63,705 bases of DNA from Actinomycetales bacterium (GTDB taxonomy: Bacteria > Actinomycetota > Actinomycetes > Actinomycetales > Dermatophilaceae), in the NCBI GenBank assembly GCA_012515595.1, contig JAAYYA010000205.1, forward strand, positions 1 to 63,705, in the 5' to 3' direction. This document shows, in pieces, positions 1 through 63,705 of the stretch. Under the pieces are notes generated by a model. That model did no database searches. It was given only the letters and a program-made list of their open reading frames with translations, and was not told where the DNA came from. How positions within the stretch are numbered: the first letter of the stretch is position 1; every line of letters starts with the position of its first letter. The translations under genes and the position numbers were made by a program.

Positions 1-2384
1 CCCTTAGGCGTGACCTTGCCGACGAGCAGGTCGCCGTCGCGGACCTCGGCACCGATGCGGATGATGCCGCGCTCGTCCAGGTCGGCCAGGACCTCGTCGG
101 AGACGTTCGGGATGTCCCGGGTGATCTCCTCCGGGCCCAGCTTGGTGTCGCGGGCGTCGATCTCGTGCTCCTCGATGTGGATCGAGGAGAGGACGTCGTC
201 CTGCACCAGACGCTGGGACAGGATGATGGCGTCCTCGTAGTTGTGGCCCTCCCACGGCATGAACGCCACGAGCAGGTTGCGCCCGAGCGCCATCTCGCCG
301 CCGTCGGTCGCGGGACCGTCGGCCAGCAGGTCTCCGGCCTCGACCCGGTCGCCCTCGTTGACCCGGACCACCTGGTTGTAGCAGTTGCCCTGGTTGGAGC
401 GGGTGAACTTGGCGACCTTGTAGGCGTGGTACGTGCCGTCGTCGTGGGCGACGGAGACCAGGTCGGCCGAGACCTCCTGGACCACACCGGCCTGGGTGGC
501 CCGCACCACGTCACCGGAGTCGAGCGCCGCGCGGTGCTCCATACCGGTGCCGACGAGCGGCGCCTCGGCCTGGACCAGCGGCACGGCCTGACGCTGCATG
601 TTGGCGCCCATGAGCGCACGGTTGGCGTCGTCGTGCTCCAGGAACGGGATCATCGCCGTTGCCGCGGAGACCATCTGGCGCGCGGACACGTCCATGTAGT
701 CGACATCACTCGCCGGGACGTCGACGGCCTCGCCGCCACCGCCCTTGGCGCGCACCAGGACGCGCTCCTCGGCGAAGGTCCCGTCCTCGTTCAGCGCGGC
801 GTTGGCCTGCGCGATGACGAACTGGTCCTCCTCGTCGGCGGACAGGTAGTCGATGTCGTCGGTGACCTTGCCGTTGACGACCTTGCGGTAGGGGGTCTCC
901 ACGAAGCCGAACGGGTTGATCCGGCCGTAGGAGGCCAGCGAGCCGATCAGGCCGATGTTCGGACCCTCAGGCGTCTCGATCGGGCACATCCGGCCGTAGT
1001 GCGACGGGTGGACGTCACGGACCTCCATGCCGGCCCGGTCCCGGGACAGACCGCCGGGGCCCAGCGCCGACAGGCGGCGCTTGTGGGTCAGCCCCGAGAG
1101 CGGGTTGTTCTGGTCCATGAACTGGCTCAGCTGGCTGGTGCCGAAGAACTCCTTGATGGAGGCGACGACCGGCCGGATGTTGATCAGGGTCTGCGGCGTG
1201 ATGGCCTCGACGTCCTGGGTGGTCATCCGCTCGCGGACGACCCGCTCCATGCGGGAAAGACCGGTGCGGACCTGGTTCTGGATCAGCTCGCCGACCGAGC
1301 GGAGACGCCGGTTGCCGAAGTGGTCGATGTCGTCGACCTCGACGCGCAGCTCCTCGGTCTGGCCGTTGCGGGTGACCGAGATCGTCTCCTCGCCGGCGTG
1401 CAGCGCGACGAGGTACTTGATCGTGGCGACGATGTCGTCGATGCCCAGAACGGACTCGCTGAGCGGCGCCTCGACGCCCAGCTTCTTGTTGATCTTGTAG
1501 CGACCGACCTTGGCCAGGTCGTAGCGCTTGGGGTTGAAGTAGAGGTTGTCCAGCAGCGTCTGGGCGGCCTCCTTGGTCGGCGGCTCGCCCGGGCGCAGCT
1601 TGCGGTAGATGTCCAGCAGCGCGTCGTCCTGGTCGACCGTGTGGTCCTTGTCCAGGGTGGCGATCATGGACTCGTAGGCGCCGAACTCCTCGCGGATCTG
1701 CGCGTCGGTCCAGCCCAGGGCCTTGAGCAGCACCGTGACCGACTGCTTGCGCTTGCGGTCGACGCGGACGCCGACCATGTCGCGCTTGTCGATCTCGAAC
1801 TCCAGCCAGGCACCCCGGCTCGGGATGATCTTGGTGGAGTAGATGTCCTTGTCGGCGGTCTTGTCGAGCGAGCGCTCGAAGTAGACACCGGGGCTGCGGA
1901 CCAGCTGGGACACGACGACACGCTCGGTGCCGTTGATGATGAACGTGCCCCGGTCGGTCATCAGGGGGAAGTCACCCATGAAGACCGTCTGGCTCTTGAT
2001 CTCACCGGTGGTGTTGTTGATGAACTCCGCGGTGACGAACAGCGGGGCGGAATAGGTCATATCCCGCTCCTTGCACTCCTCGATGGAGTACTTCTGCTCC
2101 TCGAAGCGGTGGTCCCGGAACGACAGGGACATGGAACCGGAGAAGTCCTCGATGGGCGAGATCTCCTCGAAGATCTCCTCGAGGCCGGAACGGTCCGGCA
2201 CGTCGTCCGTGCCGGCGACGCGAGCCTGCCAGTCCTCGTTTCCGAGCAACCAGTCGAAACTCTCCGTCTGAAGTGCCAACAGATCTGGGACCTCCAGCGG
2301 CTCCCGGATCTTGGCGAAGCTCAGCCGGCCAGATGCCGTCCGAGCGGTGGACACAGTCGTCTTCGCAGTGCGCGAGGCAGCCAA
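1..2384 (-). CDS. rpoB: DNA-directed RNA polymerase subunit beta, 5' portion (runs off window start)
   Basis: Manual translation from TTG at 2384 gives [10 protein letters not shown]...[27 protein letters not shown]; further on [21 protein letters not shown] and [29 protein letters not shown] (rifampicin cluster I). RBS GGAAGGA. Absent from ORF track because there is no stop in the window. Confidence 0.98.
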
Positions 2385-2528
2385 GGATGGGTCCTTCCAC
2401 AGGCCTTACATGATCAGCGGGTCAGCTGCACAGACCCACGACCACACGGACGTTGGACCAGACGCGACAGTGCGGTTCTGGAGCCTCGGTTGGTGGGTGC
2501 GGCACGGGACAGGGCAGCGCAAAGAGAT

Positions 2529-2557
2529 AGCATACACGAAAGGCCGGCTCGGGCCAA
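2529..2557 (-). promoter_or_regulatory. Putative sigma-70 promoter for rpoB
   Basis: TTGGCC-17 nt-TATGCT on the minus strand, about 145 nt upstream of the rpoB start. Confidence 0.55.
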
Positions 2558-2690
2558 CCGCCCCCTCGCGGTGGCCACGCCGGTGCGTGACGATCGCCAA
2601 AGAGAATGCCCCCGCAGAGGCCGATCCGTCAAGCCCACCCCCGGCGTGTCCAGCCAAATTGGCCCCTTTCCCCCACCCGTTCCACCCCCG

Positions 2691-2835
2691 ACCGAGCGCG
2701 CGGGGCGTCGCCCCAGACCCCACCGAGCGCATGGCGCGTCGCCCCCACACCCCACCGGGCGCGCGGCGCGTCGCCCCCACACCCCACAGAGCGCACGGCG
2801 CGTCGCCCCCACACCCCACCGAACGCACAGTGCGC
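2691..2835 (+). repeat. Family A 32-bp tandem array, about 4.5 units (ACCGRGCGCRYGGCGCGTCGCCCCCACACCCC)
   Basis: Unit starts at 2691, 2722, 2754, 2786, 2818. Confidence 0.9.
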
Positions 2836-2976
2836 GAGATCGTCCTTCCACGACACTCGGCGAGCTCGCGGCACCGCGCCTGCGGCAACGGACTGGGCGG
2901 CGCCCGATCGACCGGCACTTTTGGTCACGCAAAACATGGCGTATGCGACCAAATCCGCATGACCTTTTCTACGGAG

Positions 2977-3029
2977 CACCACCCCACGCGCCCGGTCACC
3001 CCTCACAACACCACCCCACGCGCCCGGTC
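2977..3029 (-). repeat. Family A array, 2 units, inverted relative to 2691-2835
   Basis: CACCACCCCACGCGCCCGGTC at 2977 and 3009 (32 bp apart); reverse complement GACCGGGCGCGTGGGGTGGTG matches the family A unit start. Confidence 0.8.
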
Positions 3030-3040
3030 GACAGACAGCA

Positions 3041-3077
3041 GAACGGGCGGGCCGACCAGTGGTCGTCCCGCCCGTTC
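3041..3077 (-). terminator. Hairpin terminator after rplL
   Basis: GAACGGGCGGGCCGACC-AGT-GGTCGTCCCGCCCGTTC inverted repeat, followed by TGCTGTCTGT on the minus strand. Confidence 0.7.
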
Positions 3078-3113
3078 CGTCAGGCAGTCACCGGGTCAGG
3101 GACCCGGCGGGTG

Positions 3114-3506
3114 TCACTTGAGGGTGACGGTGGCGCCAGCGCCCTCGAGGGCCTCCTTGGCCTTCTCGGCGGCGTCCTTGTCAACCTTCTCCAGGACCGG
3201 CTTGGGGGCCCCGTCGACGAGGTCCTTGGCCTCCTTCAGACCCAGGGAGGTCAGCGCACGGACCTCCTTGATGACCTGGATCTTCTTGTCGCCAGCAGCC
3301 TCGAGAACGACGTCGAACTCGCTCTGCTCCTCGGCGGCAGCGGCGTCGCCGCCGCCACCGGCGGCCGGGGCGGCACCGGCAACGGCAACGGGGGCCGCAG
3401 CGGTGACGTTGAAGGTCTCCTCGAACTGCTTCACGAACTCGGAGAGCTCGATCAGGGTCATCTCCTTGAAGCTCTCCAGGAGCTCCTCGGTGCTCAGCTT
3501 CGCCAT
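3114..3506 (-). CDS. rplL: 50S ribosomal protein L7/L12
   Basis: [32 protein letters not shown]...[24 protein letters not shown]; RBS AGGAAGG. Confidence 0.98.
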
Positions 3507-3579
3507 GGTGGCGTTCCTTCCTAGTGGTGCCGTGAGTGGCGGTGTGTAGTGATTGCGTCGATCAGCCCGGAGGCCGGTC

Positions 3580-4254
3580 TCAGCTGTCGTCGCCACCCTC
3601 GGCGACGTCGGTGGTGGTCTCCTCCGCGGCGGCCGGGGCCTCCGCGCTCTCGACCGGGGCCTCCTCCGCAGCGGCCGGCTCGGCCTCCGCGGTCTCGGCC
3701 GGGGCGTCGGCTTCCGCCGTGGCGCCCGTCTGGGGACCCTCCTGCTCCACCTTGGCGCGCAGCGCCTCGACGACGCGCGCGGTCTGGGACAGCGGCGCGG
3801 CGAACAGGTAGACGGCGTTGGTGAGCGAGGCGTTCATCGCCCCGGCCAGCTTGGCCAGCAGGACCTCGCGCGACTCCAGGTCGGCGAGCTTGGTGATCTC
3901 CTCGGGGCTCAACGGCTTGCCGTCGAGGACACCCGCCTTGATCACCAGGGCAGGGTTGGCCTTGGCGAAGTCACGCAGGCCCTTGGCGGCCTCGACCGGG
4001 TCACCGGTGACGAAGGCGATCGCAGTGGGGCCCTGCAGGTGCTCCTCGAGGTCGGTGACTCCGGCCTCGGTGGCAGCAAGCTTGGTGAGCGTGTTCTTCA
4101 CCACGGCATAGGTCGCGTGCTCGCGGATCGAGTTGCGCAGCTCGGTGAGCTGAGCCACGGTCAAGCCGCGGTACTCGGTGAGCACGGCCGCACCCGAGTT
4201 GCGGAAGTGCTCCGTCAACTCGGCAATGGCAGCAGCCTTCGCAGCAGTCGCCAT
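3580..4254 (-). CDS. rplJ: 50S ribosomal protein L10 with Ala/Glu-rich C-terminal tail
   Basis: [15 protein letters not shown]...[13 protein letters not shown]...[16 protein letters not shown]; RBS AAGGAGG before ATG at 4254. Confidence 0.97.
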
Positions 4255-4299
4255 GGGGCCTCCTTCATCGTGGTGCCGGCACCCTCCAGGCCACTCACG

Positions 4300-4450
4300 A
4301 CAAGAGCCCCGGCGCAGGCGCACGGGGCTCAAACAACGACATACGCTGTATGTCGTCCAGCTCAGTTCACCTGCGCAGGTCGCCCGCATCGTGCGGAACC
4401 TTCGGTCGGGGCGCCCTCGCGGGCACGCCGACAACCGGCGGTCATTGGGT
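4300..4450 (-). promoter_or_regulatory. Putative L10 leader (ribosomal protein autoregulatory RNA) with attenuator-like hairpin
   Basis: 5' UTR of rplJ contains GACCGCCGGT...CCGAAGG...CCTGCGCAGG and hairpin GAGCCCCG...CGGGGCTC followed by TTGT; position matches known L10 leaders. Confidence 0.6.
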
Positions 4451-4542
4451 ATGGGCCAACTGTACCGGCCCCGGGTGCACCGGGACAAATCCGCCGCCGG
4501 AGCCGAGAGCACCGGGCCGCTGCTTGCCGCGAGCCGGCTCAG

Positions 4543-5445
4543 CTATCCGGCACACGCGCGCTGCACGAAGCCGTAGAGCGCAGTGGTGACCTCGGGCGCC
4601 GCGACGGTCACCGTCCCCTCGCGGCCGTCGAGCCGGACGTCGACGCGGAACCTGGTGCCCTGCTTGTCGTCGGCGATCGCGTGGGCGTCGCAGCACGCCG
4701 GCACCACGGTGAGGACGATCGTCGAGGGGTTGTCGCCGCCCGCGACCGTCACCGCGACCGGGTGTCCGTCCGGCTGCCGCTCCCCCGTGTCGGGGTCCAC
4801 GAACTGCAGGAGCGTGGTGTTGCGGACCCGGACGAGCTCCAGCTCGCCCGTCCCGCCCGCGGGCGCGACCGCGACGGTGAGGTCGGCGACGAGCGTTCCG
4901 GCGAGCTCACGCTCCTCGGGCGGTCCGGTGAGAGTGAGCGTGGCGACCGTGTCCGCCTCGGAGGCGAGGCACTGCGCGGCATGGAGGTCAGCCATCCGAC
5001 CACCCTGGTCGGAGGCCGGCACCACGACCGTGCCGGTCCGACCGTCGTCCAGCTCGTAGTCGAGGTGCACCTCGTACGCGAGGGAGTCCCCGGCGCACAC
5101 GGCCCCGCCCAGCGGGACCGGGAGGTCGACGACGCGACCCGGACCGATCATGATGCCGCTCAGCCCGGAAGTCATCGGGGACCGGAAGCCCGTCGACTCC
5201 AGGCTCAGACGGCGGACCGTGAACCCGATGCCGGAGCCGTTCGTGAGCTGCGCCTCGACCTGGCCGGCCGCGACGTCCATGCGGGACTGGTAGACGCTCG
5301 CGGTCAGCCCCTGCAGCTGCGACGCGGAGGTGGTCGGGGCGTGCGCAGCGGTGGTCGGGGCAGGTGCCGCTGGCTCCTCCACCGCGCACGATGCCAGGAG
5401 GAGGCTCGCCAGCGCGACGAGGACCCAGGATGCCAGCCGCAACAC
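4543..5445 (-). CDS. Putative lipoprotein of unknown function
   Basis: C-terminal part of ORF 4543..6000; hydrophobic signal and lipobox LLASC, then Pro/Thr/Ala linker; GTG at 5445 lies 7 nt after a TAGGCT -10-like box. Confidence 0.7.
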   Translation of the reverse strand: MLRLASWVLVALASLLLASCAVEEPAAPAPTTAAHAPTTSASQLQGLTASVYQSRMDVAAGQVEAQLTNGSGIGFTVRRLSLESTGFRSPMTSGLSGIMIGPGRVVDLPVPLGGAVCAGDSLAYEVHLDYELDDGRTGTVVVPASDQGGRMADLHAAQCLASEADTVATLTLTGPPEERELAGTLVADLTVAVAPAGGTGELELVRVRNTTLLQFVDPDTGERQPDGHPVAVTVAGGDNPSTIVLTVVPACCDAHAIADDKQGTRFRVDVRLDGREGTVTVAAPEVTTALYGFVQRACAG

Positions 5446-5522
5446 CCGCACCAGCCTAGGGAGGGCAGCAGGGCGGCGCAGGTGATTTCCCGGCGGGCCT
5501 CCCCGCCGCGGTGACCTCGGCC

Positions 5523-6152
5523 TCAGCTCAGCGTGACCTCCTCGTCCGGGGTGGCGATCACCACGGACAGTCGCGGGGGTTCGCCCACGCGCACCTGGAT
5601 CGGCCCGCGGGGCGCCTGCAGTGCCTCGAGAGCGCTGCTCAGGCTCGCCGCCTCCGGGTGGCGCGCCCGGAAGCTCACCAGCTTGACCACCTCGAGCCCC
5701 TCGCTCGGGTGCGGCGAGTCGCCCCAGTCGATGAGGAACGGGACCGCACCGTCCAGCGCGGTGTCGGGCGGGGTCAGCTGCCACGCCAGCTCGGTGCCGT
5801 CGGGCCTGGTCCGGCTCATGGGTCGCGGGTCGCCCGGGTCGGTGCCCCGCTCCCGCGCCGCGGCCACCCAGTCGGCGATCCCCTGGACCCGGAGCGCCCA
5901 CCCGGTCACCGTGGGGCCCGTCAGCCCGTCGACCCCGAACGGCCGGCCTGCCGCCGGAGCGGGCTGGTCGGGGTCCGGGGCGATCAGCTCCAGGTAGCAC
6001 TGGCCACCCAGGCCGATGAGGGAGTTGCGGGTCCCCATCCCCGGGTGCGACCCTCCCGGCCGCGCCCGGACGCCGAGGTGCGCCTCGGCATACTGCTCCA
6101 GCTCGGTCAGATCCGGGCCGGCGAGGATGACATGATCAATCTGCGCGCGCAT
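5523..6152 (-). CDS. VOC / glyoxalase-like family protein
   Basis: IDHVILAGPDL...GGSHPGMGTRNSLIGLG..YLELIAPD...VPFLIDWG; RBS GAAGGAG. Confidence 0.85.
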   Translation of the reverse strand: MRAQIDHVILAGPDLTELEQYAEAHLGVRARPGGSHPGMGTRNSLIGLGGQCYLELIAPDPDQPAPAAGRPFGVDGLTGPTVTGWALRVQGIADWVAAARERGTDPGDPRPMSRTRPDGTELAWQLTPPDTALDGAVPFLIDWGDSPHPSEGLEVVKLVSFRARHPEAASLSSALEALQAPRGPIQVRVGEPPRLSVVIATPDEEVTLS

Positions 6153-6238
6153 CGCACTCCTTCCGTCGGCCACCAACCTAGGGCAGGCACCGGTGTGGCG
6201 CAGTGGCGCGGATGCCTCTGGTGCAGTAGCCATAGGAC

Positions 6239-6958
6239 ATGAAAGCCGTCGAGCGGTGGGTGTCCCCGCGCATGGAGCAAGAGTTCACGCTGGTCCGGTG
6301 GGGGCGCTCCGGGGTGCCGGTGCTGGTGCTGCCCACGGCGGGCGGGGACGCCGAGGAGGTCGAGCGGCACCACCTGATCACCAAGCTGGGCGACCTGATC
6401 GAGGGCGGAGCGATCACCGTCTACTCCTGCGACAGCGTCGCCGGGCGGGCGATGACCCGGTCGACGGGCACCGTCGAGTACCGCACCTGGCTGCTCAACC
6501 AGTTCCACTGGGCGGTGGCCCACGAGATCGTGCCCGCGATGCACGTCGACAGCGGGGAGCGACCCGCCATCGTCGCCGGTGCGTCCATCGGTGCGTTCAA
6601 CTCGGTGGCCCTGCTCTGCCGGTTCCCGCAGCTGTTCGGCGCCGCGATCGGCATGTCCGGGACGTATGACGTGGAGCGCTTCGTCGGCGGCGTCACCGAC
6701 GACCTCTACTTCTCCACGCCGCGCCGCTTCCTGCCCGGTCTGGAGGGCCCCTCCCTGGACCTGCTCCGGCAGCGGTTCGTGATCCTCGCGTCGGGCACCG
6801 GCGCGTGGGAGAACATCGACGAGTCCTGGCAGATGGCCAAGGTGCTGGGCGACAAGGGCGTGCCCAACCGCGTCGACGACTGGGGCCCGGACTTCGAGCA
6901 CGAGTGGCCCACGTGGTGGGCGATGCTGCCGCAGTACCTCCGCGAGCTCCTCGGCTAG
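6239..6958 (+). CDS. Putative esterase (alpha/beta hydrolase)
   Basis: Nucleophile elbow GASIG; C-terminal HEWPTW. Confidence 0.8.
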   Translation: MKAVERWVSPRMEQEFTLVRWGRSGVPVLVLPTAGGDAEEVERHHLITKLGDLIEGGAITVYSCDSVAGRAMTRSTGTVEYRTWLLNQFHWAVAHEIVPAMHVDSGERPAIVAGASIGAFNSVALLCRFPQLFGAAIGMSGTYDVERFVGGVTDDLYFSTPRRFLPGLEGPSLDLLRQRFVILASGTGAWENIDESWQMAKVLGDKGVPNRVDDWGPDFEHEWPTWWAMLPQYLRELLG

Positions 6959-6975
6959 GCGCTCCCCCACCCTCG

Positions 6976-7094
6976 ACCGAGCGCACCGTGTTGCGCTCCC
7001 ACACCCGACCGGGCGCACCGCGTTGCGCTCACAGAGGGCACCGGGCGCACGGCGTTGCGCTCTCAGTCCCACCGGGCACCCGTGTTGCGCCCTC
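6976..7094 (+). repeat. Family A 32-bp array, about 4 units (ACCGRGCGCACSGYGTTGCGCTC plus a variable 8-9 nt)
   Basis: Unit starts at 6976, 7008, 7040, 7071; fills the gap between two convergent stop codons. Confidence 0.85.
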
Positions 7095-8103
7095 ACCGCA
7101 GCTTGGCGAGGCGCTCCTCGAGCTGCTGGACCCGGTGGCTGTTGCCGTGCAGCCCCACGTACTCCTGGCCGTAGACCGCCAGCAGCGCATCGTCGAGCCG
7201 CCGCACCGCCGCCGGCGGGTAGCGGTAGCCCATGCGGGCGTTGGTGGCCTCGCTGTCGAGGCCTCCCAGCACGTGCGCCAGCTCCTCGAGGGAGGTGATG
7301 CCCAGCTCGAGCAGCAGCCCGGAGATCCACGTGTAGTGCTCGGTGCGGGACCAGCCGGCATCGGGATAGGTGCCCGCCAGGAACTTGGCCAGCTCCTGGG
7401 CGCTCAGCCGGGGGTCGTCCTCGTCGGCCGCCTCCGCCGGCTGCTCGGGCAGCGCCTCCTGGAGTCGGTCCCGGATCGTCGAGAACTCCTGGTCGGCGAG
7501 CTCCAGCAGGCCCGCGGCCAGCGTGAACCGGCGGTTCAGGTCCGGCGCGAAGGCCTCGGGGATGGTCCCCTTGTAACGGATGTCGTGCTCGAACTCTGCC
7601 CACGCGTGCTGCAGCACGGTGCGGATCTGCACGGACGCGGTGTAGGTGCGCAGCGCCTCCTGCTCGGGCCGCAGCGTCCGGCTGGCGTCCACGGCCACCA
7701 CCAGGTGCCGGCTCGAGTAGCCCCAGCGCCCCTGCTCGGCGGTCTCCTGCCCCATGTCACGGTCCTCAAGGACGGTGAGCTCACCGGCGAGCAACCGCGC
7801 CACCGCTGCCACGTCGTCGCGGACGTAGGTGATCACCCGCAGCCCGATCTGGTCGGTGATCTGCTCGAGGGGGTCGGGGTAGAGCAGCTTCCCGTCGACG
7901 CGGCGGGCCGCCTTGCCCGCGAAGCTCTCCACCGTCTTGGTGCGCCCCGTGACGGTCAGGTAGTTGATGCCAGCGTCGTCGAGCGCCGAGGTGATGAGGG
8001 CCACGAAACCCTGCGTGGCGCGGACCAGGGCGGGCTGGCGCTCGTCATACTGCCGGACCGCGTCCCGCACCCGGTCCGCCTCGTTCGGATCCACCGTCGT
8101 CAT
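7093..8103 (-). CDS. RelA/SpoT synthetase-domain protein (small alarmone synthetase type)
   Basis: RTKTVESFAGK, ITDQIGLRVI, GYSSRHLVV, VQIRTVLQHAWAEFEHDIRYK motifs; no hydrolase, TGS or ACT domains. Confidence 0.88.
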   Translation of the reverse strand: MTTVDPNEADRVRDAVRQYDERQPALVRATQGFVALITSALDDAGINYLTVTGRTKTVESFAGKAARRVDGKLLYPDPLEQITDQIGLRVITYVRDDVAAVARLLAGELTVLEDRDMGQETAEQGRWGYSSRHLVVAVDASRTLRPEQEALRTYTASVQIRTVLQHAWAEFEHDIRYKGTIPEAFAPDLNRRFTLAAGLLELADQEFSTIRDRLQEALPEQPAEAADEDDPRLSAQELAKFLAGTYPDAGWSRTEHYTWISGLLLELGITSLEELAHVLGGLDSEATNARMGYRYPPAAVRRLDDALLAVYGQEYVGLHGNSHRVQQLEERLAKLR

Positions 8104-8127
8104 GCACCCATCCTGTCGGAAGGTCGG

Positions 8128-8520
8128 TCAGCCCAGCACCTCGACGGGGCAGCGCACCCCGGCGGCCGTCCGCAGCCGGTGGTCACCGGTGAGCAGCGGC
8201 ACGTCGAGCGCCTCGGCGAGCGCGACGTAGGCCGCGTCGTAGGCGGTCACGTTGTCCCGGAGCTCCCAGATCCGGCGCAGCAGAGGTCGGTGCGGGACCC
8301 GCCGCAGCGGGAAGATCTCGATCGCGCCGAGCGCGCGGTCAGCCTGGCTCTCCTCCAGCTTGCCGCCGCGCACCAGACCGCGCAGCGCGTTCGCGAACTC
8401 GATGTCGATCAGCTCCGGCGCCACCAGCCGCTCTGCGCGCAGCCGCCGACGGATCGGCGCGCTCACCTGGTCAGGCGACACCACGACCGCCACCAGGACC
8501 GAGTTGTCCAGGACGATCAC
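8128..8520 (-). CDS. vapC: Type II toxin, VapC family PIN-domain RNase
   Basis: VIVLDNSVLV...ELIDIEFANALR...NVTAYDAAYVALAEALDVPLLTGDHRL; GTGA overlap with the antitoxin stop. Confidence 0.9.
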   Translation of the reverse strand: MIVLDNSVLVAVVVSPDQVSAPIRRRLRAERLVAPELIDIEFANALRGLVRGGKLEESQADRALGAIEIFPLRRVPHRPLLRRIWELRDNVTAYDAAYVALAEALDVPLLTGDHRLRTAAGVRCPVEVLG

Positions 8521-8750
8521 CGTGCTCGTCCGGCGCGCTGGACCTCCACGATGTCCTCCATCGTCGGCCCGGTCGCCCAGGACAGGTCTGCTCTGGCGCG
8601 CTCCAGGACCTCGGCAACCTCGGGCTCGGCGGCCTGCTGCTCGAGGGTGATCCGCAGGTACTCCTGCAACGACCGCCCTGAGGCAGCGGCCCGCCGCCGG
8701 AGCACCGCGTAGGCCTCGTCGTCCAGGTTGCGGATCTGCACCGTCGCCAT
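8517..8750 (-). CDS. FitA-like ribbon-helix-helix antitoxin
   Basis: MATVQIRNLDDEAYAVLRRRAAASGRSLQEYLR; directly upstream of and overlapping the PIN toxin. Confidence 0.88.
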   Translation of the reverse strand: MATVQIRNLDDEAYAVLRRRAAASGRSLQEYLRITLEQQAAEPEVAEVLERARADLSWATGPTMEDIVEVQRAGRAR

Positions 8751-8762
8751 GCATGCATAATA
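8749..8762 (-). promoter_or_regulatory. Leaderless TA promoter (-10 TATTAT) with palindrome ATGCATGCAT over the start codon (candidate operator)
   Basis: Minus strand reads TATTAT-GCATGC-ATG; perfect 10-bp palindrome at 8749-8758. Confidence 0.55.
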
Positions 8763-8817
8763 GCGCTGGTCTGCCGTAATTTCGGCGCGTCCACCCCTTC
8801 AGGCAACGGGTCATCTG

Positions 8818-8886
8818 GGCCGTGCGACCGGATGGGCGCCAGGTGCGTGCCTGGACGTCGCATGGCGCCCATCTGGTCGCATGGCC
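8818..8886. repeat. 24-bp inverted repeat with 21-nt loop (REP-like hairpin)
   Basis: GGCCGTGCGACCGGATGGGCGCCA / TGGCGCCCATCTGGTCGCATGGCC; both non-Watson-Crick positions are G-T on the + strand. Confidence 0.8.
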
Positions 8887-8927
8887 GGGAGGGGGTGGGT
8901 GCCGCCGGGGGGCCCGGGACAGCGAAA

Positions 8928-8956
8928 GGCCCGGTGAGCGGATCGCTCACCGGGCC
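8928..8956 (-). terminator. Intrinsic terminator after rplA
   Basis: Perfect 13-bp stem GGCCCGGTGAGCG-GAT-CGCTCACCGGGCC, followed by TTTCGCT on the minus strand. Confidence 0.8.
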
Positions 8957-8975
8957 CCTCGGCCTACGAGTCAGG

Positions 8976-9686
8976 TCACTCGGCGGAGGCCACCGTGCTG
9001 GAGACGCGCGACGGGTCGACCGGGATGCCCGGGCCCATCGTGGTGCTCACGGTCGCCTTGGTCACGTAGCGGCCCTTGGAGGAGGCCGGCTTCAGCCGCA
9101 GCACCTCGTCGATGGCGGCGCTGTAGTTCTGCACCAGCTTGTCGGCGTCGAACGAGGTCTTGCCGATGATGAAGTGCAGGTTGGCGTGCTTGTCGACGCG
9201 GAACTCGATCTTGCCACCCTTGATGTCGCTGACGGCCTTGGCGGTGTCCATCGTGACGGTGCCGGTCTTCGGGTTCGGCATCAGGCCGCGGGGGCCCAGC
9301 ACCTTGCCCAGACGACCGACCTTGCCCATCAGGTCCGGGGTGGCGACGACGGCGTCGAAGTCGAGCCAGCCACCGGCGACCTTCTCGAGCAGGTCGTCGG
9401 ACCCGACGTGGTCGGCGCCGGCCTCACGGGCGGCCTCGGCCTTGTCGCCGTTGGCGAAGACCAGGACGCGGGCGGTCTTGCCCGTGCCGTTGGGCAGGTT
9501 GACCGTGCCGCGGACCAGCTGGTCGGCCTTGCGGGGGTCGACGCCGAGCCGCAGGGCGACCTCGACGGTCGCGTCGTACTTGGTGGTCGAGGTCTCCTTG
9601 GCCAGGGTGATGGCCTCGACGGGGGTGTAGAACTTGCCGTCCTCGATCTTCTCGGCGGCGGCGGTGTAGGCCTTGCTGCGCTTCAT
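8976..9686 (-). CDS. rplA: 50S ribosomal protein L1
   Basis: MKRSKAY...[24 protein letters not shown]...[16 protein letters not shown]. Confidence 0.98.
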
Positions 9687-9710
9687 GTCTGCTCCTTGGA
9701 AAGGGGTGGA

Positions 9711-9747
9711 GTTGTGGTCTGCGGACCAGCGCGGGTCCTGCCACGTG
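9711..9747 (-). promoter_or_regulatory. Putative L1-binding regulatory RNA site upstream of rplA
   Basis: GTGGCAGGACC...GGTCCGCAGACCAC stem with asymmetric internal loop just upstream of the rplA RBS. Confidence 0.5.
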
Positions 9748-9838
9748 AGGGCGAGGCCCTCGGGAGTATGCCGGAGGGTCACCTCCGGCGGTGAGGTCCG
9801 GTCCCCGACGGGTCGGGGCCGGCCTCGGTGGTCGGGGC

Positions 9839-10270
9839 TCAGGCCTCGACGGTGATGCCCATCGACCGGGCGGTGCCGGCGATGATCTTGGCGGCCTGGT
9901 CGATGTCGTTGGCGTTCAGGTCGGCCATCTTGGTCTCGGCGATCTCGCGCACCTGGGCCTGGGTCAGCTTGGCGACCTTGGTCTTGTGCGGCTCACCGGA
10001 GCCCTTGGCGACGCCCGCGGCCTTCTTGATCAGCTCGGCGGCCGGCGGGGTCTTGGTGATGAACGTGAACGAGCGGTCCTCGTAGACCGTGATCTCGACC
10101 GGGATGACGTTGCCACGCTGGGACTCCGTCGCGGCGTTGTAGGCCTTGACGAACTCCATGATGTTGACGCCGTGCTGACCGAGCGCGGGGCCGACCGGCG
10201 GAGCCGGGGTGGCCGCACCGGCCTGGATCTGCAGCTTGATGAAGCCGGAGACCTTCTTCTTGGGGGGCAT
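9839..10270 (-). CDS. rplK: 50S ribosomal protein L11
   Basis: [30 protein letters not shown]...[10 protein letters not shown]. Confidence 0.98.
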
Positions 10271-10336
10271 AGCTGTTCCTTCTGGGTTGTGGGCCCACGC
10301 CTAGGGGCGATGACCCGGTTGCAGTGTCCCGAGCGA

Positions 10337-11179
10337 TCAGATCTTGGCGACCTGGTTGAACGAGAGCTCGACCGGGGTCTCCCGGCCGAAGATGGAGACG
10401 AGCACCTTGAGCTTCTGGCTCTCGGGGATGATCTCCGAGATCGTGGCGGGCAGGGTCTCGAAGGGGCCCTCCATGACGGTGACCGACTCGCCGATCTCGA
10501 AGTCGACCTCGGCCGGGGAGGTGCGGGCGGCCGGCGTGGCCGCGCCCTTGGCGGCGCCCTCGCCCGCGGCGTCACCGGACTCCGGGGTGTCGAAGACGGG
10601 GGCCAGCATGGTGATGACCTCGTCGATGCTCAACGGCACCGGCTGGTGGGCGTTGCCGACGAAGCCGGTGACCCCCGGGGTGTGCCGGACCGCGCCCCAC
10701 GACTCGTCGGTCAGGTCCATCCGGACCAGGACGTAGCCGGGCATCCGCACCCGGCGGACCTGCTTGCGCACGCCGGACTTGATCTCGGTAACCTCCTCCA
10801 TCGGCACCTCGACCTGGAAGATGTAGTCCTCCATGTTGAGGCTCGTGGCGCGGGTCTCGAGGTTGACCTTCACCCGGTTCTCGTAGCCGGCGTAGGAGTG
10901 GATGACGTACCAGTCGCCGAACTGGGAGGCCAGGGTGGAGCGGAACTCCTCCATCGGGTCCACGGCGGGCTCGTCCTCCGCGCCCTCGTCCTCGGCGGCC
11001 TCACCCTCGGCGGCCGCATCCTCGGCGGCCGCGTCCTCGGACTCGGCCGGCGCCTCGGTGACGGCGTCCTGCGCAACCGGCGCCTCGGCATACTCCTCGG
11101 CGGCACCGTCGGCGTCGAGGGTCGCGTCAGCCGCGTCAACCTCGGGCGCCTCGTCGGCGTTCGTCCACTGTTCGGACAT
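10337..11179 (-). CDS. nusG: Transcription termination/antitermination factor NusG
   Basis: [35 protein letters not shown] and KOW domain ending [17 protein letters not shown]. Confidence 0.97.
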
Positions 11180-11258
11180 GACTACTTCCTCACTACTGTC
11201 GGGCGGGTGGCCGCGCGCGGCCGGTGGCGGTCTGCTGCGACCACGCGGATGGGGCTGG

Positions 11259-11507
11259 TCAGCCGCCGAAGACGAACTCGACGGCGCGGGTGAAGATCTG
11301 GTCCAGACCGATGACGTAGCCCATCACGATCAGCACGAACACCAGCACGACGATCGTGTAGACGATCAGCTCACGCTGGGTCGGCCGGTGCACCTTGCGC
11401 AGTTCGGCCATGACCTGGGCCACGTAGGTGCTGGGACGGGGCGGTGCTCCGGCCGGCGCGTGGCCGCGGTCGACACCCTGGGTGCCGCGGGCGCTTGTCT
11501 CAGACAC
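11259..11507 (-). CDS. secE: Preprotein translocase subunit SecE
   Basis: [13 protein letters not shown] followed by one TM helix; lies between tRNA-Trp and nusG. Confidence 0.93.
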
Positions 11508-11559
11508 GGACTACCTTTCTCACACTTCATCGTCGGACGACCTGCATGGTCGCGTCGCG

Positions 11560-11632
11560 CAGGGCACGAGGGACTCGAACCCCCAACCGCTGGTTTTGGA
11601 GACCAGTGCTCTACCAATTGAGCTAGTGCCCT
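11560..11632 (-). tRNA. tRNA-Trp (CCA)
   Basis: AGGGCACTAGCTCAATTGGTAGAGCA-CTGGT-CT-CCA-AA-ACCAG...GGTTCGAGTCC...GTGCCCTG cloverleaf. Confidence 0.96.
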
Positions 11633-11798
11633 AGATGGCGCCGGGGCCCGGTGGGCAGGCTCCAGCATGGGATGCGTCAACATCCGAGGGGCAAGTCTAC
11701 GCGATCAGACCGGCCGGTGCTAACCAGCCGACGGACGACCGCTCGACGGAGCCCGACTACCGGACTGGCGCTGCCGCCGCGGGTGGTTGAATGGCACG

Positions 11799-13007
11799 GT
11801 GACCGAGCGCACCCACACCTCCCGCATCTCCGCCCGCATCGGCTCCATCGCCGAGTCCGCCACCCTGGCCGTCGACGCCAAGGCCAAGGCGCTCAAGGCC
11901 CAGGGCCGCCCGGTGATCGGGTTCGGCGCCGGGGAACCGGACTTCCCCACGCCCGACTACATCGTCGCCGCCGCGGTGGCCGCAGCCCAGGACCCGGTGA
12001 ACCACCGCTACTCCCCCGCCGGCGGCCTGCCCGACCTGAAGGCGGCGATCGTCGCCAAGACCCAGCGGGACAGCCAGTATGCCGTGGAGCCGGCCAACGT
12101 GCTGGTCACCAACGGCGGCAAGCAGGCGGTGTACAACACCTTCGCGACCCTGCTCGACCCGGGCGACGAGGTGCTGCTGCCGACGCCGTACTGGACGACC
12201 TATCCGGAGGCGATCCGCCTGGCCGGCGGCGTCCCGGTCGACGTCTTCGCCGGCGCCGACCAGGGTTACCTCGTGTCGGTGGACCAGCTTGAGGCGGCCC
12301 GCACCGACCGCACGAAGGTGCTCCTGTTCTGCTCGCCCTCCAACCCGACGGGCGCCGTGTACTCCCCGGAGCAGGTCGAGGCGATCGGCCGGTGGGCGCT
12401 CGAGCACGGTGTCTGGGTGGTGACGGACGAGATCTACGAACACCTGCTCTACGACGGTGCCGCTGCCCCGTCGATGCCGGTGGTCGTGCCGGAGCTGGCC
12501 GACACCTGCGTCGTGCTCAACGGCGTCGCCAAGACCTACGCCATGACCGGGTGGCGCGTGGGCTGGATGATCGGCCCGAAGGACGTGGTCAAGGCCGCCA
12601 CCAACCTGCAGTCGCACGCGACCTCCAACGTCGCCAACGTCTCGCAACGGGCCGCGATCGCCGCGCTGCAGGGGTCGCTGGAGGCCGTCGACGAGATGCG
12701 CACCGCCTTCGACCGGCGCCGGCAGACGATCGTCGCGATGCTCAACGAGATCGAGGGCGTGACCTGCCCGACCCCGCAGGGCGCGTTCTACGCCTACCCG
12801 AGCGTCGCCGGCGTGCTCGGCCGCACCATCCGCGGCCGCACCCCGCAGACCTCCGCCGAGCTCGCCGAGCTGATCCTCGACGAGGTGGAGGTGGCGGTCG
12901 TGCCCGGCGAGGCGTTCGGCCCCTCGGGCTACCTGCGGCTCTCGTACGCCCTGGGCGACAACGACCTCGCCGAGGGCGTCGGCCGCATCCAGGAGCTCCT
13001 GCGCTGA
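11799..13007 (+). CDS. PLP-dependent class I/II aminotransferase (aspartate aminotransferase-like)
   Basis: [37 protein letters not shown]; start taken at GTG 11799. Confidence 0.92.
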
Positions 13008-13099
13008 CCCCACAAAAAATGTAGGGGTTTCGCACACCCTCCACACATTTTCGTAGTGGTTTCGTCGGTCCTCCACGCCTTATCGCAGGGGTATTGCAC
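13008..13099 (+). repeat. Family B 32-bp array, 3 units (box YAGKGGTTTTGC)
   Basis: Boxes at about 13022, 13054, 13086; begins with CCCC immediately after the aminotransferase stop. Confidence 0.85.
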
Positions 13100-13301
13100 C
13101 TGCTCCTGGTCTCCCTGCGCGGGCACCCACAGAGCCCCAGGCCCGCCACTGCCTGACACGAGCCTGTCCCCCTCACGTGAGCAACGGCATACGTCCAGAA
13201 CTGGCTTCTCCTACGCTTTGTAGTAGATAATGGGAGTGCCCGGGCCGTCTTGTCCGGGCAGTCCCGGACATCTCCGTCCGGGGACACGACGGGAGGTAGA
13301 C

Positions 13302-14042
13302 ATGGCACGCTTTGACGGCAGGGTCGCGATCGTGACGGGTGGTTCCAGCGGCATCGGGAAGGCCACCGTGCTGCAGTTGGCCCGCGAGGGCTGCGCCGTC
13401 GTGGTCGCCGACGTCCAGGACGAGCTGGGGACCGAGGTCGCCCAGGAGGTGACCGCCGCCGGCGGGCGCGCGACATACGCCCACCTCGACGTGGCCGACG
13501 AGGCCAACTGGACCTCGGTGGTCGAGCAGACCATCGCCGACCACGGGCGCCTCGACATCCTGGTCAACAACGCGGGCATCGGTGACGACGAGCCGATCGA
13601 GGTCACCAGCACGCAGACCTGGGACAAGGTCGTGGCGGTCACCCAGACCAGCGTCTTCCTGGGCATGCGGGCCGCGGCGGAGGCGCTGAAGGCCTCCGGG
13701 CACGGCTCGGTGGTCAACGTCTCCTCGATGTTCGGCATCGTCGGCGGCTTCGGCACCGGCCCGGCCTACCACTCGGCCAAGGGCGCCGTGCGGCTGCTGT
13801 CCAAGAGCGCCGCGCTGGGTTGGGCGACCGAGGGCGTGCGGGTCAACTCGGTGCACCCCGGGTTCATCGAGACCCCCATCCTGGGTGAGACCGACCGCGC
13901 GATGCTGGCCGGTGCCACCCCGATGGGCCGGCTGGGCACGCCGGAGGAGGTGGCGGCGCTGATCGTCTTCCTCGCCAGCGACGAGGCCGGCTTCGTCACC
14001 GGGGCCGAGTTCGTCGTGGACGGTGGCTACACCGCACGGTGA
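13302..14042 (+). CDS. SDR family oxidoreductase
   Basis: TGGSSGIG, NNAG, YHSAK, VNSVHPG, VDGG; RBS GGGAGG. Confidence 0.92.
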   Translation: MARFDGRVAIVTGGSSGIGKATVLQLAREGCAVVVADVQDELGTEVAQEVTAAGGRATYAHLDVADEANWTSVVEQTIADHGRLDILVNNAGIGDDEPIEVTSTQTWDKVVAVTQTSVFLGMRAAAEALKASGHGSVVNVSSMFGIVGGFGTGPAYHSAKGAVRLLSKSAALGWATEGVRVNSVHPGFIETPILGETDRAMLAGATPMGRLGTPEEVAALIVFLASDEAGFVTGAEFVVDGGYTAR

Positions 14043-14100
14043 GCGACCCACAGAGCTGCTGATCCCGGTCACCGCCTCGCGCTCGGCGGGTGGCCGGGGT

Positions 14101-14191
14101 CAGCGAAACCCCTGCAAAAAGACGGGATGGGGCAGCAAAACCCCTGAGAGAAGACGGGATCGAGCAGCAAAACCCCTGAACTTTTGGGGGG
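14101..14191 (-). repeat. Family B 32-bp array, 3 units
   Basis: CAGCRAAACCCCTG at 14101, 14133, 14165; begins with CCCCCC immediately after the permease TAA on the minus strand. Confidence 0.88.
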
Positions 14192-14914
14192 TTACTCGTC
14201 GCCGCGGAGCTGGAACCGGGACAGCCGGCGCCCCGCGACGTAGCAGCCGGCAGCGAGCACGACGAGGCTCGCGATCCACGCGTAGCCGAGCGGCAGGTTG
14301 CCGGCGATCGGCTCGAGCGCGCTGTCCAGCGAACCGGCGATCCTGCGACCGAAGGCGGATACGCTCAGGTAGCGCAGCCCGGCGAGCCACGAGGCGAGCA
14401 GCCCCTCGAAGACCAGGACGTAGATCAGCCCGACCACCATCCCGTGGCGGCTGATCGCCGAGAGCATGACGAAGGCCGCGCAGTATGCCGTGCCCGCCAC
14501 GGCCGCGCCGATCCCCACCGCGAGCGCCTGGCCGGGTTCAGAGGGTTCGAGGATCAGTCCCGCGACGACGAGCGACCCGGCGCCGAGGACGACCGTGACC
14601 ACCACGGCGACGAGCAGCTTGCTCAGGGCCACGACATAGCGCGAGATGGGCTTGGAGAGCAGGTAGACGATCGAGCCGTCGTCGATCTCCGGGCCCAGGA
14701 CGCCGGTGGTGACCAGCAGGGCGACGAGCGGGAGCACCAGCCCGAGCCCGAACACGACGAGCACCGGCTCGAAGGCGCCGCCGGTCTCTCCCCCGCTGAG
14801 CACCCGCACCAGCACGGCCAGCCCGATCTGCAGCAGCGGCAGGGCGATGAGCACCCACCACCGCTTCTGGCCGAAGAGGGACTGGAGCGCCAGCCGCGAG
14901 ATCGTGGCGTTCAT
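14192..14914 (-). CDS. ABC-2 type transporter permease
   Basis: Multiple TM segments; EIDDGSIVYLLSKPISR motif; ATGA overlap with upstream ATPase. Confidence 0.88.
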   Translation of the reverse strand: MNATISRLALQSLFGQKRWWVLIALPLLQIGLAVLVRVLSGGETGGAFEPVLVVFGLGLVLPLVALLVTTGVLGPEIDDGSIVYLLSKPISRYVVALSKLLVAVVVTVVLGAGSLVVAGLILEPSEPGQALAVGIGAAVAGTAYCAAFVMLSAISRHGMVVGLIYVLVFEGLLASWLAGLRYLSVSAFGRRIAGSLDSALEPIAGNLPLGYAWIASLVVLAAGCYVAGRRLSRFQLRGDE

Positions 14915-15825
14915 GCGGACACCAGGTAGGCGAAGACCGACTCCAGCGACTCGTCGGTGGGGGTGACCTCGCGCAGGCTGATCCGGTGCTCCTGGGCCAG
15001 TCGCGGTATGGCGAGCGCGAACGCCCCGAAGTCGGTCACCTGCACCTGCACGCCTCCCCGTGGCTCGAGCTGGACCCCGGACACGCTGTCGGCCCCCATG
15101 AGGACGGTCGCCAGGCGGCGGTCGTCGCTGCTGCGTACTAAGTAGACATTGGGGCGGTCGGTCATCAGCCGCCGGATCGCCCCGAAGTCGCCGGACGCGG
15201 CGTGCCGGCCCGAGACGACGACCTCGATGTGCCGGGCGATCTGCTCGACCTCCTCCAGGATGTGCGAGCTGAACAGCACGGTGCGGCCTTCTCCCCCCAT
15301 CCGGGTCAGCAGCTCCATCAGGTGCATCCGCTGGCGCGGGTCGACACCGTTGAAGGGCTCGTCCAGCAGCAGCACCGACGGGTCGTGCACGAGGGCGGCG
15401 GCCAGCTTGATGCGCTGGCGCATCCCCTTGGAGTAGGTGCTGATCAGCCGGTCGGCGGGTTCGGCCATCTCGACGATGTCGAGCGCGCGGTCCGTGGCCG
15501 CCCCGGGCGCGGACAGCTTGTGCAGCTCGGCGTTGGCCCGGACGAACTGCCGCCCGGACAGGTAGCCGAAACTGGCCTCCCGCTCCGGCACCAGGCCGAT
15601 CGAGCGGTAGATCGAGACGTTGGCCCACACCGGGTCGCCGTCGAGGGTCACCGTGCCCGCCGAGGGGGCCAGGAACCCGGACATCATCGCGATGAGCGTG
15701 GTCTTGCCGGCCCCGTTGGGGCCCAGCAGGCCGGTGACACCCGGACCGATGCGCATCGAGACGTCGTTGACCGCGACGACGTTGCCGTACCAGCGGGAGG
15801 TGTTGGCCAGCTCCAGGACGCTCAT
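14911..15825 (-). CDS. ABC transporter ATP-binding protein
   Basis: GPNGAGKT, YSKGMRQR, LLLDEP, SSH. Confidence 0.93.
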   Translation of the reverse strand: MSVLELANTSRWYGNVVAVNDVSMRIGPGVTGLLGPNGAGKTTLIAMMSGFLAPSAGTVTLDGDPVWANVSIYRSIGLVPEREASFGYLSGRQFVRANAELHKLSAPGAATDRALDIVEMAEPADRLISTYSKGMRQRIKLAAALVHDPSVLLLDEPFNGVDPRQRMHLMELLTRMGGEGRTVLFSSHILEEVEQIARHIEVVVSGRHAASGDFGAIRRLMTDRPNVYLVRSSDDRRLATVLMGADSVSGVQLEPRGGVQVQVTDFGAFALAIPRLAQEHRISLREVTPTDESLESVFAYLVSA

Positions 15826-16718
15826 CGGCCCGCCTGCTTCCGGTAGTAGCGGACGAGCAGCCACAACCCCGCAGCGACGACCGCCAGGCAGACCACCAGG
15901 TAGAGCAGCCCCCAGCCGGTCGTGTCCGGCGGGACCATGAACGAGCTCTGCCCGCCCAGGAGCTCGGCCTGGACGCCGTCGACCAGGGAGAACGGCGACA
16001 GGAGCCCGACGACCAGCCCGGCCGTCTCGTTGCCCTGCTGGGAGGTGATCGCCTGCACGGCGGACACGACACCGGTGCTCACCAGCAGCGCGATGATCGT
16101 GACGCCGACCGCCAGGCCCCGGCGCCGGGTGTGCGCGGCGACCAGGCCGGACAGTGTGGCCAGGACCGCGGACAGCAAGACGATGCCGACCATCGCGGCC
16201 AGGTAGTCCCCGGTGTGCTCGGAGACGTCCGCCTCGGCGGTGAGCGCCCCGACATACAGCACGGTGACCGGCAACCCGATGAAGACGAGGATCGCCACGA
16301 AGAGCGAGGCCCAGCGCACCAGGGCGTAGGACGTCGCCGGCAGGGGGCGCGCGAGATAGAGGGAGATCGCCCCGGAGCGCAGGTCGCGCGAGAACAGGAC
16401 GGGCGCCTGCGCCGCGACGAAGATGACGATGACCAGCATCAGGGTGACCGGGTAGGAGCCGTAGTCCAGGAAGCCCTCGGTCAGCCCCAGGGTGACCATC
16501 ACCGCGACCATGATCGCGGCGGGCACGAGCATCATCGCCAGCAGGGTCATCGGCAGGCCCTTGGCGCGGCCGGAGCGGCCGATGCCGTAGGCGTTGAGCA
16601 GCCCGGTGACGAACAGCGAGCGGGCCGCCGCGCCGGTGCCCAGCCGGGGCCCGGTGTAGGGCCGGTAGCCGATGTCGTGGATGACCCCGGAGCGGGGTCC
16701 CTCAGTGGGCTGCGCCAT
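15822..16718 (-). CDS. ABC-2 type transporter permease
   Basis: About six TM segments; DLRSGAISLYLARP motif. Confidence 0.88.
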   Translation of the reverse strand: MAQPTEGPRSGVIHDIGYRPYTGPRLGTGAAARSLFVTGLLNAYGIGRSGRAKGLPMTLLAMMLVPAAIMVAVMVTLGLTEGFLDYGSYPVTLMLVIVIFVAAQAPVLFSRDLRSGAISLYLARPLPATSYALVRWASLFVAILVFIGLPVTVLYVGALTAEADVSEHTGDYLAAMVGIVLLSAVLATLSGLVAAHTRRRGLAVGVTIIALLVSTGVVSAVQAITSQQGNETAGLVVGLLSPFSLVDGVQAELLGGQSSFMVPPDTTGWGLLYLVVCLAVVAAGLWLLVRYYRKQAGR

Positions 16719-17631
16719 GACCGGCCCCCTCCCGGAAGACGTCCTCGATGCGGCGGTGGTCGGCCGCGAGCCGCACCAGTCCCACCCCGACCTCGACCGC
16801 GGTGTCGCGGATCAGGTCGTGCAGGTCGGCCCGCCCGGGGGCGTTGATCTCGATGAGCTGACCGCGCGGCCGGCACGGGATGCCGTGGGCCGCGAGCCGC
16901 TCCCCCATCGCGGTCTGCGCGTCCCCGTCGCCGAGCACCTCCACGAGCAGCAGCCCGGTGTCGGAGGTGAACTCGGTCGTGGCGGAGGACCGCAGCAGCC
17001 GGCCGCCGTCCAGGACCACCACGTGGTCGCTCACCCGCTCGAGCTCGCCGAGCAGGTGGGAGGTGACCAGGACCGAGATGCCGAACTCGCGGCCGATCTT
17101 GCTGACCAGCGCGAGCATGTCGTCCCGGGCGGCCGGGTCCAGGCCGTTGGTCGGCTCGTCCAGGAAGACCAGCCGCGGGTCGTGGACCAGGGCCTGGGCC
17201 AGCTTGGCGCGCTGCTTCATGCCCGTGGAGTAGCCACCCATCAGCCGGTAGCGCTCCTCGGCCAGGCCGACGTGCCGCAGCACGTCCGCCGCACGCTCCC
17301 GCGCCGCGGTCGGCGGCAGGCCCGACATGCGGGCCATGTGCACCACGAAGTCGATGGCCCGCACGTCCGGGGGCAGGCAGTCGTGCTCGGGCATGTAGCC
17401 CACCAGCGTCCGGATCTGGGCGCCCTCGGCGCGGATGTCGTGGCCGAACACCTGCGCCGTCCCCTGGGTGGCGCCGAGCAGGCCGAGCAGGATCTTGATG
17501 AGGGTGGACTTGCCGGCCCCGTTGGCCCCGACCAGGCCGGTCACGCCGTCGTCGAGCACCAGGTCCAGGCCCTCGAGGGCAGTCACCTGCCCGTAGCGCT
17601 TGGTGAGACCCTGGGTCTCGATAATCCCCAC
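16702..17631 (-). CDS. ABC transporter ATP-binding protein
   Basis: GANGAGKS, YSTGMKQR, FLDEP; GTG start 7 nt after TAGGTT. Confidence 0.92.
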   Translation of the reverse strand: MGIIETQGLTKRYGQVTALEGLDLVLDDGVTGLVGANGAGKSTLIKILLGLLGATQGTAQVFGHDIRAEGAQIRTLVGYMPEHDCLPPDVRAIDFVVHMARMSGLPPTAARERAADVLRHVGLAEERYRLMGGYSTGMKQRAKLAQALVHDPRLVFLDEPTNGLDPAARDDMLALVSKIGREFGISVLVTSHLLGELERVSDHVVVLDGGRLLRSSATTEFTSDTGLLLVEVLGDGDAQTAMGERLAAHGIPCRPRGQLIEINAPGRADLHDLIRDTAVEVGVGLVRLAADHRRIEDVFREGAGHGAAH

Positions 17632-17751
17632 GGGTGACAACCTACCGCGCACCGGTTGTCGAGATGTAGCGAAGGTTGCGCAGACACGCTGCGCGGGGCC
17701 AGGCGGCGTGGCCCCACGTGCACGACGCCGGCCTGCTGCGAGACTCGCGCT

Positions 17752-18204
17752 GTGCGGATCCGACAGGCAACCATCGCCGACGTCGAGGGCTTGGCCAGAC
17801 TGCTCTGGTTGGACACCCTGGCCGAAGATCCCGATCCAGGGTCGGTCACCGCCTTCGCGACGGACCTCACCACCTGGTGGGCTGGCCATCAGGACACCCA
17901 TTTCGGGTTCATCGCGCAGCATGGCGAGCAGGACATCGTCGGGATGGCCTGGGTCGCGTTGCTCGCCCGGATTCCCCGCCCCGGCGCCACGTGCCGGGCC
18001 TGCGCGGACATCCAGACGGTTTACGTCGAGCCGCAGCATCGCGGTCGAGGCATCGACTCAGCACTTGTCAACGCAGCTGCTGGCCACGCGGAACACGCCG
18101 GGGCTGTACGGGTGACTGTCCACTCCGGCCGAGCAGCGGTGGCGATGTACGAACGGCTCGGCTTTGCATCGACTCGCCAACTGCTTCAGCGGACCCACCG
18201 CTGA
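17752..18204 (+). CDS. GNAT family N-acetyltransferase
   Basis: VRIRQATIAD...VYVEPQHRGRGI...MYERLGF acetyl-CoA binding motifs. Confidence 0.82.
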   Translation: MRIRQATIADVEGLARLLWLDTLAEDPDPGSVTAFATDLTTWWAGHQDTHFGFIAQHGEQDIVGMAWVALLARIPRPGATCRACADIQTVYVEPQHRGRGIDSALVNAAAGHAEHAGAVRVTVHSGRAAVAMYERLGFASTRQLLQRTHR

Positions 18205-18395
18205 GCGCACCAAAGGCAGCCCGTCCGATCGCTGCTCCTGGCGGCGTAGGCGTCCAGAGCCGGGATGTTCCGACGTCAGGGCACACGGCTGGCCCGAACC
18301 GCCGGCATCAGCCCCAACGAAACCGGCACGTGTCCGGAAACTACTCATCCGCCGTGCGGATCGTGGGTAGAACCCGTGCACCGGCCGGGCGCCAT

Positions 18396-18459
18396 GCGCC
18401 GACTATGCCGACTCTTGACGCGTTCCCGCGAGCGACGGTCAACAGTCGGCGCACTGGGC
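18396..18459 (+). repeat. Family D 64-bp palindromic REP-like element, copy 1
   Basis: GCGCCGA..CCGACTCTTGACGCG-N14-NGTCAACAGTCGGCGCACTGGGC; aligns without gaps to 47455-47518. Confidence 0.8.
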
Positions 18460-18486
18460 AGGCGCCGGCCCCGCGGGATCGTGCCC

Positions 18487-19272
18487 TCAGAATCCCTGCC
18501 AGGCCGGCTTGGTGAGGTAGGCCTCCCGGTAGTAGTCGCCGAGCTGGAGCCGGGCGGCCGCCGCCTGGTCGAGCAGGACCGTGACGTGCGGGTGCAGCTG
18601 CAACGCCGAGGCCGGCCAGAGCGCGCTGACCGGTCCCTCCACCAGCTGGTGGACCGCCTCGGCCTTGCCGACGCCGAGCGCGACGAGGACCAGGTGGCCG
18701 GCCTGCAGGATCGTGCCGATGCCCTGGGTCAGGCAGTGCCGCGGGACCGCGTCGGCGTCACCGCCGAAGAAGCGGGCGTTGTCGCGGCGGGTCTGGGTGG
18801 TGAGGGTCTTGAGCCGGGTGCGCGAGGCCAGGGACGACCCGGGCTCGTTGAAGGCGATGTGTCCGTCGCTGCCGACCCCCAGCAGCTGCACGTCGACCCC
18901 GCCGGCGGCGACGATCGCCAGCTCGTAGTCCGCCCCCGCCGTGGCCAGGTCGGCGGCGCAGCCGTCCGGGCCGTGCACGTTGGCCGGGTCGAGGTCGACG
19001 TGGTCGATGAAGTCCCGCCGGATCACCGACCGGTAGGACTCGGGGTGGTCGACCGGGAGGCCGACGTACTCATCGAGCAGGAAGGCCTGGCAGCCGGCCA
19101 GGCTGAGCTCCCCGCGGTCGACCCGCGCGGCCAGCTCGCGGTAGACCCGCAGCGGGCTGGACCCCGTGGCCAGCCCGAGGACCGCGCCCGCGTTGCGGGC
19201 CACGTGCTGGGCCACCGCGTCGGCGCCCACCCGACCGACCTGCTCCTCGTCGTCGAGGATCACGACCTCCAT
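18487..19272 (-). CDS. nagB: Glucosamine-6-phosphate deaminase
   Basis: LGLATGSSP, LDEYVGL, GSDGHIAFNEPGSS. Confidence 0.95.
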   Translation of the reverse strand: MEVVILDDEEQVGRVGADAVAQHVARNAGAVLGLATGSSPLRVYRELAARVDRGELSLAGCQAFLLDEYVGLPVDHPESYRSVIRRDFIDHVDLDPANVHGPDGCAADLATAGADYELAIVAAGGVDVQLLGVGSDGHIAFNEPGSSLASRTRLKTLTTQTRRDNARFFGGDADAVPRHCLTQGIGTILQAGHLVLVALGVGKAEAVHQLVEGPVSALWPASALQLHPHVTVLLDQAAAARLQLGDYYREAYLTKPAWQGF

Positions 19273-19958
19273 CAGCGCATCGCCTCCACGAACCATCGTG
19301 TCAGGGAGGTCGGATGGGTGATCGCGGTGCCCACGCACACGGCGTGCGCCCCGGCCTCCAGCGCGGCCCGTGCGTGCGCGTGCGTGTGGATGCGTCCCTC
19401 GGCGATCACGGGGTGGTCCGGCAGCTCGGCCGCGACCTGCCGGAGGAGGTCCAGGTCCGGCCCCTCGGTGCGCGGCCGCGCAGCGGTGTAGCCGGCCAGG
19501 GTGGTGCCGACCACGTCGGCCCCCGCCTCGGCCGCGGCGACGGCAGAGGCGAGGTCGTCGCAGTCGGCCATGACGAGCACGCCGCACTCCTCGTGGAGCA
19601 GCCGAACCAGGTCGGCGACGGTGCTGCCGTCCGCACGCGGCCGCAGGGTCGCGTCCACGGCGACGACGTCCGCGCCGGCATCGGCCACGGCCCGGGCGTG
19701 GCGGAGGGTGGGGGTGATGTAGACGCCCTCGTCGCCGTCCTTCCACAGCCCGATGACCGGGACGTCGACCGTGCCGTGCGTGGCGCGGACGTCATCCAGC
19801 CCCTGGAGCCGCACCGCGGCCGCACCACCCTGGACCACGGCCGCCGCGACCCGGGCCATGGTGTCCGGCGACCGCATCGGCTCCCCCGGGTAGGCCTGGC
19901 ACGAGACGATCAGCCGCCCGGCGGTCCGCTCGAGCAACGCCTCCAGCGTGATGGTCAT
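19272..19958 (-). CDS. nanE: N-acetylmannosamine-6-phosphate 2-epimerase
   Basis: LIVSCQAYPGEP, PVIGLWK, VYITPT, GTTLAGYT, IAEGRI, VGTAITHP. Confidence 0.93.
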   Translation of the reverse strand: MTITLEALLERTAGRLIVSCQAYPGEPMRSPDTMARVAAAVVQGGAAAVRLQGLDDVRATHGTVDVPVIGLWKDGDEGVYITPTLRHARAVADAGADVVAVDATLRPRADGSTVADLVRLLHEECGVLVMADCDDLASAVAAAEAGADVVGTTLAGYTAARPRTEGPDLDLLRQVAAELPDHPVIAEGRIHTHAHARAALEAGAHAVCVGTAITHPTSLTRWFVEAMR

Positions 19959-20983
19959 CGGGGGTCCTCCTCGGCCCGGACGGGTGGGACGGTGGGATCG
20001 TAAGCGTCGGGCGGGGCGAGACTGTCGGCAGGGGCCGCGTGAGGCGGCGTCGCGCGGCGGAGGGCGACGTGCGCCGCTCCCCAGAGCGCGGCCTCCGCAC
20101 CCGCGCCCGAGACCAGCACCGGGGTGGCCGCGACGGGGTCCATCGCCTCCAGCCGGATCCCCTCGGCCAGCGACGACGGCCAGGGCCGGGGGGCCCGCGC
20201 CAGCCCGCCGCCCACGACGACGACGTCGGGGTCGAGCACGTTCAGCAGGGCGCCGACGGCACGGCCCGTCGCGCGGCCGGCCTCGGCCAGCAGCGCCCGC
20301 GCAGCGTCGTGTAGGCCGCCCGGGTCGTCCGCAGAGGCGAGCCCGGCGATCTGCCGCGCCGTGAGGTCCTGGCCGGTCCGCGTCCGGAAGACCGCACGCA
20401 GCCCGGACCCGGACGCGAAGCCCTCCAGGTGCCCCTCCCGGCCGCAGGTGCACGGCATACCGACGGCCTCGGGGACGGGCAGATGACCGACGTGACCGGC
20501 CACGCCGCGGGCGCCGACCACGGGCTCGCCGTCGACGACCAGCCCGCCCCCGACGCCGGTGCCGACGGCGACCGCGAGGACACGGCGGTGCCCGCGGCCG
20601 ACGCCGTGGACGGCCTCCCCGACGCCGTGGGCGTGGACGTCGTTGAGGACGGTCACCGGCAGCCCCAGCTCATGCTGGAGGTGGTCGCGCAGCGGCGTGC
20701 CGGCCCAGCCGGGCAGGGTGTCCGTGGCGTGCGTGATGCGCCCCTCGACCGGGTGGACCGTGCCGGCGCTGGACACGCCGAGCACCTCCACGGCGACCCC
20801 CTCGCCGACGGCCGACGCCAGCACCTGGCGGGCGAGGTCGGACGCGGCCGCGAGCACCGCCGCACCGCCCTGGGCGGCCGGGGTCGGCACGGAGCGGGCG
20901 TGGGTCACGACCGGTCCGGGCAGCTCGACCACCGCGGCGGCGAGCTTGCTGCCGCCGATGTCGAGGGCGAGCGCCCTAGGCAC
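19955..20983 (-). CDS. nanK: ROK family sugar kinase (probable ManNAc kinase)
   Basis: DIGGSK, LNDVHA, GTGVGGG, CTCGREGHLE; located between nanA and nanE. Confidence 0.8.
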   Translation of the reverse strand: MPRALALDIGGSKLAAAVVELPGPVVTHARSVPTPAAQGGAAVLAAASDLARQVLASAVGEGVAVEVLGVSSAGTVHPVEGRITHATDTLPGWAGTPLRDHLQHELGLPVTVLNDVHAHGVGEAVHGVGRGHRRVLAVAVGTGVGGGLVVDGEPVVGARGVAGHVGHLPVPEAVGMPCTCGREGHLEGFASGSGLRAVFRTRTGQDLTARQIAGLASADDPGGLHDAARALLAEAGRATGRAVGALLNVLDPDVVVVGGGLARAPRPWPSSLAEGIRLEAMDPVAATPVLVSGAGAEAALWGAAHVALRRATPPHAAPADSLAPPDAYDPTVPPVRAEEDPR

Positions 20984-21914
20984 TGGCGACGGGGGCCCTG
21001 GTCAGACCGACAGCGTCACAGATCTCGGCGATCCGCCGGGCCTGGAGCTCGTCCAGCACGGCCATCGGCGGCGACATCACGTTGGTCTCGATGACGCCGA
21101 GGTGGCGCAGCGCCGTCTTGAAGGCGCCGATGCCGGCGGTGGGGCCGACCCGGTCGGCGGGGACGAAGACGATCTCGAAGAGCCGGGCGAGCCGGTCCTG
21201 CTCCTCCCGCACCGCCGCCCAGTCCCCGGCCCGGGCGGCCCGGTCCATCCGGACGTAGCCCGCCGGGTCGACGTTGCCGAGCCCCGGCACGGACCCGTGG
21301 GCGCCGGCCAGGTAGGCGCCGTCGACGACTACCTCGTGGCCGGTGAGCAGGCTCAGCGGCTCCCCCGCCTCCTGGTTCTTCATCACCAGGCGGCGGAAGC
21401 CCACGTCGTCCCCCGAGGAGTCCTTCACGCCCGTGAGCACCCCCTCGCTGCCGAGCCGGACCAGCAGGTCGGCGCCGAGCTTGAGGTGGGTGCAGACGGG
21501 GATGTCGTAGGCCCAGACCGGCAGGTCCGTGGCGGCCGCGATCCCCCGGAAGTGCGCCTCGGTCTCGTCGGGGCCGGTGATGGAGTAGAACGGGGCCGTC
21601 GCCACGACGCCGGCGGCCCCCACCCGCTCAGCGATCCGCACGTGCGTCAGGACCCGGCTCAGCTGCATCTCGATCACCCCCGCGAGGACCGGCACCTCAC
21701 CGGCGACGATCCCGGTGACCGCCTCGAGGGCGGCGGTGCGCGACCGGTCGTCGAGGTAGGCGGCCTCGCTGCTGGAGCCGAGGGCGAACAGGCCGTCGAC
21801 CCCCGCCTCGAGCATCCGCGTCACGAGGCGCTCGAGGGAGGCGAGGTCGATCTCCCCGTCGGCGGTGAGGGGGGTGAGCACGGGCGGGACGACGCCCGTG
21901 AGGCGGTCGGTCAT
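20976..21914 (-). CDS. nanA: DapA/NanA family aldolase (probable N-acetylneuraminate lyase)
   Basis: GSSSE, YDIP, GVKDSSGD; sialic-acid cluster context. Confidence 0.8.
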   Translation of the reverse strand: MTDRLTGVVPPVLTPLTADGEIDLASLERLVTRMLEAGVDGLFALGSSSEAAYLDDRSRTAALEAVTGIVAGEVPVLAGVIEMQLSRVLTHVRIAERVGAAGVVATAPFYSITGPDETEAHFRGIAAATDLPVWAYDIPVCTHLKLGADLLVRLGSEGVLTGVKDSSGDDVGFRRLVMKNQEAGEPLSLLTGHEVVVDGAYLAGAHGSVPGLGNVDPAGYVRMDRAARAGDWAAVREEQDRLARLFEIVFVPADRVGPTAGIGAFKTALRHLGVIETNVMSPPMAVLDELQARRIAEICDAVGLTRAPVASA

Positions 21915-21936
21915 GATGGGTGCCTTTCGAGGTGGC

Positions 21937-22764
21937 TCAGAGCAGCGACGGCGTCGCGGCGAGCAGGGTGCGGGTGTAGGGGTCGGAGGGGTTGCCGAGC
22001 ACCTGCTCGGCGGGGCCGGTCTCGACGACCCGGCCGCCGTTCATCACGGCGACCCGGTCGGAGACGTAGCGCACGGTGCTGATGTCGTGGCTGATGAAGA
22101 CCAGGCCGAGCCCGAGCTCGTCCTTGAGGTCGGTCAGCAGGTTGAGCACCTGCGCGCGGACCGACACGTCCAGCGCGGAGGTGGGCTCGTCGGCCACGAC
22201 GACGTCCGGCTCGAGGGTGAGCGCCCGGGCGATGGCCACCCGCTGACGCTGGCCGCCGGAGATCTGCCGGGGCAGCACCTCCAGCGCGGACAGCGGGAGG
22301 CCGACCAGCTGGATCAGGTCCCGCACGCGGGCCTGCCGGGACCGGTCGTCGCCGATGCCGTGGACGCGCAGCGGGTCCAGGAGCTGCTCCCGCACCGCCA
22401 TCCGCGGGTTCAGTGCGGTCGCCGGGTCCTGGAAGACCACGGACACCGCCCGCCCGAGGGTGCGGCGGGCCCGGGAACCCCGGCCCAGCGGTGTGCCCCG
22501 GAAGAGCACCTCGCCCTGCGTGGGCGGCTGCAGCCCGACCATCACCCGGGCCAGCGTGGACTTGCCGGACCCGGACTCGCCGACGATGCCGACGGTCTCT
22601 CCGCGGCTGACCCGGAAGTCGACCCCGGCGACCGCGTGGACCTTGTCGGGGCGGAAGAGACTCCCGGTGCGGGCCCGGTGCACCACGTGCACGTCGCGCA
22701 GCTCGATCACCGGCACGTCCGACACCTCGGGCACGCGCGTGCCGCGGCCCTGCTGGGTGCTCAT
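21937..22764 (-). CDS. Opp/Dpp-type ABC ATP-binding protein
   Basis: GESGSGKS, ISGGQRQR, ADEPTSALD. Confidence 0.92.
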   Translation of the reverse strand: MSTQQGRGTRVPEVSDVPVIELRDVHVVHRARTGSLFRPDKVHAVAGVDFRVSRGETVGIVGESGSGKSTLARVMVGLQPPTQGEVLFRGTPLGRGSRARRTLGRAVSVVFQDPATALNPRMAVREQLLDPLRVHGIGDDRSRQARVRDLIQLVGLPLSALEVLPRQISGGQRQRVAIARALTLEPDVVVADEPTSALDVSVRAQVLNLLTDLKDELGLGLVFISHDISTVRYVSDRVAVMNGGRVVETGPAEQVLGNPSDPYTRTLLAATPSLL

Positions 22765-24938
22765 GGGCGGACCTCCTCTGCCTCGGTGACTGCCTCGGTG
22801 GCCGCCTTGGTGGCCGCCTTGGCCGCCTCCAGCTCGTCGGTGGACGCATAGTGGTGGGTGGTCCCCGGCACCGTGCGCAGGTCCGGTCGGGTGCCGATCC
22901 CGACACCGGGGTAGGCCGAGCGCGGGGCGAAGCGGTCGCCGCGCACGAAGTCCCGGGGCGAGGGGACGGTGCCCTGGACCTGGTGGAGCCGCTGGGCGCC
23001 GGACTCGATCGACAGCACCGACCCGAGCAGGCCGCGGGTGTACTCGTGACGGGGGTCGACCAGCACCTCACTGGTCGTTCCCTGCTCGACGACCTGCCCG
23101 GCATACATGACGGTGATGCGGTGGGCGAGCTGGGCGACCAGGGCGAGGTCGTGGCTGACGAAGACCATCGCGAAGCCCAGCTCGCGACGCAGCTCGTTGA
23201 GCAGGTCGACCACCTGCTGCTGCACCGTCACGTCCAGCGCCGTGGTCGGCTCGTCCGCGATGAGCAGGCGGGGGTTGCGGGTCAGCGCCATGGCGATCAG
23301 CACCCGCTGGCGCTGCCCGCCGGAGAGCTCGTGGGGGTAGGACTTCAGCGTCCGCCTGGGGTCCAGCCCGACCAGCTCCATGAGCTCGGCGGCCGTCCGC
23401 TTGCCGCCGCGGCGGATGAGCTGCTGCAGCTGGGAGCTGACCAGCATCGAGGGGTTCAGGCTGGACAGGGCGTCCTGGTAGACCATGGCCATGTCGTGGC
23501 CGCGCAGGGCGTTGCGCTGGCGCGGGGCCAGGGACAGCACGTCCTGCCCGGCGAAGCGGACCTCGCCCCGGATGTCCGCGGTCGGCGGCAGCAGCCCCAT
23601 GATCGACATCGCGGTGATCGACTTGCCGCAGCCGGACTCACCGACCAGGCCCATGGTCTCCCCGGGACGGACGCTGAAGGAGACGTCGTCGACGATGTCC
23701 ACGTCACCGTGGGCCTCCGGGAAGGCGATGGACAGGTTGCGGACCTCCAGGAGGGGCTCGGCGGCGGTGTCCTCGTAGACCAGCCGGTCACCGCGGCGCT
23801 CCTCGGCGACCCGGAGGGCGTCCAGGCTGTCGTCGAGCAGGAGCCGAGCCTGCTCGACGTCGGTGTGGCCGAGCACGCGGGGCGCCTCGGCCGGGGCCTC
23901 GCCCAGCCGGCCGGCGCCGAGGGCGTCCTCGGGCTCCGGCTCCACCACGGGGAGGTCCACGACGTTGCCGGTGGCGCCCAGCGTGACCGACTGGCTGGGC
24001 AGCTCGGCCAGGTCGGCACCGGCCTCCAGCGCCTCGGCGACCTCGGCCTCGTCGGCCTCGACGTCGACCTTGTGCCGGATCCGGGGGCTGGCCAGCGCGT
24101 CGGTGAGCCCCTCGGCGAGGACGTTGAGGGAGAGCACCGTCAGCAGGATCATCAGGCCGGGGAAGAAGGTCGGCCACCAGTAGCCGGAGAGCAGCAGCTG
24201 CTTGCCCTCGGCCAGGATGTTGCCCCACGACGGGTCCGGCGGCCGGACGCCGGCGTTGATGAACGACAGCGACGCCTCCAGCACGATCGCGTCCGCGACC
24301 AGGACGGTGGCGAACACCAGGATCGGCGCCAGCGTGTTCCTCGCGACGTGCTTGACCAGGATCCGGACCGTGCCGGCCCCCATCACCTGGGAGGCGGCGA
24401 CGTAGTCCTCGCCGAACTGGGCCAGCACGTTGGCCCGGATCACCCGGGCGAGCTGCGGGACGTAGAGGAAGCCGATCGCGAAGATCAGCACCGGCAGGCT
24501 GGTGCCCCAGACGGCCACGAAGACGGCGGCCAGGGCGATGCCCGGGAAGCTCATGATGATGTCGAGGATGCGCATCAGCACCTCGGAGACGACCTTGCCG
24601 CCCGTGGCGGCGATCGAGCCGAGCACGGCCGCCGCCAGCAGCGCGCCACCGGTGGCGCACAGGCCGATGAGCAGGGAGGAGCGCGCGCCGTAGACGACGC
24701 GGGCGAAGATCTCACGCCCGCTGCTGTCGGTGCCGAACCAGTGCTCGGAGCTCGGCGGCTGCACCGGCGTGCCGGTGGCATAGGGGCCGGCGGGCACCAG
24801 GACCGGCGCGAGCAGGGCCACCAGGGCCATCAGCGCCAGGAAGGCCAGGGCGATCTTGGAGGTCAGCGGCAGGTCCCGCAGGGCACCCAGGCGGGCGCCG
24901 GGTGCGGCGACGAGGCGGTCGGTGAGGCGGCGGCGCAT
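22761..24938 (-). CDS. Fused Opp/Dpp-type permease plus ATPase
   Basis: N-terminal DppC-like part (HWFGTD...EASLSF) then GESGCGKS, LSGGQRQR, ADEPTTALD; ATG at 24938 overlaps the upstream stop. Confidence 0.9.
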   Translation of the reverse strand: MRRRLTDRLVAAPGARLGALRDLPLTSKIALAFLALMALVALLAPVLVPAGPYATGTPVQPPSSEHWFGTDSSGREIFARVVYGARSSLLIGLCATGGALLAAAVLGSIAATGGKVVSEVLMRILDIIMSFPGIALAAVFVAVWGTSLPVLIFAIGFLYVPQLARVIRANVLAQFGEDYVAASQVMGAGTVRILVKHVARNTLAPILVFATVLVADAIVLEASLSFINAGVRPPDPSWGNILAEGKQLLLSGYWWPTFFPGLMILLTVLSLNVLAEGLTDALASPRIRHKVDVEADEAEVAEALEAGADLAELPSQSVTLGATGNVVDLPVVEPEPEDALGAGRLGEAPAEAPRVLGHTDVEQARLLLDDSLDALRVAEERRGDRLVYEDTAAEPLLEVRNLSIAFPEAHGDVDIVDDVSFSVRPGETMGLVGESGCGKSITAMSIMGLLPPTADIRGEVRFAGQDVLSLAPRQRNALRGHDMAMVYQDALSSLNPSMLVSSQLQQLIRRGGKRTAAELMELVGLDPRRTLKSYPHELSGGQRQRVLIAMALTRNPRLLIADEPTTALDVTVQQQVVDLLNELRRELGFAMVFVSHDLALVAQLAHRITVMYAGQVVEQGTTSEVLVDPRHEYTRGLLGSVLSIESGAQRLHQVQGTVPSPRDFVRGDRFAPRSAYPGVGIGTRPDLRTVPGTTHHYASTDELEAAKAATKAATEAVTEAEEVRP

Positions 24939-25903
24939 CAGATGTTCCGGATCCTCGGGTTGACCATGACGTAGAGCAGGTCGACCACGATGTTGACGAC
25001 GATGAAGGCGATGGCGACGACGAGGGTGACGCCCTGCACGAGGTAGACGTCGTTGCGGGTGACCCCGTCGAGGATCAGCTGACCCATGGCGCGGATGTTG
25101 AAGATGATCTCGATGATCACCGCGCCGCCCATGAGGTAGCCGACCCGCAGACCGAGCACGGTCAGCGGGGTGATCAGCGCGTTGCGCAGGACGTTGCGGG
25201 CCACGACCTCGCGGCGAGGGATCCCCGAGCCGATCGCGGTCCGCACGTAGTCCTTGTCCAGCTCCTCCACCATCGAGGTGCGGACCACCCGGGTGAGCGA
25301 GCCCGCCACCGGGACGGCGAGCGCGATGGCCGGCAGGGTGATGTTGTTGACGTAGGTCGCCGGGTCCTCCCGGAAGGGCACCCACTGCAGGATCAGCGCG
25401 GGGAAGGTGCCCCAGCCACCGGGCACGGTGCCGAGCCACTGGATGAGCAGGATCGCCAGCCAGAAGGACGGCGTGGCCAGCGCCGCGATGGACAGCACCC
25501 GGATCGCCTGGTCGAGGAACCGGTCGCGGTAGAGCGCCGCCACGACCCCGAGGACCAGGGAGATCACGATCGCGATGGCCAGCCCGATGAAGGTCAGCTG
25601 GAGGGTGATCGGGAAGGCCGCGGCCACCACCTCGGTCACCGGCGCGTTGCCGCTGGTCGTGCCCAGGTCGCCGCGCAGCATGCCCGCCAGGAAGCTGAGG
25701 TACTGCGTCCACAGCGGGTCGTTGAGCCCGTTGCGCTCCCGGTAGGCCTCGAGCGCCTCCTCCGAGGCGGACTCTCCGAGGGCCAGCCGGGCGGGGTCCG
25801 CCGGCGACAGGGACATCACCAGGAAGACCAGCAGCGTGACACCCAGGATCATGATCGGCAGCGCCACCAGGCGCCGGCCGATCAGTCTGAGCAGGTGGGA
25901 CAC
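24938..25903 (-). CDS. Opp/Dpp-type ABC permease (DppB-like)
   Basis: LRGDLG, TPSFWL, DYVRTA, LRNALI. Confidence 0.92.
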   Translation of the reverse strand: MSHLLRLIGRRLVALPIMILGVTLLVFLVMSLSPADPARLALGESASEEALEAYRERNGLNDPLWTQYLSFLAGMLRGDLGTTSGNAPVTEVVAAAFPITLQLTFIGLAIAIVISLVLGVVAALYRDRFLDQAIRVLSIAALATPSFWLAILLIQWLGTVPGGWGTFPALILQWVPFREDPATYVNNITLPAIALAVPVAGSLTRVVRTSMVEELDKDYVRTAIGSGIPRREVVARNVLRNALITPLTVLGLRVGYLMGGAVIIEIIFNIRAMGQLILDGVTRNDVYLVQGVTLVVAIAFIVVNIVVDLLYVMVNPRIRNI

Positions 25904-26023
25904 GGCATCTCCTTCGACGCGGTGTGGGTATGACGAGTGGTCGGGTGGGCGGCGCAGGTGGCACCGGGTCGGTGGTCGGCCCTACCGGTGGTGCCGGTGG
26001 GCCCGACGGCCGTGCTGGTCGGC

Positions 26024-26063
26024 CCCGACGGGCGGCGGCGCTGGCCGCCCCCGCCCGTCGGGC
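26024..26063 (-). terminator. Intercistronic hairpin after the solute-binding protein gene
   Basis: CCCGACGGGCGG...CCGCCCGTCGGG; likely mRNA-stabilising or attenuating. Confidence 0.55.
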
Positions 26064-26070
26064 ACCGGGT

Positions 26071-27711
26071 CTACTTCGTGGAGGCGACCCCGACGAAGCT
26101 CAGGCCGGTCAGCGAGATCGGCTGGAAGTCCACCAGCGACTGGTCGTCCCAGGCGGTGGGCGCCTTGCGGTGGAACAGCGGGTAGAGCGGGACGTCCTCG
26201 GAGATCACATCGAAGATCTCGTGCCAGGCGTCCAGCTGCGCCTGCTCCTCGGTGGCCTGCAGGCCCTGCTCCAGGAGGGTCTGGACCTGGTCGTAGGACT
26301 CGCTGCCCTTCCAGTGCATCCGGCTGTCGGTCCAGATGTCGTTGCCGTACCACCAGCGCATGAGCAGGTCGGCGTCGTTGCCGAAGACGGACGGGTCGCC
26401 CGGCGCGATGAACGCGTCGTAGGCGTCCGGGTTGCCGTCGATGGTGGTGTAGGCGTCCGCGGACTGCTTCTCCTCGAACTGCACCTCCACTCCGGCCGCC
26501 TTGAGGTTCTCCACGATGATCGGGGTGCACTGCTTGACCCAGTCGTGGTTGGTCGCGAGCACCCGGAAGCTGGTCACGCCGGCCTCGGCGAAGAGCGACT
26601 TCGCCTTCTCCAGGTCCAGGCGGTAGACCACGGACGCCTCCTGGAAGGCGGGGTGGTCCTGCTGCACGAAGGCCGAGGCGGCCTCCGCCTGGCCGGTGAG
26701 GCCGGTGCCGATGATCTCGTCCATGTCCAGGGCGTAGAGGAAGGCCTGGCGGACCCGGACGTCGGCGAACGGGTTGCCCTCGGTGCCGTTGAACATCGCG
26801 AAGAGCAGACCGAAGCCCTGCACCGACTCGACCGTGGAGGAGGTCTTCAGCTGGTCGATCGACAGGTAGGGCACCGAGTCGATGGCCTGGACGCTCGCGG
26901 ACTGCAGCGCGTTGGTCCGGGTGGCCGGGTCGGGGATGATCTGCCAGTTCATCGTCGCGGCGCGGGCCGGGCGGGGGCCGGTGTAGTCGTCGTTGCGCTC
27001 GAAGCTGACGACCTTGCTCACGGCGCCGTTGTCGGTCATCTTCCAGGGGCCGGTCCCGATCGGGTTGGCGTCGAAGGCCTCCCGGTCACCGCTGGCCGCG
27101 GCCTTCGGGACGATCTTGACGACCGCGAGCCGCTCGGCGAGCACCCCGACGGGGTAGGCCAGCTCGATGGTGACGGTCGTGTCGTCCTTGGCGGTGACGC
27201 CGGAGATGAACGGGATGAAGCTGGCGTAGAGAGAGGCGTTCTCCGGGTCGAGCACCCGCTCGAAGGAGTAGACGACGTCCTCGGTGGTGACCGGGCTGCC
27301 GTCGTGGAAGACCGCTCCGTCGCGGAGGGTGACGTCGACCGACGTCCCACCGTCCGCCACCTTGGGGAGCTCGGTCGCCAGGGCCGGGTAGCACTCGCGG
27401 GTGGCCGGGTCGATCTCGGTCAGGCCCTCCAGGGTGTGCCAGTTGACCGCGACCGTCAGGGCGGCCGTGGTCGTCATCGGGTCGTAGCCGTTGGTCCCCA
27501 GCTCGTAGGAGATGGCGCCGGTGATGGTGCCGCTCTCGCTCGCCGTGCCACCCGTCGCCGGCGCGTCGTCGCCGGTGGTGGTCGCCGACCCGTTGTCGCT
27601 GTCGGGTGCACAGCTGGAGAGCGCGGCCGCGAAGCCGGCCGCGAGGGAGACCGAGCCGGCGAGCCGCAGGAAGCTCCGGCGCGAGGCCGAGTGGTGAAGA
27701 GCGTTCGTCAT
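26071..27711 (-). CDS. Family 5 ABC solute-binding lipoprotein (probable sialic-acid binding)
   Basis: Tat motif SRRSFL and lipobox LSSC; LRDGAVFHDGSPVT and PIGTGPWK motifs. Confidence 0.9.
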   Translation of the reverse strand: MTNALHHSASRRSFLRLAGSVSLAAGFAAALSSCAPDSDNGSATTTGDDAPATGGTASESGTITGAISYELGTNGYDPMTTTAALTVAVNWHTLEGLTEIDPATRECYPALATELPKVADGGTSVDVTLRDGAVFHDGSPVTTEDVVYSFERVLDPENASLYASFIPFISGVTAKDDTTVTIELAYPVGVLAERLAVVKIVPKAAASGDREAFDANPIGTGPWKMTDNGAVSKVVSFERNDDYTGPRPARAATMNWQIIPDPATRTNALQSASVQAIDSVPYLSIDQLKTSSTVESVQGFGLLFAMFNGTEGNPFADVRVRQAFLYALDMDEIIGTGLTGQAEAASAFVQQDHPAFQEASVVYRLDLEKAKSLFAEAGVTSFRVLATNHDWVKQCTPIIVENLKAAGVEVQFEEKQSADAYTTIDGNPDAYDAFIAPGDPSVFGNDADLLMRWWYGNDIWTDSRMHWKGSESYDQVQTLLEQGLQATEEQAQLDAWHEIFDVISEDVPLYPLFHRKAPTAWDDQSLVDFQPISLTGLSFVGVASTK

Positions 27712-27740
27712 TGATCGCGAGCCTTTCGGGGTGACATGAC

Positions 27741-27760
27741 ATAGGACGTCTGATGTCTGG
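27741..27760. promoter_or_regulatory. NanR-type operator
   Basis: ATAGGACGTCTGATGTCTGG (reverse complement CCAGACATCAGACGTCCTAT) resembles actinobacterial GntR-type NanR sites; lies between the divergent SBP and regulator genes. Confidence 0.7.
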
Positions 27761-27808
27761 TGTTGTGGAACAATAAGCGCCGAACCGCAGATCGTCAAGG
27801 AGGAACAC

Positions 27809-28561
27809 GTGGCAACGGTGCATGATCCCCTTCACATGCTGCCGCGGCAGCGGCGCCGCCAGACCGGGCCGTCCACGGCGGAGGAGATCAAGGGCTTCAT
27901 CCGGGACCAGGGGCTGGGTCCGGGCGACCCGCTCCCGACCGAGGCCGAGCTGTGCGAGGCGCTGGGGGTGTCCCGCTCCTCGGTGCGCGAGGCGATCCGC
28001 ACCCTGGAGTCCCTCGACATCGTCACCGTCCGGCACGGCTACGGCACCTACGTGGGCGGACTCTCCCTCGCACCCCTGGTCTCCGGGCTGATCTTCCGCG
28101 GCTCGCTCAACCGCGACGGGACCTTCCGCACCCTCCGGGAGGTGCTGCAGGTGCGGATCGCGCTCGACCTCGGCGTCGCCGAGGAGCTCGTGGAGGCCTA
28201 CCGCAACACCACCAACGACGAGCTGCGGGCGCTGGTGGAACAGATGCGCGAGCGCAACCGGGCCGGTGAGTTCTTCACCGAGCAGGACGGGGAGTTCCAC
28301 CGCCAGCTCCTCCGCCCGCTGGACAACACCCTCGTCCGGCAATTGGTCGGCGCCTTCTGGGAGGTGCACACCACCTGCGTGCCGATGCTGCGGATCCCGA
28401 CCTCCAGCGACATCGAGCACACCATCGAGGCCCACGACCACATGCTCACCGCACTCGAGGCGGGCGACACCGAGGCCTACCTGGCGGCGGTCGCCCAGCA
28501 CTACGAGCCGCTGCAGCGCAGCATCGAGCAGGCACTTCGCGATGCGGGGCAGCAGGCCTGA
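27809..28561 (+). CDS. nanR: GntR/FadR family regulator (probable NanR)
   Basis: LPTEAELCEALGVSRSSVREA winged HTH and FCD domain (DGEFH); divergent from the nan operon. Confidence 0.82.
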   Translation: MATVHDPLHMLPRQRRRQTGPSTAEEIKGFIRDQGLGPGDPLPTEAELCEALGVSRSSVREAIRTLESLDIVTVRHGYGTYVGGLSLAPLVSGLIFRGSLNRDGTFRTLREVLQVRIALDLGVAEELVEAYRNTTNDELRALVEQMRERNRAGEFFTEQDGEFHRQLLRPLDNTLVRQLVGAFWEVHTTCVPMLRIPTSSDIEHTIEAHDHMLTALEAGDTEAYLAAVAQHYEPLQRSIEQALRDAGQQA

Positions 28562-29568
28562 TGGGCGGCACCCGACCGGCCTTCGACCCCGACCTGCTCC
28601 CTGGGCTCCAGGCCCGCGCCGCACAGCTCCCCCCGTTGTCCGCCGACACCCTGGAGCAGCACCGTCGCATCGCCGTCGAGGGCACGCCCGGGGATCGGCC
28701 GGCCGACCTCACGGCCGGCGGCACGATCCGGGTCAGCGAGCGGACCGTCCCCGGCCCCGCCGGCGCCCCGGACCTCACGCTGCTGGTGCTCTCCCCCGCC
28801 GACGGCAGCGGCCCGTGGCCCGGGATCTACCACACCCACGGCGGCGGCATGGTGATGGGCACCCCCCGCTCGCAGATCGAGCCACTGCTCCCCCACGTCG
28901 CCGCGGGCGCGGTCCTCGTGTCGGTGGACTACCGTCTGGCGCCCGAGCACCCGGACCCAGCACCGGTCGAGGACTGCTACGCCGGCCTGGTCTGGACCGC
29001 CGAGCACGCCGTGGAGCTGGCGATCGACCCGGACCGGCTAATGATCATGGGCGCCAGCGCGGGCGGCGGCCTGGCCGCGGGCACGGCGCTGCTCGCCCGG
29101 GACCGCGGCGGCCCCCGGCTGACCCACCAGGTGCTCTTTTACCCGATGCTCGACGACCGCATGGCGACCCCGAGCAGCACCATGCTGGACGGGGAGGGGC
29201 TGTGGGACCGCCACGACAACCTCTTCGGCTGGACCGCCCTCCTCGGTGACCGGCGCGGCGGACCCGGCGTCACGGCATACGCCGCCCCGGCCCGGGCCAC
29301 GGACCTGGGGGGACTGCCCCGGACCTACCTGGACGTCGGCGACTGCGACACCTTCCGCGACGAGGTCCTCGACTTCGCGCTGCGGCTGAGCCAGGCGGGG
29401 GTCGCGGTCGACCTGCACCTGTGGGCGGGGGCCTACCACGGCTCGGAGGTGGTCTCCCCGGAGGCGATGCTGAGCCGGCAGATCACGGCGGTGCGCGACG
29501 ACTTCCTGCGCCGGGCGCTGCGCGCGAACCGCGACGCTGCGGCCGTGGCGCTAGCCCCCGGGGGCTGA
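28561..29568 (+). CDS. HSL-family alpha/beta hydrolase (esterase/lipase)
   Basis: HGGG, DYRLAPE, GASAG, DTFRDE, YHG; TGATG overlap with the regulator. Confidence 0.9.
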   Translation: MGGTRPAFDPDLLPGLQARAAQLPPLSADTLEQHRRIAVEGTPGDRPADLTAGGTIRVSERTVPGPAGAPDLTLLVLSPADGSGPWPGIYHTHGGGMVMGTPRSQIEPLLPHVAAGAVLVSVDYRLAPEHPDPAPVEDCYAGLVWTAEHAVELAIDPDRLMIMGASAGGGLAAGTALLARDRGGPRLTHQVLFYPMLDDRMATPSSTMLDGEGLWDRHDNLFGWTALLGDRRGGPGVTAYAAPARATDLGGLPRTYLDVGDCDTFRDEVLDFALRLSQAGVAVDLHLWAGAYHGSEVVSPEAMLSRQITAVRDDFLRRALRANRDAAAVALAPGG

Positions 29569-30486
29569 GGGTCCGGCTGCCGACTCATCGGCCTCCGACG
29601 GCGCGGCTTCTGCGGCACCCCGCCGCTGGCCCGTCAGGGTCCTGAGGTCTGCCAGGTGGGCGCGGGCCTCGTCCTCCCCCGCCCGGATCGCCTGCTTGGC
29701 CTTGTGGAAGTCGGAGATCTCCATGCCCGAGATGAGCGGGTCGAGCAGCACGTCGGGCTGGTAGAAGGACAGCCGCGCCAGGGTGAGCTGCGACTGCATG
29801 ACGTCCACCGCGCGCAGCAGCTCCCGGGCGGCGCCCATCCGCAGCCGCTTGCGCGGTGCCCCCGCGTCGTCCTCGGGGTGGTCGAGCCGCGAGAGCGGCG
29901 TGGCGTTGACCGCCAGCACCCGGTGCGCGCCGAGAAAGAGCGCGCCGTCGACCGGCGTCTGGTTGAGAAGTCCCCCGTCCACCAGCAGCGCGCTGCCCAC
30001 CCGCACCGGCTCGAGCACGCCGGGGTAGGCCGTCGTGGCGCGCAGCGCCTGGATCAGGTCCCCGTGCTGGGTGTAGTGGATCCGCCCCTGGTTCAGGTCG
30101 GTGGCGGTCAGCACCAGCGGGAGCTCCAGCTCCTCGAAGGTCGGCGGCAGGAGCTCGGCCATCCAGCGCTCCAGGCCCTTGGTGTTGACCAGGCGTCCGG
30201 AGATCGGGCTCCAGTCGATCAGCTTGCTCCACCGCAGGTCCGTGGCGATGTCGGCCATCTGGTCCGCCGTGTAGCCCGCCGCGATGAACGCCCCGATCAG
30301 GCCGCCCATGCTGGTCCCCGACACCACGTCCGGGGCGATCCGCAGCTCCTCCAGGACCCGCACGACACCGATGTGGCACAGCCCCCGCGCGCCGCCACCA
30401 CCCAGCGCCAGCCCGAGGACCGGGGAGACCTCCTCCCGCTCGGGCACGGGTGCGGCCCGGCGGACGGGGCGACTCGCGGCGAACAT
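29551..30486 (-). CDS. Patatin-like phospholipase
   Basis: GGGARG, GTSMG, DGG. Confidence 0.88.
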   Translation of the reverse strand: MFAASRPVRRAAPVPEREEVSPVLGLALGGGGARGLCHIGVVRVLEELRIAPDVVSGTSMGGLIGAFIAAGYTADQMADIATDLRWSKLIDWSPISGRLVNTKGLERWMAELLPPTFEELELPLVLTATDLNQGRIHYTQHGDLIQALRATTAYPGVLEPVRVGSALLVDGGLLNQTPVDGALFLGAHRVLAVNATPLSRLDHPEDDAGAPRKRLRMGAARELLRAVDVMQSQLTLARLSFYQPDVLLDPLISGMEISDFHKAKQAIRAGEDEARAHLADLRTLTGQRRGAAEAAPSEADESAAGPSAPGG

Positions 30487-30558
30487 GCCCCCAGTCTGGT
30501 CCACCCGACCGGCACGTACGTGCACCGGCGCGCCCCGGCATACGGTAGACAGTCCTGC

Positions 30559-31593
30559 ATGACCCGCTCCCTCCGGGCGCTGCCCAAGGCGCACCTGCAC
30601 CTGCACTTCACCGGGTCGATGCGGATCACCACGCTGCGCGAGCTGGCGGACAAGCACGGGCTGCGGCTCCCGGCCGCGCTCCTGCAGGACTGGCCGCCGC
30701 GGCTGCGGGCGACCGACGAGCGGGGCTGGTTCCGGTTCCAACGGCTCTACGACACCGCCCGCGCGTGCGTGCGCGACGAGTCGGACATGCGCCGGATCGT
30801 GCGGGAGGCGGCCGAGGACGACGCCGCGGAGGGGTCCGGCTGGCTGGAGATCCAGGTGGACCCCACGTCATACGCCCCGTTCGTGGGTGGCATCACCCCG
30901 GCGATCGAGATCGTGCTCGACGAGGCCCGGGCCGCCAGTCGCGAGACGGGCGCGCAGGTCGCGGTGGTCGTGGCGGCCAGCCGCACCCGCCACCCGCTGG
31001 ACGCCCGGACCCTGGCCCGCCTGGCCGGGCAGTACGCCGGGGACGGGGCCGGCACCGTGGTGGGCTTCGGGCTCTCCAACGACGAGCGGCGGGGCGACAC
31101 GGCCGAGTTCGGCAAGGCCTTCCAGATCGCGGCCAAGGCCGGGCTGGCGAGCGTCCCGCACGCCGGTGAGCTGCTGGGGCCCTCCCACGTGCGGGACGCG
31201 CTGGACCACCTGACCCCGGACCGGCTGGGCCACGGGGTCCGGGCCGCGGAGGACCCGGCCGTGCTGGACACCCTGGTGCGCCGAGGTGTCACCCTCGAGG
31301 TGTGCCCGGCCAGCAACGTGGCGCTCGGGGTCTACGACGAGCTCTCCCAGGTGCCGCTGCGGCAGCTGGTCGAGGCCGGGGCCAGCATCGCCCTGGGCGC
31401 CGACGACCCGCTGCTGTTCGGCTCGCGGCTGCTCGCGCAGTACGAGTCCGCCCGCGACGACCACGGCCTCTCCGACGAGGAGCTGGCCGCCCTGGCACGG
31501 AGCTCGATCCGCGGCAGCCAGGCCCCCGAGTCTGTGCGCACCCGCCTGCTGGCCGACCTCGACGCCTGGCTCGCCTCCCCCCAAAAAATATAG
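30559..31593 (+). CDS. add: Adenosine deaminase family protein
   Basis: LPKAHLHLH, PHAGE, RLGHG, EVCPASN, ADDP; final residues PQKI and stop come from a family B repeat. Confidence 0.88.
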   Translation: MTRSLRALPKAHLHLHFTGSMRITTLRELADKHGLRLPAALLQDWPPRLRATDERGWFRFQRLYDTARACVRDESDMRRIVREAAEDDAAEGSGWLEIQVDPTSYAPFVGGITPAIEIVLDEARAASRETGAQVAVVVAASRTRHPLDARTLARLAGQYAGDGAGTVVGFGLSNDERRGDTAEFGKAFQIAAKAGLASVPHAGELLGPSHVRDALDHLTPDRLGHGVRAAEDPAVLDTLVRRGVTLEVCPASNVALGVYDELSQVPLRQLVEAGASIALGADDPLLFGSRLLAQYESARDDHGLSDEELAALARSSIRGSQAPESVRTRLLADLDAWLASPQKI

Positions 31594-31637
31594 GGGTTTT
31601 GCACGCCTCCCACGTATTTTCGCAGGGGTTTTGCACC
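31577..31637 (+). repeat. Family B 32-bp array, 2 units, overlapping the add 3' end
   Basis: YAGGGGTTTTGCAC at 31591 and 31623. Confidence 0.88.
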
Positions 31638-31669
31638 CCTCGACCGCGCCGCGCTGGTCGGGGGCCGCC

Positions 31670-33136
31670 TCAGGCCCGCACCGGCTCCGGGACGGCGACC
31701 GGTTCGGTGGCACTCGCCCCGGCGACCCCGCGGCGCGGGATGAGCAGGGTGAGCACGACCGCGACCAGGGCAGCACCGGCACCCAGGACGAAGCACAGCC
31801 GGAAGGCGTCGTGGGTCGGGATCAGCGCGCCGCCCAGGCCGGTGGTCTGACTGGTCAGCACGATCGCCATGACGGCACCGGCCACGGTGGTCCCCATCGA
31901 CCGCATCAGGGCGTTGACGCCGACACCGGAGGAGGCCTCGGCGCGCGGGACGTTGTCGAGGATGAGGCTGGGCATCGCCGCGTAGCCGATGCCGACACCG
32001 GCCGAGGACAGGCACGTCGCCAGCATGAGCTTCCACGGCGCGTCGGTCATGAAGACCGCCAGCAGATAGCCCGCCGCGATGACGCTGGCGCCGATGGCCA
32101 GGGTGACCCGTCCGCCGAGTCGGGTGAGCATCGCCGAGGAGATGGGCGAGAAGACCAGCATCATCAGGCCCGCGGGAGCCATCCACAGCCCGGTCTGCAT
32201 GATCGTCTGCCCCAGGCCGAAGCCGGTCTCGACGGGCGACTGCAGCAGCTGCGGGACGACGATGGACTGCGCCATCATGCCGAAGCCGATCATCAGGGCC
32301 GCGAGGTTGGTGAACAGCACCGGGAGGCGTGCGGTCGTGCGCAGGTCCACCAGCGGCTCGCGGTGACCCAGCTGGTGACGACCCCACGCGAGGAGCACCA
32401 CCACACCTCCGACGATCAGCGCCAGGGTCGGCGCGGCACCCCACCCCCAGTCGTTGCCCTTGGTCACGCCGACGAGCAGGGCCACCAGGCCGATCGTGAG
32501 CCCCACTGCGCCGACCAGGTCGACCCGCGCGGGGTGAGCCTCGGCACCGCGCGGCACCATGGTGGCGGTCGCGATGATCACGACGCCTGCGAGCACCGAG
32601 GACACCCAGAAGAGTGCGTGCCAGTCGAAGGCCTCGACGATCCAGGCGGCGAGCGGGAGGCCGAGCGCACCACCGACGCCGAGCGTGGCGCTGACGGCGG
32701 CCAGGGCGGAGTTGGTCATGCGGGGCGGCGTCACCTCACGCACGAGGCTGATCGCCACGGGGATGTAGCCCATCGCCATCCCCTGCAGCACCCGGCCGAT
32801 GAGGACCAGGGCCAGCAGGTCGGAGACGGCGCACAGCAGCGAGCCGGCCAGCAGCAGGACCGCCGAGACCACCATGACCGGCTTCTTGCCGTAGATGTCG
32901 GCGAGGCGCCCGGCGACCGGCATGGCGACGGCGCCACCGAGAAGCGTCGCGGTCACCACCCAGGACGCGTTGCTCGCACTCGTGTGCAGCAGCTCCGGCA
33001 GGTCGGGCTGGATCGGGATCACCAAGGACTGCATCAGTGCGGCGCAGAGGCTGGAGAAGCCGAGCACGACGACGACCAGCAGGGGGTGCTTCGCCGTGGA
33101 TGTCGGGGGTCGACCTGAGGCCTGACCGTGGTGCAT
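31670..33136 (-). CDS. MFS transporter (DHA2-like, about 14 TM)
   Basis: GRLADIYGKK motif A; many TM segments; EPLVDL. Confidence 0.9.
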   Translation of the reverse strand: MHHGQASGRPPTSTAKHPLLVVVVLGFSSLCAALMQSLVIPIQPDLPELLHTSASNASWVVTATLLGGAVAMPVAGRLADIYGKKPVMVVSAVLLLAGSLLCAVSDLLALVLIGRVLQGMAMGYIPVAISLVREVTPPRMTNSALAAVSATLGVGGALGLPLAAWIVEAFDWHALFWVSSVLAGVVIIATATMVPRGAEAHPARVDLVGAVGLTIGLVALLVGVTKGNDWGWGAAPTLALIVGGVVVLLAWGRHQLGHREPLVDLRTTARLPVLFTNLAALMIGFGMMAQSIVVPQLLQSPVETGFGLGQTIMQTGLWMAPAGLMMLVFSPISSAMLTRLGGRVTLAIGASVIAAGYLLAVFMTDAPWKLMLATCLSSAGVGIGYAAMPSLILDNVPRAEASSGVGVNALMRSMGTTVAGAVMAIVLTSQTTGLGGALIPTHDAFRLCFVLGAGAALVAVVLTLLIPRRGVAGASATEPVAVPEPVRA

Positions 33137-33159
33137 GAGAAGCCTTTCGTCAGACTATG

Positions 33160-33195
33160 TATGTAACTTACATATGAGCGTGTGTAGACTACATA
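33160..33195. promoter_or_regulatory. Tandem palindromic operator for the MarR regulator
   Basis: TATGTA-ACT-TACATA (33160-33174) and TGTGTA-GAC-TACATA (33181-33195), 21 bp apart, between divergent MFS and marR. Confidence 0.7.
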
Positions 33196-33231
33196 TCATC
33201 AGTCGGTCGGACAAATCGAGGTGGTCGCCCC

Positions 33232-33702
33232 ATGGACGCGCGCCAGCGGAGGTCGGTCAGCGCCCCCGGTGCAGGGGACGACGCCCGCCGGCTCGCCGGA
33301 CTCTTCGAACGTCTCGACCAGGCACGACGCAGCCTCCGTCAGCGAGCCACCCTGGGGACCGCTGACATGCGCCTGCTCTGGTTGCTCACCGACGGGGAGC
33401 CACGCACCCTCCGACAGATCTCCGAGGAGCTGCACCTGGAGCAGTCCACGGTCAACCGGCAGGTCAACGCCGCCGCCCAGGCCGGGCTGCTCACCAGGTC
33501 ACGGGCCGGATCCTCGGGCCCCTTCCGCTTCAGCGCGTCCGCGGGTGGTGCCCGCGAGTTCGAGCTGAACCTCGACGAGACGCTTTCCGCCTACCGTGCG
33601 GCACTCGGAGGGTTGGGAGCCGAACAGGACCGGTTCCTGAGCCTGATGGCCGATTACGTCCAGGCCTACGTGGAGCACGCGCAGGGGGACCTACCGTCGT
33701 AG
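33232..33702 (+). CDS. MarR family transcriptional regulator
   Basis: TLRQISEELHLEQSTVNRQV winged HTH. Confidence 0.85.
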   Translation: MDARQRRSVSAPGAGDDARRLAGLFERLDQARRSLRQRATLGTADMRLLWLLTDGEPRTLRQISEELHLEQSTVNRQVNAAAQAGLLTRSRAGSSGPFRFSASAGGAREFELNLDETLSAYRAALGGLGAEQDRFLSLMADYVQAYVEHAQGDLPS

Positions 33703-34200
33703 CGTCCCCAACGCGGCGAAGCGGAGCATGTGCGCCTGACCGCTGTGGAGCGCGTACTCGTCGATCATCTTGACCAGCGTGTGGCCGAGCGGGTCGCCGT
33801 GGCCGCGGCCGACGCTCTCCAGCGTGGGCAGCGCAGCAATCGCCGTGTCCGCCCTGGCGACCTCCTCGAGGTAGAGCCGCACGTCCTCCTCCACGGTCTC
33901 CGCCGATCCACCGGCGTAGTCGTCGTCGCCGTAGGTCTCCACCTGGTCGCCGCCACCCAGACCCCAACTCAGGTAGGCGTGCTCCATCTGCTGCATATGC
34001 CGGATGAGGCCCAGCACGGAGAGCTCGACCGGCGGGATCGACCAGCTGGCCAACTGATCCGCCGAGAGGTCGCGCCACTTCCGCTGGAACTCGTGCCGCT
34101 GGTAGCCGAGCCACTGCACGAGGCTCTCCCGGAGGTCAGGTCCCGGACTGGGCTCGTCCCAGCGGTCCAGATCCACGCTGTCGGGGAGCACGCTGCCCAT
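33691..34200 (-). CDS. DinB-like / DUF664 family protein
   Basis: LSVLGLIRHM..MEH and MIDEYALHSGQA motifs. Confidence 0.78.
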   Translation of the reverse strand: MGSVLPDSVDLDRWDEPSPGPDLRESLVQWLGYQRHEFQRKWRDLSADQLASWSIPPVELSVLGLIRHMQQMEHAYLSWGLGGGDQVETYGDDDYAGGSAETVEEDVRLYLEEVARADTAIAALPTLESVGRGHGDPLGHTLVKMIDEYALHSGQAHMLRFAALGTLRR

Positions 34201-34242
34201 ATCCCGAAACTACGACGGGCGCGCCACGTCTGCACGCTCAGT

Positions 34243-34329
34243 GGTCGCCGCACCATGCGTCCGGTCAGCCGGATTCTCACCACGCCGTGCGCTCGGTGAG
34301 CCGAATCCCCGCAACACCGCGCGCTCGGT
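34243..34329 (-). repeat. Family A 32-bp array, 3 units
   Basis: Minus-strand unit starts (ACCG) at 34329, 34297, 34265; begins after murB TGA plus CCCCCCTCCTCG. Confidence 0.8.
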
Positions 34330-34341
34330 CGAGGAGGGGGG

Positions 34342-35487
34342 TCAGAGGGTGAGCCCCACCAGGACCGGCTCGTTGACCAGGGTGACCCCGAACGCCTCGC
34401 GCACCCCGTCACGGACCTCCCGCGCCAGGGCCACCAGATCCTCCGCGCGCGCCGAGCCGCGGTTGGTGAGCGCCAGCGTGTGCTTGGTCGACAGCGCGGC
34501 CGGCCCCGGCATCCGGTGCCCCTTGTGGAAGCCCGCCCGCTCGATGAGCCAGGCGGCCGAGGTCTTCACGGTGCCCTCCGCGGAGGGGTACTGCGGCGGG
34601 GGCGGCGCATCGGGGCCTAGGCGGTCGGCGGCCCGGGCGACCAGCACGTCATACTCCCCCGTCGGCAGGATCGGGTTGGTGAAGAACGATCCGCAGCTCC
34701 ACGTGTCGTGGTCGGCCGGGTCGAGCACCATGCCCCGGTTGCGCCGCTGCTGCAGCACTGCCTCCCGCGCCTCGGCGAGCGGCACCCTCGACCCGAGCTC
34801 GACGCCGAGGCCATCGGCGAGCGCCGCGTAGCGCACCGGTTGGGACAGCTCGGTGGGCCGCAGCGAGAAGGTCACCGACAGCACGATGTGACGCGGCGTG
34901 ACCGCACCGTCCGGCGCCTCCGGCCCGACGATCGAGTCCTTGAGCACCGAGTGCCGGTACGAGAAGGCCAGGTCGGCGGCGAACATCGTGCGCACCCGCT
35001 GCTCCACGCGGTCCCAGACCCGCACCTGGGCGATGGTCTGGGCGACCTCCTGACCGTAGGCCCCGACGTTCTGCACCGGGGTGGCGCCCGCACTACCGGG
35101 TATGCCGGAGAGCGCCTCGATCCCGGACCATCCCTCCTCGACTGCCCGGGCCACCACGTCGTCCCACACCTCGCCGGCGGCGACGGTCACCGTCACCCCG
35201 CCGCAGGCCGACGCGTCGGGCACCTCGATCCCGGCGGTGCGGACCACGACCACGGTGCCCGGGAAGCCCTCGTCGGCGACCAGCAGGTTGGACCCTCCGC
35301 CCACCACGAGCAGCGACTCACCGGCGTCGTCGGTGGCGCGCACCGCCTCGATCAGGTCGGCCTCGGTGTCGACGGTGACGCTGCGGAGGGGCGGTCCGCC
35401 CACGCGCATGGTGGTGAGCCCGGAGAGGGAGTATGCCGTGGTGCCGGGACCGCGGTCCAGGTCACCGGCCGCGTCGGCGGCGGTCAT
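34342..35487 (-). CDS. murB: UDP-N-acetylenolpyruvoylglucosamine reductase
   Basis: GGGSNLL, SGIPGSAGATPVQNVGAYG, GSFFTNP, KHTLALTN, LVNEP. Confidence 0.95.
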   Translation of the reverse strand: MTAADAAGDLDRGPGTTAYSLSGLTTMRVGGPPLRSVTVDTEADLIEAVRATDDAGESLLVVGGGSNLLVADEGFPGTVVVVRTAGIEVPDASACGGVTVTVAAGEVWDDVVARAVEEGWSGIEALSGIPGSAGATPVQNVGAYGQEVAQTIAQVRVWDRVEQRVRTMFAADLAFSYRHSVLKDSIVGPEAPDGAVTPRHIVLSVTFSLRPTELSQPVRYAALADGLGVELGSRVPLAEAREAVLQQRRNRGMVLDPADHDTWSCGSFFTNPILPTGEYDVLVARAADRLGPDAPPPPQYPSAEGTVKTSAAWLIERAGFHKGHRMPGPAALSTKHTLALTNRGSARAEDLVALAREVRDGVREAFGVTLVNEPVLVGLTL

Positions 35488-35894
35488 GCGCGGACGACGG
35501 CCTGGCAGCGCCCGAGGACCTTCTCGCCGCCGCAGGTGGCGGTGAGCTCGATGGTCTGGGTGCCGGCGGCCTCGTCGGTCTTCTTCACGACGCCCTCGAC
35601 GAGCACCTCGACCGTCTCCCCCTCCGGGACGACGACCATCCCGGTGAAGCGGGTGGAGCAGGACAGGACCCGCCCGGGGTCACCGCCGACATACTCCGTC
35701 ACGACGTCCAGGGCGGCCCCCATGGTCCACATGCCGTGGGCGATCAGGTCGGGCAGCCCGACGGAGCGGGCGAACTCGGCGTCCTGGTGGATCGGGTTCT
35801 GGTCTCCGGAGGCGTTGGCGTAGTCGACCAGCTGCGCCCGGTCCACGGTGACGGTGCGGCTCAGGGCGGCGGGGTCGGTGGTCAGCTCGCTCAT
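35484..35894 (-). CDS. MaoC-like dehydratase (HadB-like)
   Basis: YANASGDQNPIH...IAHGMWTMG hydratase 2 motif. Confidence 0.88.
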   Translation of the reverse strand: MSELTTDPAALSRTVTVDRAQLVDYANASGDQNPIHQDAEFARSVGLPDLIAHGMWTMGAALDVVTEYVGGDPGRVLSCSTRFTGMVVVPEGETVEVLVEGVVKKTDEAAGTQTIELTATCGGEKVLGRCQAVVRA

Positions 35895-36340
35895 CAGCCC
35901 TCTCCTCGCACGACGATGGTGGACGTGACGGTGGTCACCGGCTGACCGTCGGCGTCGGTCAGCTCGACACGGGTGGAGACCATGCCGTGCCCGCCGGCCT
36001 CACGGACCCGGTCGACGTGCAGCACCCCCGTCAGGCTGTCCCCCGCGGTGATCGGCCGGTGGTGGGTGAAGCCCTCCTCGCCGTGCACCACCCGGGAGAA
36101 GTCGATGCCCGCCTCCGGGTCGCGGATCAGCTGGGCTTCGCACTGCTGGGAGAGCCGGACGGCGAACGTCGTCGGGGCCACGACGTCGGCGTGGCCGAGG
36201 GCCTGCGCGGCCGCCCGGTCCCGGTGCGCCGGGCTGGTGGCGCCGATCGCGTCCGCGAAGGCCGCGATCTCCTCGCGGGTGACCTGGAAGGGGCCGGCCG
36301 GCGGGTACTCGCGGCCGGCGTAGTCGGGGTTGACTGCCAT
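35894..36340 (-). CDS. MaoC N-terminal / HadA-like hotdog protein
   Basis: FADAIG..., VVAPTTF, VVHGEEGFTHHRPI; paired with the HadB-like gene downstream of rpmG. Confidence 0.85.
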   Translation of the reverse strand: MAVNPDYAGREYPPAGPFQVTREEIAAFADAIGATSPAHRDRAAAQALGHADVVAPTTFAVRLSQQCEAQLIRDPEAGIDFSRVVHGEEGFTHHRPITAGDSLTGVLHVDRVREAGGHGMVSTRVELTDADGQPVTTVTSTIVVRGEG

Positions 36341-36376
36341 GCCGGTCAGCCTAACGGGCCGGTTCCGCGGCACGGA

Positions 36377-36518
36377 CGGCGAGAACGATCCATACACCTG
36401 CACCGAAGGTCAACGCACCAGCCGCGAACCGGCGAGAAGGATCCATACACCTGCACCGAAGGTCAGCGGCCCAGCCGCGAACCGGCGAGAAGGATGCGTT
36501 CACGTGCACGGATGCTCA
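36377..36518 (+). repeat. Family C 53-bp tandem repeat, about 2.7 units
   Basis: CGGCGAGAASGAT.. at 36377, 36430, 36483. Confidence 0.9.
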
Positions 36519-36537
36519 ACAGGCGGCGGCACGACGA

Positions 36538-36567
36538 AGGCCGCCACCCGGACGGGTGACGGCCTCG
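36538..36567 (-). terminator. Hairpin terminator after rpmG
   Basis: AGGCCGTCACCCG-TC-CGGGTGGCGGCCT then TCGTCGT on the minus strand. Confidence 0.65.
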
Positions 36568-36599
36568 CGGTGGTGAGCCTCAGCGGCTGCCGGGCTGCG

Positions 36600-36770
36600 T
36601 CAGCGGGTCTCGCGGTGCGGGGTGTGCTTGCCGCAGCGGGAGCAGAACTTGGCCAGCTCGACCCGGTCGGGGTTGTTCCGACGGTTCTTCTTGGTGATGT
36701 AGTTGCGCTCCTTGCACTCCGTGCACGCCAGGGTGATCTTCGGGCGGACGTCGGCGCTCTTGCTAGCCAC
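36600..36770 (-). CDS. rpmG: 50S ribosomal protein L33 (Zn-binding form)
   Basis: [38 protein letters not shown]. Confidence 0.96.
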
Positions 36771-36888
36771 GGGGCAACCTGCTCTCAAACGATAGTGGGT
36801 GGTGCATGCGGGAGCCCGCGACGCTCTGGGCCGCGGGCGGCAGCACTCAAGGATACGCGAATTTCGGCTCGGGACCGAATCGCGCCAG

Positions 36889-36962
36889 TAGCGGGAGCGG
36901 GGCTCGATCCCGCGACCTCACGATTATGAGTCGTGCGCTCTAACCAGCTGAGCTATCCCGCC
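36889..36962 (-). tRNA. tRNA-Met (CAT), probably elongator
   Basis: GGCGGGATAGCTCAGCTGGTTAGAGCG-CACGA-CT-CAT-AA-TCGTG...; lacks the initiator GGG/CCC anticodon stem. Confidence 0.9.
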
Positions 36963-37004
36963 TTGGGCGGTGCCTCTCGACCGGTTGGCCGGGTGGCTTC
37001 CCTG

Positions 37005-37077
37005 AGCCCCCCAACGGAATCGAACCGTTGACCTTCTCCTTACCATGGAGACGCTCTGCCGACTGAGCTAGGGGGGC
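37005..37077 (-). tRNA. tRNA-Thr (GGT)
   Basis: GCCCCCCTAGCTCAGTCGGCAGAGCG-TCTCC-AT-GGT-AA-GGAGA...GGTTCGATTCC. Confidence 0.95.
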
Positions 37078-37177
37078 GTGCTCCGGGGCGCACGGGACAG
37101 GCCCGGCGCGCCAGCGCTCCGCAGACTTTACACGGCCCACCCGGCCTCCACGAAATCGAGGGGCCGGGTGGCCGCGC

Positions 37178-38080
37178 TCAGGCCACGGTGCCTGCGAGAT
37201 GAACCTTGCCGCCGTCCTTGGTGGTGACCCGGAAGGCCAGGTCGTCACCGTCGCGGACGGACGAGAATCCGACCGTGGAGGGCAGCAGCACCGGCTTGCG
37301 GAACTCGACCGAGACCTCGTATGCCGAGGGGAGACGGCCCTCCAGCGCCGCCAGGGCGCGGGCGTGGACCCACATGCCGTGGGCGATGGTGCGCGGGAAC
37401 CCGAAGGCCTTGGCCGTCAGCGGCGAGAGGTGGATCGGGTTGACGTCACCGGACACCCCGGCATACTCCCGCCCGAGCCCGCCGGACAGCCGCCACAGCG
37501 CGGACGGAACCTCCCCAATTTTGGTAGGGGTTTTGCCGCTTTCCCCCGCCTTTTCGTAGGGGTTTTGCACATCGTCGGGCACCTCGGCGCCCGTCGGCTT
37601 GCGCCCGCGCGCCAGGTAGGCGCTCCGGCCGGTCCAGACGATCTCGTCGCCGACGCGGGCCTCGCCGAGCAGGTCCAGCTGCGTGCCGGACCGGTGCGCC
37701 CGCAGGTCTGCGGCGCTGCTGGACAGGGTCAGGCGCTCCCCGATCGCGACCGGCCGGCGCAGGCGCATCTCGTTGGAGACGTGCACCAGGCCGGCCAGGC
37801 CGAGCGGGAAGTCCGGAGAGGCCATCAGGTGCACCTGCAGCGGGAAGGTGAGCACGTGCAGCCAGGTGGGGGGCACCTCGTCCCGCAGCGTGAAGCCGCA
37901 GACCCGGGAGTATGCCGCGAAGCGCTCCGCGTCCTGCTCCAGGTCGGTGACCATCACCCGTCGCTGCGGGAGCGTGCCGTCGGGTCCGCTCCGCCGCGTC
38001 GGCACGAGCGCCCGGGCGATCTCGCCACCGACGCCGGGCAGGGAGCCCAGCAGCTCGACGTCGACGTCGTCGGAGCCCAC
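37178..38080 (-). CDS. Double-hotdog MaoC/PaaZ-type acyl dehydratase (HtdX-like)
   Basis: GLVHVSN, YAGVSGDVNPIH, IAHGMW, FRKPVLLP; carries an in-frame repeat insertion. Confidence 0.88.
   Translation of the reverse strand: MGSDDVDVELLGSLPGVGGEIARALVPTRRSGPDGTLPQRRVMVTDLEQDAERFAAYSRVCGFTLRDEVPPTWLHVLTFPLQVHLMASPDFPLGLAGLVHVSNEMRLRRPVAIGERLTLSSSAADLRAHRSGTQLDLLGEARVGDEIVWTGRSAYLARGRKPTGAEVPDDVQNPYEKAGESGKTPTKIGEVPSALWRLSGGLGREYAGVSGDVNPIHLSPLTAKAFGFPRTIAHGMWVHARALAALEGRLPSAYEVSVEFRKPVLLPSTVGFSSVRDGDDLAFRVTTKDGGKVHLAGTVA
37511..37570 (+). repeat. Family B 32-bp array, 2 units, inside the dehydratase CDS
   Basis: TAGGGGTTTTGC at 37525 and 37557. Confidence 0.88.
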
Positions 38081-38083
38081 GGC

Positions 38084-39493
38084 TCAGGCCCCGATCTGCG
38101 ACTGGCCGCAGACCCGGATGACCTGGCCGGTGACCGCGCCGCTGTCGGGCGCCGCCAGGTAGGCGATCGTCTCGGCGACGTCGACCGGCTTGCCGCCCTG
38201 GCTGAGGCTGTTGAAGCGCCGGGCGAACTCGCGGGTGGCGAACGGGATCTTGTCGGTCATCTCGGTCTCGATGAAGCCCGGCGCGACCGCGTTGACGGTG
38301 ATGCCGCGGTCGGCGACGAGCGGGGCCTCGGCGCGCACCAGACCGATCACGCCGGCCTTGCTGGCGGCGTAGTTGGTCTGGCCGCGGTTGCCGGCCACGC
38401 CCGAGGTGGACGCGACCCCGACGATCCGGCCGCCCTCGGCCAGGCCGCCGGCGACCAACGGGTCGAGCAGGACCTCGTTGATCCGGATCTCGGCGGCCAG
38501 GTTGACCTCGAGCACGCTGCCCCAGCGGTCCTCGTCGGTGTTGACCAGGAGCTTGTCGCGGGTGATGCCGGCGTTGTGGATGATCGCGTGGATCCGGGCG
38601 TCCTTGCCGTGGCGGGCCGCGACGTGGGCCGCGATCTTGGCTCCGGCGTCGGGCGAGGTGATGTCCAGCTGGAGGGCCGTGCCGCAAAGCCGGTTGGCGA
38701 CCTTGGTCAGCGCCTCGCCGGCGGCCGGGATGTCCACGACCACCAGGGACGCGCCGTCCCGGGCGAAGACCTCGGCGATGCCCGCTCCGATGCCGCGCGC
38801 GGCACCGGTCACGACGACCACCCGGCCGGCGAACGGCGCCGCCGGGTCGGCGGGCACGACACCCGGCTCGGCGCCCAGGACCCGCCAGGGCTGACCCGAC
38901 ACGTAGGCCGAGCGGCCCTCGAGCAGGAAGGACAGCGTCGAGGCCAGCGCCGCGCCGGTGGTCTCGGTCGAGACGAGCACCAGGTTGGCGGTCGCGCCCT
39001 TGCGCAGCTCCTTGCCGACGCTGCGGGTGATGCCCTCCAGCGCCTGCTGGGCCGCGGCCGCCTCCGGGTCGTCGGTCAGCTCGGGAGCGGTCCCGACGAC
39101 GATCACCCGGCCGCTGGCACCCAGCGCCCGCAGGGCCGGGCGCAGGACCGCCCGGACGCCCTCGAGCTCGGCGACGGTGGCCACGGCGGTGGCGTCCAGC
39201 ACCAGGGCCCCGATCTTGGTGGAGTATGCCGGGGGGACGGCTCTCCCGTCCTCTCCCGTGGTGCGGGCGGCCGGGACGTCGCGGACGGCCTCGACCGGGC
39301 TCACCCGGAGGCTCTTGAGGGCCTCGCGGGTCGCGTTGCCGGTGGCCCCGGACCCCTCGAGCACCGCCAGGACGACGTCGCCGGTCGGCAGGGTCCGGCC
39401 CCGCCGCAGCTCGGTCGCCTGGGGCACGCCCAGCTGCTTGCCCACGGCCTTGGCCACGGGGTTGCCGGTCAGCACGTCGAGCACCTTGGTCAT
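38084..39493 (-). CDS. Long-form 3-oxoacyl reductase (FabG4-like)
   Basis: Extra N-terminal domain, then TGAARGIG, HNAGITRDK, NYAASK, VAPGFIET. Confidence 0.9.
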   Translation of the reverse strand: MTKVLDVLTGNPVAKAVGKQLGVPQATELRRGRTLPTGDVVLAVLEGSGATGNATREALKSLRVSPVEAVRDVPAARTTGEDGRAVPPAYSTKIGALVLDATAVATVAELEGVRAVLRPALRALGASGRVIVVGTAPELTDDPEAAAAQQALEGITRSVGKELRKGATANLVLVSTETTGAALASTLSFLLEGRSAYVSGQPWRVLGAEPGVVPADPAAPFAGRVVVVTGAARGIGAGIAEVFARDGASLVVVDIPAAGEALTKVANRLCGTALQLDITSPDAGAKIAAHVAARHGKDARIHAIIHNAGITRDKLLVNTDEDRWGSVLEVNLAAEIRINEVLLDPLVAGGLAEGGRIVGVASTSGVAGNRGQTNYAASKAGVIGLVRAEAPLVADRGITVNAVAPGFIETEMTDKIPFATREFARRFNSLSQGGKPVDVAETIAYLAAPDSGAVTGQVIRVCGQSQIGA

Positions 39494-40776
39494 CACACAG
39501 CCTCCAGGATCGCGACGACCCCTTGGCCGCCGGCAGCACAGATCGAGATCAGGCCACGGGAGCCGGACCCCTTCTCGGACAGCATCTTCGCCAGCGAGGC
39601 GACGATGCGCCCGCCGGTCGCGGCGAACGGGTGACCCGCCGCCAGGGAGGAGCCGTTGACGTTGAGCCGGCTCCGGTCGATGGCACCGAGCGGGGCGTCC
39701 AGCCCGAGGCGCTCGGTGCAGAACTCCTCGCTCTCCCACGCCTGGAGCGTGGAGAGGACGGTGGAGGCGAAGGCCTCGTGGATCTCGTAGAAGTCGAAGT
39801 CCTGCAGGGACAGCCCCTGGCGGGCGAGGAGGCGGGGCACGGCATACGCCGGCGCCATCAGCAGACCCTCGTCGCCAGTCACGTAGTCGACGGCGGCGAC
39901 CTCGGCGTCCACGAAGCGCGCGAGCGCCGGCAGGTTGTGCTCGGCGGCCCACTCCTCCGAGGACACCAGGACCAGCGCGGCCCCGTCGGACAGCGGCGTG
40001 GAGTTGCCCGCGGTCATGGTGGCGCCCTCGCCCTTGCCGAAGACCGGGGACAGCTTGGCCAGCTTCTCCACGGAGGTGTCGGGGCGCAGCCCCTGGTCCC
40101 TGCTCAGCTTCCGGTAGGGGGTGACGAGGTCGTCGAAGAAGCCCTCGTCCCAGGCGCGGGCCATGTTGTGGTGGCTGGCCGCGGCCAGCTCGTCCTGGGC
40201 CTCGCGGGTGATCTCCCACTCCTTGGCGGTGCGGGCCTGGTGCTCGCCCATCGACAGGCCGGTGCGCGGCTCGGAGTTGCGGGGCGTCTCCGGGGCGAGG
40301 TCGCCCGGGCGGATCGAGGCGAACGCCTGGATCCGCTGCGAGGCGCTCTTGGCGTGGTTGGCCTTGAGCAGGGCGCGACGCAGCCCCTCGCCGACGGCGA
40401 TCGGGGCATCGCTGGCGCTGTCGACGCCGCCGGCGATGGCGCTGTCGATCTGGCCGAGCTGGATCTTGTTGGCGACCTGGATCACGGCCTCCAGGCCCGT
40501 GCCGCAGGCCTGCTGGAGGTCGTATGCGGGTGTGGTCGGGTCGAGCGCGGAGCCGAGCACCGTCTCGCGGGTCAGGTTGAAGTCGCGGCTGTGCTTGAGC
40601 ACGGCCCCGGCGGCCACCTCCCCCACCCGCTGGCCGGACAGGCCGAAGCGGGCGATCAGCCCGTCCAGCGCGGCGGTCAGCATGTCCTGGTTGGACGCGG
40701 ACGCGTAGGCCCCGCCGGCCTTGCCGAACGGGATGCGGTTGCCGCCGACGATCACGGCGTTGCGGGCTTGAGCCAT
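39493..40776 (-). CDS. Acetyl-CoA acyltransferase (thiolase, FadA2-like)
   Basis: QQACGTG, HEAFA, GHPFAATG, SICAAGGQG. Confidence 0.93.
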   Translation of the reverse strand: MAQARNAVIVGGNRIPFGKAGGAYASASNQDMLTAALDGLIARFGLSGQRVGEVAAGAVLKHSRDFNLTRETVLGSALDPTTPAYDLQQACGTGLEAVIQVANKIQLGQIDSAIAGGVDSASDAPIAVGEGLRRALLKANHAKSASQRIQAFASIRPGDLAPETPRNSEPRTGLSMGEHQARTAKEWEITREAQDELAAASHHNMARAWDEGFFDDLVTPYRKLSRDQGLRPDTSVEKLAKLSPVFGKGEGATMTAGNSTPLSDGAALVLVSSEEWAAEHNLPALARFVDAEVAAVDYVTGDEGLLMAPAYAVPRLLARQGLSLQDFDFYEIHEAFASTVLSTLQAWESEEFCTERLGLDAPLGAIDRSRLNVNGSSLAAGHPFAATGGRIVASLAKMLSEKGSGSRGLISICAAGGQGVVAILEAV

Positions 40777-40884
40777 CGGGCACTCCTGTGTGGGGATGGT
40801 GTGACACGCCATGTGAGTGACACGACGAAGAATATCCGATACCGAGAGTAGCAGGTACGCCGGGTACTAGGTACTGTGTCCTCT

Positions 40885-41583
40885 ATGAGCACCCGCACCG
40901 ACGGCCGGGACACCCGGTGGGCCCAGCACCGGGCGCAGCGACGCCGCGAGCTCGTCGAGGCCGCGCTGCGCGCGATCCGACACCACGGACCCGGGGTCGG
41001 CATGGACGAGATCTCCGCCGAGGCAGGCACCAGCAAGACCGTGGTCTACCGCCACTTCCGGGACCGCACGGGGCTCTACGCGGCCGTCGTCGAGTCCGTC
41101 GACCAGCGCATCCTGGACAGCCTGCACGCGGCGACGGCGGGACGCGACCCCGCCTCGGAGCACCCGCTGGCCATGGTCGGGCCGATGGTCGACGCCTTCC
41201 TGCAGCTGGTCGAGAAGGACCCCGAGATCTACCGCTTCGTGGTCAACCGCCCCCTGGTCGACGGCCCCGTCGAGGACGACCCCGTCGCCGGCCTCGCGGA
41301 CCGGATCGGCGCGCAGGTCTCCCGGGCCCTCAAGGCCCACCTGGAGCGCCAGGGGCGAGACGCCTCGTGCGCGCCGACCTGGGGCCACGGACTGGTCGGC
41401 TTCGTCCGCGCCGCCGCCGACCAGTGGCTCAGCTCGGACATGGCCCGCCCGCGGAGCGCGGTCGTCGCGGACGTGACCACCCTCTTCGCCCCCGCCCTGG
41501 CCGCGACCGGCACCACGGCATACGACCCGGCCGCCACCCACACCACCCACGCACCGACCCACACTGAGGACACAGACTCATGA
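40885..41583 (+). CDS. TetR family regulator
   Basis: GMDEISAEAGTSKTVVYRHF HTH; ATG 7 nt after TACTGT. Confidence 0.88.
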   Translation: MSTRTDGRDTRWAQHRAQRRRELVEAALRAIRHHGPGVGMDEISAEAGTSKTVVYRHFRDRTGLYAAVVESVDQRILDSLHAATAGRDPASEHPLAMVGPMVDAFLQLVEKDPEIYRFVVNRPLVDGPVEDDPVAGLADRIGAQVSRALKAHLERQGRDASCAPTWGHGLVGFVRAAADQWLSSDMARPRSAVVADVTTLFAPALAATGTTAYDPAATHTTHAPTHTEDTDS

Positions 41584-43595
41584 GCACCCAGACAGACACT
41601 GCCTTCGAGGCCGCCGTCGAGGCGACCCTCGGCCGCGACCAGACCGCCCGGGGATACACGGGGTCCGACGCGGCCGGGGAGCAGATCACGCCGCTGGGCG
41701 CCAGCCTGCGGGCCGCGACGGACGGGACCTTCGCGCAGGTGCGCCGCGAGCTGCGCACGACGCTCGCGGCCGGGGACTTCCTGCGCGACCCGTCGCTGAG
41801 CGTCGACGAGGCCCGCGCCTGGACGAGCAACGCCCTGCAGGGCATCGTCGACGCGGGGCACGGCGGCGCCGGCTTCCCGACGTCCGTCGGCGGTGACGGC
41901 CTCGTCGCCAGCTCGGTCGTCAACTTCGAGATGATCGCGCTGGCCGACCTGTCCCTGACGGTCAAGGTCGGCGTGCACTTCGGGCTGTTCGGCGGGGCGA
42001 TCTCCAACCTGGGCACCGAGGAGCAGATCCAGGAGTTCGCGCCGCAGGTGATGAACCTGCAGCTGCCCGGGTGCTTCGCGATGACCGAGGTCGGGCACGG
42101 CAGCGACGTGCAGTCCCTGGAGACCACCCTCACCTACGACGCCGACACCGACGAGATCGTGGTCCACTCCCCCACGCCGTCGGCCACCAAGACCTACATC
42201 GGCAACGCCGCCGCGGACGGCCGGATGGCCGCGGTCTTCGGCCAGCTCGAGGTCGCTGGCAGCGACCACGGCATCCACGTCGTGCTGGTCCCGCTGCGGG
42301 ACGACTCCGGCGCCGCCCTCCCCGGCGTCACCATCGGGGACAACGGCGCCAAGGGCGGCCTGGACGGGGTGGACAACGGAACGCTGGCCTTCGACCAGGT
42401 CCGGGTGCCGCGCACCATGCTGCTCAGCCGCTACGGCGGAGTGACCGCCGAGGGCACCTACGAGTCCCCCATCGAGAACCCCAACCGTCGCTTCTTCACC
42501 ATGCTGGGGACGCTGGTCCGGGGCCGCATCTGCGTCGGCGGCGCCAGCGCCCAGGCGGCCCGCAAGGCCCTGTCGATCGCGACGCGCTACAGCCTGCAGC
42601 GCCGCCAGTTCGAGGCGCCGGGCCGCGAGGAGGAGGTGCTGCTCCTGGACTACCTGGCGCACCAGCGCAAGCTGCTGCCCGCGATCGCGACCGCCTACGC
42701 CCTGGCCTTCGCCCAGAACGAGCTGGTCGACACCCTGGAGTCGGTGCAGTCCAAGCCGGTCGGTGAGCGCGACCAGACCGCCCAGCGGGAGCTCGAGACG
42801 CGGGCCGCCGGACTCAAGGCCGTCAGCACGCGCTTCGCCAACGACGTGATCCAGGTCTGCCGCGAGGCCTGCGGTGGTGCGGGCTACATGGCCGAGAACG
42901 GCCTGACCGAGCTGCGCCGCGACGCCGACGTCTTCGCCACCTTCGAGGGCGACAACACGGTCCTCCTGCAGCTCCTGGCGAAGGGGCTGCTCACCAACTA
43001 CAAGGAGATGTGGGGCGACCTGGACATGCTCGGCATGGTGCAGGCCGCGGCCCGCACCTTCACCGGCACGGTCATCGAGCGCACCGCCGCCCGGCCGGCG
43101 ATCGAGCGGATCATGGCCACCGCCCAGCGCCGGCCCGACGCCGAGACGGTGCTCGAGCGCGCCTGGCACGTGACGATGTTCGAGGAGCGCGAGCAGCACG
43201 TGCTGGACAGCCTGGCCCAGCGGCTGCGGACGGCCGGCAAGGACGAGTCCCGTGCCTTCGAGGCGTTCAACGCCACGCAGGACCACCTGCTGCTCGCGGC
43301 CCGGACCCACATGGACCGGGTGATCCTGGAGGCGTTCATCGCCGGCATCGACGCCTGCGAGGACGAGGAGACCGCCGCGGTGCTCAACAAACTCTGCGAC
43401 CTCTACGTCCTGGAGAACCTCGCCGCCGACCGCGGCTGGTTCCAGGAGCACGGCCGGATGTCGACGGCCCGGGCCAAGGCGATCGTCCCGGCCCTCAACC
43501 AGCTGTGCCAGGAGCTGCGGCCCCTGGCGCTCCCCCTCGTCGAGGGGATGGGCGTCCCGGTGCAACTGCTGCAGTCGGCGATGCTCGAGGACTGA
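41580..43595 (+). CDS. Acyl-CoA oxidase / dehydrogenase
   Basis: GCFAMTEVGHGSDV, KTYIGN, DGVDNG, CREACGGAGY, TFEGDNTVL. Confidence 0.9.
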   Translation: MSTQTDTAFEAAVEATLGRDQTARGYTGSDAAGEQITPLGASLRAATDGTFAQVRRELRTTLAAGDFLRDPSLSVDEARAWTSNALQGIVDAGHGGAGFPTSVGGDGLVASSVVNFEMIALADLSLTVKVGVHFGLFGGAISNLGTEEQIQEFAPQVMNLQLPGCFAMTEVGHGSDVQSLETTLTYDADTDEIVVHSPTPSATKTYIGNAAADGRMAAVFGQLEVAGSDHGIHVVLVPLRDDSGAALPGVTIGDNGAKGGLDGVDNGTLAFDQVRVPRTMLLSRYGGVTAEGTYESPIENPNRRFFTMLGTLVRGRICVGGASAQAARKALSIATRYSLQRRQFEAPGREEEVLLLDYLAHQRKLLPAIATAYALAFAQNELVDTLESVQSKPVGERDQTAQRELETRAAGLKAVSTRFANDVIQVCREACGGAGYMAENGLTELRRDADVFATFEGDNTVLLQLLAKGLLTNYKEMWGDLDMLGMVQAAARTFTGTVIERTAARPAIERIMATAQRRPDAETVLERAWHVTMFEEREQHVLDSLAQRLRTAGKDESRAFEAFNATQDHLLLAARTHMDRVILEAFIAGIDACEDEETAAVLNKLCDLYVLENLAADRGWFQEHGRMSTARAKAIVPALNQLCQELRPLALPLVEGMGVPVQLLQSAMLED

Positions 43596-43638
43596 GGGGC
43601 CGTATGACGGGTGGTCCGGTGCCGCGGCCGGGTCACCC

Positions 43639-43782
43639 GTGACCATCGGTCCACGTGCACGCATCGTTCGCGCCAGGTCGCGCACCCGCCGTGAACCATT
43701 GGTCCACGTGCACGCATCGTTCGCGCCAGGTCGCGCACCCGCCGTGAACCATCGGTCCACGTGCACGCGTCGTTCGCACCAG
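43639..43782 (-). repeat. Family C 53-bp tandem repeat, about 2.7 units
   Basis: ACCATYGGTCCACGTGCACGC.. at 43642, 43695, 43748; reverse complement aligns with the 36377 array. Confidence 0.9.
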
Positions 43783-43793
43783 ACCGTGGGTGG

Positions 43794-44597
43794 TCACCCG
43801 GTGAGCGCGGAGATGCTGTTGACGAGGGTGTAGCCGGCGACGGCGACCAGGAAGACCGCGAACCCCCGGCTGAGCCGCTGCGGACGCAGGCGCGCGCTGA
43901 GCCGACCGGCCACGAGGCTCGCCGCGACCGCCGAGGGCACGAAGGCCAGGATCAGCGGCCAGTCGAGTGCCACCGGGCCGGCGGCGCGGGTCACGAGCCC
44001 AACCAGGCTGGTGATCGCCAGGACCAGCAGGGAGGTGCCCACCGCACGCCGCAGCGGGAGCCCGAGCAGCAGGGTCAGGGCGGGCACGATCGCGAAGCCG
44101 CCGCCCACCCCGAAGAAGCCGGTGAGCCAGCCGATGCCCGTGGCGACGAGCGCCACCCGGGCCGCCCGGCGGCGGTCCAGGTGGAACGGCCGCAGCTGCA
44201 GCCACTGCCGGGCCACCTCGGTGGGCTCCGGCCTGCCTCCACGCGTCCACATCAGCCAGGCGACCAGCACCAGGAGGACGGCGAAGAGCACCATCAGCAG
44301 GTCGCCGTCCACGACGAGGGCCATCCGGGCGCCGACGACCGCGCCGATGATGCTGAGGGCGCCGAAGGCCAGGCCGTCGGTGACGTTGACCAGTCCCGCG
44401 CGGCCGTACTGCAGCGCACCGACGATGGCGGTCACCCCCACGACGACCAGGGAGGTCGTCGTGGCCTCGAGGGGCGGCTGGTCCAGCAGGTAGACCAGGG
44501 CGGGCACCGCGACGATCGCTCCGCCGCCCCCGAGCGACCCCATGACGGCGCCGACCACGAGGCCGACGAGGACGGCGAGGACGATCTCGGTCAGCAT
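43794..44597 (-). CDS. TauE/SafE family (sulfite exporter-like) membrane protein
   Basis: LGGGGAIVAVP and FFGVGGGFAIVP repeats, AVGTSL. Confidence 0.88.
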   Translation of the reverse strand: MLTEIVLAVLVGLVVGAVMGSLGGGGAIVAVPALVYLLDQPPLEATTTSLVVVGVTAIVGALQYGRAGLVNVTDGLAFGALSIIGAVVGARMALVVDGDLLMVLFAVLLVLVAWLMWTRGGRPEPTEVARQWLQLRPFHLDRRRAARVALVATGIGWLTGFFGVGGGFAIVPALTLLLGLPLRRAVGTSLLVLAITSLVGLVTRAAGPVALDWPLILAFVPSAVAASLVAGRLSARLRPQRLSRGFAVFLVAVAGYTLVNSISALTG

Positions 44598-44626
44598 CGC
44601 CGCACCGGTCGGGTCCCGGCACAGCA

Positions 44627-44659
44627 CGACGGGTGCCGCCTCAGTGGCGGCACCCGTCG
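44627..44659 (-). terminator. Hairpin after rocD
   Basis: Perfect 14-bp stem CGACGGGTGCCGCC-TCAGT-GGCGGCACCCGTCG. Confidence 0.65.
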
Positions 44660-44690
44660 CATGCTCGCGCGCCCGTCGTCAGCCGACGGC

Positions 44691-45920
44691 TCAGGCGTTG
44701 GCGTCGGCCAGCACCGCTGCGAGTGCGTCGGTGACCTGACGCAGCTCGGCCTCGGTGATCGTCAGCGGCGGGGCCAGCCGGATCGTCGAGCCGTGGGTGT
44801 CCTTGGCCAGGACGCCCTTCTTGGCCAGGCCCTTGCAGGCGTCCTTGCCGGACATCAGGGCGGGGTCGATGTCGATGCCGGCCCACAGGCCGCGCACCCG
44901 GACGCTCTCGACGCCCTTGCCGATCAGCGCCTCGAGCTCCTCACGGAAGACGGGCTCCAGGTCGGCGGCGCGCTGCTGCGGCTCGCCGGACTCGAGCATC
45001 TTGACGACGGCGTGGCCCACGGCCGCCGCGAGCGGGTTGCCGCCGAAGGTGGACCCGTGGGTGCCCGGGGTGATGACCCCCATGACCTCCTCGTCGGCCG
45101 CGACTGCGGACACCGCGATGATGCCGCCGCCCAGGGCCTTCCCGAGGGTGTAGATGTCCGCCTCGACACCCTCGTAGCCGCACGCCAGGGTGGTGCCGGT
45201 GCGCCCCAGGCCGGACTGGATCTCGTCGGCGATCATCAGCACGTTGCGGTCGGTGCACAGCTCCCGCAGACCGGGCAGGAAGCCCTCCTTGGGGATCTGC
45301 ACGCCCTGCTCACCCTGGATCGGCTCGACCAGGACCGCGACGGTGTCGTCGGTGATCGCGGCCTCGATGGCCGCCAGGTCGCCGTAGGGGACGGAGGTGA
45401 ACCCGGGGGTGTAGGGCCCGTAGTCGTCCCGGGCCTCGGGGTCGTCGGAGAAGCTGATGATCGTCGTGGTGCGGCCGTGGAAGTTGCCGTCCATGACGAT
45501 GATGTTGGCCCGCCCATGCTCCACACCCTTGACGCGGTAGCCCCACTTGCGCGCGATCTTGATCGCGGTCTCCACCGCCTCGGCGCCGGTGTTCATCGGC
45601 AGGATCATGTCCTTGCCGACCAGGGCCGCCAGGTCCCGGCAGAACGGGCCGAGCTGGTCGTTGTGGAAGGCGCGGCTGGTCAGCGTCGACCGGTCCAGCT
45701 GCGTCTTGGCGGCCTCGACCAGGTCGGGGTGGCGGTGGCCGAAGTTGAGGGCGGAGTAGCCGGCGAGCGCGTCGATGTATCGGTTGCCCTCGACGTCGGT
45801 CACCCACACACCCTCGGCCTCGGCCACGACGACCGGGAGCGGGGCGTAGTTGTGTGCCGCGACGCGGTCCTCGAGCTCGATGAACGCTGCGTTGGTCTGC
45901 GGGAGCGGGGTGTCGGTCAT
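44691..45920 (-). CDS. rocD: Ornithine--oxo-acid transaminase
   Basis: AHNYAPLP, YSALNFGHRHP, MNTGAEAVE, FHGRT, EPIQGE, DEIQSGLGRTG, LGKALGGG. Confidence 0.93.
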   Translation of the reverse strand: MTDTPLPQTNAAFIELEDRVAAHNYAPLPVVVAEAEGVWVTDVEGNRYIDALAGYSALNFGHRHPDLVEAAKTQLDRSTLTSRAFHNDQLGPFCRDLAALVGKDMILPMNTGAEAVETAIKIARKWGYRVKGVEHGRANIIVMDGNFHGRTTTIISFSDDPEARDDYGPYTPGFTSVPYGDLAAIEAAITDDTVAVLVEPIQGEQGVQIPKEGFLPGLRELCTDRNVLMIADEIQSGLGRTGTTLACGYEGVEADIYTLGKALGGGIIAVSAVAADEEVMGVITPGTHGSTFGGNPLAAAVGHAVVKMLESGEPQQRAADLEPVFREELEALIGKGVESVRVRGLWAGIDIDPALMSGKDACKGLAKKGVLAKDTHGSTIRLAPPLTITEAELRQVTDALAAVLADANA

Positions 45921-46015
45921 GGAGCAAGGGTAGGGCCACCCGGCCGGGCCTGTGCACCCGGTCCGGTCACGCGGTCGGCCGCCCACTCCGCGACGCCGGA
46001 GCGTCCGTGCCGTGG

Positions 46016-46582
46016 CTAGGACCTCGGCCTGTTGGCCCACAGATCACGCAGCAGCGCGACCTCGGCCAGGTGGTGGATCGCCTCCCGGTTGATGTGCAGC
46101 ACCAGCTCGGCCATCGGGTGCTCCGCGAACGGACCCTCTGCCTCCCCCACAGGCCTGGCCAGGGCCGCGTCGTCGAGCCCGCGCACCCCGGCCAGCCACG
46201 CGGCATACGTCTCGTCGAGCTGGGCCAGCGCACCCGCCGCGGTCCCGGCATACTCCCAGGTGAGGACGCCACAGTCGCGGAACCCGAAGTGCGCGGCCGC
46301 GCGCCCGCCGAAGATGCCCACGATGACGTGCCCGAGGCGCCAGGCGATGGTCGTCACCGGCGCCGGGCTGGGCTCGGGATACTCCCAGTCGATCTCGAAG
46401 GCGCCCCCGCCCGCCGCCTGCGCTGTGGCGCCTGTGCCCCGCGGCCGGATGCTCCAGGCACCGGGGACCGGCTCCCAGAGGTACTCCTCGTCGGTCAGCC
46501 CGTCGAGGCGCGGCCGCGCGTGGTGCTCCCAGTGCCAGGTCAGCTGCTCGATGGCGAGCCCGTGCCAGTCGGTGGTCGTCAT
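46016..46582 (-). CDS. DinB family protein
   Basis: GLTDEEYLWEP, TTIAWRLGH, HINREAIHHLAE. Confidence 0.85.
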   Translation of the reverse strand: MTTTDWHGLAIEQLTWHWEHHARPRLDGLTDEEYLWEPVPGAWSIRPRGTGATAQAAGGGAFEIDWEYPEPSPAPVTTIAWRLGHVIVGIFGGRAAAHFGFRDCGVLTWEYAGTAAGALAQLDETYAAWLAGVRGLDDAALARPVGEAEGPFAEHPMAELVLHINREAIHHLAEVALLRDLWANRPRS

Positions 46583-46658
46583 GGTGCCTCCTGTGGTGGT
46601 CGTCGCACCCACGCTAGGCGCGGGCACCGACACCGGCCCGTCCAGTGCACGCGGGCAG

Positions 46659-46727
46659 CAGCAAAACCACTGCGAGAATTGGTGAGAGGGCAGCAAAACC
46701 ACTACGAAAATGGGTGGGGAAAATGGG
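46659..46727 (-). repeat. Family B 32-bp array, 2 units
   Basis: CAGCAAAACCACT at 46659 and 46691; directly after the tRNA-Tyr hairpin. Confidence 0.85.
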
Positions 46728-46728
46728 T

Positions 46729-46754
46729 GAGGGCCCGATCGAGACCGGGCCCTC
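46729..46754 (-). terminator. Hairpin downstream of tRNA-Tyr
   Basis: GAGGGCCCG...CGGGCCCTC. Confidence 0.55.
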
Positions 46755-46761
46755 CACAGGG

Positions 46762-46844
46762 TGGCAGGTGCAGGATTCGAACCTGCGTAGGCGTACGCCG
46801 ACGGATTTACAGTCCGCTTCCATTGGCCACTCGGACAACCTGCC
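46762..46844 (-). tRNA. tRNA-Tyr (GTA)
   Basis: GGCAGGTTGTCCGAGTGGCCAATGGAA-GCGGA-CT-GTA-AA-TCCGT, long variable arm, GGTTCGAATCC. Confidence 0.95.
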
Positions 46845-46923
46845 GTGAACTGCGGGTGCAAGGATAACAGCGACAGACCACAGATCCGAACCCAGCCGGG
46901 ACCACCACGCAAGGAGCACCACC

Positions 46924-47421
46924 ATGGCCGACTCGTCGTTCGACATCGTCAGCAAGGTCGACAAGCAGGAGGTCGCCAACGCCGTCAACCAGGCCGCCAA
47001 GGAGATCAGCACGCGCTACGACTTCCGCAACGTCGGGGCGGTCGTGGAGCTCTCCGGCGAGTCCATCACCATGAAGGCCAACAGCGAGGAGCGCTGCCTG
47101 GCCGTCCTGGACGTCCTGCAGACCAAGCTGGTCAAGCGGGGCGTCTCGCTGAAGTCGCTGAACTACTCCGACGACGGCGAGCCGCGCCCCTCCGGCAAGG
47201 AGTACCGCCTGGACGCCGCGCTCACCGAGGGCATCAGCAGCGAGAACGCCAAGAAGGTCTCCAAGCTGATCCGCGACGAGGGCCCCAAGTCGGTCAAGGC
47301 CCAGATCCAGGGCGACGAGCTGCGCGTGACCTCCAAGTCCCGCGACGACCTGCAGGAGGTCCAGCGCCTGGTCAAGGGGGCCGACCTGGACTTCGCGGTC
47401 CAGTTCACCAACTACCGCTGA
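46924..47421 (+). CDS. yajQ: YajQ family nucleotide/c-di-GMP-binding protein
   Basis: [46 protein letters not shown]. Confidence 0.95.
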
Positions 47422-47454
47422 GCAGAGTCCGTGGCCGCCGCGGGGCGATCCCAC

Positions 47455-47518
47455 GCGCCGAGTGCACCGACTCTTGACGCGGACGGCGCGCCTGCCGTCA
47501 AGAGCAGGTGCACTGGGC
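47455..47518 (+). repeat. Family D 64-bp palindromic REP-like element, copy 2
   Basis: About 26-bp arms with 3 mismatches; between convergent yajQ and SDR genes. Confidence 0.8.
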
Positions 47519-47561
47519 GCGCTTCAGCGGGTCCGGGCCCTGGTCCGGCGGCCGGCCCCGG

Positions 47562-48296
47562 TCAGGCGCCGTAGGCGCTGGCCCCGCTGCGCGAGACGAC
47601 GATCCGGGTGATCGACGCGGTCCGGCCCAGGCCGAGCAGCATCCGCACGATGCTGACGATGTCCTCGACCCTAAGCATCGTCTCGGCCGGAATGGTCTCC
47701 TTGGTCCACTCCGACATGTCCGTGTCGACGTAGGCGGGGGCGACCGCGGTGGCCATCACCCCGCCGCCCGACTCCTCGGCGTTGAGCGTCTCGGCGAGGG
47801 AGAGTAGCGCGGCCTTGCTCGCGCCGTAGGCCGCCAGGCCCGCCTCGGCGTAGGCGCCGGTGATCGAGGCCAGGAGTATGACGCGGGCCGAGGCGGTCGG
47901 CCCGCTCGCCGCGGCCGCCCGGAGCCAGGGCAGGGCGGCCTGGACCAGGTGGATCGCGGAGGTGAGGTTGACGGTGATCGTCCGGTCGACCCGGCTGGCC
48001 GGCAGCGTCTCGAGAGGGCCGGCGGTGCCGGTCCCGCCGCTGAGGACGAGTGCGTCCATGCTGCCGAAGGCCTCGGCGTGCCGCTCGACGACCGCCGTCA
48101 GGGCGTCCCGGTCCGCCAGGTCGGCCGCGACCGGCACCACGGTCGGTGCCCCGCTGCTGCGCAGTTCCTCGGCCAGGGCCTCGAGCACCCCGGGGTCGCG
48201 GGCGGTCACGGTCAGCCCGTAGCCCAGGCGGGCCAGCTCGAGGGCCACGCCCCGGCCGATGCCGCGCGAGGCCCCGGTGATCAGTGCAGAGGTCAT
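47562..48296 (-). CDS. SDR family oxidoreductase
   Basis: TGASRGIG, YGASK. Confidence 0.88.
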   Translation of the reverse strand: MTSALITGASRGIGRGVALELARLGYGLTVTARDPGVLEALAEELRSSGAPTVVPVAADLADRDALTAVVERHAEAFGSMDALVLSGGTGTAGPLETLPASRVDRTITVNLTSAIHLVQAALPWLRAAAASGPTASARVILLASITGAYAEAGLAAYGASKAALLSLAETLNAEESGGGVMATAVAPAYVDTDMSEWTKETIPAETMLRVEDIVSIVRMLLGLGRTASITRIVVSRSGASAYGA

Positions 48297-48381
48297 GGCG
48301 TCACCCTAGGCCCGCCGCCCGGGGCCCGACCGGGGGCCCGGGCACGACCGATGCGCCTGGCCCCGACCGACGGGGCGTCGC

Positions 48382-49428
48382 TCACGTCGGCGGCAGGAGG
48401 ACCGGCTTGAGCACCCGCCCGGCCGCCTGGTCCGCGACGGCCCGGTCGAAGTCGGCCAGCGGATAGGTCGTCACCAGCCGCTCGAGGGGGAACGCCCCGG
48501 CCCGGTGCCGACGGACGAGCTCGGGGACGAGCACGCCCGGCACCGCGTCGCCCTCGACGCAGCCGCGCAACTGCAGGCCGCGCAGCATGAGGTCCCGGAT
48601 GTCGACCACCGCCTCCGCGGCCCCCAGCCCGACGAGCGCCAGGACGCCCCGGGTCCGCAGCCGCGCCAGCGCCCGGGCCACGACCTCGGGGCGGCCCGTC
48701 GTGTCGAGGGCGTGCGTGACCTCCGGGAGTTCGTCCCACGAGGCCAGGGCGGTCGCCCCGCACTCGACGGCGAGCGCCCGGCGTTGCGGGAGCGGGTCGA
48801 CGACGACGACCTCGACGCCCTCGGACCGCGCCGTCAGGACCGCGGCCGTCCCGACGCTGCCCGCCCCGGCCACGAGGAGCCGGTCCCCCGGCCGCGGCCG
48901 CAGGACGTTGAGCACCGCCCCGGCGCCGGTGAGGAAGCCGCAGGCCAGCGGTGCCGCGAGGTGGGGCGCCAGGTCCCCCACCGGCACGCAGGCCGAGGCC
49001 CGGGCCAGCACGTGCGTCGCGAAGGAGGACTGCCCGAAGTAGGACCCGAAGACCGGTTCCCCGCCGAGGGTGAGGGTGGCCGAGCCATCCGTCCGCCGCC
49101 CCCTCCCGTTGAGGTCCGTGGAGCGGAGGCAGTATGCCGGGTGGCCGCCGAGGCACTCCCGGCACCGGCCGCAGGAGGCGAAGGAGATCACCACCCGGTC
49201 GCCGACGGCGACCCCGCGGGCCGACCGGCCCGCGCGCTCCACGACGCCGCAGCCCTCGTGGCCGAGGACGGCCGGGCGCTGCCCGAGCCCGCGCCGGGTC
49301 ACCAGGTCGGTGTGGCACAGGCCGACCGCCTCGATGCGCACGACGACCTCGTCGTCCCGCGGGTCGTCCAGGTCGACCTCGGCGAGCTCGGCGCGGGCGC
49401 CCCGGGAGACGAGCGCCCGGACCCTCAC
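48382..49428 (-). CDS. Zn-dependent alcohol dehydrogenase (aryl-alcohol dehydrogenase-like)
   Basis: GLCHTD, LGHEG, CGRCREC...YC, APLACGFLTGAG, GAGSVG; GTGA overlap with the upstream gene. Confidence 0.88.
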   Translation of the reverse strand: MRVRALVSRGARAELAEVDLDDPRDDEVVVRIEAVGLCHTDLVTRRGLGQRPAVLGHEGCGVVERAGRSARGVAVGDRVVISFASCGRCRECLGGHPAYCLRSTDLNGRGRRTDGSATLTLGGEPVFGSYFGQSSFATHVLARASACVPVGDLAPHLAAPLACGFLTGAGAVLNVLRPRPGDRLLVAGAGSVGTAAVLTARSEGVEVVVVDPLPQRRALAVECGATALASWDELPEVTHALDTTGRPEVVARALARLRTRGVLALVGLGAAEAVVDIRDLMLRGLQLRGCVEGDAVPGVLVPELVRRHRAGAFPLERLVTTYPLADFDRAVADQAAGRVLKPVLLPPT

Positions 49429-49934
49429 TCCCGCTCGAGACCGAAGTAGAAGCGGTGCCCGTCCGGCGCGAGGACGAGGTCCGGGCGACCGTTCATCACC
49501 CCGAGCAGGGTGGCGTCGTCGACCCGCTTGAAGTGGTCGAGCACCGCCATGCCGTCGTAGACCATCGTCGCGGTCACCTCGCCGCGGAACTCGACGTTCC
49601 ACAGGGTGGCCTCGCCGCGCCCCGACGTGGTGTCGGAGTACAGCGACCCGTCGTCCGCGCGGCAGACGAGCGGCACCGCGTGGTCGAGGGAGTCGAAGCG
49701 CTTGCCGTGCCACCGGCTGCGCCGCAGCACCCCCTCGATGGGGTGGCCCGTCGAGAACGCGAAGCCGCGCCAGGCCCCGAGGACCTCCTCGGCCCGGACC
49801 GGGGGCAGCTCGGCCCAGAGGGCGTCCAGGTCGGCCGGGTCCAGCGGTCCGTCGGCCGCACGCAGCTCGTGCCACCGTCCGACGGACCCGACGTCGTCGG
49901 TGTCGACGTCGGCCGCGACGTGCTGCCCGCTCAC
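49425..49934 (-). CDS. GXWXG / DUF4334 domain protein
   Basis: GAWRG, GHP, WHGKRF, ATMVYD, DHFKRVD, LLGVMNGR. Confidence 0.82.
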   Translation of the reverse strand: MSGQHVAADVDTDDVGSVGRWHELRAADGPLDPADLDALWAELPPVRAEEVLGAWRGFAFSTGHPIEGVLRRSRWHGKRFDSLDHAVPLVCRADDGSLYSDTTSGRGEATLWNVEFRGEVTATMVYDGMAVLDHFKRVDDATLLGVMNGRPDLVLAPDGHRFYFGLERE

Positions 49935-51547
49935 CGGACGCGCAGGCGGCGGAACAGGCCGAGCTGCCGGTTGGTGAAGCCCACGAAGCCCTCGACGGTC
50001 ATCTTCCCGGGCGGGCCGAGCGGCATGACGGTCTGGGTGGCGATCGTCTGGTTGTCGGTGAACTTGCGGATGCCCTCGGCGCCGTGGCGCCGGCCCAGGC
50101 CGCTCTGCCCCATGCCGCCCATCTCGGCCTCGATGCTGCCCGCGGCGGCCGCGGCCCCGTCGTTGATGTTGACCGACCCGGCCCGGATCTCCCGGGCCAG
50201 GGCCCGGGCGGCGCGGGTGTCCGCGGACCAGATGGAGGCCGAGAGCCCGTAGCTGCCCTCGTTGGCCAGCGCCACGGCCTCCTCGTCGGTGCCGAACCGG
50301 TAGAGGGAGACGACGGGACCGAAGGTCTCCTCACGGCATACGGCCATCTCGGGGGTGACCCCCTCCAGGACGGTCGGCTCGTAGCAGAGGGGACCCAGGT
50401 CCGGCCGCGCCCGGCCGCCGGTGAGCACGGTCGCGCCGCGCTGCACCGCGTCGTCGACGTGCGCGCTCACCGCGGCCAGCTGCTTCGGGGAGACCAGGCA
50501 CCCCACGTCGGCGGTGTAGTCGTAGGTGAGCCCGATCCTTAGCCCGGAGGCCGCGGCCACGAAGGCGTCCCGGAAGGCGTCGTAGACGGAGTCGTGGACG
50601 TAGATGCGCTCGGTGTGGATGCACATCTGGCCGGTGTTGGCGAAGGCCGAGGTGACCGCGCCCTTGACCGCCGCGAGGACGTCGGCGTCGCCCCGGACGA
50701 TGAGCGGGTTCTTGCCGCCCAGCTCCAGCGAGGTGCCGATGAGCCGGTGCGCGGCCCGCCCGGCCACCTCCCGGCCGGTGGTGGTCGAGCCGGTGAAGCA
50801 GACGTAGTCCACCGCGTCGACGACGGCCGACCCGACCACCGGGCCGTCGCCGACGACGATCTGCCACAAGCCGGCGGGCAGGCCCGCGCGGTCCATGAGG
50901 GCGCGGGTCCACAGCAGCGTCAGGGCGGTCTGGTCATCCGCCTTGGAGACCACCGCGTTGCCGGCCAGCAGGGCGGGCAGGGCGTCCCCGGAGCCGAGGT
51001 AGAGCGGGTAGTTCCAGGGCGAGATGATCCCGACGACGCCCCGGGGCGCCCGGACCTTGCGGACCTTGGTGAGGCCCGGGACCATGCCGCGCACGTCCTG
51101 GTCGGCCAGGTAGTGGCCGGCCCTGCGGGCGTAGTGCCGGGCGATGGTGGCGACCTGGGCGATCTCCTGCCAGGCGAAGAACCTGGCCTTGCCGGTCTCC
51201 CACTGGATCAGGTCGACCACCTCGTCCTGGTGCTCCAGGAGCAGGTCGTGGAAGCGCAGCACGATCTCGGCGCGCCGCGAGACCGGGGTGGTGGCCCAGT
51301 CCCGCTGGGCCGCCCGGCCCAGCTCGACCGCCGCGGCCACGTCGGCCGGGGTCGAGGTGGGCACGGCGGGGATCGGGCTCAGGTCGTAGGGGGCGAGCGA
51401 GGCCGTCTCGCCCGCGGCCTCGCCGCCCGCGGAGGCCGCGCGGCTGACCCAGCCGCGCCACTCCTGCAGGTGCGCCTCGGTCACCCACGGCGGGCGCACC
51501 CCGTCGGTCTCCCGCGGGGCGGCCGTCGACTCCTGGGTCGTGGTCAC
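49931..51547 (-). CDS. Aldehyde dehydrogenase (succinate-semialdehyde dehydrogenase-like)
   Basis: PWNYP, FTGS, LELGGKNP, GQMC, EETFGP. Confidence 0.92.
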   Translation of the reverse strand: MTTTQESTAAPRETDGVRPPWVTEAHLQEWRGWVSRAASAGGEAAGETASLAPYDLSPIPAVPTSTPADVAAAVELGRAAQRDWATTPVSRRAEIVLRFHDLLLEHQDEVVDLIQWETGKARFFAWQEIAQVATIARHYARRAGHYLADQDVRGMVPGLTKVRKVRAPRGVVGIISPWNYPLYLGSGDALPALLAGNAVVSKADDQTALTLLWTRALMDRAGLPAGLWQIVVGDGPVVGSAVVDAVDYVCFTGSTTTGREVAGRAAHRLIGTSLELGGKNPLIVRGDADVLAAVKGAVTSAFANTGQMCIHTERIYVHDSVYDAFRDAFVAAASGLRIGLTYDYTADVGCLVSPKQLAAVSAHVDDAVQRGATVLTGGRARPDLGPLCYEPTVLEGVTPEMAVCREETFGPVVSLYRFGTDEEAVALANEGSYGLSASIWSADTRAARALAREIRAGSVNINDGAAAAAGSIEAEMGGMGQSGLGRRHGAEGIRKFTDNQTIATQTVMPLGPPGKMTVEGFVGFTNRQLGLFRRLRVR

Positions 51548-53099
51548 CGGACCCCCTCGGTGACGAGCTCGCGCAACTTGCCCTTGAGGATCTTGCCGCC
51601 GGCGTTGCGCGGTAGCGCCTCGATGACCGTGAGGTCCTTGGGCACCTTGTAGGAGGCGATCCGGCCGCTGAGGAACTCCTGGAGGCCGGCCAGGTCCAGC
51701 TCGGTCCCCGGCGCGACGTTGACGACGGCGACCGGCACCTGGCCCACCGCTCGTCGGGACGGCCGATCACCGCGACCTCGAGCACGGCGGGGTGCGAGGC
51801 GATCGCGTTCTCGACCTCGGCGCAGTAGATGTTCTCCCCGCCGCTGATGATCATGTCCTTGAGCCGGTCGACGACCCAGACGAAGCCCTCCTCGTCCTGC
51901 TTGACCAGGTCACCGGAGTGGAACCAGCCGTCGGCGAAGGCCGCCTCGGTCTCCTCCGGCTTGTTCCAGTAGCCCTGCATGACCGTCGGTCCGCGGTAGA
52001 CGATCTCGCCCACCTCGCCGACCGGCACGTCGTTCATGGCGGCGTCGACGATGCGGTACTGGATGGTGGGGATGGGCTGCCCGACCGACCCCAGCTTGCG
52101 GAGGGAGTCCTCGCCCCGCAGCACGCAGGTGATCGGGGAGGTCTCGGTCTGGCCGAAGACCGCCACGTTGAGTGCCCGCGGGAAGGCCTCGCCCATCGCC
52201 CGCAGCGTCTTGTCGCTGGCCGGTGCCGCGCCCCAGCTGATGATCCGCAGCTTGAGGTCGCGCTTGTCGATGTCTGGCTGCGCGCAGATGAGGTCCCACT
52301 GCTGGGGCACGTTGAAGACGACGGTCGCCCCCTCGGCCTCGTAGGCGTCGAGCACGGCGGCCGGGTCGAAGGCGCCCAGCGGGTGGATGACCACGGTCCC
52401 GCCGAGCACGATGTTGGCGACGATCGAGCCCAGGCCGGCGATGTGGAAGAACGGGGCGGTGAGGAACCCGATGTCGGACTCGTCGAACATCTCCATCGCC
52501 CGGATGCAGGTGAGCGCCTGCACCTGCATGTTGCGGTGCGAGAGCATGACGCCCTTCGGGCTGCCGGTGGTGCCGGAGGTGTACATGAGCAGCGCGGTCG
52601 ACTCCTCGCTGACGTCCGGCAGCTCGATCGGCTCCTGCGCCGCGACGAAGTCCTCGTAGGCGACCTGGTCGCCCTGGAGCTCGGCCTCCCCGATGACGAC
52701 CACGGCGGCGATGTTCGCCGCGTTCGGCGTGGCGGCCAGCAGCGGGACCAGGGGCGCGTCGACGAAGATCGCCGAAGGCGTGGAGTCGCCGAGGATGTAG
52801 TCCAGCTCCGGCGGGGCGAGCCGGAAGTTCAGCGGCACGGCCATGGCGCCCAGGCTGTTGGCGCCGAAGACCGTCTCGACGAACCACGGGTGGTTGAGGG
52901 TGAGGAGCGCGACCCGGTCGCCCTCCCCGACCCCGCGGGCCGCCAGCCCCGCCGCGATCTGCAGCGAGCGGCGCGAGAGCTGGGCCCAGGTCGTGGTCTC
53001 GCCGCGGTAGCGCAGCGCGGCCCGGTCGGGGCGCATCAGCGCGTGCGTCGCGGTGTGCGCCATCCAGTGGTGCCGGAAAGTCCATGCGGGAGCCGCCAT
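51544..53099 (-). pseudogene. Long-chain acyl-CoA synthetase (FadD-like) with single-base frameshift near 51744
   Basis: YTSGTTGSPKG, FGQTE, WFHSGD, GGENIY in one frame up to PDERW; the continuation GQVPVAVV...LPRNAGGKILK is in another frame (ORF 51544..51747). Confidence 0.85.
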
Positions 53100-53177
53100 T
53101 GGCCACCCTCCTCGTCGGGTCGTCATGAGGGACGTTCCCGGCCAGTTGCCGGTTGTCGGCTCCCAAGGGAAGGAAAA

Positions 53178-53195
53178 TGTAAATCTAAAATCACA
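53178..53195. promoter_or_regulatory. Candidate operator TGTAAATC-NN-RWTCACA-like, copy 1
   Basis: TGTAAATCTAAAATCACA, 79 nt upstream of fadD; near-identical site at 60142. Confidence 0.6.
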
Positions 53196-53281
53196 TGATG
53201 AGGGAGAGTGTGCGCGGCGCACCCCCCGCACATCCCCGGTGAAACCGCCACGGAGCCTCCGGGCGTGGTTAACTGACATTC

Positions 53282-55480
<2,199 letters not shown>

Positions 55481-57646
55481 CTACTCGAAGCGTCCGCCGG
55501 CGGCGGCCAGCTCGACGAGGGACTCCGGCGGCTCGAAGTGCGGCCCGTAGGCCGCGGCGAGCTCGCGGGCGCGCTCGGCGAAGCCGGCGGGTCCGCCGTC
55601 GTACTGGTTGACGAACTGGAGCACGCCGCCGGTCCACGGCGGGAAGCCGATGCCCTGGATGGAGCCGACGTTGGCGTCCGCGACCGAGCGCAGGACGCCC
55701 TCGTCCAGGCACCGGATGGTGTCGATCGCCTCGGCGAAGAGCATCCGCTCCTGCAGGTCCCTGACCGGCACGTCGGTCCCGGTCGTGAAGTGCTCCCGCA
55801 GGCCGGGCCACAGCCTGGTCCGGCGCCCGCTCTCGTCGTAGTCGTAGAAGCCCGCCCCGCTGGACCGGCCGGCCCGCTCGTGGGTGTCGATCATCGCGTC
55901 GACGACCGCCTCGGCCCCGTGCGCCGTCCACTCGCCGGTCTCGGCCAGGGCCGCGGCCCGGGTCTCCTCGCGGATCTTGCGGGGCAGGGTGAGGGTGAGC
56001 TCGTCGAGGAGCTGGAGCGGCCCGGTCGGGTAGCCGGCCTGGAGCGCGGCCTGCTCGACCCGGGCCGGCTCGACGCCCTCGCCCACGGCGGCGACGCCCT
56101 CGTCGATGAACCGCCCGATGACCCGGGAGGTGAAGAAGCCGCGCCGGTCGTTGACCACGATCGGCGTCTTGCGGATCTGTCGGACGAAGTCGAAGACCTT
56201 GGCCAGCGTCGCGTCGCTGGTCCGCTCGCCGACGACGATCTCGACCAGGGGCATCTTGTCGACCGGGGAGAAGAAGTGGATGCCGATGAAGTCCTCGGGC
56301 CGGCTCACCCCCTCGGCGAGCGTGGTGATGGGCAGCGTGGAGGTGTTGCTGCCCAGCACCGCGTCCGGCTCGACGACCGGCTCGATCTCGGCGAAGACCT
56401 GCTGCTTGAGCGGCACCGACTCGAAGACCGCCTCGATGACGAAGTCGACGCCGGCCAGGTCGGCCGGGTCGGCGGACGGGGTGATCCGGCCCAGGAGCGC
56501 CGCGGACTTCTCCTCGGTCGTCCTGCCCCGCTCCAGGGCCCTGGCCTCGAGCTTCTCGGCATAGCCCTTGCCCCGCACCGCGGCGGCCTCCTCGACGTCC
56601 TTGAGGACGACCTCGATGCCCGCCTTCGCGCAGACGTAGGCGATGGCGGCCCCCATCATCCCGGCGCCGATCACGCCGACCCGGCGCGCGGCATACTCCG
56701 GCTGCCCCTCGGGGCGGTTGGCGCCGCCGTTGACCTTCTGGGTGTCGAAGAAGACCCCGATCATGTTCTTGGTGACCTGCTCCCCGCAGATGAGACTGAC
56801 CAGGTAGCGGGTCTCGATGAGGTTGGCCGTGTCGAAGTCGACCAGGGTGCCCTCGACGGCCGCCGCGAGGGCGGCCCGGGGTGCGGGGTAGGGCGCGCCC
56901 TTGGTCTGCTTCCGGACGTTCGCGGCGTAGGCCGGGAGCTGGCTGGCCATGCGCGGCGAGCTGGCCCCGCCGCCGGGGATCTTGTAGGCCTTGTCGTCCC
57001 AGGGCTGGGTGGCCTCCGGGTTGGACCTGATCCAGGCCTTGGCGGCCGGGACCAGCTCCTCGGGGGTGGCGACGAGCTCGTCGACGACGCCCTTCGCGTG
57101 GGCGTCGGCCGGGGAGTACTGCGCGCCGGTGAGGACCCACTCGGTCAGCGCGAGGTGCAGCCCGAGCATCCGGACCAGCCGGGTCACCCCGCCCCCGCCG
57201 GGGAGGAGGCCGAAGGTGACCTCCGGGACCCCGAGGCGGATGCGGGGGTCGTCCACGGCGACCCGGTGGTGGGTCGCGAGGGCGACCTCGAGGCCGCCGC
57301 CGAGGGCGCTGCCGTTGAGCGCGGCGACGACGGGACGGCCGAGCAGCTCGAGGCGGCGGAAGTGCGCCTTGATGTCGTTGATGTGGTCGGTGTGCTGCTG
57401 CGCGTGCTCCGGCGCGCCCTGCGCGAGCAGGCCGAGGTCTCCCCCGGCGAAGAAGGTCTTCTTGGCGCTGGTGATCACCACGCCGGTGATGGTGTCCTTC
57501 TCCTGCTCCAGCCGTGCGACCATCGCGTGGAGCCCGTCGACCCACGTCTGGTTCATCGTGTTCACGGAGCTGTCCGGGTCGTCCATCGTGACGGTGACGA
57601 TGCCGTCGGCGTCCTGCTCCCAGCGCAGGCCCTTGAGGTCGGTCAT
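55481..57646 (-). CDS. fadB: Fatty-acid oxidation multifunctional enzyme (enoyl-CoA hydratase / 3-hydroxyacyl-CoA dehydrogenase)
   Basis: FFAGGDL, ALGGGLE, PEVTFGLLPG, GAGMMG, IEAVFE, SNTS, HFFSPV. Confidence 0.9.
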   Translation of the reverse strand: MTDLKGLRWEQDADGIVTVTMDDPDSSVNTMNQTWVDGLHAMVARLEQEKDTITGVVITSAKKTFFAGGDLGLLAQGAPEHAQQHTDHINDIKAHFRRLELLGRPVVAALNGSALGGGLEVALATHHRVAVDDPRIRLGVPEVTFGLLPGGGGVTRLVRMLGLHLALTEWVLTGAQYSPADAHAKGVVDELVATPEELVPAAKAWIRSNPEATQPWDDKAYKIPGGGASSPRMASQLPAYAANVRKQTKGAPYPAPRAALAAAVEGTLVDFDTANLIETRYLVSLICGEQVTKNMIGVFFDTQKVNGGANRPEGQPEYAARRVGVIGAGMMGAAIAYVCAKAGIEVVLKDVEEAAAVRGKGYAEKLEARALERGRTTEEKSAALLGRITPSADPADLAGVDFVIEAVFESVPLKQQVFAEIEPVVEPDAVLGSNTSTLPITTLAEGVSRPEDFIGIHFFSPVDKMPLVEIVVGERTSDATLAKVFDFVRQIRKTPIVVNDRRGFFTSRVIGRFIDEGVAAVGEGVEPARVEQAALQAGYPTGPLQLLDELTLTLPRKIREETRAAALAETGEWTAHGAEAVVDAMIDTHERAGRSSGAGFYDYDESGRRTRLWPGLREHFTTGTDVPVRDLQERMLFAEAIDTIRCLDEGVLRSVADANVGSIQGIGFPPWTGGVLQFVNQYDGGPAGFAERARELAAAYGPHFEPPESLVELAAAGGRFE

Positions 57647-57674
57647 GAGTGTGCTTCCTTCCGGGGTCGTGGGG

Positions 57675-58883
57675 TCAGACGCGCTCGATGACGGTGGCGA
57701 TGCCCATGCCGGCACCGACGCAGAGGGTCACCAGGCCGGTGGCCAGGTCACGGCGCTCGAGCTCGTCGAGCACGGTGCCCAGGATCATCGCCCCGGTGGC
57801 GCCGAGCGGGTGGCCCAGGGCGATGGCGCCGCCGTTGACGTTGACCTTGTCGTGGTCGATGTCGAGATCGCGCATCCACTTCAGGACCACGGAGGCGAAG
57901 GCCTCGTTGAGCTCGAAGAGGTCGATGTCGCCGACCGACATGCCGGCCCGGCGCAGCGCCTTCTGGGTGGCGGGCGCGGGCCCGGTGAGCATGATCGTGG
58001 GCTCGCTGCCGATGACGGCGGTCGACCGGATCCGGGCGCGCGGGGTGAGCCCGGCGCGCTGTCCGGCGGCCTCGCTGCCCAGCAGGACGAGGGCGGCCCC
58101 GTCGACGATGCCGGAGGAGTTGCCCGCGGTGTGGACGTGCTGGATGCGCTCGACGTCGGGGTAGCGCTGGAGGGCGACGGCGTCGAAGCCGCCCTGGGCG
58201 CCGATCTGCTCGAAGGCCGGCTTGAGGGCGCCCAGGGACTCCAGCGTGGCGTCGGGCCGGGGGTGCTCGTCGTGGGCCAGGACCGGCACCCCGTTGAGGT
58301 CGCGCACCGGCACGATGCTGCGGTCGAACCGGCCGTCGGCAGCCGCCTTGGCGGCGCGCCGCTGCGACTCGAGCGCGAAGCCGTCGACGTCCTCCCGGCT
58401 GAAGCCCTCGATCGTGGCGATCAGGTCGGCGCCGATGCCCTGGGGCACGAAGGAGACGTCGTAGGCGGTCGCCGGGTCCTGGAAGTACGCCCCGCCGTCG
58501 GAGCCCATCGGCACCCGCGACATCGACTCGACACCGCCGGCGAGGACGAAGTCGTCCCCGGCCAGGATCTTCGCCGCCCCGGTGTTGACTGCCTCCAGGC
58601 CGGAGGCGCAGAACCGGTTGAGCTGGACCCCCGCCACGGTCTGCGGAAGGCCACCGACGAGGGCAGCGGTGCGGGCGATGTCGCCACCCTGCTCCCCCAC
58701 GGGCGACACGACGCCGAGAACGATGTCGTCGACGGCGGCCAGGTCGAGCCCGGGGTTGCGGGGGGTCAGCGCGTCGAGCAGGCCGACCACGAGGTCGACC
58801 GGTTTGACGGAGTGGAGCGCACCGCCCCGGTTCTTGCCGCGGGGCGTGCGGAGCGCGTCGTAGATGTAGGCCGTGTCGGTCAT
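57675..58883 (-). CDS. fadA: Acetyl-CoA acyltransferase (thiolase)
   Basis: [28 protein letters not shown]. Confidence 0.9.
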
Positions 58884-58931
58884 GGCACCGTGCTTTCGGG
58901 ACGGGTGGTCGGGGTGGTGGGTGTCAGGGGG

Positions 58932-60080
<1,149 letters not shown>

Positions 60081-60141
60081 GGTGTGCCTCCTCGGACGAC
60101 CACTCGGACGGACGCCCCATCATCACCTATCCGGGGCCATT

Positions 60142-60159
60142 TGTAAATCAGGATTCACA
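60142..60159. promoter_or_regulatory. Candidate operator, copy 2
   Basis: TGTAAATCAGGATTCACA near-palindrome, 62 nt upstream of the acyl-CoA dehydrogenase gene. Confidence 0.6.
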
Positions 60160-60277
60160 TCCTAGACCACGTCGGAAGATTCCGGCCGAGGTGGGGTGCA
60201 ACACCGGCGCCCTCCCGGACAATGGAGGAGGTAGAGGGCCACACGTCGTCGTGGGCCGCCGGAGTGAGGGAGGACCG

Positions 60278-60802
60278 ATGGTGTTTGGCCTGTCGGAGGG
60301 GAGCGGCGTGGGTCCACCGACCCGGGACGCCGCGTGGTTCGACCAGCTGTTCGCCGAGCACGCCGTGTCGGTGCACCGCTACTTCGTGCGGCGCGCCCCG
60401 CGCCAGGAGGCCGAGGACCTCGTGGCCGAGGTGTTCTCGGTCGCCTGGCGGCGCCGGGACAGCATCCCGGAGGACTTCGTGCTCCCGTGGCTCTACAAAA
60501 CCGCCTCCTACGTGCTCAGCAACCACCGCCGCAAGCCGACGCTGACGCTGCTGGCCGACGTGGGGAGCACGGCCGACGAACGGACCCGCAGCATGGACCC
60601 GGCCGACCTGGTCGTCGAGGACGACGACGTCCGCAACGCCCTGGCCCGGCTGAGCTCGCGGGACCGGAAGGTCCTCATGCTCCACGCCTGGGAGGGACTC
60701 GACGGCGAGGGACTGGCCAGGGCCCTGGGGATGACCCGGGGCGGCGCCGCCGCCGCGCTCTCCCGCGCGCGGGCCAGGCTCCGGGAGGCCTGGGTCTCAT
60801 GA
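60278..60802 (+). CDS. ECF-type RNA polymerase sigma factor
   Basis: Region 2 AEDLVAEVF...PWLYKTA; region 4 LARLSSRDRKVLML...LSRARARLRE; RBS GGAGG. Confidence 0.9.
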   Translation: MVFGLSEGSGVGPPTRDAAWFDQLFAEHAVSVHRYFVRRAPRQEAEDLVAEVFSVAWRRRDSIPEDFVLPWLYKTASYVLSNHRRKPTLTLLADVGSTADERTRSMDPADLVVEDDDVRNALARLSSRDRKVLMLHAWEGLDGEGLARALGMTRGGAAAALSRARARLREAWVS

Positions 60803-60900
60803 GCGACACCACACACCGCGGCAACAGCCGCGACACCCGGGACATAGAGCAGGCAGGAGGCCGCCAGGCAGGGCGGCCCGGCAGGGAGGACGCACGATGA
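60799..60900 (+). other. 33-codon mini-ORF overlapping both flanking genes by ATGA
   Basis: ATG at 60799 overlaps the sigma stop; TGA at 60898-60900 overlaps the ATG at 60897. Confidence 0.35.
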
Positions 60901-62432
60901 ACGACTACCAGGACGACGAGGCCCTGGCCCGGCTCCGGGCCGCCGACCCCGCGACGGGTGCGCACCCCGACCTGCACCGGATCTCCCAGCGGCTCCGGGG
61001 GCGGACCCCGCTGGGCAGCGGGCCGGTGGGCGGCTTCGCCCCGGGCACGGGCTACAGCTTCTCCGACACCAGCGACACCGCCGTCCGGGTCAGCGACCCG
61101 GGCGCCCGGACCAGCCGCGTCGGCTTCGTGGTCGCGGCCTCGGTCGCGGCGCTCGCCTTCGGGGGCGGCGGCTACGTCATGGGGGTCGCCAGCGGTGATG
61201 ACGACCAGGGCGGACCGACCACCACGGCGGCGGACTCCGACGACGAGCGCGAGGCCAGCGACGGGTCGGACTCCGTCGAGGACCTGGCGGCGAGCGAGGG
61301 CGAGGCCTACGGGGGCGACGGCGACATCGGCTACGACTCCGCGGCCGGCGGCTACGCCGGCCCCGTGGTCCCCGTCGCCGGCGACGGCCTGTCGACGGAG
61401 CGCACGACCGGCACGGTCTACGCCGCGGACCAGGGCGGCGAGGCCGCGGACCCGGGTGCCCTGCTCGAGCAGTATGCCGGGGCGCTGGGGATCGAGGGCA
61501 CGACCGAGTCGGACAGCCAGACGGCCTACGTCACCGACGCCACCGACGGCCGGAGCGTTCACGTCTACGCGCACGGCGGCCTCGTCTCGGTCGACTACTC
61601 CAACCCCGCCCTCGACCCCTACTGCGAGGACTACATGGCCGAGCCGGGCATGATGTTCGGCGAGGACGGTCCGGACACCATCACGTGCGTCCCGCCGGGC
61701 GAGGCACCCGACGAGGAGACGGCCATCGCCCTGGTGAAGGAGTTCGCGGACACCGCGGGGTTCAGCTACGACGACTACGAGTTCCGCTTCGAGGTCTTCG
61801 ACCCGATGATCGCCTACGGCGAGGACTACGAGGAGCTCATGGGCGAGCAGGGCGAGGCACCGCCGGCGGACGACACGGTCGACACCAGCGCCTCCACGGC
61901 CGCTCCGGATGCCCAGGATCTGCTGGAGCGAGCCATCGAGGAGTGGGGGCCGGAGGGCTACCCGGACGTCCTCGACGTGTCGGTCACCGCTCACCGCACC
62001 GACGCGCCCCTGAAGAACTACCAGTCCTGGTACTTCGGGGTCACCGACCAGGGCGTGTCCTACGCCAGCTTCCAACTGGGCGAGTACGTCTCGCTCGGTG
62101 ACTACCCGGTGATCTCGCCGGCCGAGGCGGTCGAGCGCGCCAACGACATCCGGTTCCAGCAGATCGGCGCCTACATCCCGGACCTGGAGTTCGACGCCAG
62201 CTACTTCGAGGAGTGGACCGAGCCGGAGCCGCTGCCGCCGCTGACGGCCGGGGAGCCGATCCCCTACCCGCTGACCGAGTCGACGGTCACCGGCGCGGAG
62301 TTGCACTCCGGCGTGGTGAACCTGTGGGACGGCACCGAGTTCATCGCGCCGGTCTACCACCTCACCGACGACGAGGGCAACAGCTGGCAGGTGCTCGGCC
62401 TCGCCGAGGACGCCCTGGACTTCACCCCCTGA
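60897..62432 (+). CDS. Membrane-anchored protein with large acidic external domain (candidate anti-sigma factor)
   Basis: Short N-terminal region, one TM (VGFVVAASVAALAFGGGGYVMGV), D/E-rich remainder; directly downstream of the ECF sigma gene. Confidence 0.75.
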   Translation: MNDYQDDEALARLRAADPATGAHPDLHRISQRLRGRTPLGSGPVGGFAPGTGYSFSDTSDTAVRVSDPGARTSRVGFVVAASVAALAFGGGGYVMGVASGDDDQGGPTTTAADSDDEREASDGSDSVEDLAASEGEAYGGDGDIGYDSAAGGYAGPVVPVAGDGLSTERTTGTVYAADQGGEAADPGALLEQYAGALGIEGTTESDSQTAYVTDATDGRSVHVYAHGGLVSVDYSNPALDPYCEDYMAEPGMMFGEDGPDTITCVPPGEAPDEETAIALVKEFADTAGFSYDDYEFRFEVFDPMIAYGEDYEELMGEQGEAPPADDTVDTSASTAAPDAQDLLERAIEEWGPEGYPDVLDVSVTAHRTDAPLKNYQSWYFGVTDQGVSYASFQLGEYVSLGDYPVISPAEAVERANDIRFQQIGAYIPDLEFDASYFEEWTEPEPLPPLTAGEPIPYPLTESTVTGAELHSGVVNLWDGTEFIAPVYHLTDDEGNSWQVLGLAEDALDFTP

Positions 62433-62458
62433 CCCGGACCGGGGCAGGCCCGGGTCAC

Positions 62459-62492
62459 CAGCGGGTGCCGCGCGTGCTGCGCGGCACCCGCT
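62459..62492. terminator. Hairpin between convergent genes
   Basis: CAGCGGGTGCCGCGC...GCGCGGCACCCGCTG. Confidence 0.65.
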
Positions 62493-62538
62493 GCGTGTCC
62501 GGCGAGAGTATGCCGTGGGGCGCGGTGCGAGGACCGGG

Positions 62539-63705
62539 TCAGGCGAAGGTCTCCCGCGAGCGCAGCACCTCGCGGAGCACCGACCGCTGGTCGACGAGGG
62601 CCCGCCGGACGGCGGGCGACAGTGACCCGCCGGCCAGGGCCTGCTCGGTCGCCTCGACCGTCGCCTCCTCCACCACGGCGCGCGGGTAGGCCAGGGAGGC
62701 CACCCGGGCCAGCGCGTCCTGCCCGACCCGCCCCTCCAGCGCAGGGACGTCGCGGTGGAAGCGCGCGACATACGGCCGGACCAGGTCAGTATGCCGACCG
62801 GTCCAGAACCCGGCGGCCAGCGCGTTCAGCTCGTGGTTGGAGCGGCCGTGGTCGCCGACCAGCTGCTCCCACGCCCAGGCCTTGTCGTCCTCGGTGGGCA
62901 GGGCGGCGCGGGCGGTGAGCGCGCCCAGGTTGCCCTGCAGCGAGTCGTCCTCGGCCCGGGCCGCCTCCAGCTCCGCGACCGTGGCGGCGCCGGTCACCGC
63001 GAGGGAGCGCAGCACCAGCCACCGGAAGTCCCGGTCCCCGGCCAGGCCGTCGGGCAGCCCCTCCCCCGCGGCCCAGCGGCGCAGCAGGTCCGCGTCCCGG
63101 CTGGTCGCGGCCAGCACTCGGGCCGCCGCCAGCACCTGCGTGGAGCCGGGCGCCGCCGAGCCCAGCCGGGCCCGCGCCGCCCCGGCCACCGCGCCCTGGG
63201 CCTCGGGGACCGCCTCGTCGGGGAGGTACTCCCCCAGCACGCGGGATGACAGCAGGGCCCCGGAGCGACTCAGGATCGAGGGGTTGTCCTCGGTGGGCCA
63301 GGCCGCGGCAAAGGTGTCGACGACGAGCCGCGGGTCGACCGTCGCGGTGGCCAGCCCGTCGGTGAGGGCGACCCAGACGACCGCGCGGTGCTGGGCCGAT
63401 CCGACCGAGGCGAGCTGCCGCGGCAGGGCCGCGAGGCTCTCCTCCGAGAGCACCACGCGCGCCCAGGTCAGGTCGCCGGCGTTCGGGATGAGCAGGGCCG
63501 GCTCCGCTGCGGCACCCGGCACCTCTATATCCGGCACCTCTATATCCGGCGCCGCGGCATCCGGCGCCCCGTCCCCGACGCCGGCCTGACCGGCGCCCAC
63601 CGGCACGGTGACCTCGTCGCGGTCCACCGTCGCCCCCACCCGGAGCACCTCTCGGCCGTCGGTCCACCCCGCCACATCCAGCGTGTGCGGGCGGTCGGCC
63701 GGCCG
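62539..63705 (-). CDS. pepN: Aminopeptidase N, C-terminal (ERAP1-like) part; 5' end lies outside the window
   Basis: RPHTLDV..., LLIPNAGDLTWARV, DRDFRW, ALPTEDDKAWAW, GFW..., LVRPYV; catalytic HEXXH not in window. Confidence 0.75.
   Translation of the reverse strand, partial: RPADRPHTLDVAGWTDGREVLRVGATVDRDEVTVPVGAGQAGVGDGAPDAAAPDIEVPDIEVPGAAAEPALLIPNAGDLTWARVVLSEESLAALPRQLASVGSAQHRAVVWVALTDGLATATVDPRLVVDTFAAAWPTEDNPSILSRSGALLSSRVLGEYLPDEAVPEAQGAVAGAARARLGSAAPGSTQVLAAARVLAATSRDADLLRRWAAGEGLPDGLAGDRDFRWLVLRSLAVTGAATVAELEAARAEDDSLQGNLGALTARAALPTEDDKAWAWEQLVGDHGRSNHELNALAAGFWTGRHTDLVRPYVARFHRDVPALEGRVGQDALARVASLAYPRAVVEEATVEATEQALAGGSLSPAVRRALVDQRSVLREVLRSRETFA
63516..63550. repeat. 15-bp tandem duplication inside pepN
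   Basis: CCGGCACCTCTATAT x2 plus CCGGC; encodes PDIEVPDIEVP. Confidence 0.85.

Follow-up and report, generated by a model that had tools for sequence, protein, structure and literature searches.

A chromosome-wide signal in many Dermatophilaceae: CGGCATAC with a one-sided tail as a possible DNA uptake sequence

In many Dermatophilaceae the octamer CGGCATAC, together with a one-sided tail of ~40 bp, forms a sequence signal spread over the whole chromosome. We consider the chances about even that it is a DUS/USS-like self-DNA signal accumulated through biased DNA uptake and recombination. The signal was studied in the window, i.e., the whole stretch of 63,705 nucleotides analysed here, in its source genome (an Ornithinimicrobium, to judge from MurB similarity) and in other genomes of the class. 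We found no earlier description of it in the literature, and no papers on transformation in Dermatophilaceae.

Results

Copies in the window

A sequence-only reading of the window had listed 27 copies of CGGCATAC; all 27 matched exactly, 15 on the + strand and 12 on the - strand, and the next base was T in 15 of them, as it had said. Shuffled versions of the window contained a mean of 0.96 and a maximum of 4 copies. Genes were named by an NCBIfam scan and their boundaries, taken from our own gene caller, are approximate. Outside called genes lay the copies at 6086..6093 (+), 13185..13192 (+) and 30536..30543 (+), the last a short way ahead of the adenosine deaminase gene, whose start was called at 30559, and the copy at 62508..62515 (-) was located between convergent genes. 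Copies read as TAT GCC were those at 11086..11093 (+; gene 10337-11179, -), 12077..12084 (-; gene 11799-13007, +), 23099..23106 (+; peptide ABC transporter gene 22761-24938, -), 37459..37466 (+; gene 37178-38080, -), 39840..39847 (+; gene 39493-40812, -), 46201..46208 and 46246..46253 (both +; gene 46016-46582, -), 55225..55232 (+; gene 54494-55474, -), 56689..56696 (+; fadJ/fadB-like gene) and 61472..61479 (-; gene 60897-62432, +). The reading was GCA TAC at 14483..14490 (-; gene 14192-14914, -), 29273..29280 (+; gene 28561-29568, +), 35431..35438 (-; murB), 37319..37326 and 37910..37917 (both -; gene 37178-38080, -), 39224..39231 (-; gene 38084-39493, -), 41516..41523 (+; gene 40885-41583, +) and 49132..49139 (-; gene 48382-49428, -); it was CGG CAT AC at 9766..9773 (-; gene 8976-9782, -) and ATG CCG at 20453..20460 (+; gene 19955-20983, -). 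Three cases of rare codons cited earlier were borne out: GGC ATA in murB at 35100..35107 (-), GTA TGC CGT in the aldehyde (succinic semialdehyde) dehydrogenase gene at 50334..50341 (+) and CGG CAT ACT in pepN at 62789..62796 (-).

The 14 one-position variants reported with these copies were likewise all in place: six of CGACATAC, on either strand, at 4337, 4348, 13471, 16250, 35687 and 62766 (span 4337..62773); seven of CGTCATAC, on either strand, at 6664, 8043, 25928, 30866, 34647, 43602 and 47876 (span 6664..47883); and CGCCATAC at 15006..15013. All are position-3 variants. An example of the full element is found at 6047..6098 (+), with the tail reaching from -38 (5' of the core) to about +13 (3').

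Enrichment across the genome and its imprint on codons and proteins

The source genome had 1,681 copies, 849 and 832 on the two strands, and CGGCATAC was its top 8-mer under an order-2 model (66 copies expected; 100 under order 3). All six coding frames showed an excess, with 81% of the copies coding, and intergenic DNA was also enriched, which rules out confinement to the window or to a single frame. The synonymous-codon shuffle had been set beforehand as the refuting test, and the coding excess remained: 1,362 copies vs. 91 after a global shuffle, 155 after a shuffle within genes and 486 when the shuffle was conditioned on neighbouring amino acids. The enrichment is real and its genomic extent exceeds what the sequence-only reading described. 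The reversed word CATACGGC was enriched as well (224 vs. 43); it is not a clean control because it overlaps CGGCATACGGC. An origin in Illumina adapters was rejected: although CGGCATAC forms part of the P7 adapter, there were 0 copies of the extended adapter context, and complete chromosomes have the octamer as well.

Silent sites are near saturation. In the context G-TAY-GCC-G, where the motif hinges on a single silent change, TAT was used in 739 of 837 cases vs. a background of 7.7%; at motif-deciding sites GCA took 281 of 662 positions (background 4.2%) and ATA 166 of 586 (background 0.5%). These codon shifts need different mutation types, yet the odds move about 17- to 90-fold, indicating a force that acts on the whole motif. 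TAT also prevailed at motif sites of Knoellia (122/140) and other CGGCATAC-rich genomes (91/108), and was not used at such sites of Janibacter-type (0/28) or poor genomes (0/46). The octamer bends protein sequences as well: in the proteome the peptides TAY (2.0x), VCR (1.6x), YAV, YAE and RHT (1.5x each) and SMP (1.4x) were in excess, with their reversed controls at 0.76-0.99x, and motif-permissive peptides numbered 40 per 10,000 aligned residues vs. 27 in Janibacter-type orthologs.

A strict core and a one-sided tail

Position 3 was the tolerant position of the core: the genome contained 435 copies of CGACATAC, 449 of CGTCATAC and 179 of CGCCATAC, and coding copies of the first two exceeded the shuffled ones (345 vs. 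40 and 333 vs. 43). One-mismatch neighbours were mostly not enriched outside position 3 (summed, 2,872 vs. 2,398 expected), and CAGCATAC (0 vs. 32 expected) and CGGTATAC (1 vs. 23 expected) were depleted. The 5' side of the core carried a weak, GC-rich tail of about 40 bp (chi-square 1,898, vs. 353 on the 3' side, on 99 df; control words 137-144), giving a core-plus-tail footprint of about 50 bp; the tail is a statistical property over all sites, which single sites do not show readably. It had peaks of A at -10, -22 and -28 and of G at -13 and -25, and its profile was common to the source genome and Knoellia (r=0.69). TAT use could be predicted from the tail by a matrix trained on 990 separate sites, rising from 114/153 to 150/152 over the quintiles (p=2e-14). 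The resemblance of the tail consensus to the KOPS-like GGGNAGGG was put down to chance, with 0 exact matches at that offset.

Placement on chromosomes and in mobile DNA

In the draft genome the gap sizes were random (CV 0.98 vs. 1.02 simulated); neither quasi-periodic spacing, within the range that its short contigs allow, nor helical phasing of pair distances in the gap histogram and pair-phasing analysis was seen. Strand polarity was absent from the contigs, a weak test in which the KOPS control itself reached only p=0.04, and no replichore polarity was seen on complete chromosomes, nor a gradient along one of them, the origin of the sampled chromosome not having been located. The earlier claim of a genome-wide, frame-independent and non-polarised signal is supported by the genome counts, the six-frame excess and these polarity tests. 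Inverted pairs were rare (16 among 1,213 gaps). Only two 400 bp windows contained four sites, with nothing special by dnaA, so that clustering at oriC or autoregulated genes was not seen.

The octamer is scarce in mobile elements: of two ICE-like contigs, one (26.6 kb) had 0 copies and the other (24 kb) had 2, and phage TJE1 had 2 in 49 kb. A plasmid search found no plasmids of Dermatophilaceae. A pattern scan of viral contigs returned 18 loci of low GC, with hosts not assigned.

Lineage range, losses and a replacement word

Rich genomes made up 140 of the 250 Dermatophilaceae genomes and 0 of the 198 other genomes of the class. They contained hundreds to thousands of copies each, over a tenfold density range, and the word was lost in nested lineages within the family; this range and these losses argue against an essential chromosome role. 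Position 3 and the flanks varied in a dialect-like manner within the CGGCATAC group. In 12 Janibacter-type genomes CGGCATAC was missing and CGAAGGGG stood in its place, and no genome had both. GAA was used in the CGAAGGGG context in 71 of 105 Janibacter-type cases vs. 23 of 321 in genome G000. The Janibacter-type word RCGAAGGGGG was fourfold denser in intergenic DNA (2.5 per kb vs. 0.61 in genes), and CGAAGGGG formed hairpins (10 inverted pairs among 321 sites, several of them perfect). The earlier description had included neither the tail nor this replacement, nor the range over the family with its nested losses.

Samples of 20-84 kb from other poor genomes revealed no clear replacement word; candidates in G295 and G173 were traced to single repetitive genes. 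CGGCGTAC/CGCCGTAC were mildly elevated in G094, G135 and G292. Among peptide-permitted sites, G000 shared 11 of 18 with Knoellia (baseline 16/72) and 15 of 24 with other rich genomes (baseline 23/79), and Knoellia retained 11 of 46 G000 sites.

Search for a reader protein

Uptake genes were present: a ComEA-family match in 147 of 151 genomes, ComEC in 5/5, and DprA and the DUF4244 pilin in 24/24 each, a ComEA/ComEC/DprA/pilin-type set being described as required for transformation of Micrococcus luteus (PMC4322843). These genes occurred in rich and poor genomes alike and did not track the octamer, and ComEC was apparently frameshifted in rich G108 and in poor G292. Among ComEA, ComEC, RecC, TadE, TadB, DUF4244, DprA and TadA-type ATPases no reader correlated with motif class, nor did pilin alignments or the synteny around comEA/EC. 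Most minor pilins of both tad clusters were acidic or close to neutral, and no pattern set the classes apart; a pattern scan of G000 showed no ComP-like pilin. With the C382-type TadB query, an ortholog was not found in the near-complete rich genomes G221, G071, G080, G149, G266 and G184, or in CGAAGGGG-rich G113.

Four Pfam methyltransferase families yielded no DNA methyltransferase common to five rich genomes (PF01555 2/5, PF02384 3/5, PF00145 2/5, PF02086 3/5), and G108, 100% complete and with 1,251 copies, had none of the four. Since no tested family was common to the five, a methylation mark is disfavoured. This bears on the three mechanisms offered by the sequence-only reading (an uptake signal, a methylation or self-recognition mark, a nucleoid-protein site), among which an uptake-like signal is the best-fitting candidate.

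Discussion

Uptake sequences have been reported in two families of Gram-negative bacteria, HIP1 being a disputed third case, and we know of no sequence-specific DNA uptake in Gram-positive bacteria. The octamer resembles DUS/USS in copy number, presence on both strands and in genic and intergenic DNA, lack of polarity and even spacing, and imprint on codon choice and proteins. USS, described as a core with one-sided spaced flanks (PMC12616744), is similar: its core is non-palindromic, its tail is weak, spaced and confined to one side, and it is clade-specific and occurs in hundreds to thousands of copies on both strands, inside genes in low-cost frames (PMC12616744, bioRxiv 10.1101/2025.10.24.684340). 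Unlike USS, CGGCATAC belongs to a monoderm host, its 5' tail is GC-rich where USS has AT tracts, and no pilin receptor candidate was found. Its one-mismatch forms are mostly unenriched, whereas those of DUS/USS are over-represented (PMC1939737 Table 1), and it has few terminator pairs, whereas DUS/USS frequently form inverted pairs (bioRxiv 10.1101/2025.10.24.684340). Clade dialects and hairpins in terminators are described for both DUS and USS (PMC12616744). The clade-specific words are DUS-like in this respect, RCGAAGGGGG being short, denser between genes and hairpin-forming; however, DUS dialects keep an inner core, and CGGCATAC and CGAAGGGG overlap only in CG.

We put the uptake reading at even odds: near-saturation, the one-sided tail, the lack of polarity, the scarcity in mobile DNA and the presence of uptake genes favour it, and it is weakened by the missing reader, the uncorrelated competence genes, the unenriched mismatches, the few inverted pairs and the dialects without a shared core. 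Under this reading a sequence-specific protein would bind the core together with some 40 bp to one side of it, and may engage incoming DNA during or immediately after the Tad pilus/ComEA/ComEC step. Motif-bearing alleles would then displace motif-free ones through homologous recombination at each tolerated site, a molecular drive; reader loss would lead to motif decay, and a reader change in the Janibacter line would have installed CGAAGGGG. More tentatively, at somewhat less than even odds, the observations may be joined into a Gram-positive (monoderm) self-DNA recognition system whose reader is neither a ComP/ComN-type pilin nor a methyltransferase. Its core of 8 bp would be all-or-none and its footprint ~50 bp; the specificity module would have been exchanged as a whole in the Janibacter line, CGGCATAC giving way to CGAAGGGG, and lost on several occasions, with thousands of sites and codons rewritten per genome.

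The genomic traces expected from selection for a binding site inside the cell would be much like those of uptake. An abundant nucleoid or chromosome-organising protein, with sites kept by selection and a tail that reflects DNA bending or wrapping, is unlikely. It requires no competence, and the ~50 bp footprint with its spaced A and G peaks and the site sharing between genera above baseline would suit it. Against it speak the random gaps and unphased pairs, the complete chromosome without gradient, the filling of all cheap sites rather than an optimum number, the repeated loss with no clear substitute word in the poor-genome samples, and the few G000 sites retained in Knoellia.

Chi and KOPS/AIMS are non-palindromic over-represented octamers read by translocating enzymes, replichore polarity being the hallmark of known Chi and a strong orientation towards the terminus that of KOPS/AIMS. 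A Chi-like word, by which a helicase-nuclease (AdnAB-like or other) would spare and recombine linear word-bearing DNA from any entry route, i.e., a cytoplasmic drive, would explain the strict all-or-none core with depleted neighbours and a non-palindromic 8-mer with a one-sided footprint that is scarce in foreign DNA; it is rather improbable, given that no replichore polarity was seen and that RecC is uncorrelated with the motif (poor G295 and G292 have it, and in rich G108 it was not found). The tail has no exact GGGNAGGG either.

HIP1 (GCGATCGC) is also a frame-independent, hyper-abundant octamer of similar density (300-2,700 per Mb), which in some lineages has given way to other words (PMC4390886), and its methylated form reportedly boosts transformation (PMC13756078). 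A HIP1-like element maintained by an orphan methyltransferase with biased repair, or by methylation-dependent uptake, has nevertheless a low probability: HIP1 is palindromic, quasi-periodic and linked to DmtA/DmtC, whereas CGGCATAC is non-palindromic, long-tailed and randomly spaced, and the four methyltransferase families were patchy in rich genomes and absent from G108. As no polarity and, among the four families, no conserved methyltransferase was found, CGGCATAC is not placed with HIP1, Chi or KOPS.

That the octamer is mainly a promoter element, with CATACT as the -10 box of sigma-A promoters, is very improbable; in 24 of 177 sense upstream copies the end lies 7-9 bp from the called start codon that follows (0/110 antisense) and tandem intergenic orientation is skewed (106 vs. 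39), but 1,361 of the 1,681 copies lie within genes in both orientations, and convergent and divergent intergenic densities are equal (0.75/kb and 0.76/kb). Promoter function is a secondary use by a minority of sites, insufficient as the main cause. An artefact of mutation or codon context or a dispersed repeat, despite the 739 of 1,362 coding copies in one frame and the under-use of GTAC throughout the genome (ratio 0.50), is largely refuted by frame, codon and tail data and hardly credible, with six frames and intergenic DNA enriched, transitions and transversions alike leading towards the motif, a neighbour of >85% identity for just 17 of 1,664 tails (median nearest-neighbour tail identity 0.62), and none of the likeness over tens of bases or mainly intergenic location of REP/MITE copies.

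If CGGCATAC is an uptake signal, it would extend such signals to Gram-positive bacteria and provide a practical transformation tag for Terrabacter, Knoellia, Tetrasphaera/Nostocoides and relatives. Whether drive or selection causes words to accumulate is a matter of continuing debate (bioRxiv 10.1101/2025.10.24.684340). With its rich genomes, its nested losses and the complete exchange of one word for another, all among cultured environmental strains, the family amounts to a natural experiment in which the two could be weighed and the reader sought by sister-pair genomics. Both words are, under any mechanism, strong markers of clade and of foreign DNA.

Abundance and coding context of the octamer

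All 27 copies of the octamer CGGCATAC (both strands) that the sequence-only reading had placed in the window were present, where chance gives about 1, together with the 14 one-position variants, the T following 15 of the 27 copies and the three named codon cases in murB, the aldehyde dehydrogenase gene and pepN. The window corresponds to contig C96 in a draft genome of 3.97 Mb and 71.6% GC. Its MurB was 86% identical to that of Ornithinimicrobium cavernae (next matches: Ornithinimicrobium, Serinicoccus, Ornithinicoccus and Knoellia), and this similarity points to the genus Ornithinimicrobium, family Dermatophilaceae as GTDB broadly defines it. Across the genome, CGGCATAC occurred 1,681 times (849/832 per strand) and ranked first among 8-mers under an order-2 model (66 expected); an order-3 model expected 100, and an order-5 model absorbed much of the excess. 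Position 3 was the sole loose core position, with variants CGACATAC, CGTCATAC and CGCCATAC present in 435, 449 and 179 copies. The copies did not form a dispersed repeat family, and a sequencing-adapter artefact was ruled out, the longer adapter context being absent from the genome.

By our own gene calls (3,807 genes), 1,361 copies were coding (0.39/kb), 294 non-coding (0.64/kb) and 26 lay across a gene end. Codon-preserving shuffles gave 91 (global), 155 (within-gene) or 486 (neighbour-amino-acid-conditioned) coding copies against about 1,362 observed, with enrichment over synonymous shuffles in all six frames, as the frame independence proposed earlier had predicted. Codons inside CGNCATAC made up 266 of the genome's 372 ATA and 1,239 of its 2,803 TAT codons. 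In the context G-TAY-GCC-G, where one silent change makes or breaks the motif, TAT was used at 739 of 837 sites versus 7.7% elsewhere; motif contexts also had GCA at 281/662 (background 4.2%) and ATA at 166/586 (background 0.5%). The same TAT preference held in Knoellia (122/140) and other genomes rich in the octamer (91/108); it was 0/28 in Janibacter-type genomes, which carry a replacement word, and 0/46 in poor genomes.

Proteins were affected as well: the motif-encoded tripeptides TAY, YAV, YAE, RHT, VCR and SMP reached 1.4-2.0 times expectation, and AAY, YAG, GIR and GIL showed no rise (0.91-1.06). Motif-permissive peptides per 10,000 aligned residues numbered 40 in this genome versus 27 in Janibacter-type orthologs, and 39 versus 30 in poor-genome orthologs. 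Sites turn over, 11 of 46 being retained in Knoellia overall, and 11 of 18 where the peptide permits (baseline 16/72). Since transitions and transversions both favour the motif, its source is probably an allele-level force, either selection or biased transmission, rather than a mutation hot spot.

Taxonomic range, replacement and loss

The 36 other genomes sampled from the genus all held 377-2,342 copies, and 24 genomes from other families of the order held 3-117. Among 250 family genomes, 140 had at least 125 copies per Mb (maximum 1,506), 100 had at most 60 and 10 fell between; 40 of the family's 73 genera were rich. None of 198 genomes of the class from outside the family exceeded about 52 per Mb, also after removal of the three unpublished ones, G342, G335 and G330. 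The enrichment thus mapped extends well beyond the window and, among the genomes sampled, is restricted to the family. Rich named loci include Ornithinimicrobium, Serinicoccus, Ornithinicoccus, Knoellia, Terrabacter, Terracoccus, Nostocoides and Phycicoccus; poor ones were Janibacter, Agilicoccus, Piscicoccus and Austwickia.

Janibacter loci carried CGAAGGGG in place of CGGCATAC (58 in 73 kb). This word had 1,186-3,180 copies in 12 of the 250 family genomes, from four genera that are presumably Janibacter and its splits, and 77-453 in the other 238. The 12 had only 7-58 copies of CGGCATAC each, and none of the 250 was rich in both words. In 420 kb of the relative G113, CGAAGGGG occurred 321 times with balanced strands, formed hairpin pairs and was denser between genes (2.5/kb) than within them (0.61/kb); it lacked a 5' tail of flanking base preferences and had a weak 3' one. 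Written as RCGAAGGGGG, this second hyper-abundant word often made terminator-like hairpins in Janibacter-type genera (g55, g67, g77, g78) at loci L015, L074, L137, L138, L162-L164, L172 and L174-L193.

A six-gene tree of 18 genomes placed three CGAAGGGG-rich genomes as sister to the rich G164 (0.997) and nested poor genomes next to rich sisters, namely G292 (0.993), G295 (1.0) and G173+G185 (1.0); in the MurB tree, support for the Janibacter placement was only 0.095. With midpoint rooting, we infer that CGGCATAC was ancestral and underwent several losses and one replacement.

Other words were also noted. CGGCGTAC/CGCCGTAC/CCGTACGG showed mildly raised counts in some of the motif-poor genomes and in other actinomycetes (L143, L147, L135-L136; Streptomyces, Kribbella and Enemella loci); codon context, or a weak related signal, may account for this. 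Cellulomonas loci totalling 84 kb (L018, L020, L021, L051) contained 14 copies of AATCGATT, and Nocardioides loci totalling 86 kb (subset of L028-L065) contained 10 of CCCCTTTA, about 0 being expected for each; because these loci are orthologous, both may be shared local elements.

Core, tail and distribution

Frame-corrected base preferences spanned positions -38 to +13 relative to the core, with CA directly 5', TGCC directly 3' and peaks of A at -10, -22 and -28, G at -5, -13, -19 and -25, and C at -37; non-coding copies had the same near tail. The tail was stronger on the 5' side (chi-square 1,898 versus 353 on the 3' side; two control words, 137-144), likewise in Knoellia (501 versus 189), and the two tails correlated (r=0.69; 3' side 0.41). 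Asymmetry was weak in other rich genera pooled (305 versus 262). When trained on 990 other sites, a matrix of the tail predicted TAT use. Upstream of genes, 24 of 177 sense-oriented copies ended 7-9 bp 5' of the start codon, and a minority of copies likely double as -10 boxes.

Per-contig counts were approximately Poisson (chi-square 546, 567 df), gap sizes fitted random placement and pair distances lacked phasing. The absence of strand bias first noticed in the window extended to contigs (chi-square 65, 89 contigs), in a test that a KOPS control shows to be weak. Twenty 20 kb samples spread evenly over the complete chromosome of Knoellia locipacati held 250 copies (65+/72- and 52+/61- per half, the halves not being set relative to the origin), and two of the samples, low in GC, showed dips. 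An 11-mer extension had 177 forward matches there, and the first 100 of them spanned 2.30 of 4.04 Mb, as expected for uniformity. Copies were scarce in mobile-type contigs: C255, which is ICE-like, had 0 in 26.6 kb where 11 were expected; C544, also ICE-like, had 2 in 24 kb; and C518 (transposon/type III RM) had 1 in 12 kb. Contig C498 (14.1 kb; UvrD-like helicase, WhiB-like gene) carries core genes, yet had 0 copies with 6 expected, and so breaks the pattern of scarcity confined to mobile-type contigs. Phage TJE1 (a single phage, 58% GC) had 2 in 49 kb versus 0.9 expected.

Candidate mechanisms

Biased DNA uptake followed by recombination would let the motif accumulate genome-wide, a reading to which we give about an even chance. 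The signal resembles USS/DUS, as portrayed in PMC12616744, PMC1939737 and bioRxiv 10.1101/2025.10.24.684340, in its saturating per-site force, lack of polarity and spacing, core with one-sided tail, clade specificity, scarcity in mobile DNA and dispensability. By genome statistics it is thus like an uptake sequence, and we do not class it as DUS or USS. The Micrococcus luteus uptake gene set, as given in PMC4322843, was present here. Co-occurring competence genes, suggested earlier as a correlate, were indeed found, but in rich and poor genomes alike: ComEA-family domains in 147/151, ComEC in 5/5, DprA and the DUF4244 pilin each in 24/24, and TadA-type ATPases in 10/10. TadB of the C382 contig cluster matched in 228 of 251 genomes searched, weakly in several rich ones, and had no match in five poor genera; pilins from 23 and 20 loci showed no pattern by motif class. 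None of the examined candidates tracked the motif, so no reader protein was identified among them. Against biased uptake stand this lack of a receptor and of correlated competence genes, the all-or-none core, the few terminator pairs and two words (CGGCATAC, CGAAGGGG) without a common core.

An intracellular binding protein is an unlikely source, and a Chi-like cytoplasmic filter somewhat less probable still; presence of RecC did not track the motif. The methylation mark proposed earlier is improbable, as four DNA methyltransferase families failed to track it.

In the poor G292 (L173, G292:C1:261001-281000, and G292:C1:309458), mobile DNA splits the tad cluster, with pilins and a tadC remnant in one place and tadA/tadB about 40 kb off, and ComEC has an apparent frameshift. 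In the draft of the window's genome, the ComEC C-terminal part turns up on both C513 and C41, in copies 96% identical to each other, because of either a duplication or overlapping contigs in the assembly.

No description of either word appeared among the papers listed by free-text, whole-word and family or genus plus uptake-term searches of openly accessible literature, and the listed whole-word matches were, to judge by their titles, unrelated; supplementary tables of large k-mer surveys could list both. One published abstract places the octamer inside a sequencing adapter, and many of the text matches listed were sequencing-method papers. The signal is real, strong, family-wide and apparently undescribed, and adds a natural specificity swap to hyper-abundant genomic signals.

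Other elements in the window

An AT-rich repeat of 32 bp period (core TTTTCGTAG[T/G/C]GGTTT) lies at 13022, 31591, 37525 and 46696 in this 72% GC genome, which has 240 pattern matches and 72 arrays of 2-4 units; it may be REP-like or serve as a binding site for a protein. At 50934-53279 (-), the ORF of the fatty-acid CoA ligase is 781 codons long and runs into the aldehyde dehydrogenase gene; its matches to the family stop near residue 514, pointing to a frameshift or the loss of a stop codon. At 53282-54520 (+) lies a double TetR-type regulator of 412 aa with two HTH-containing halves.
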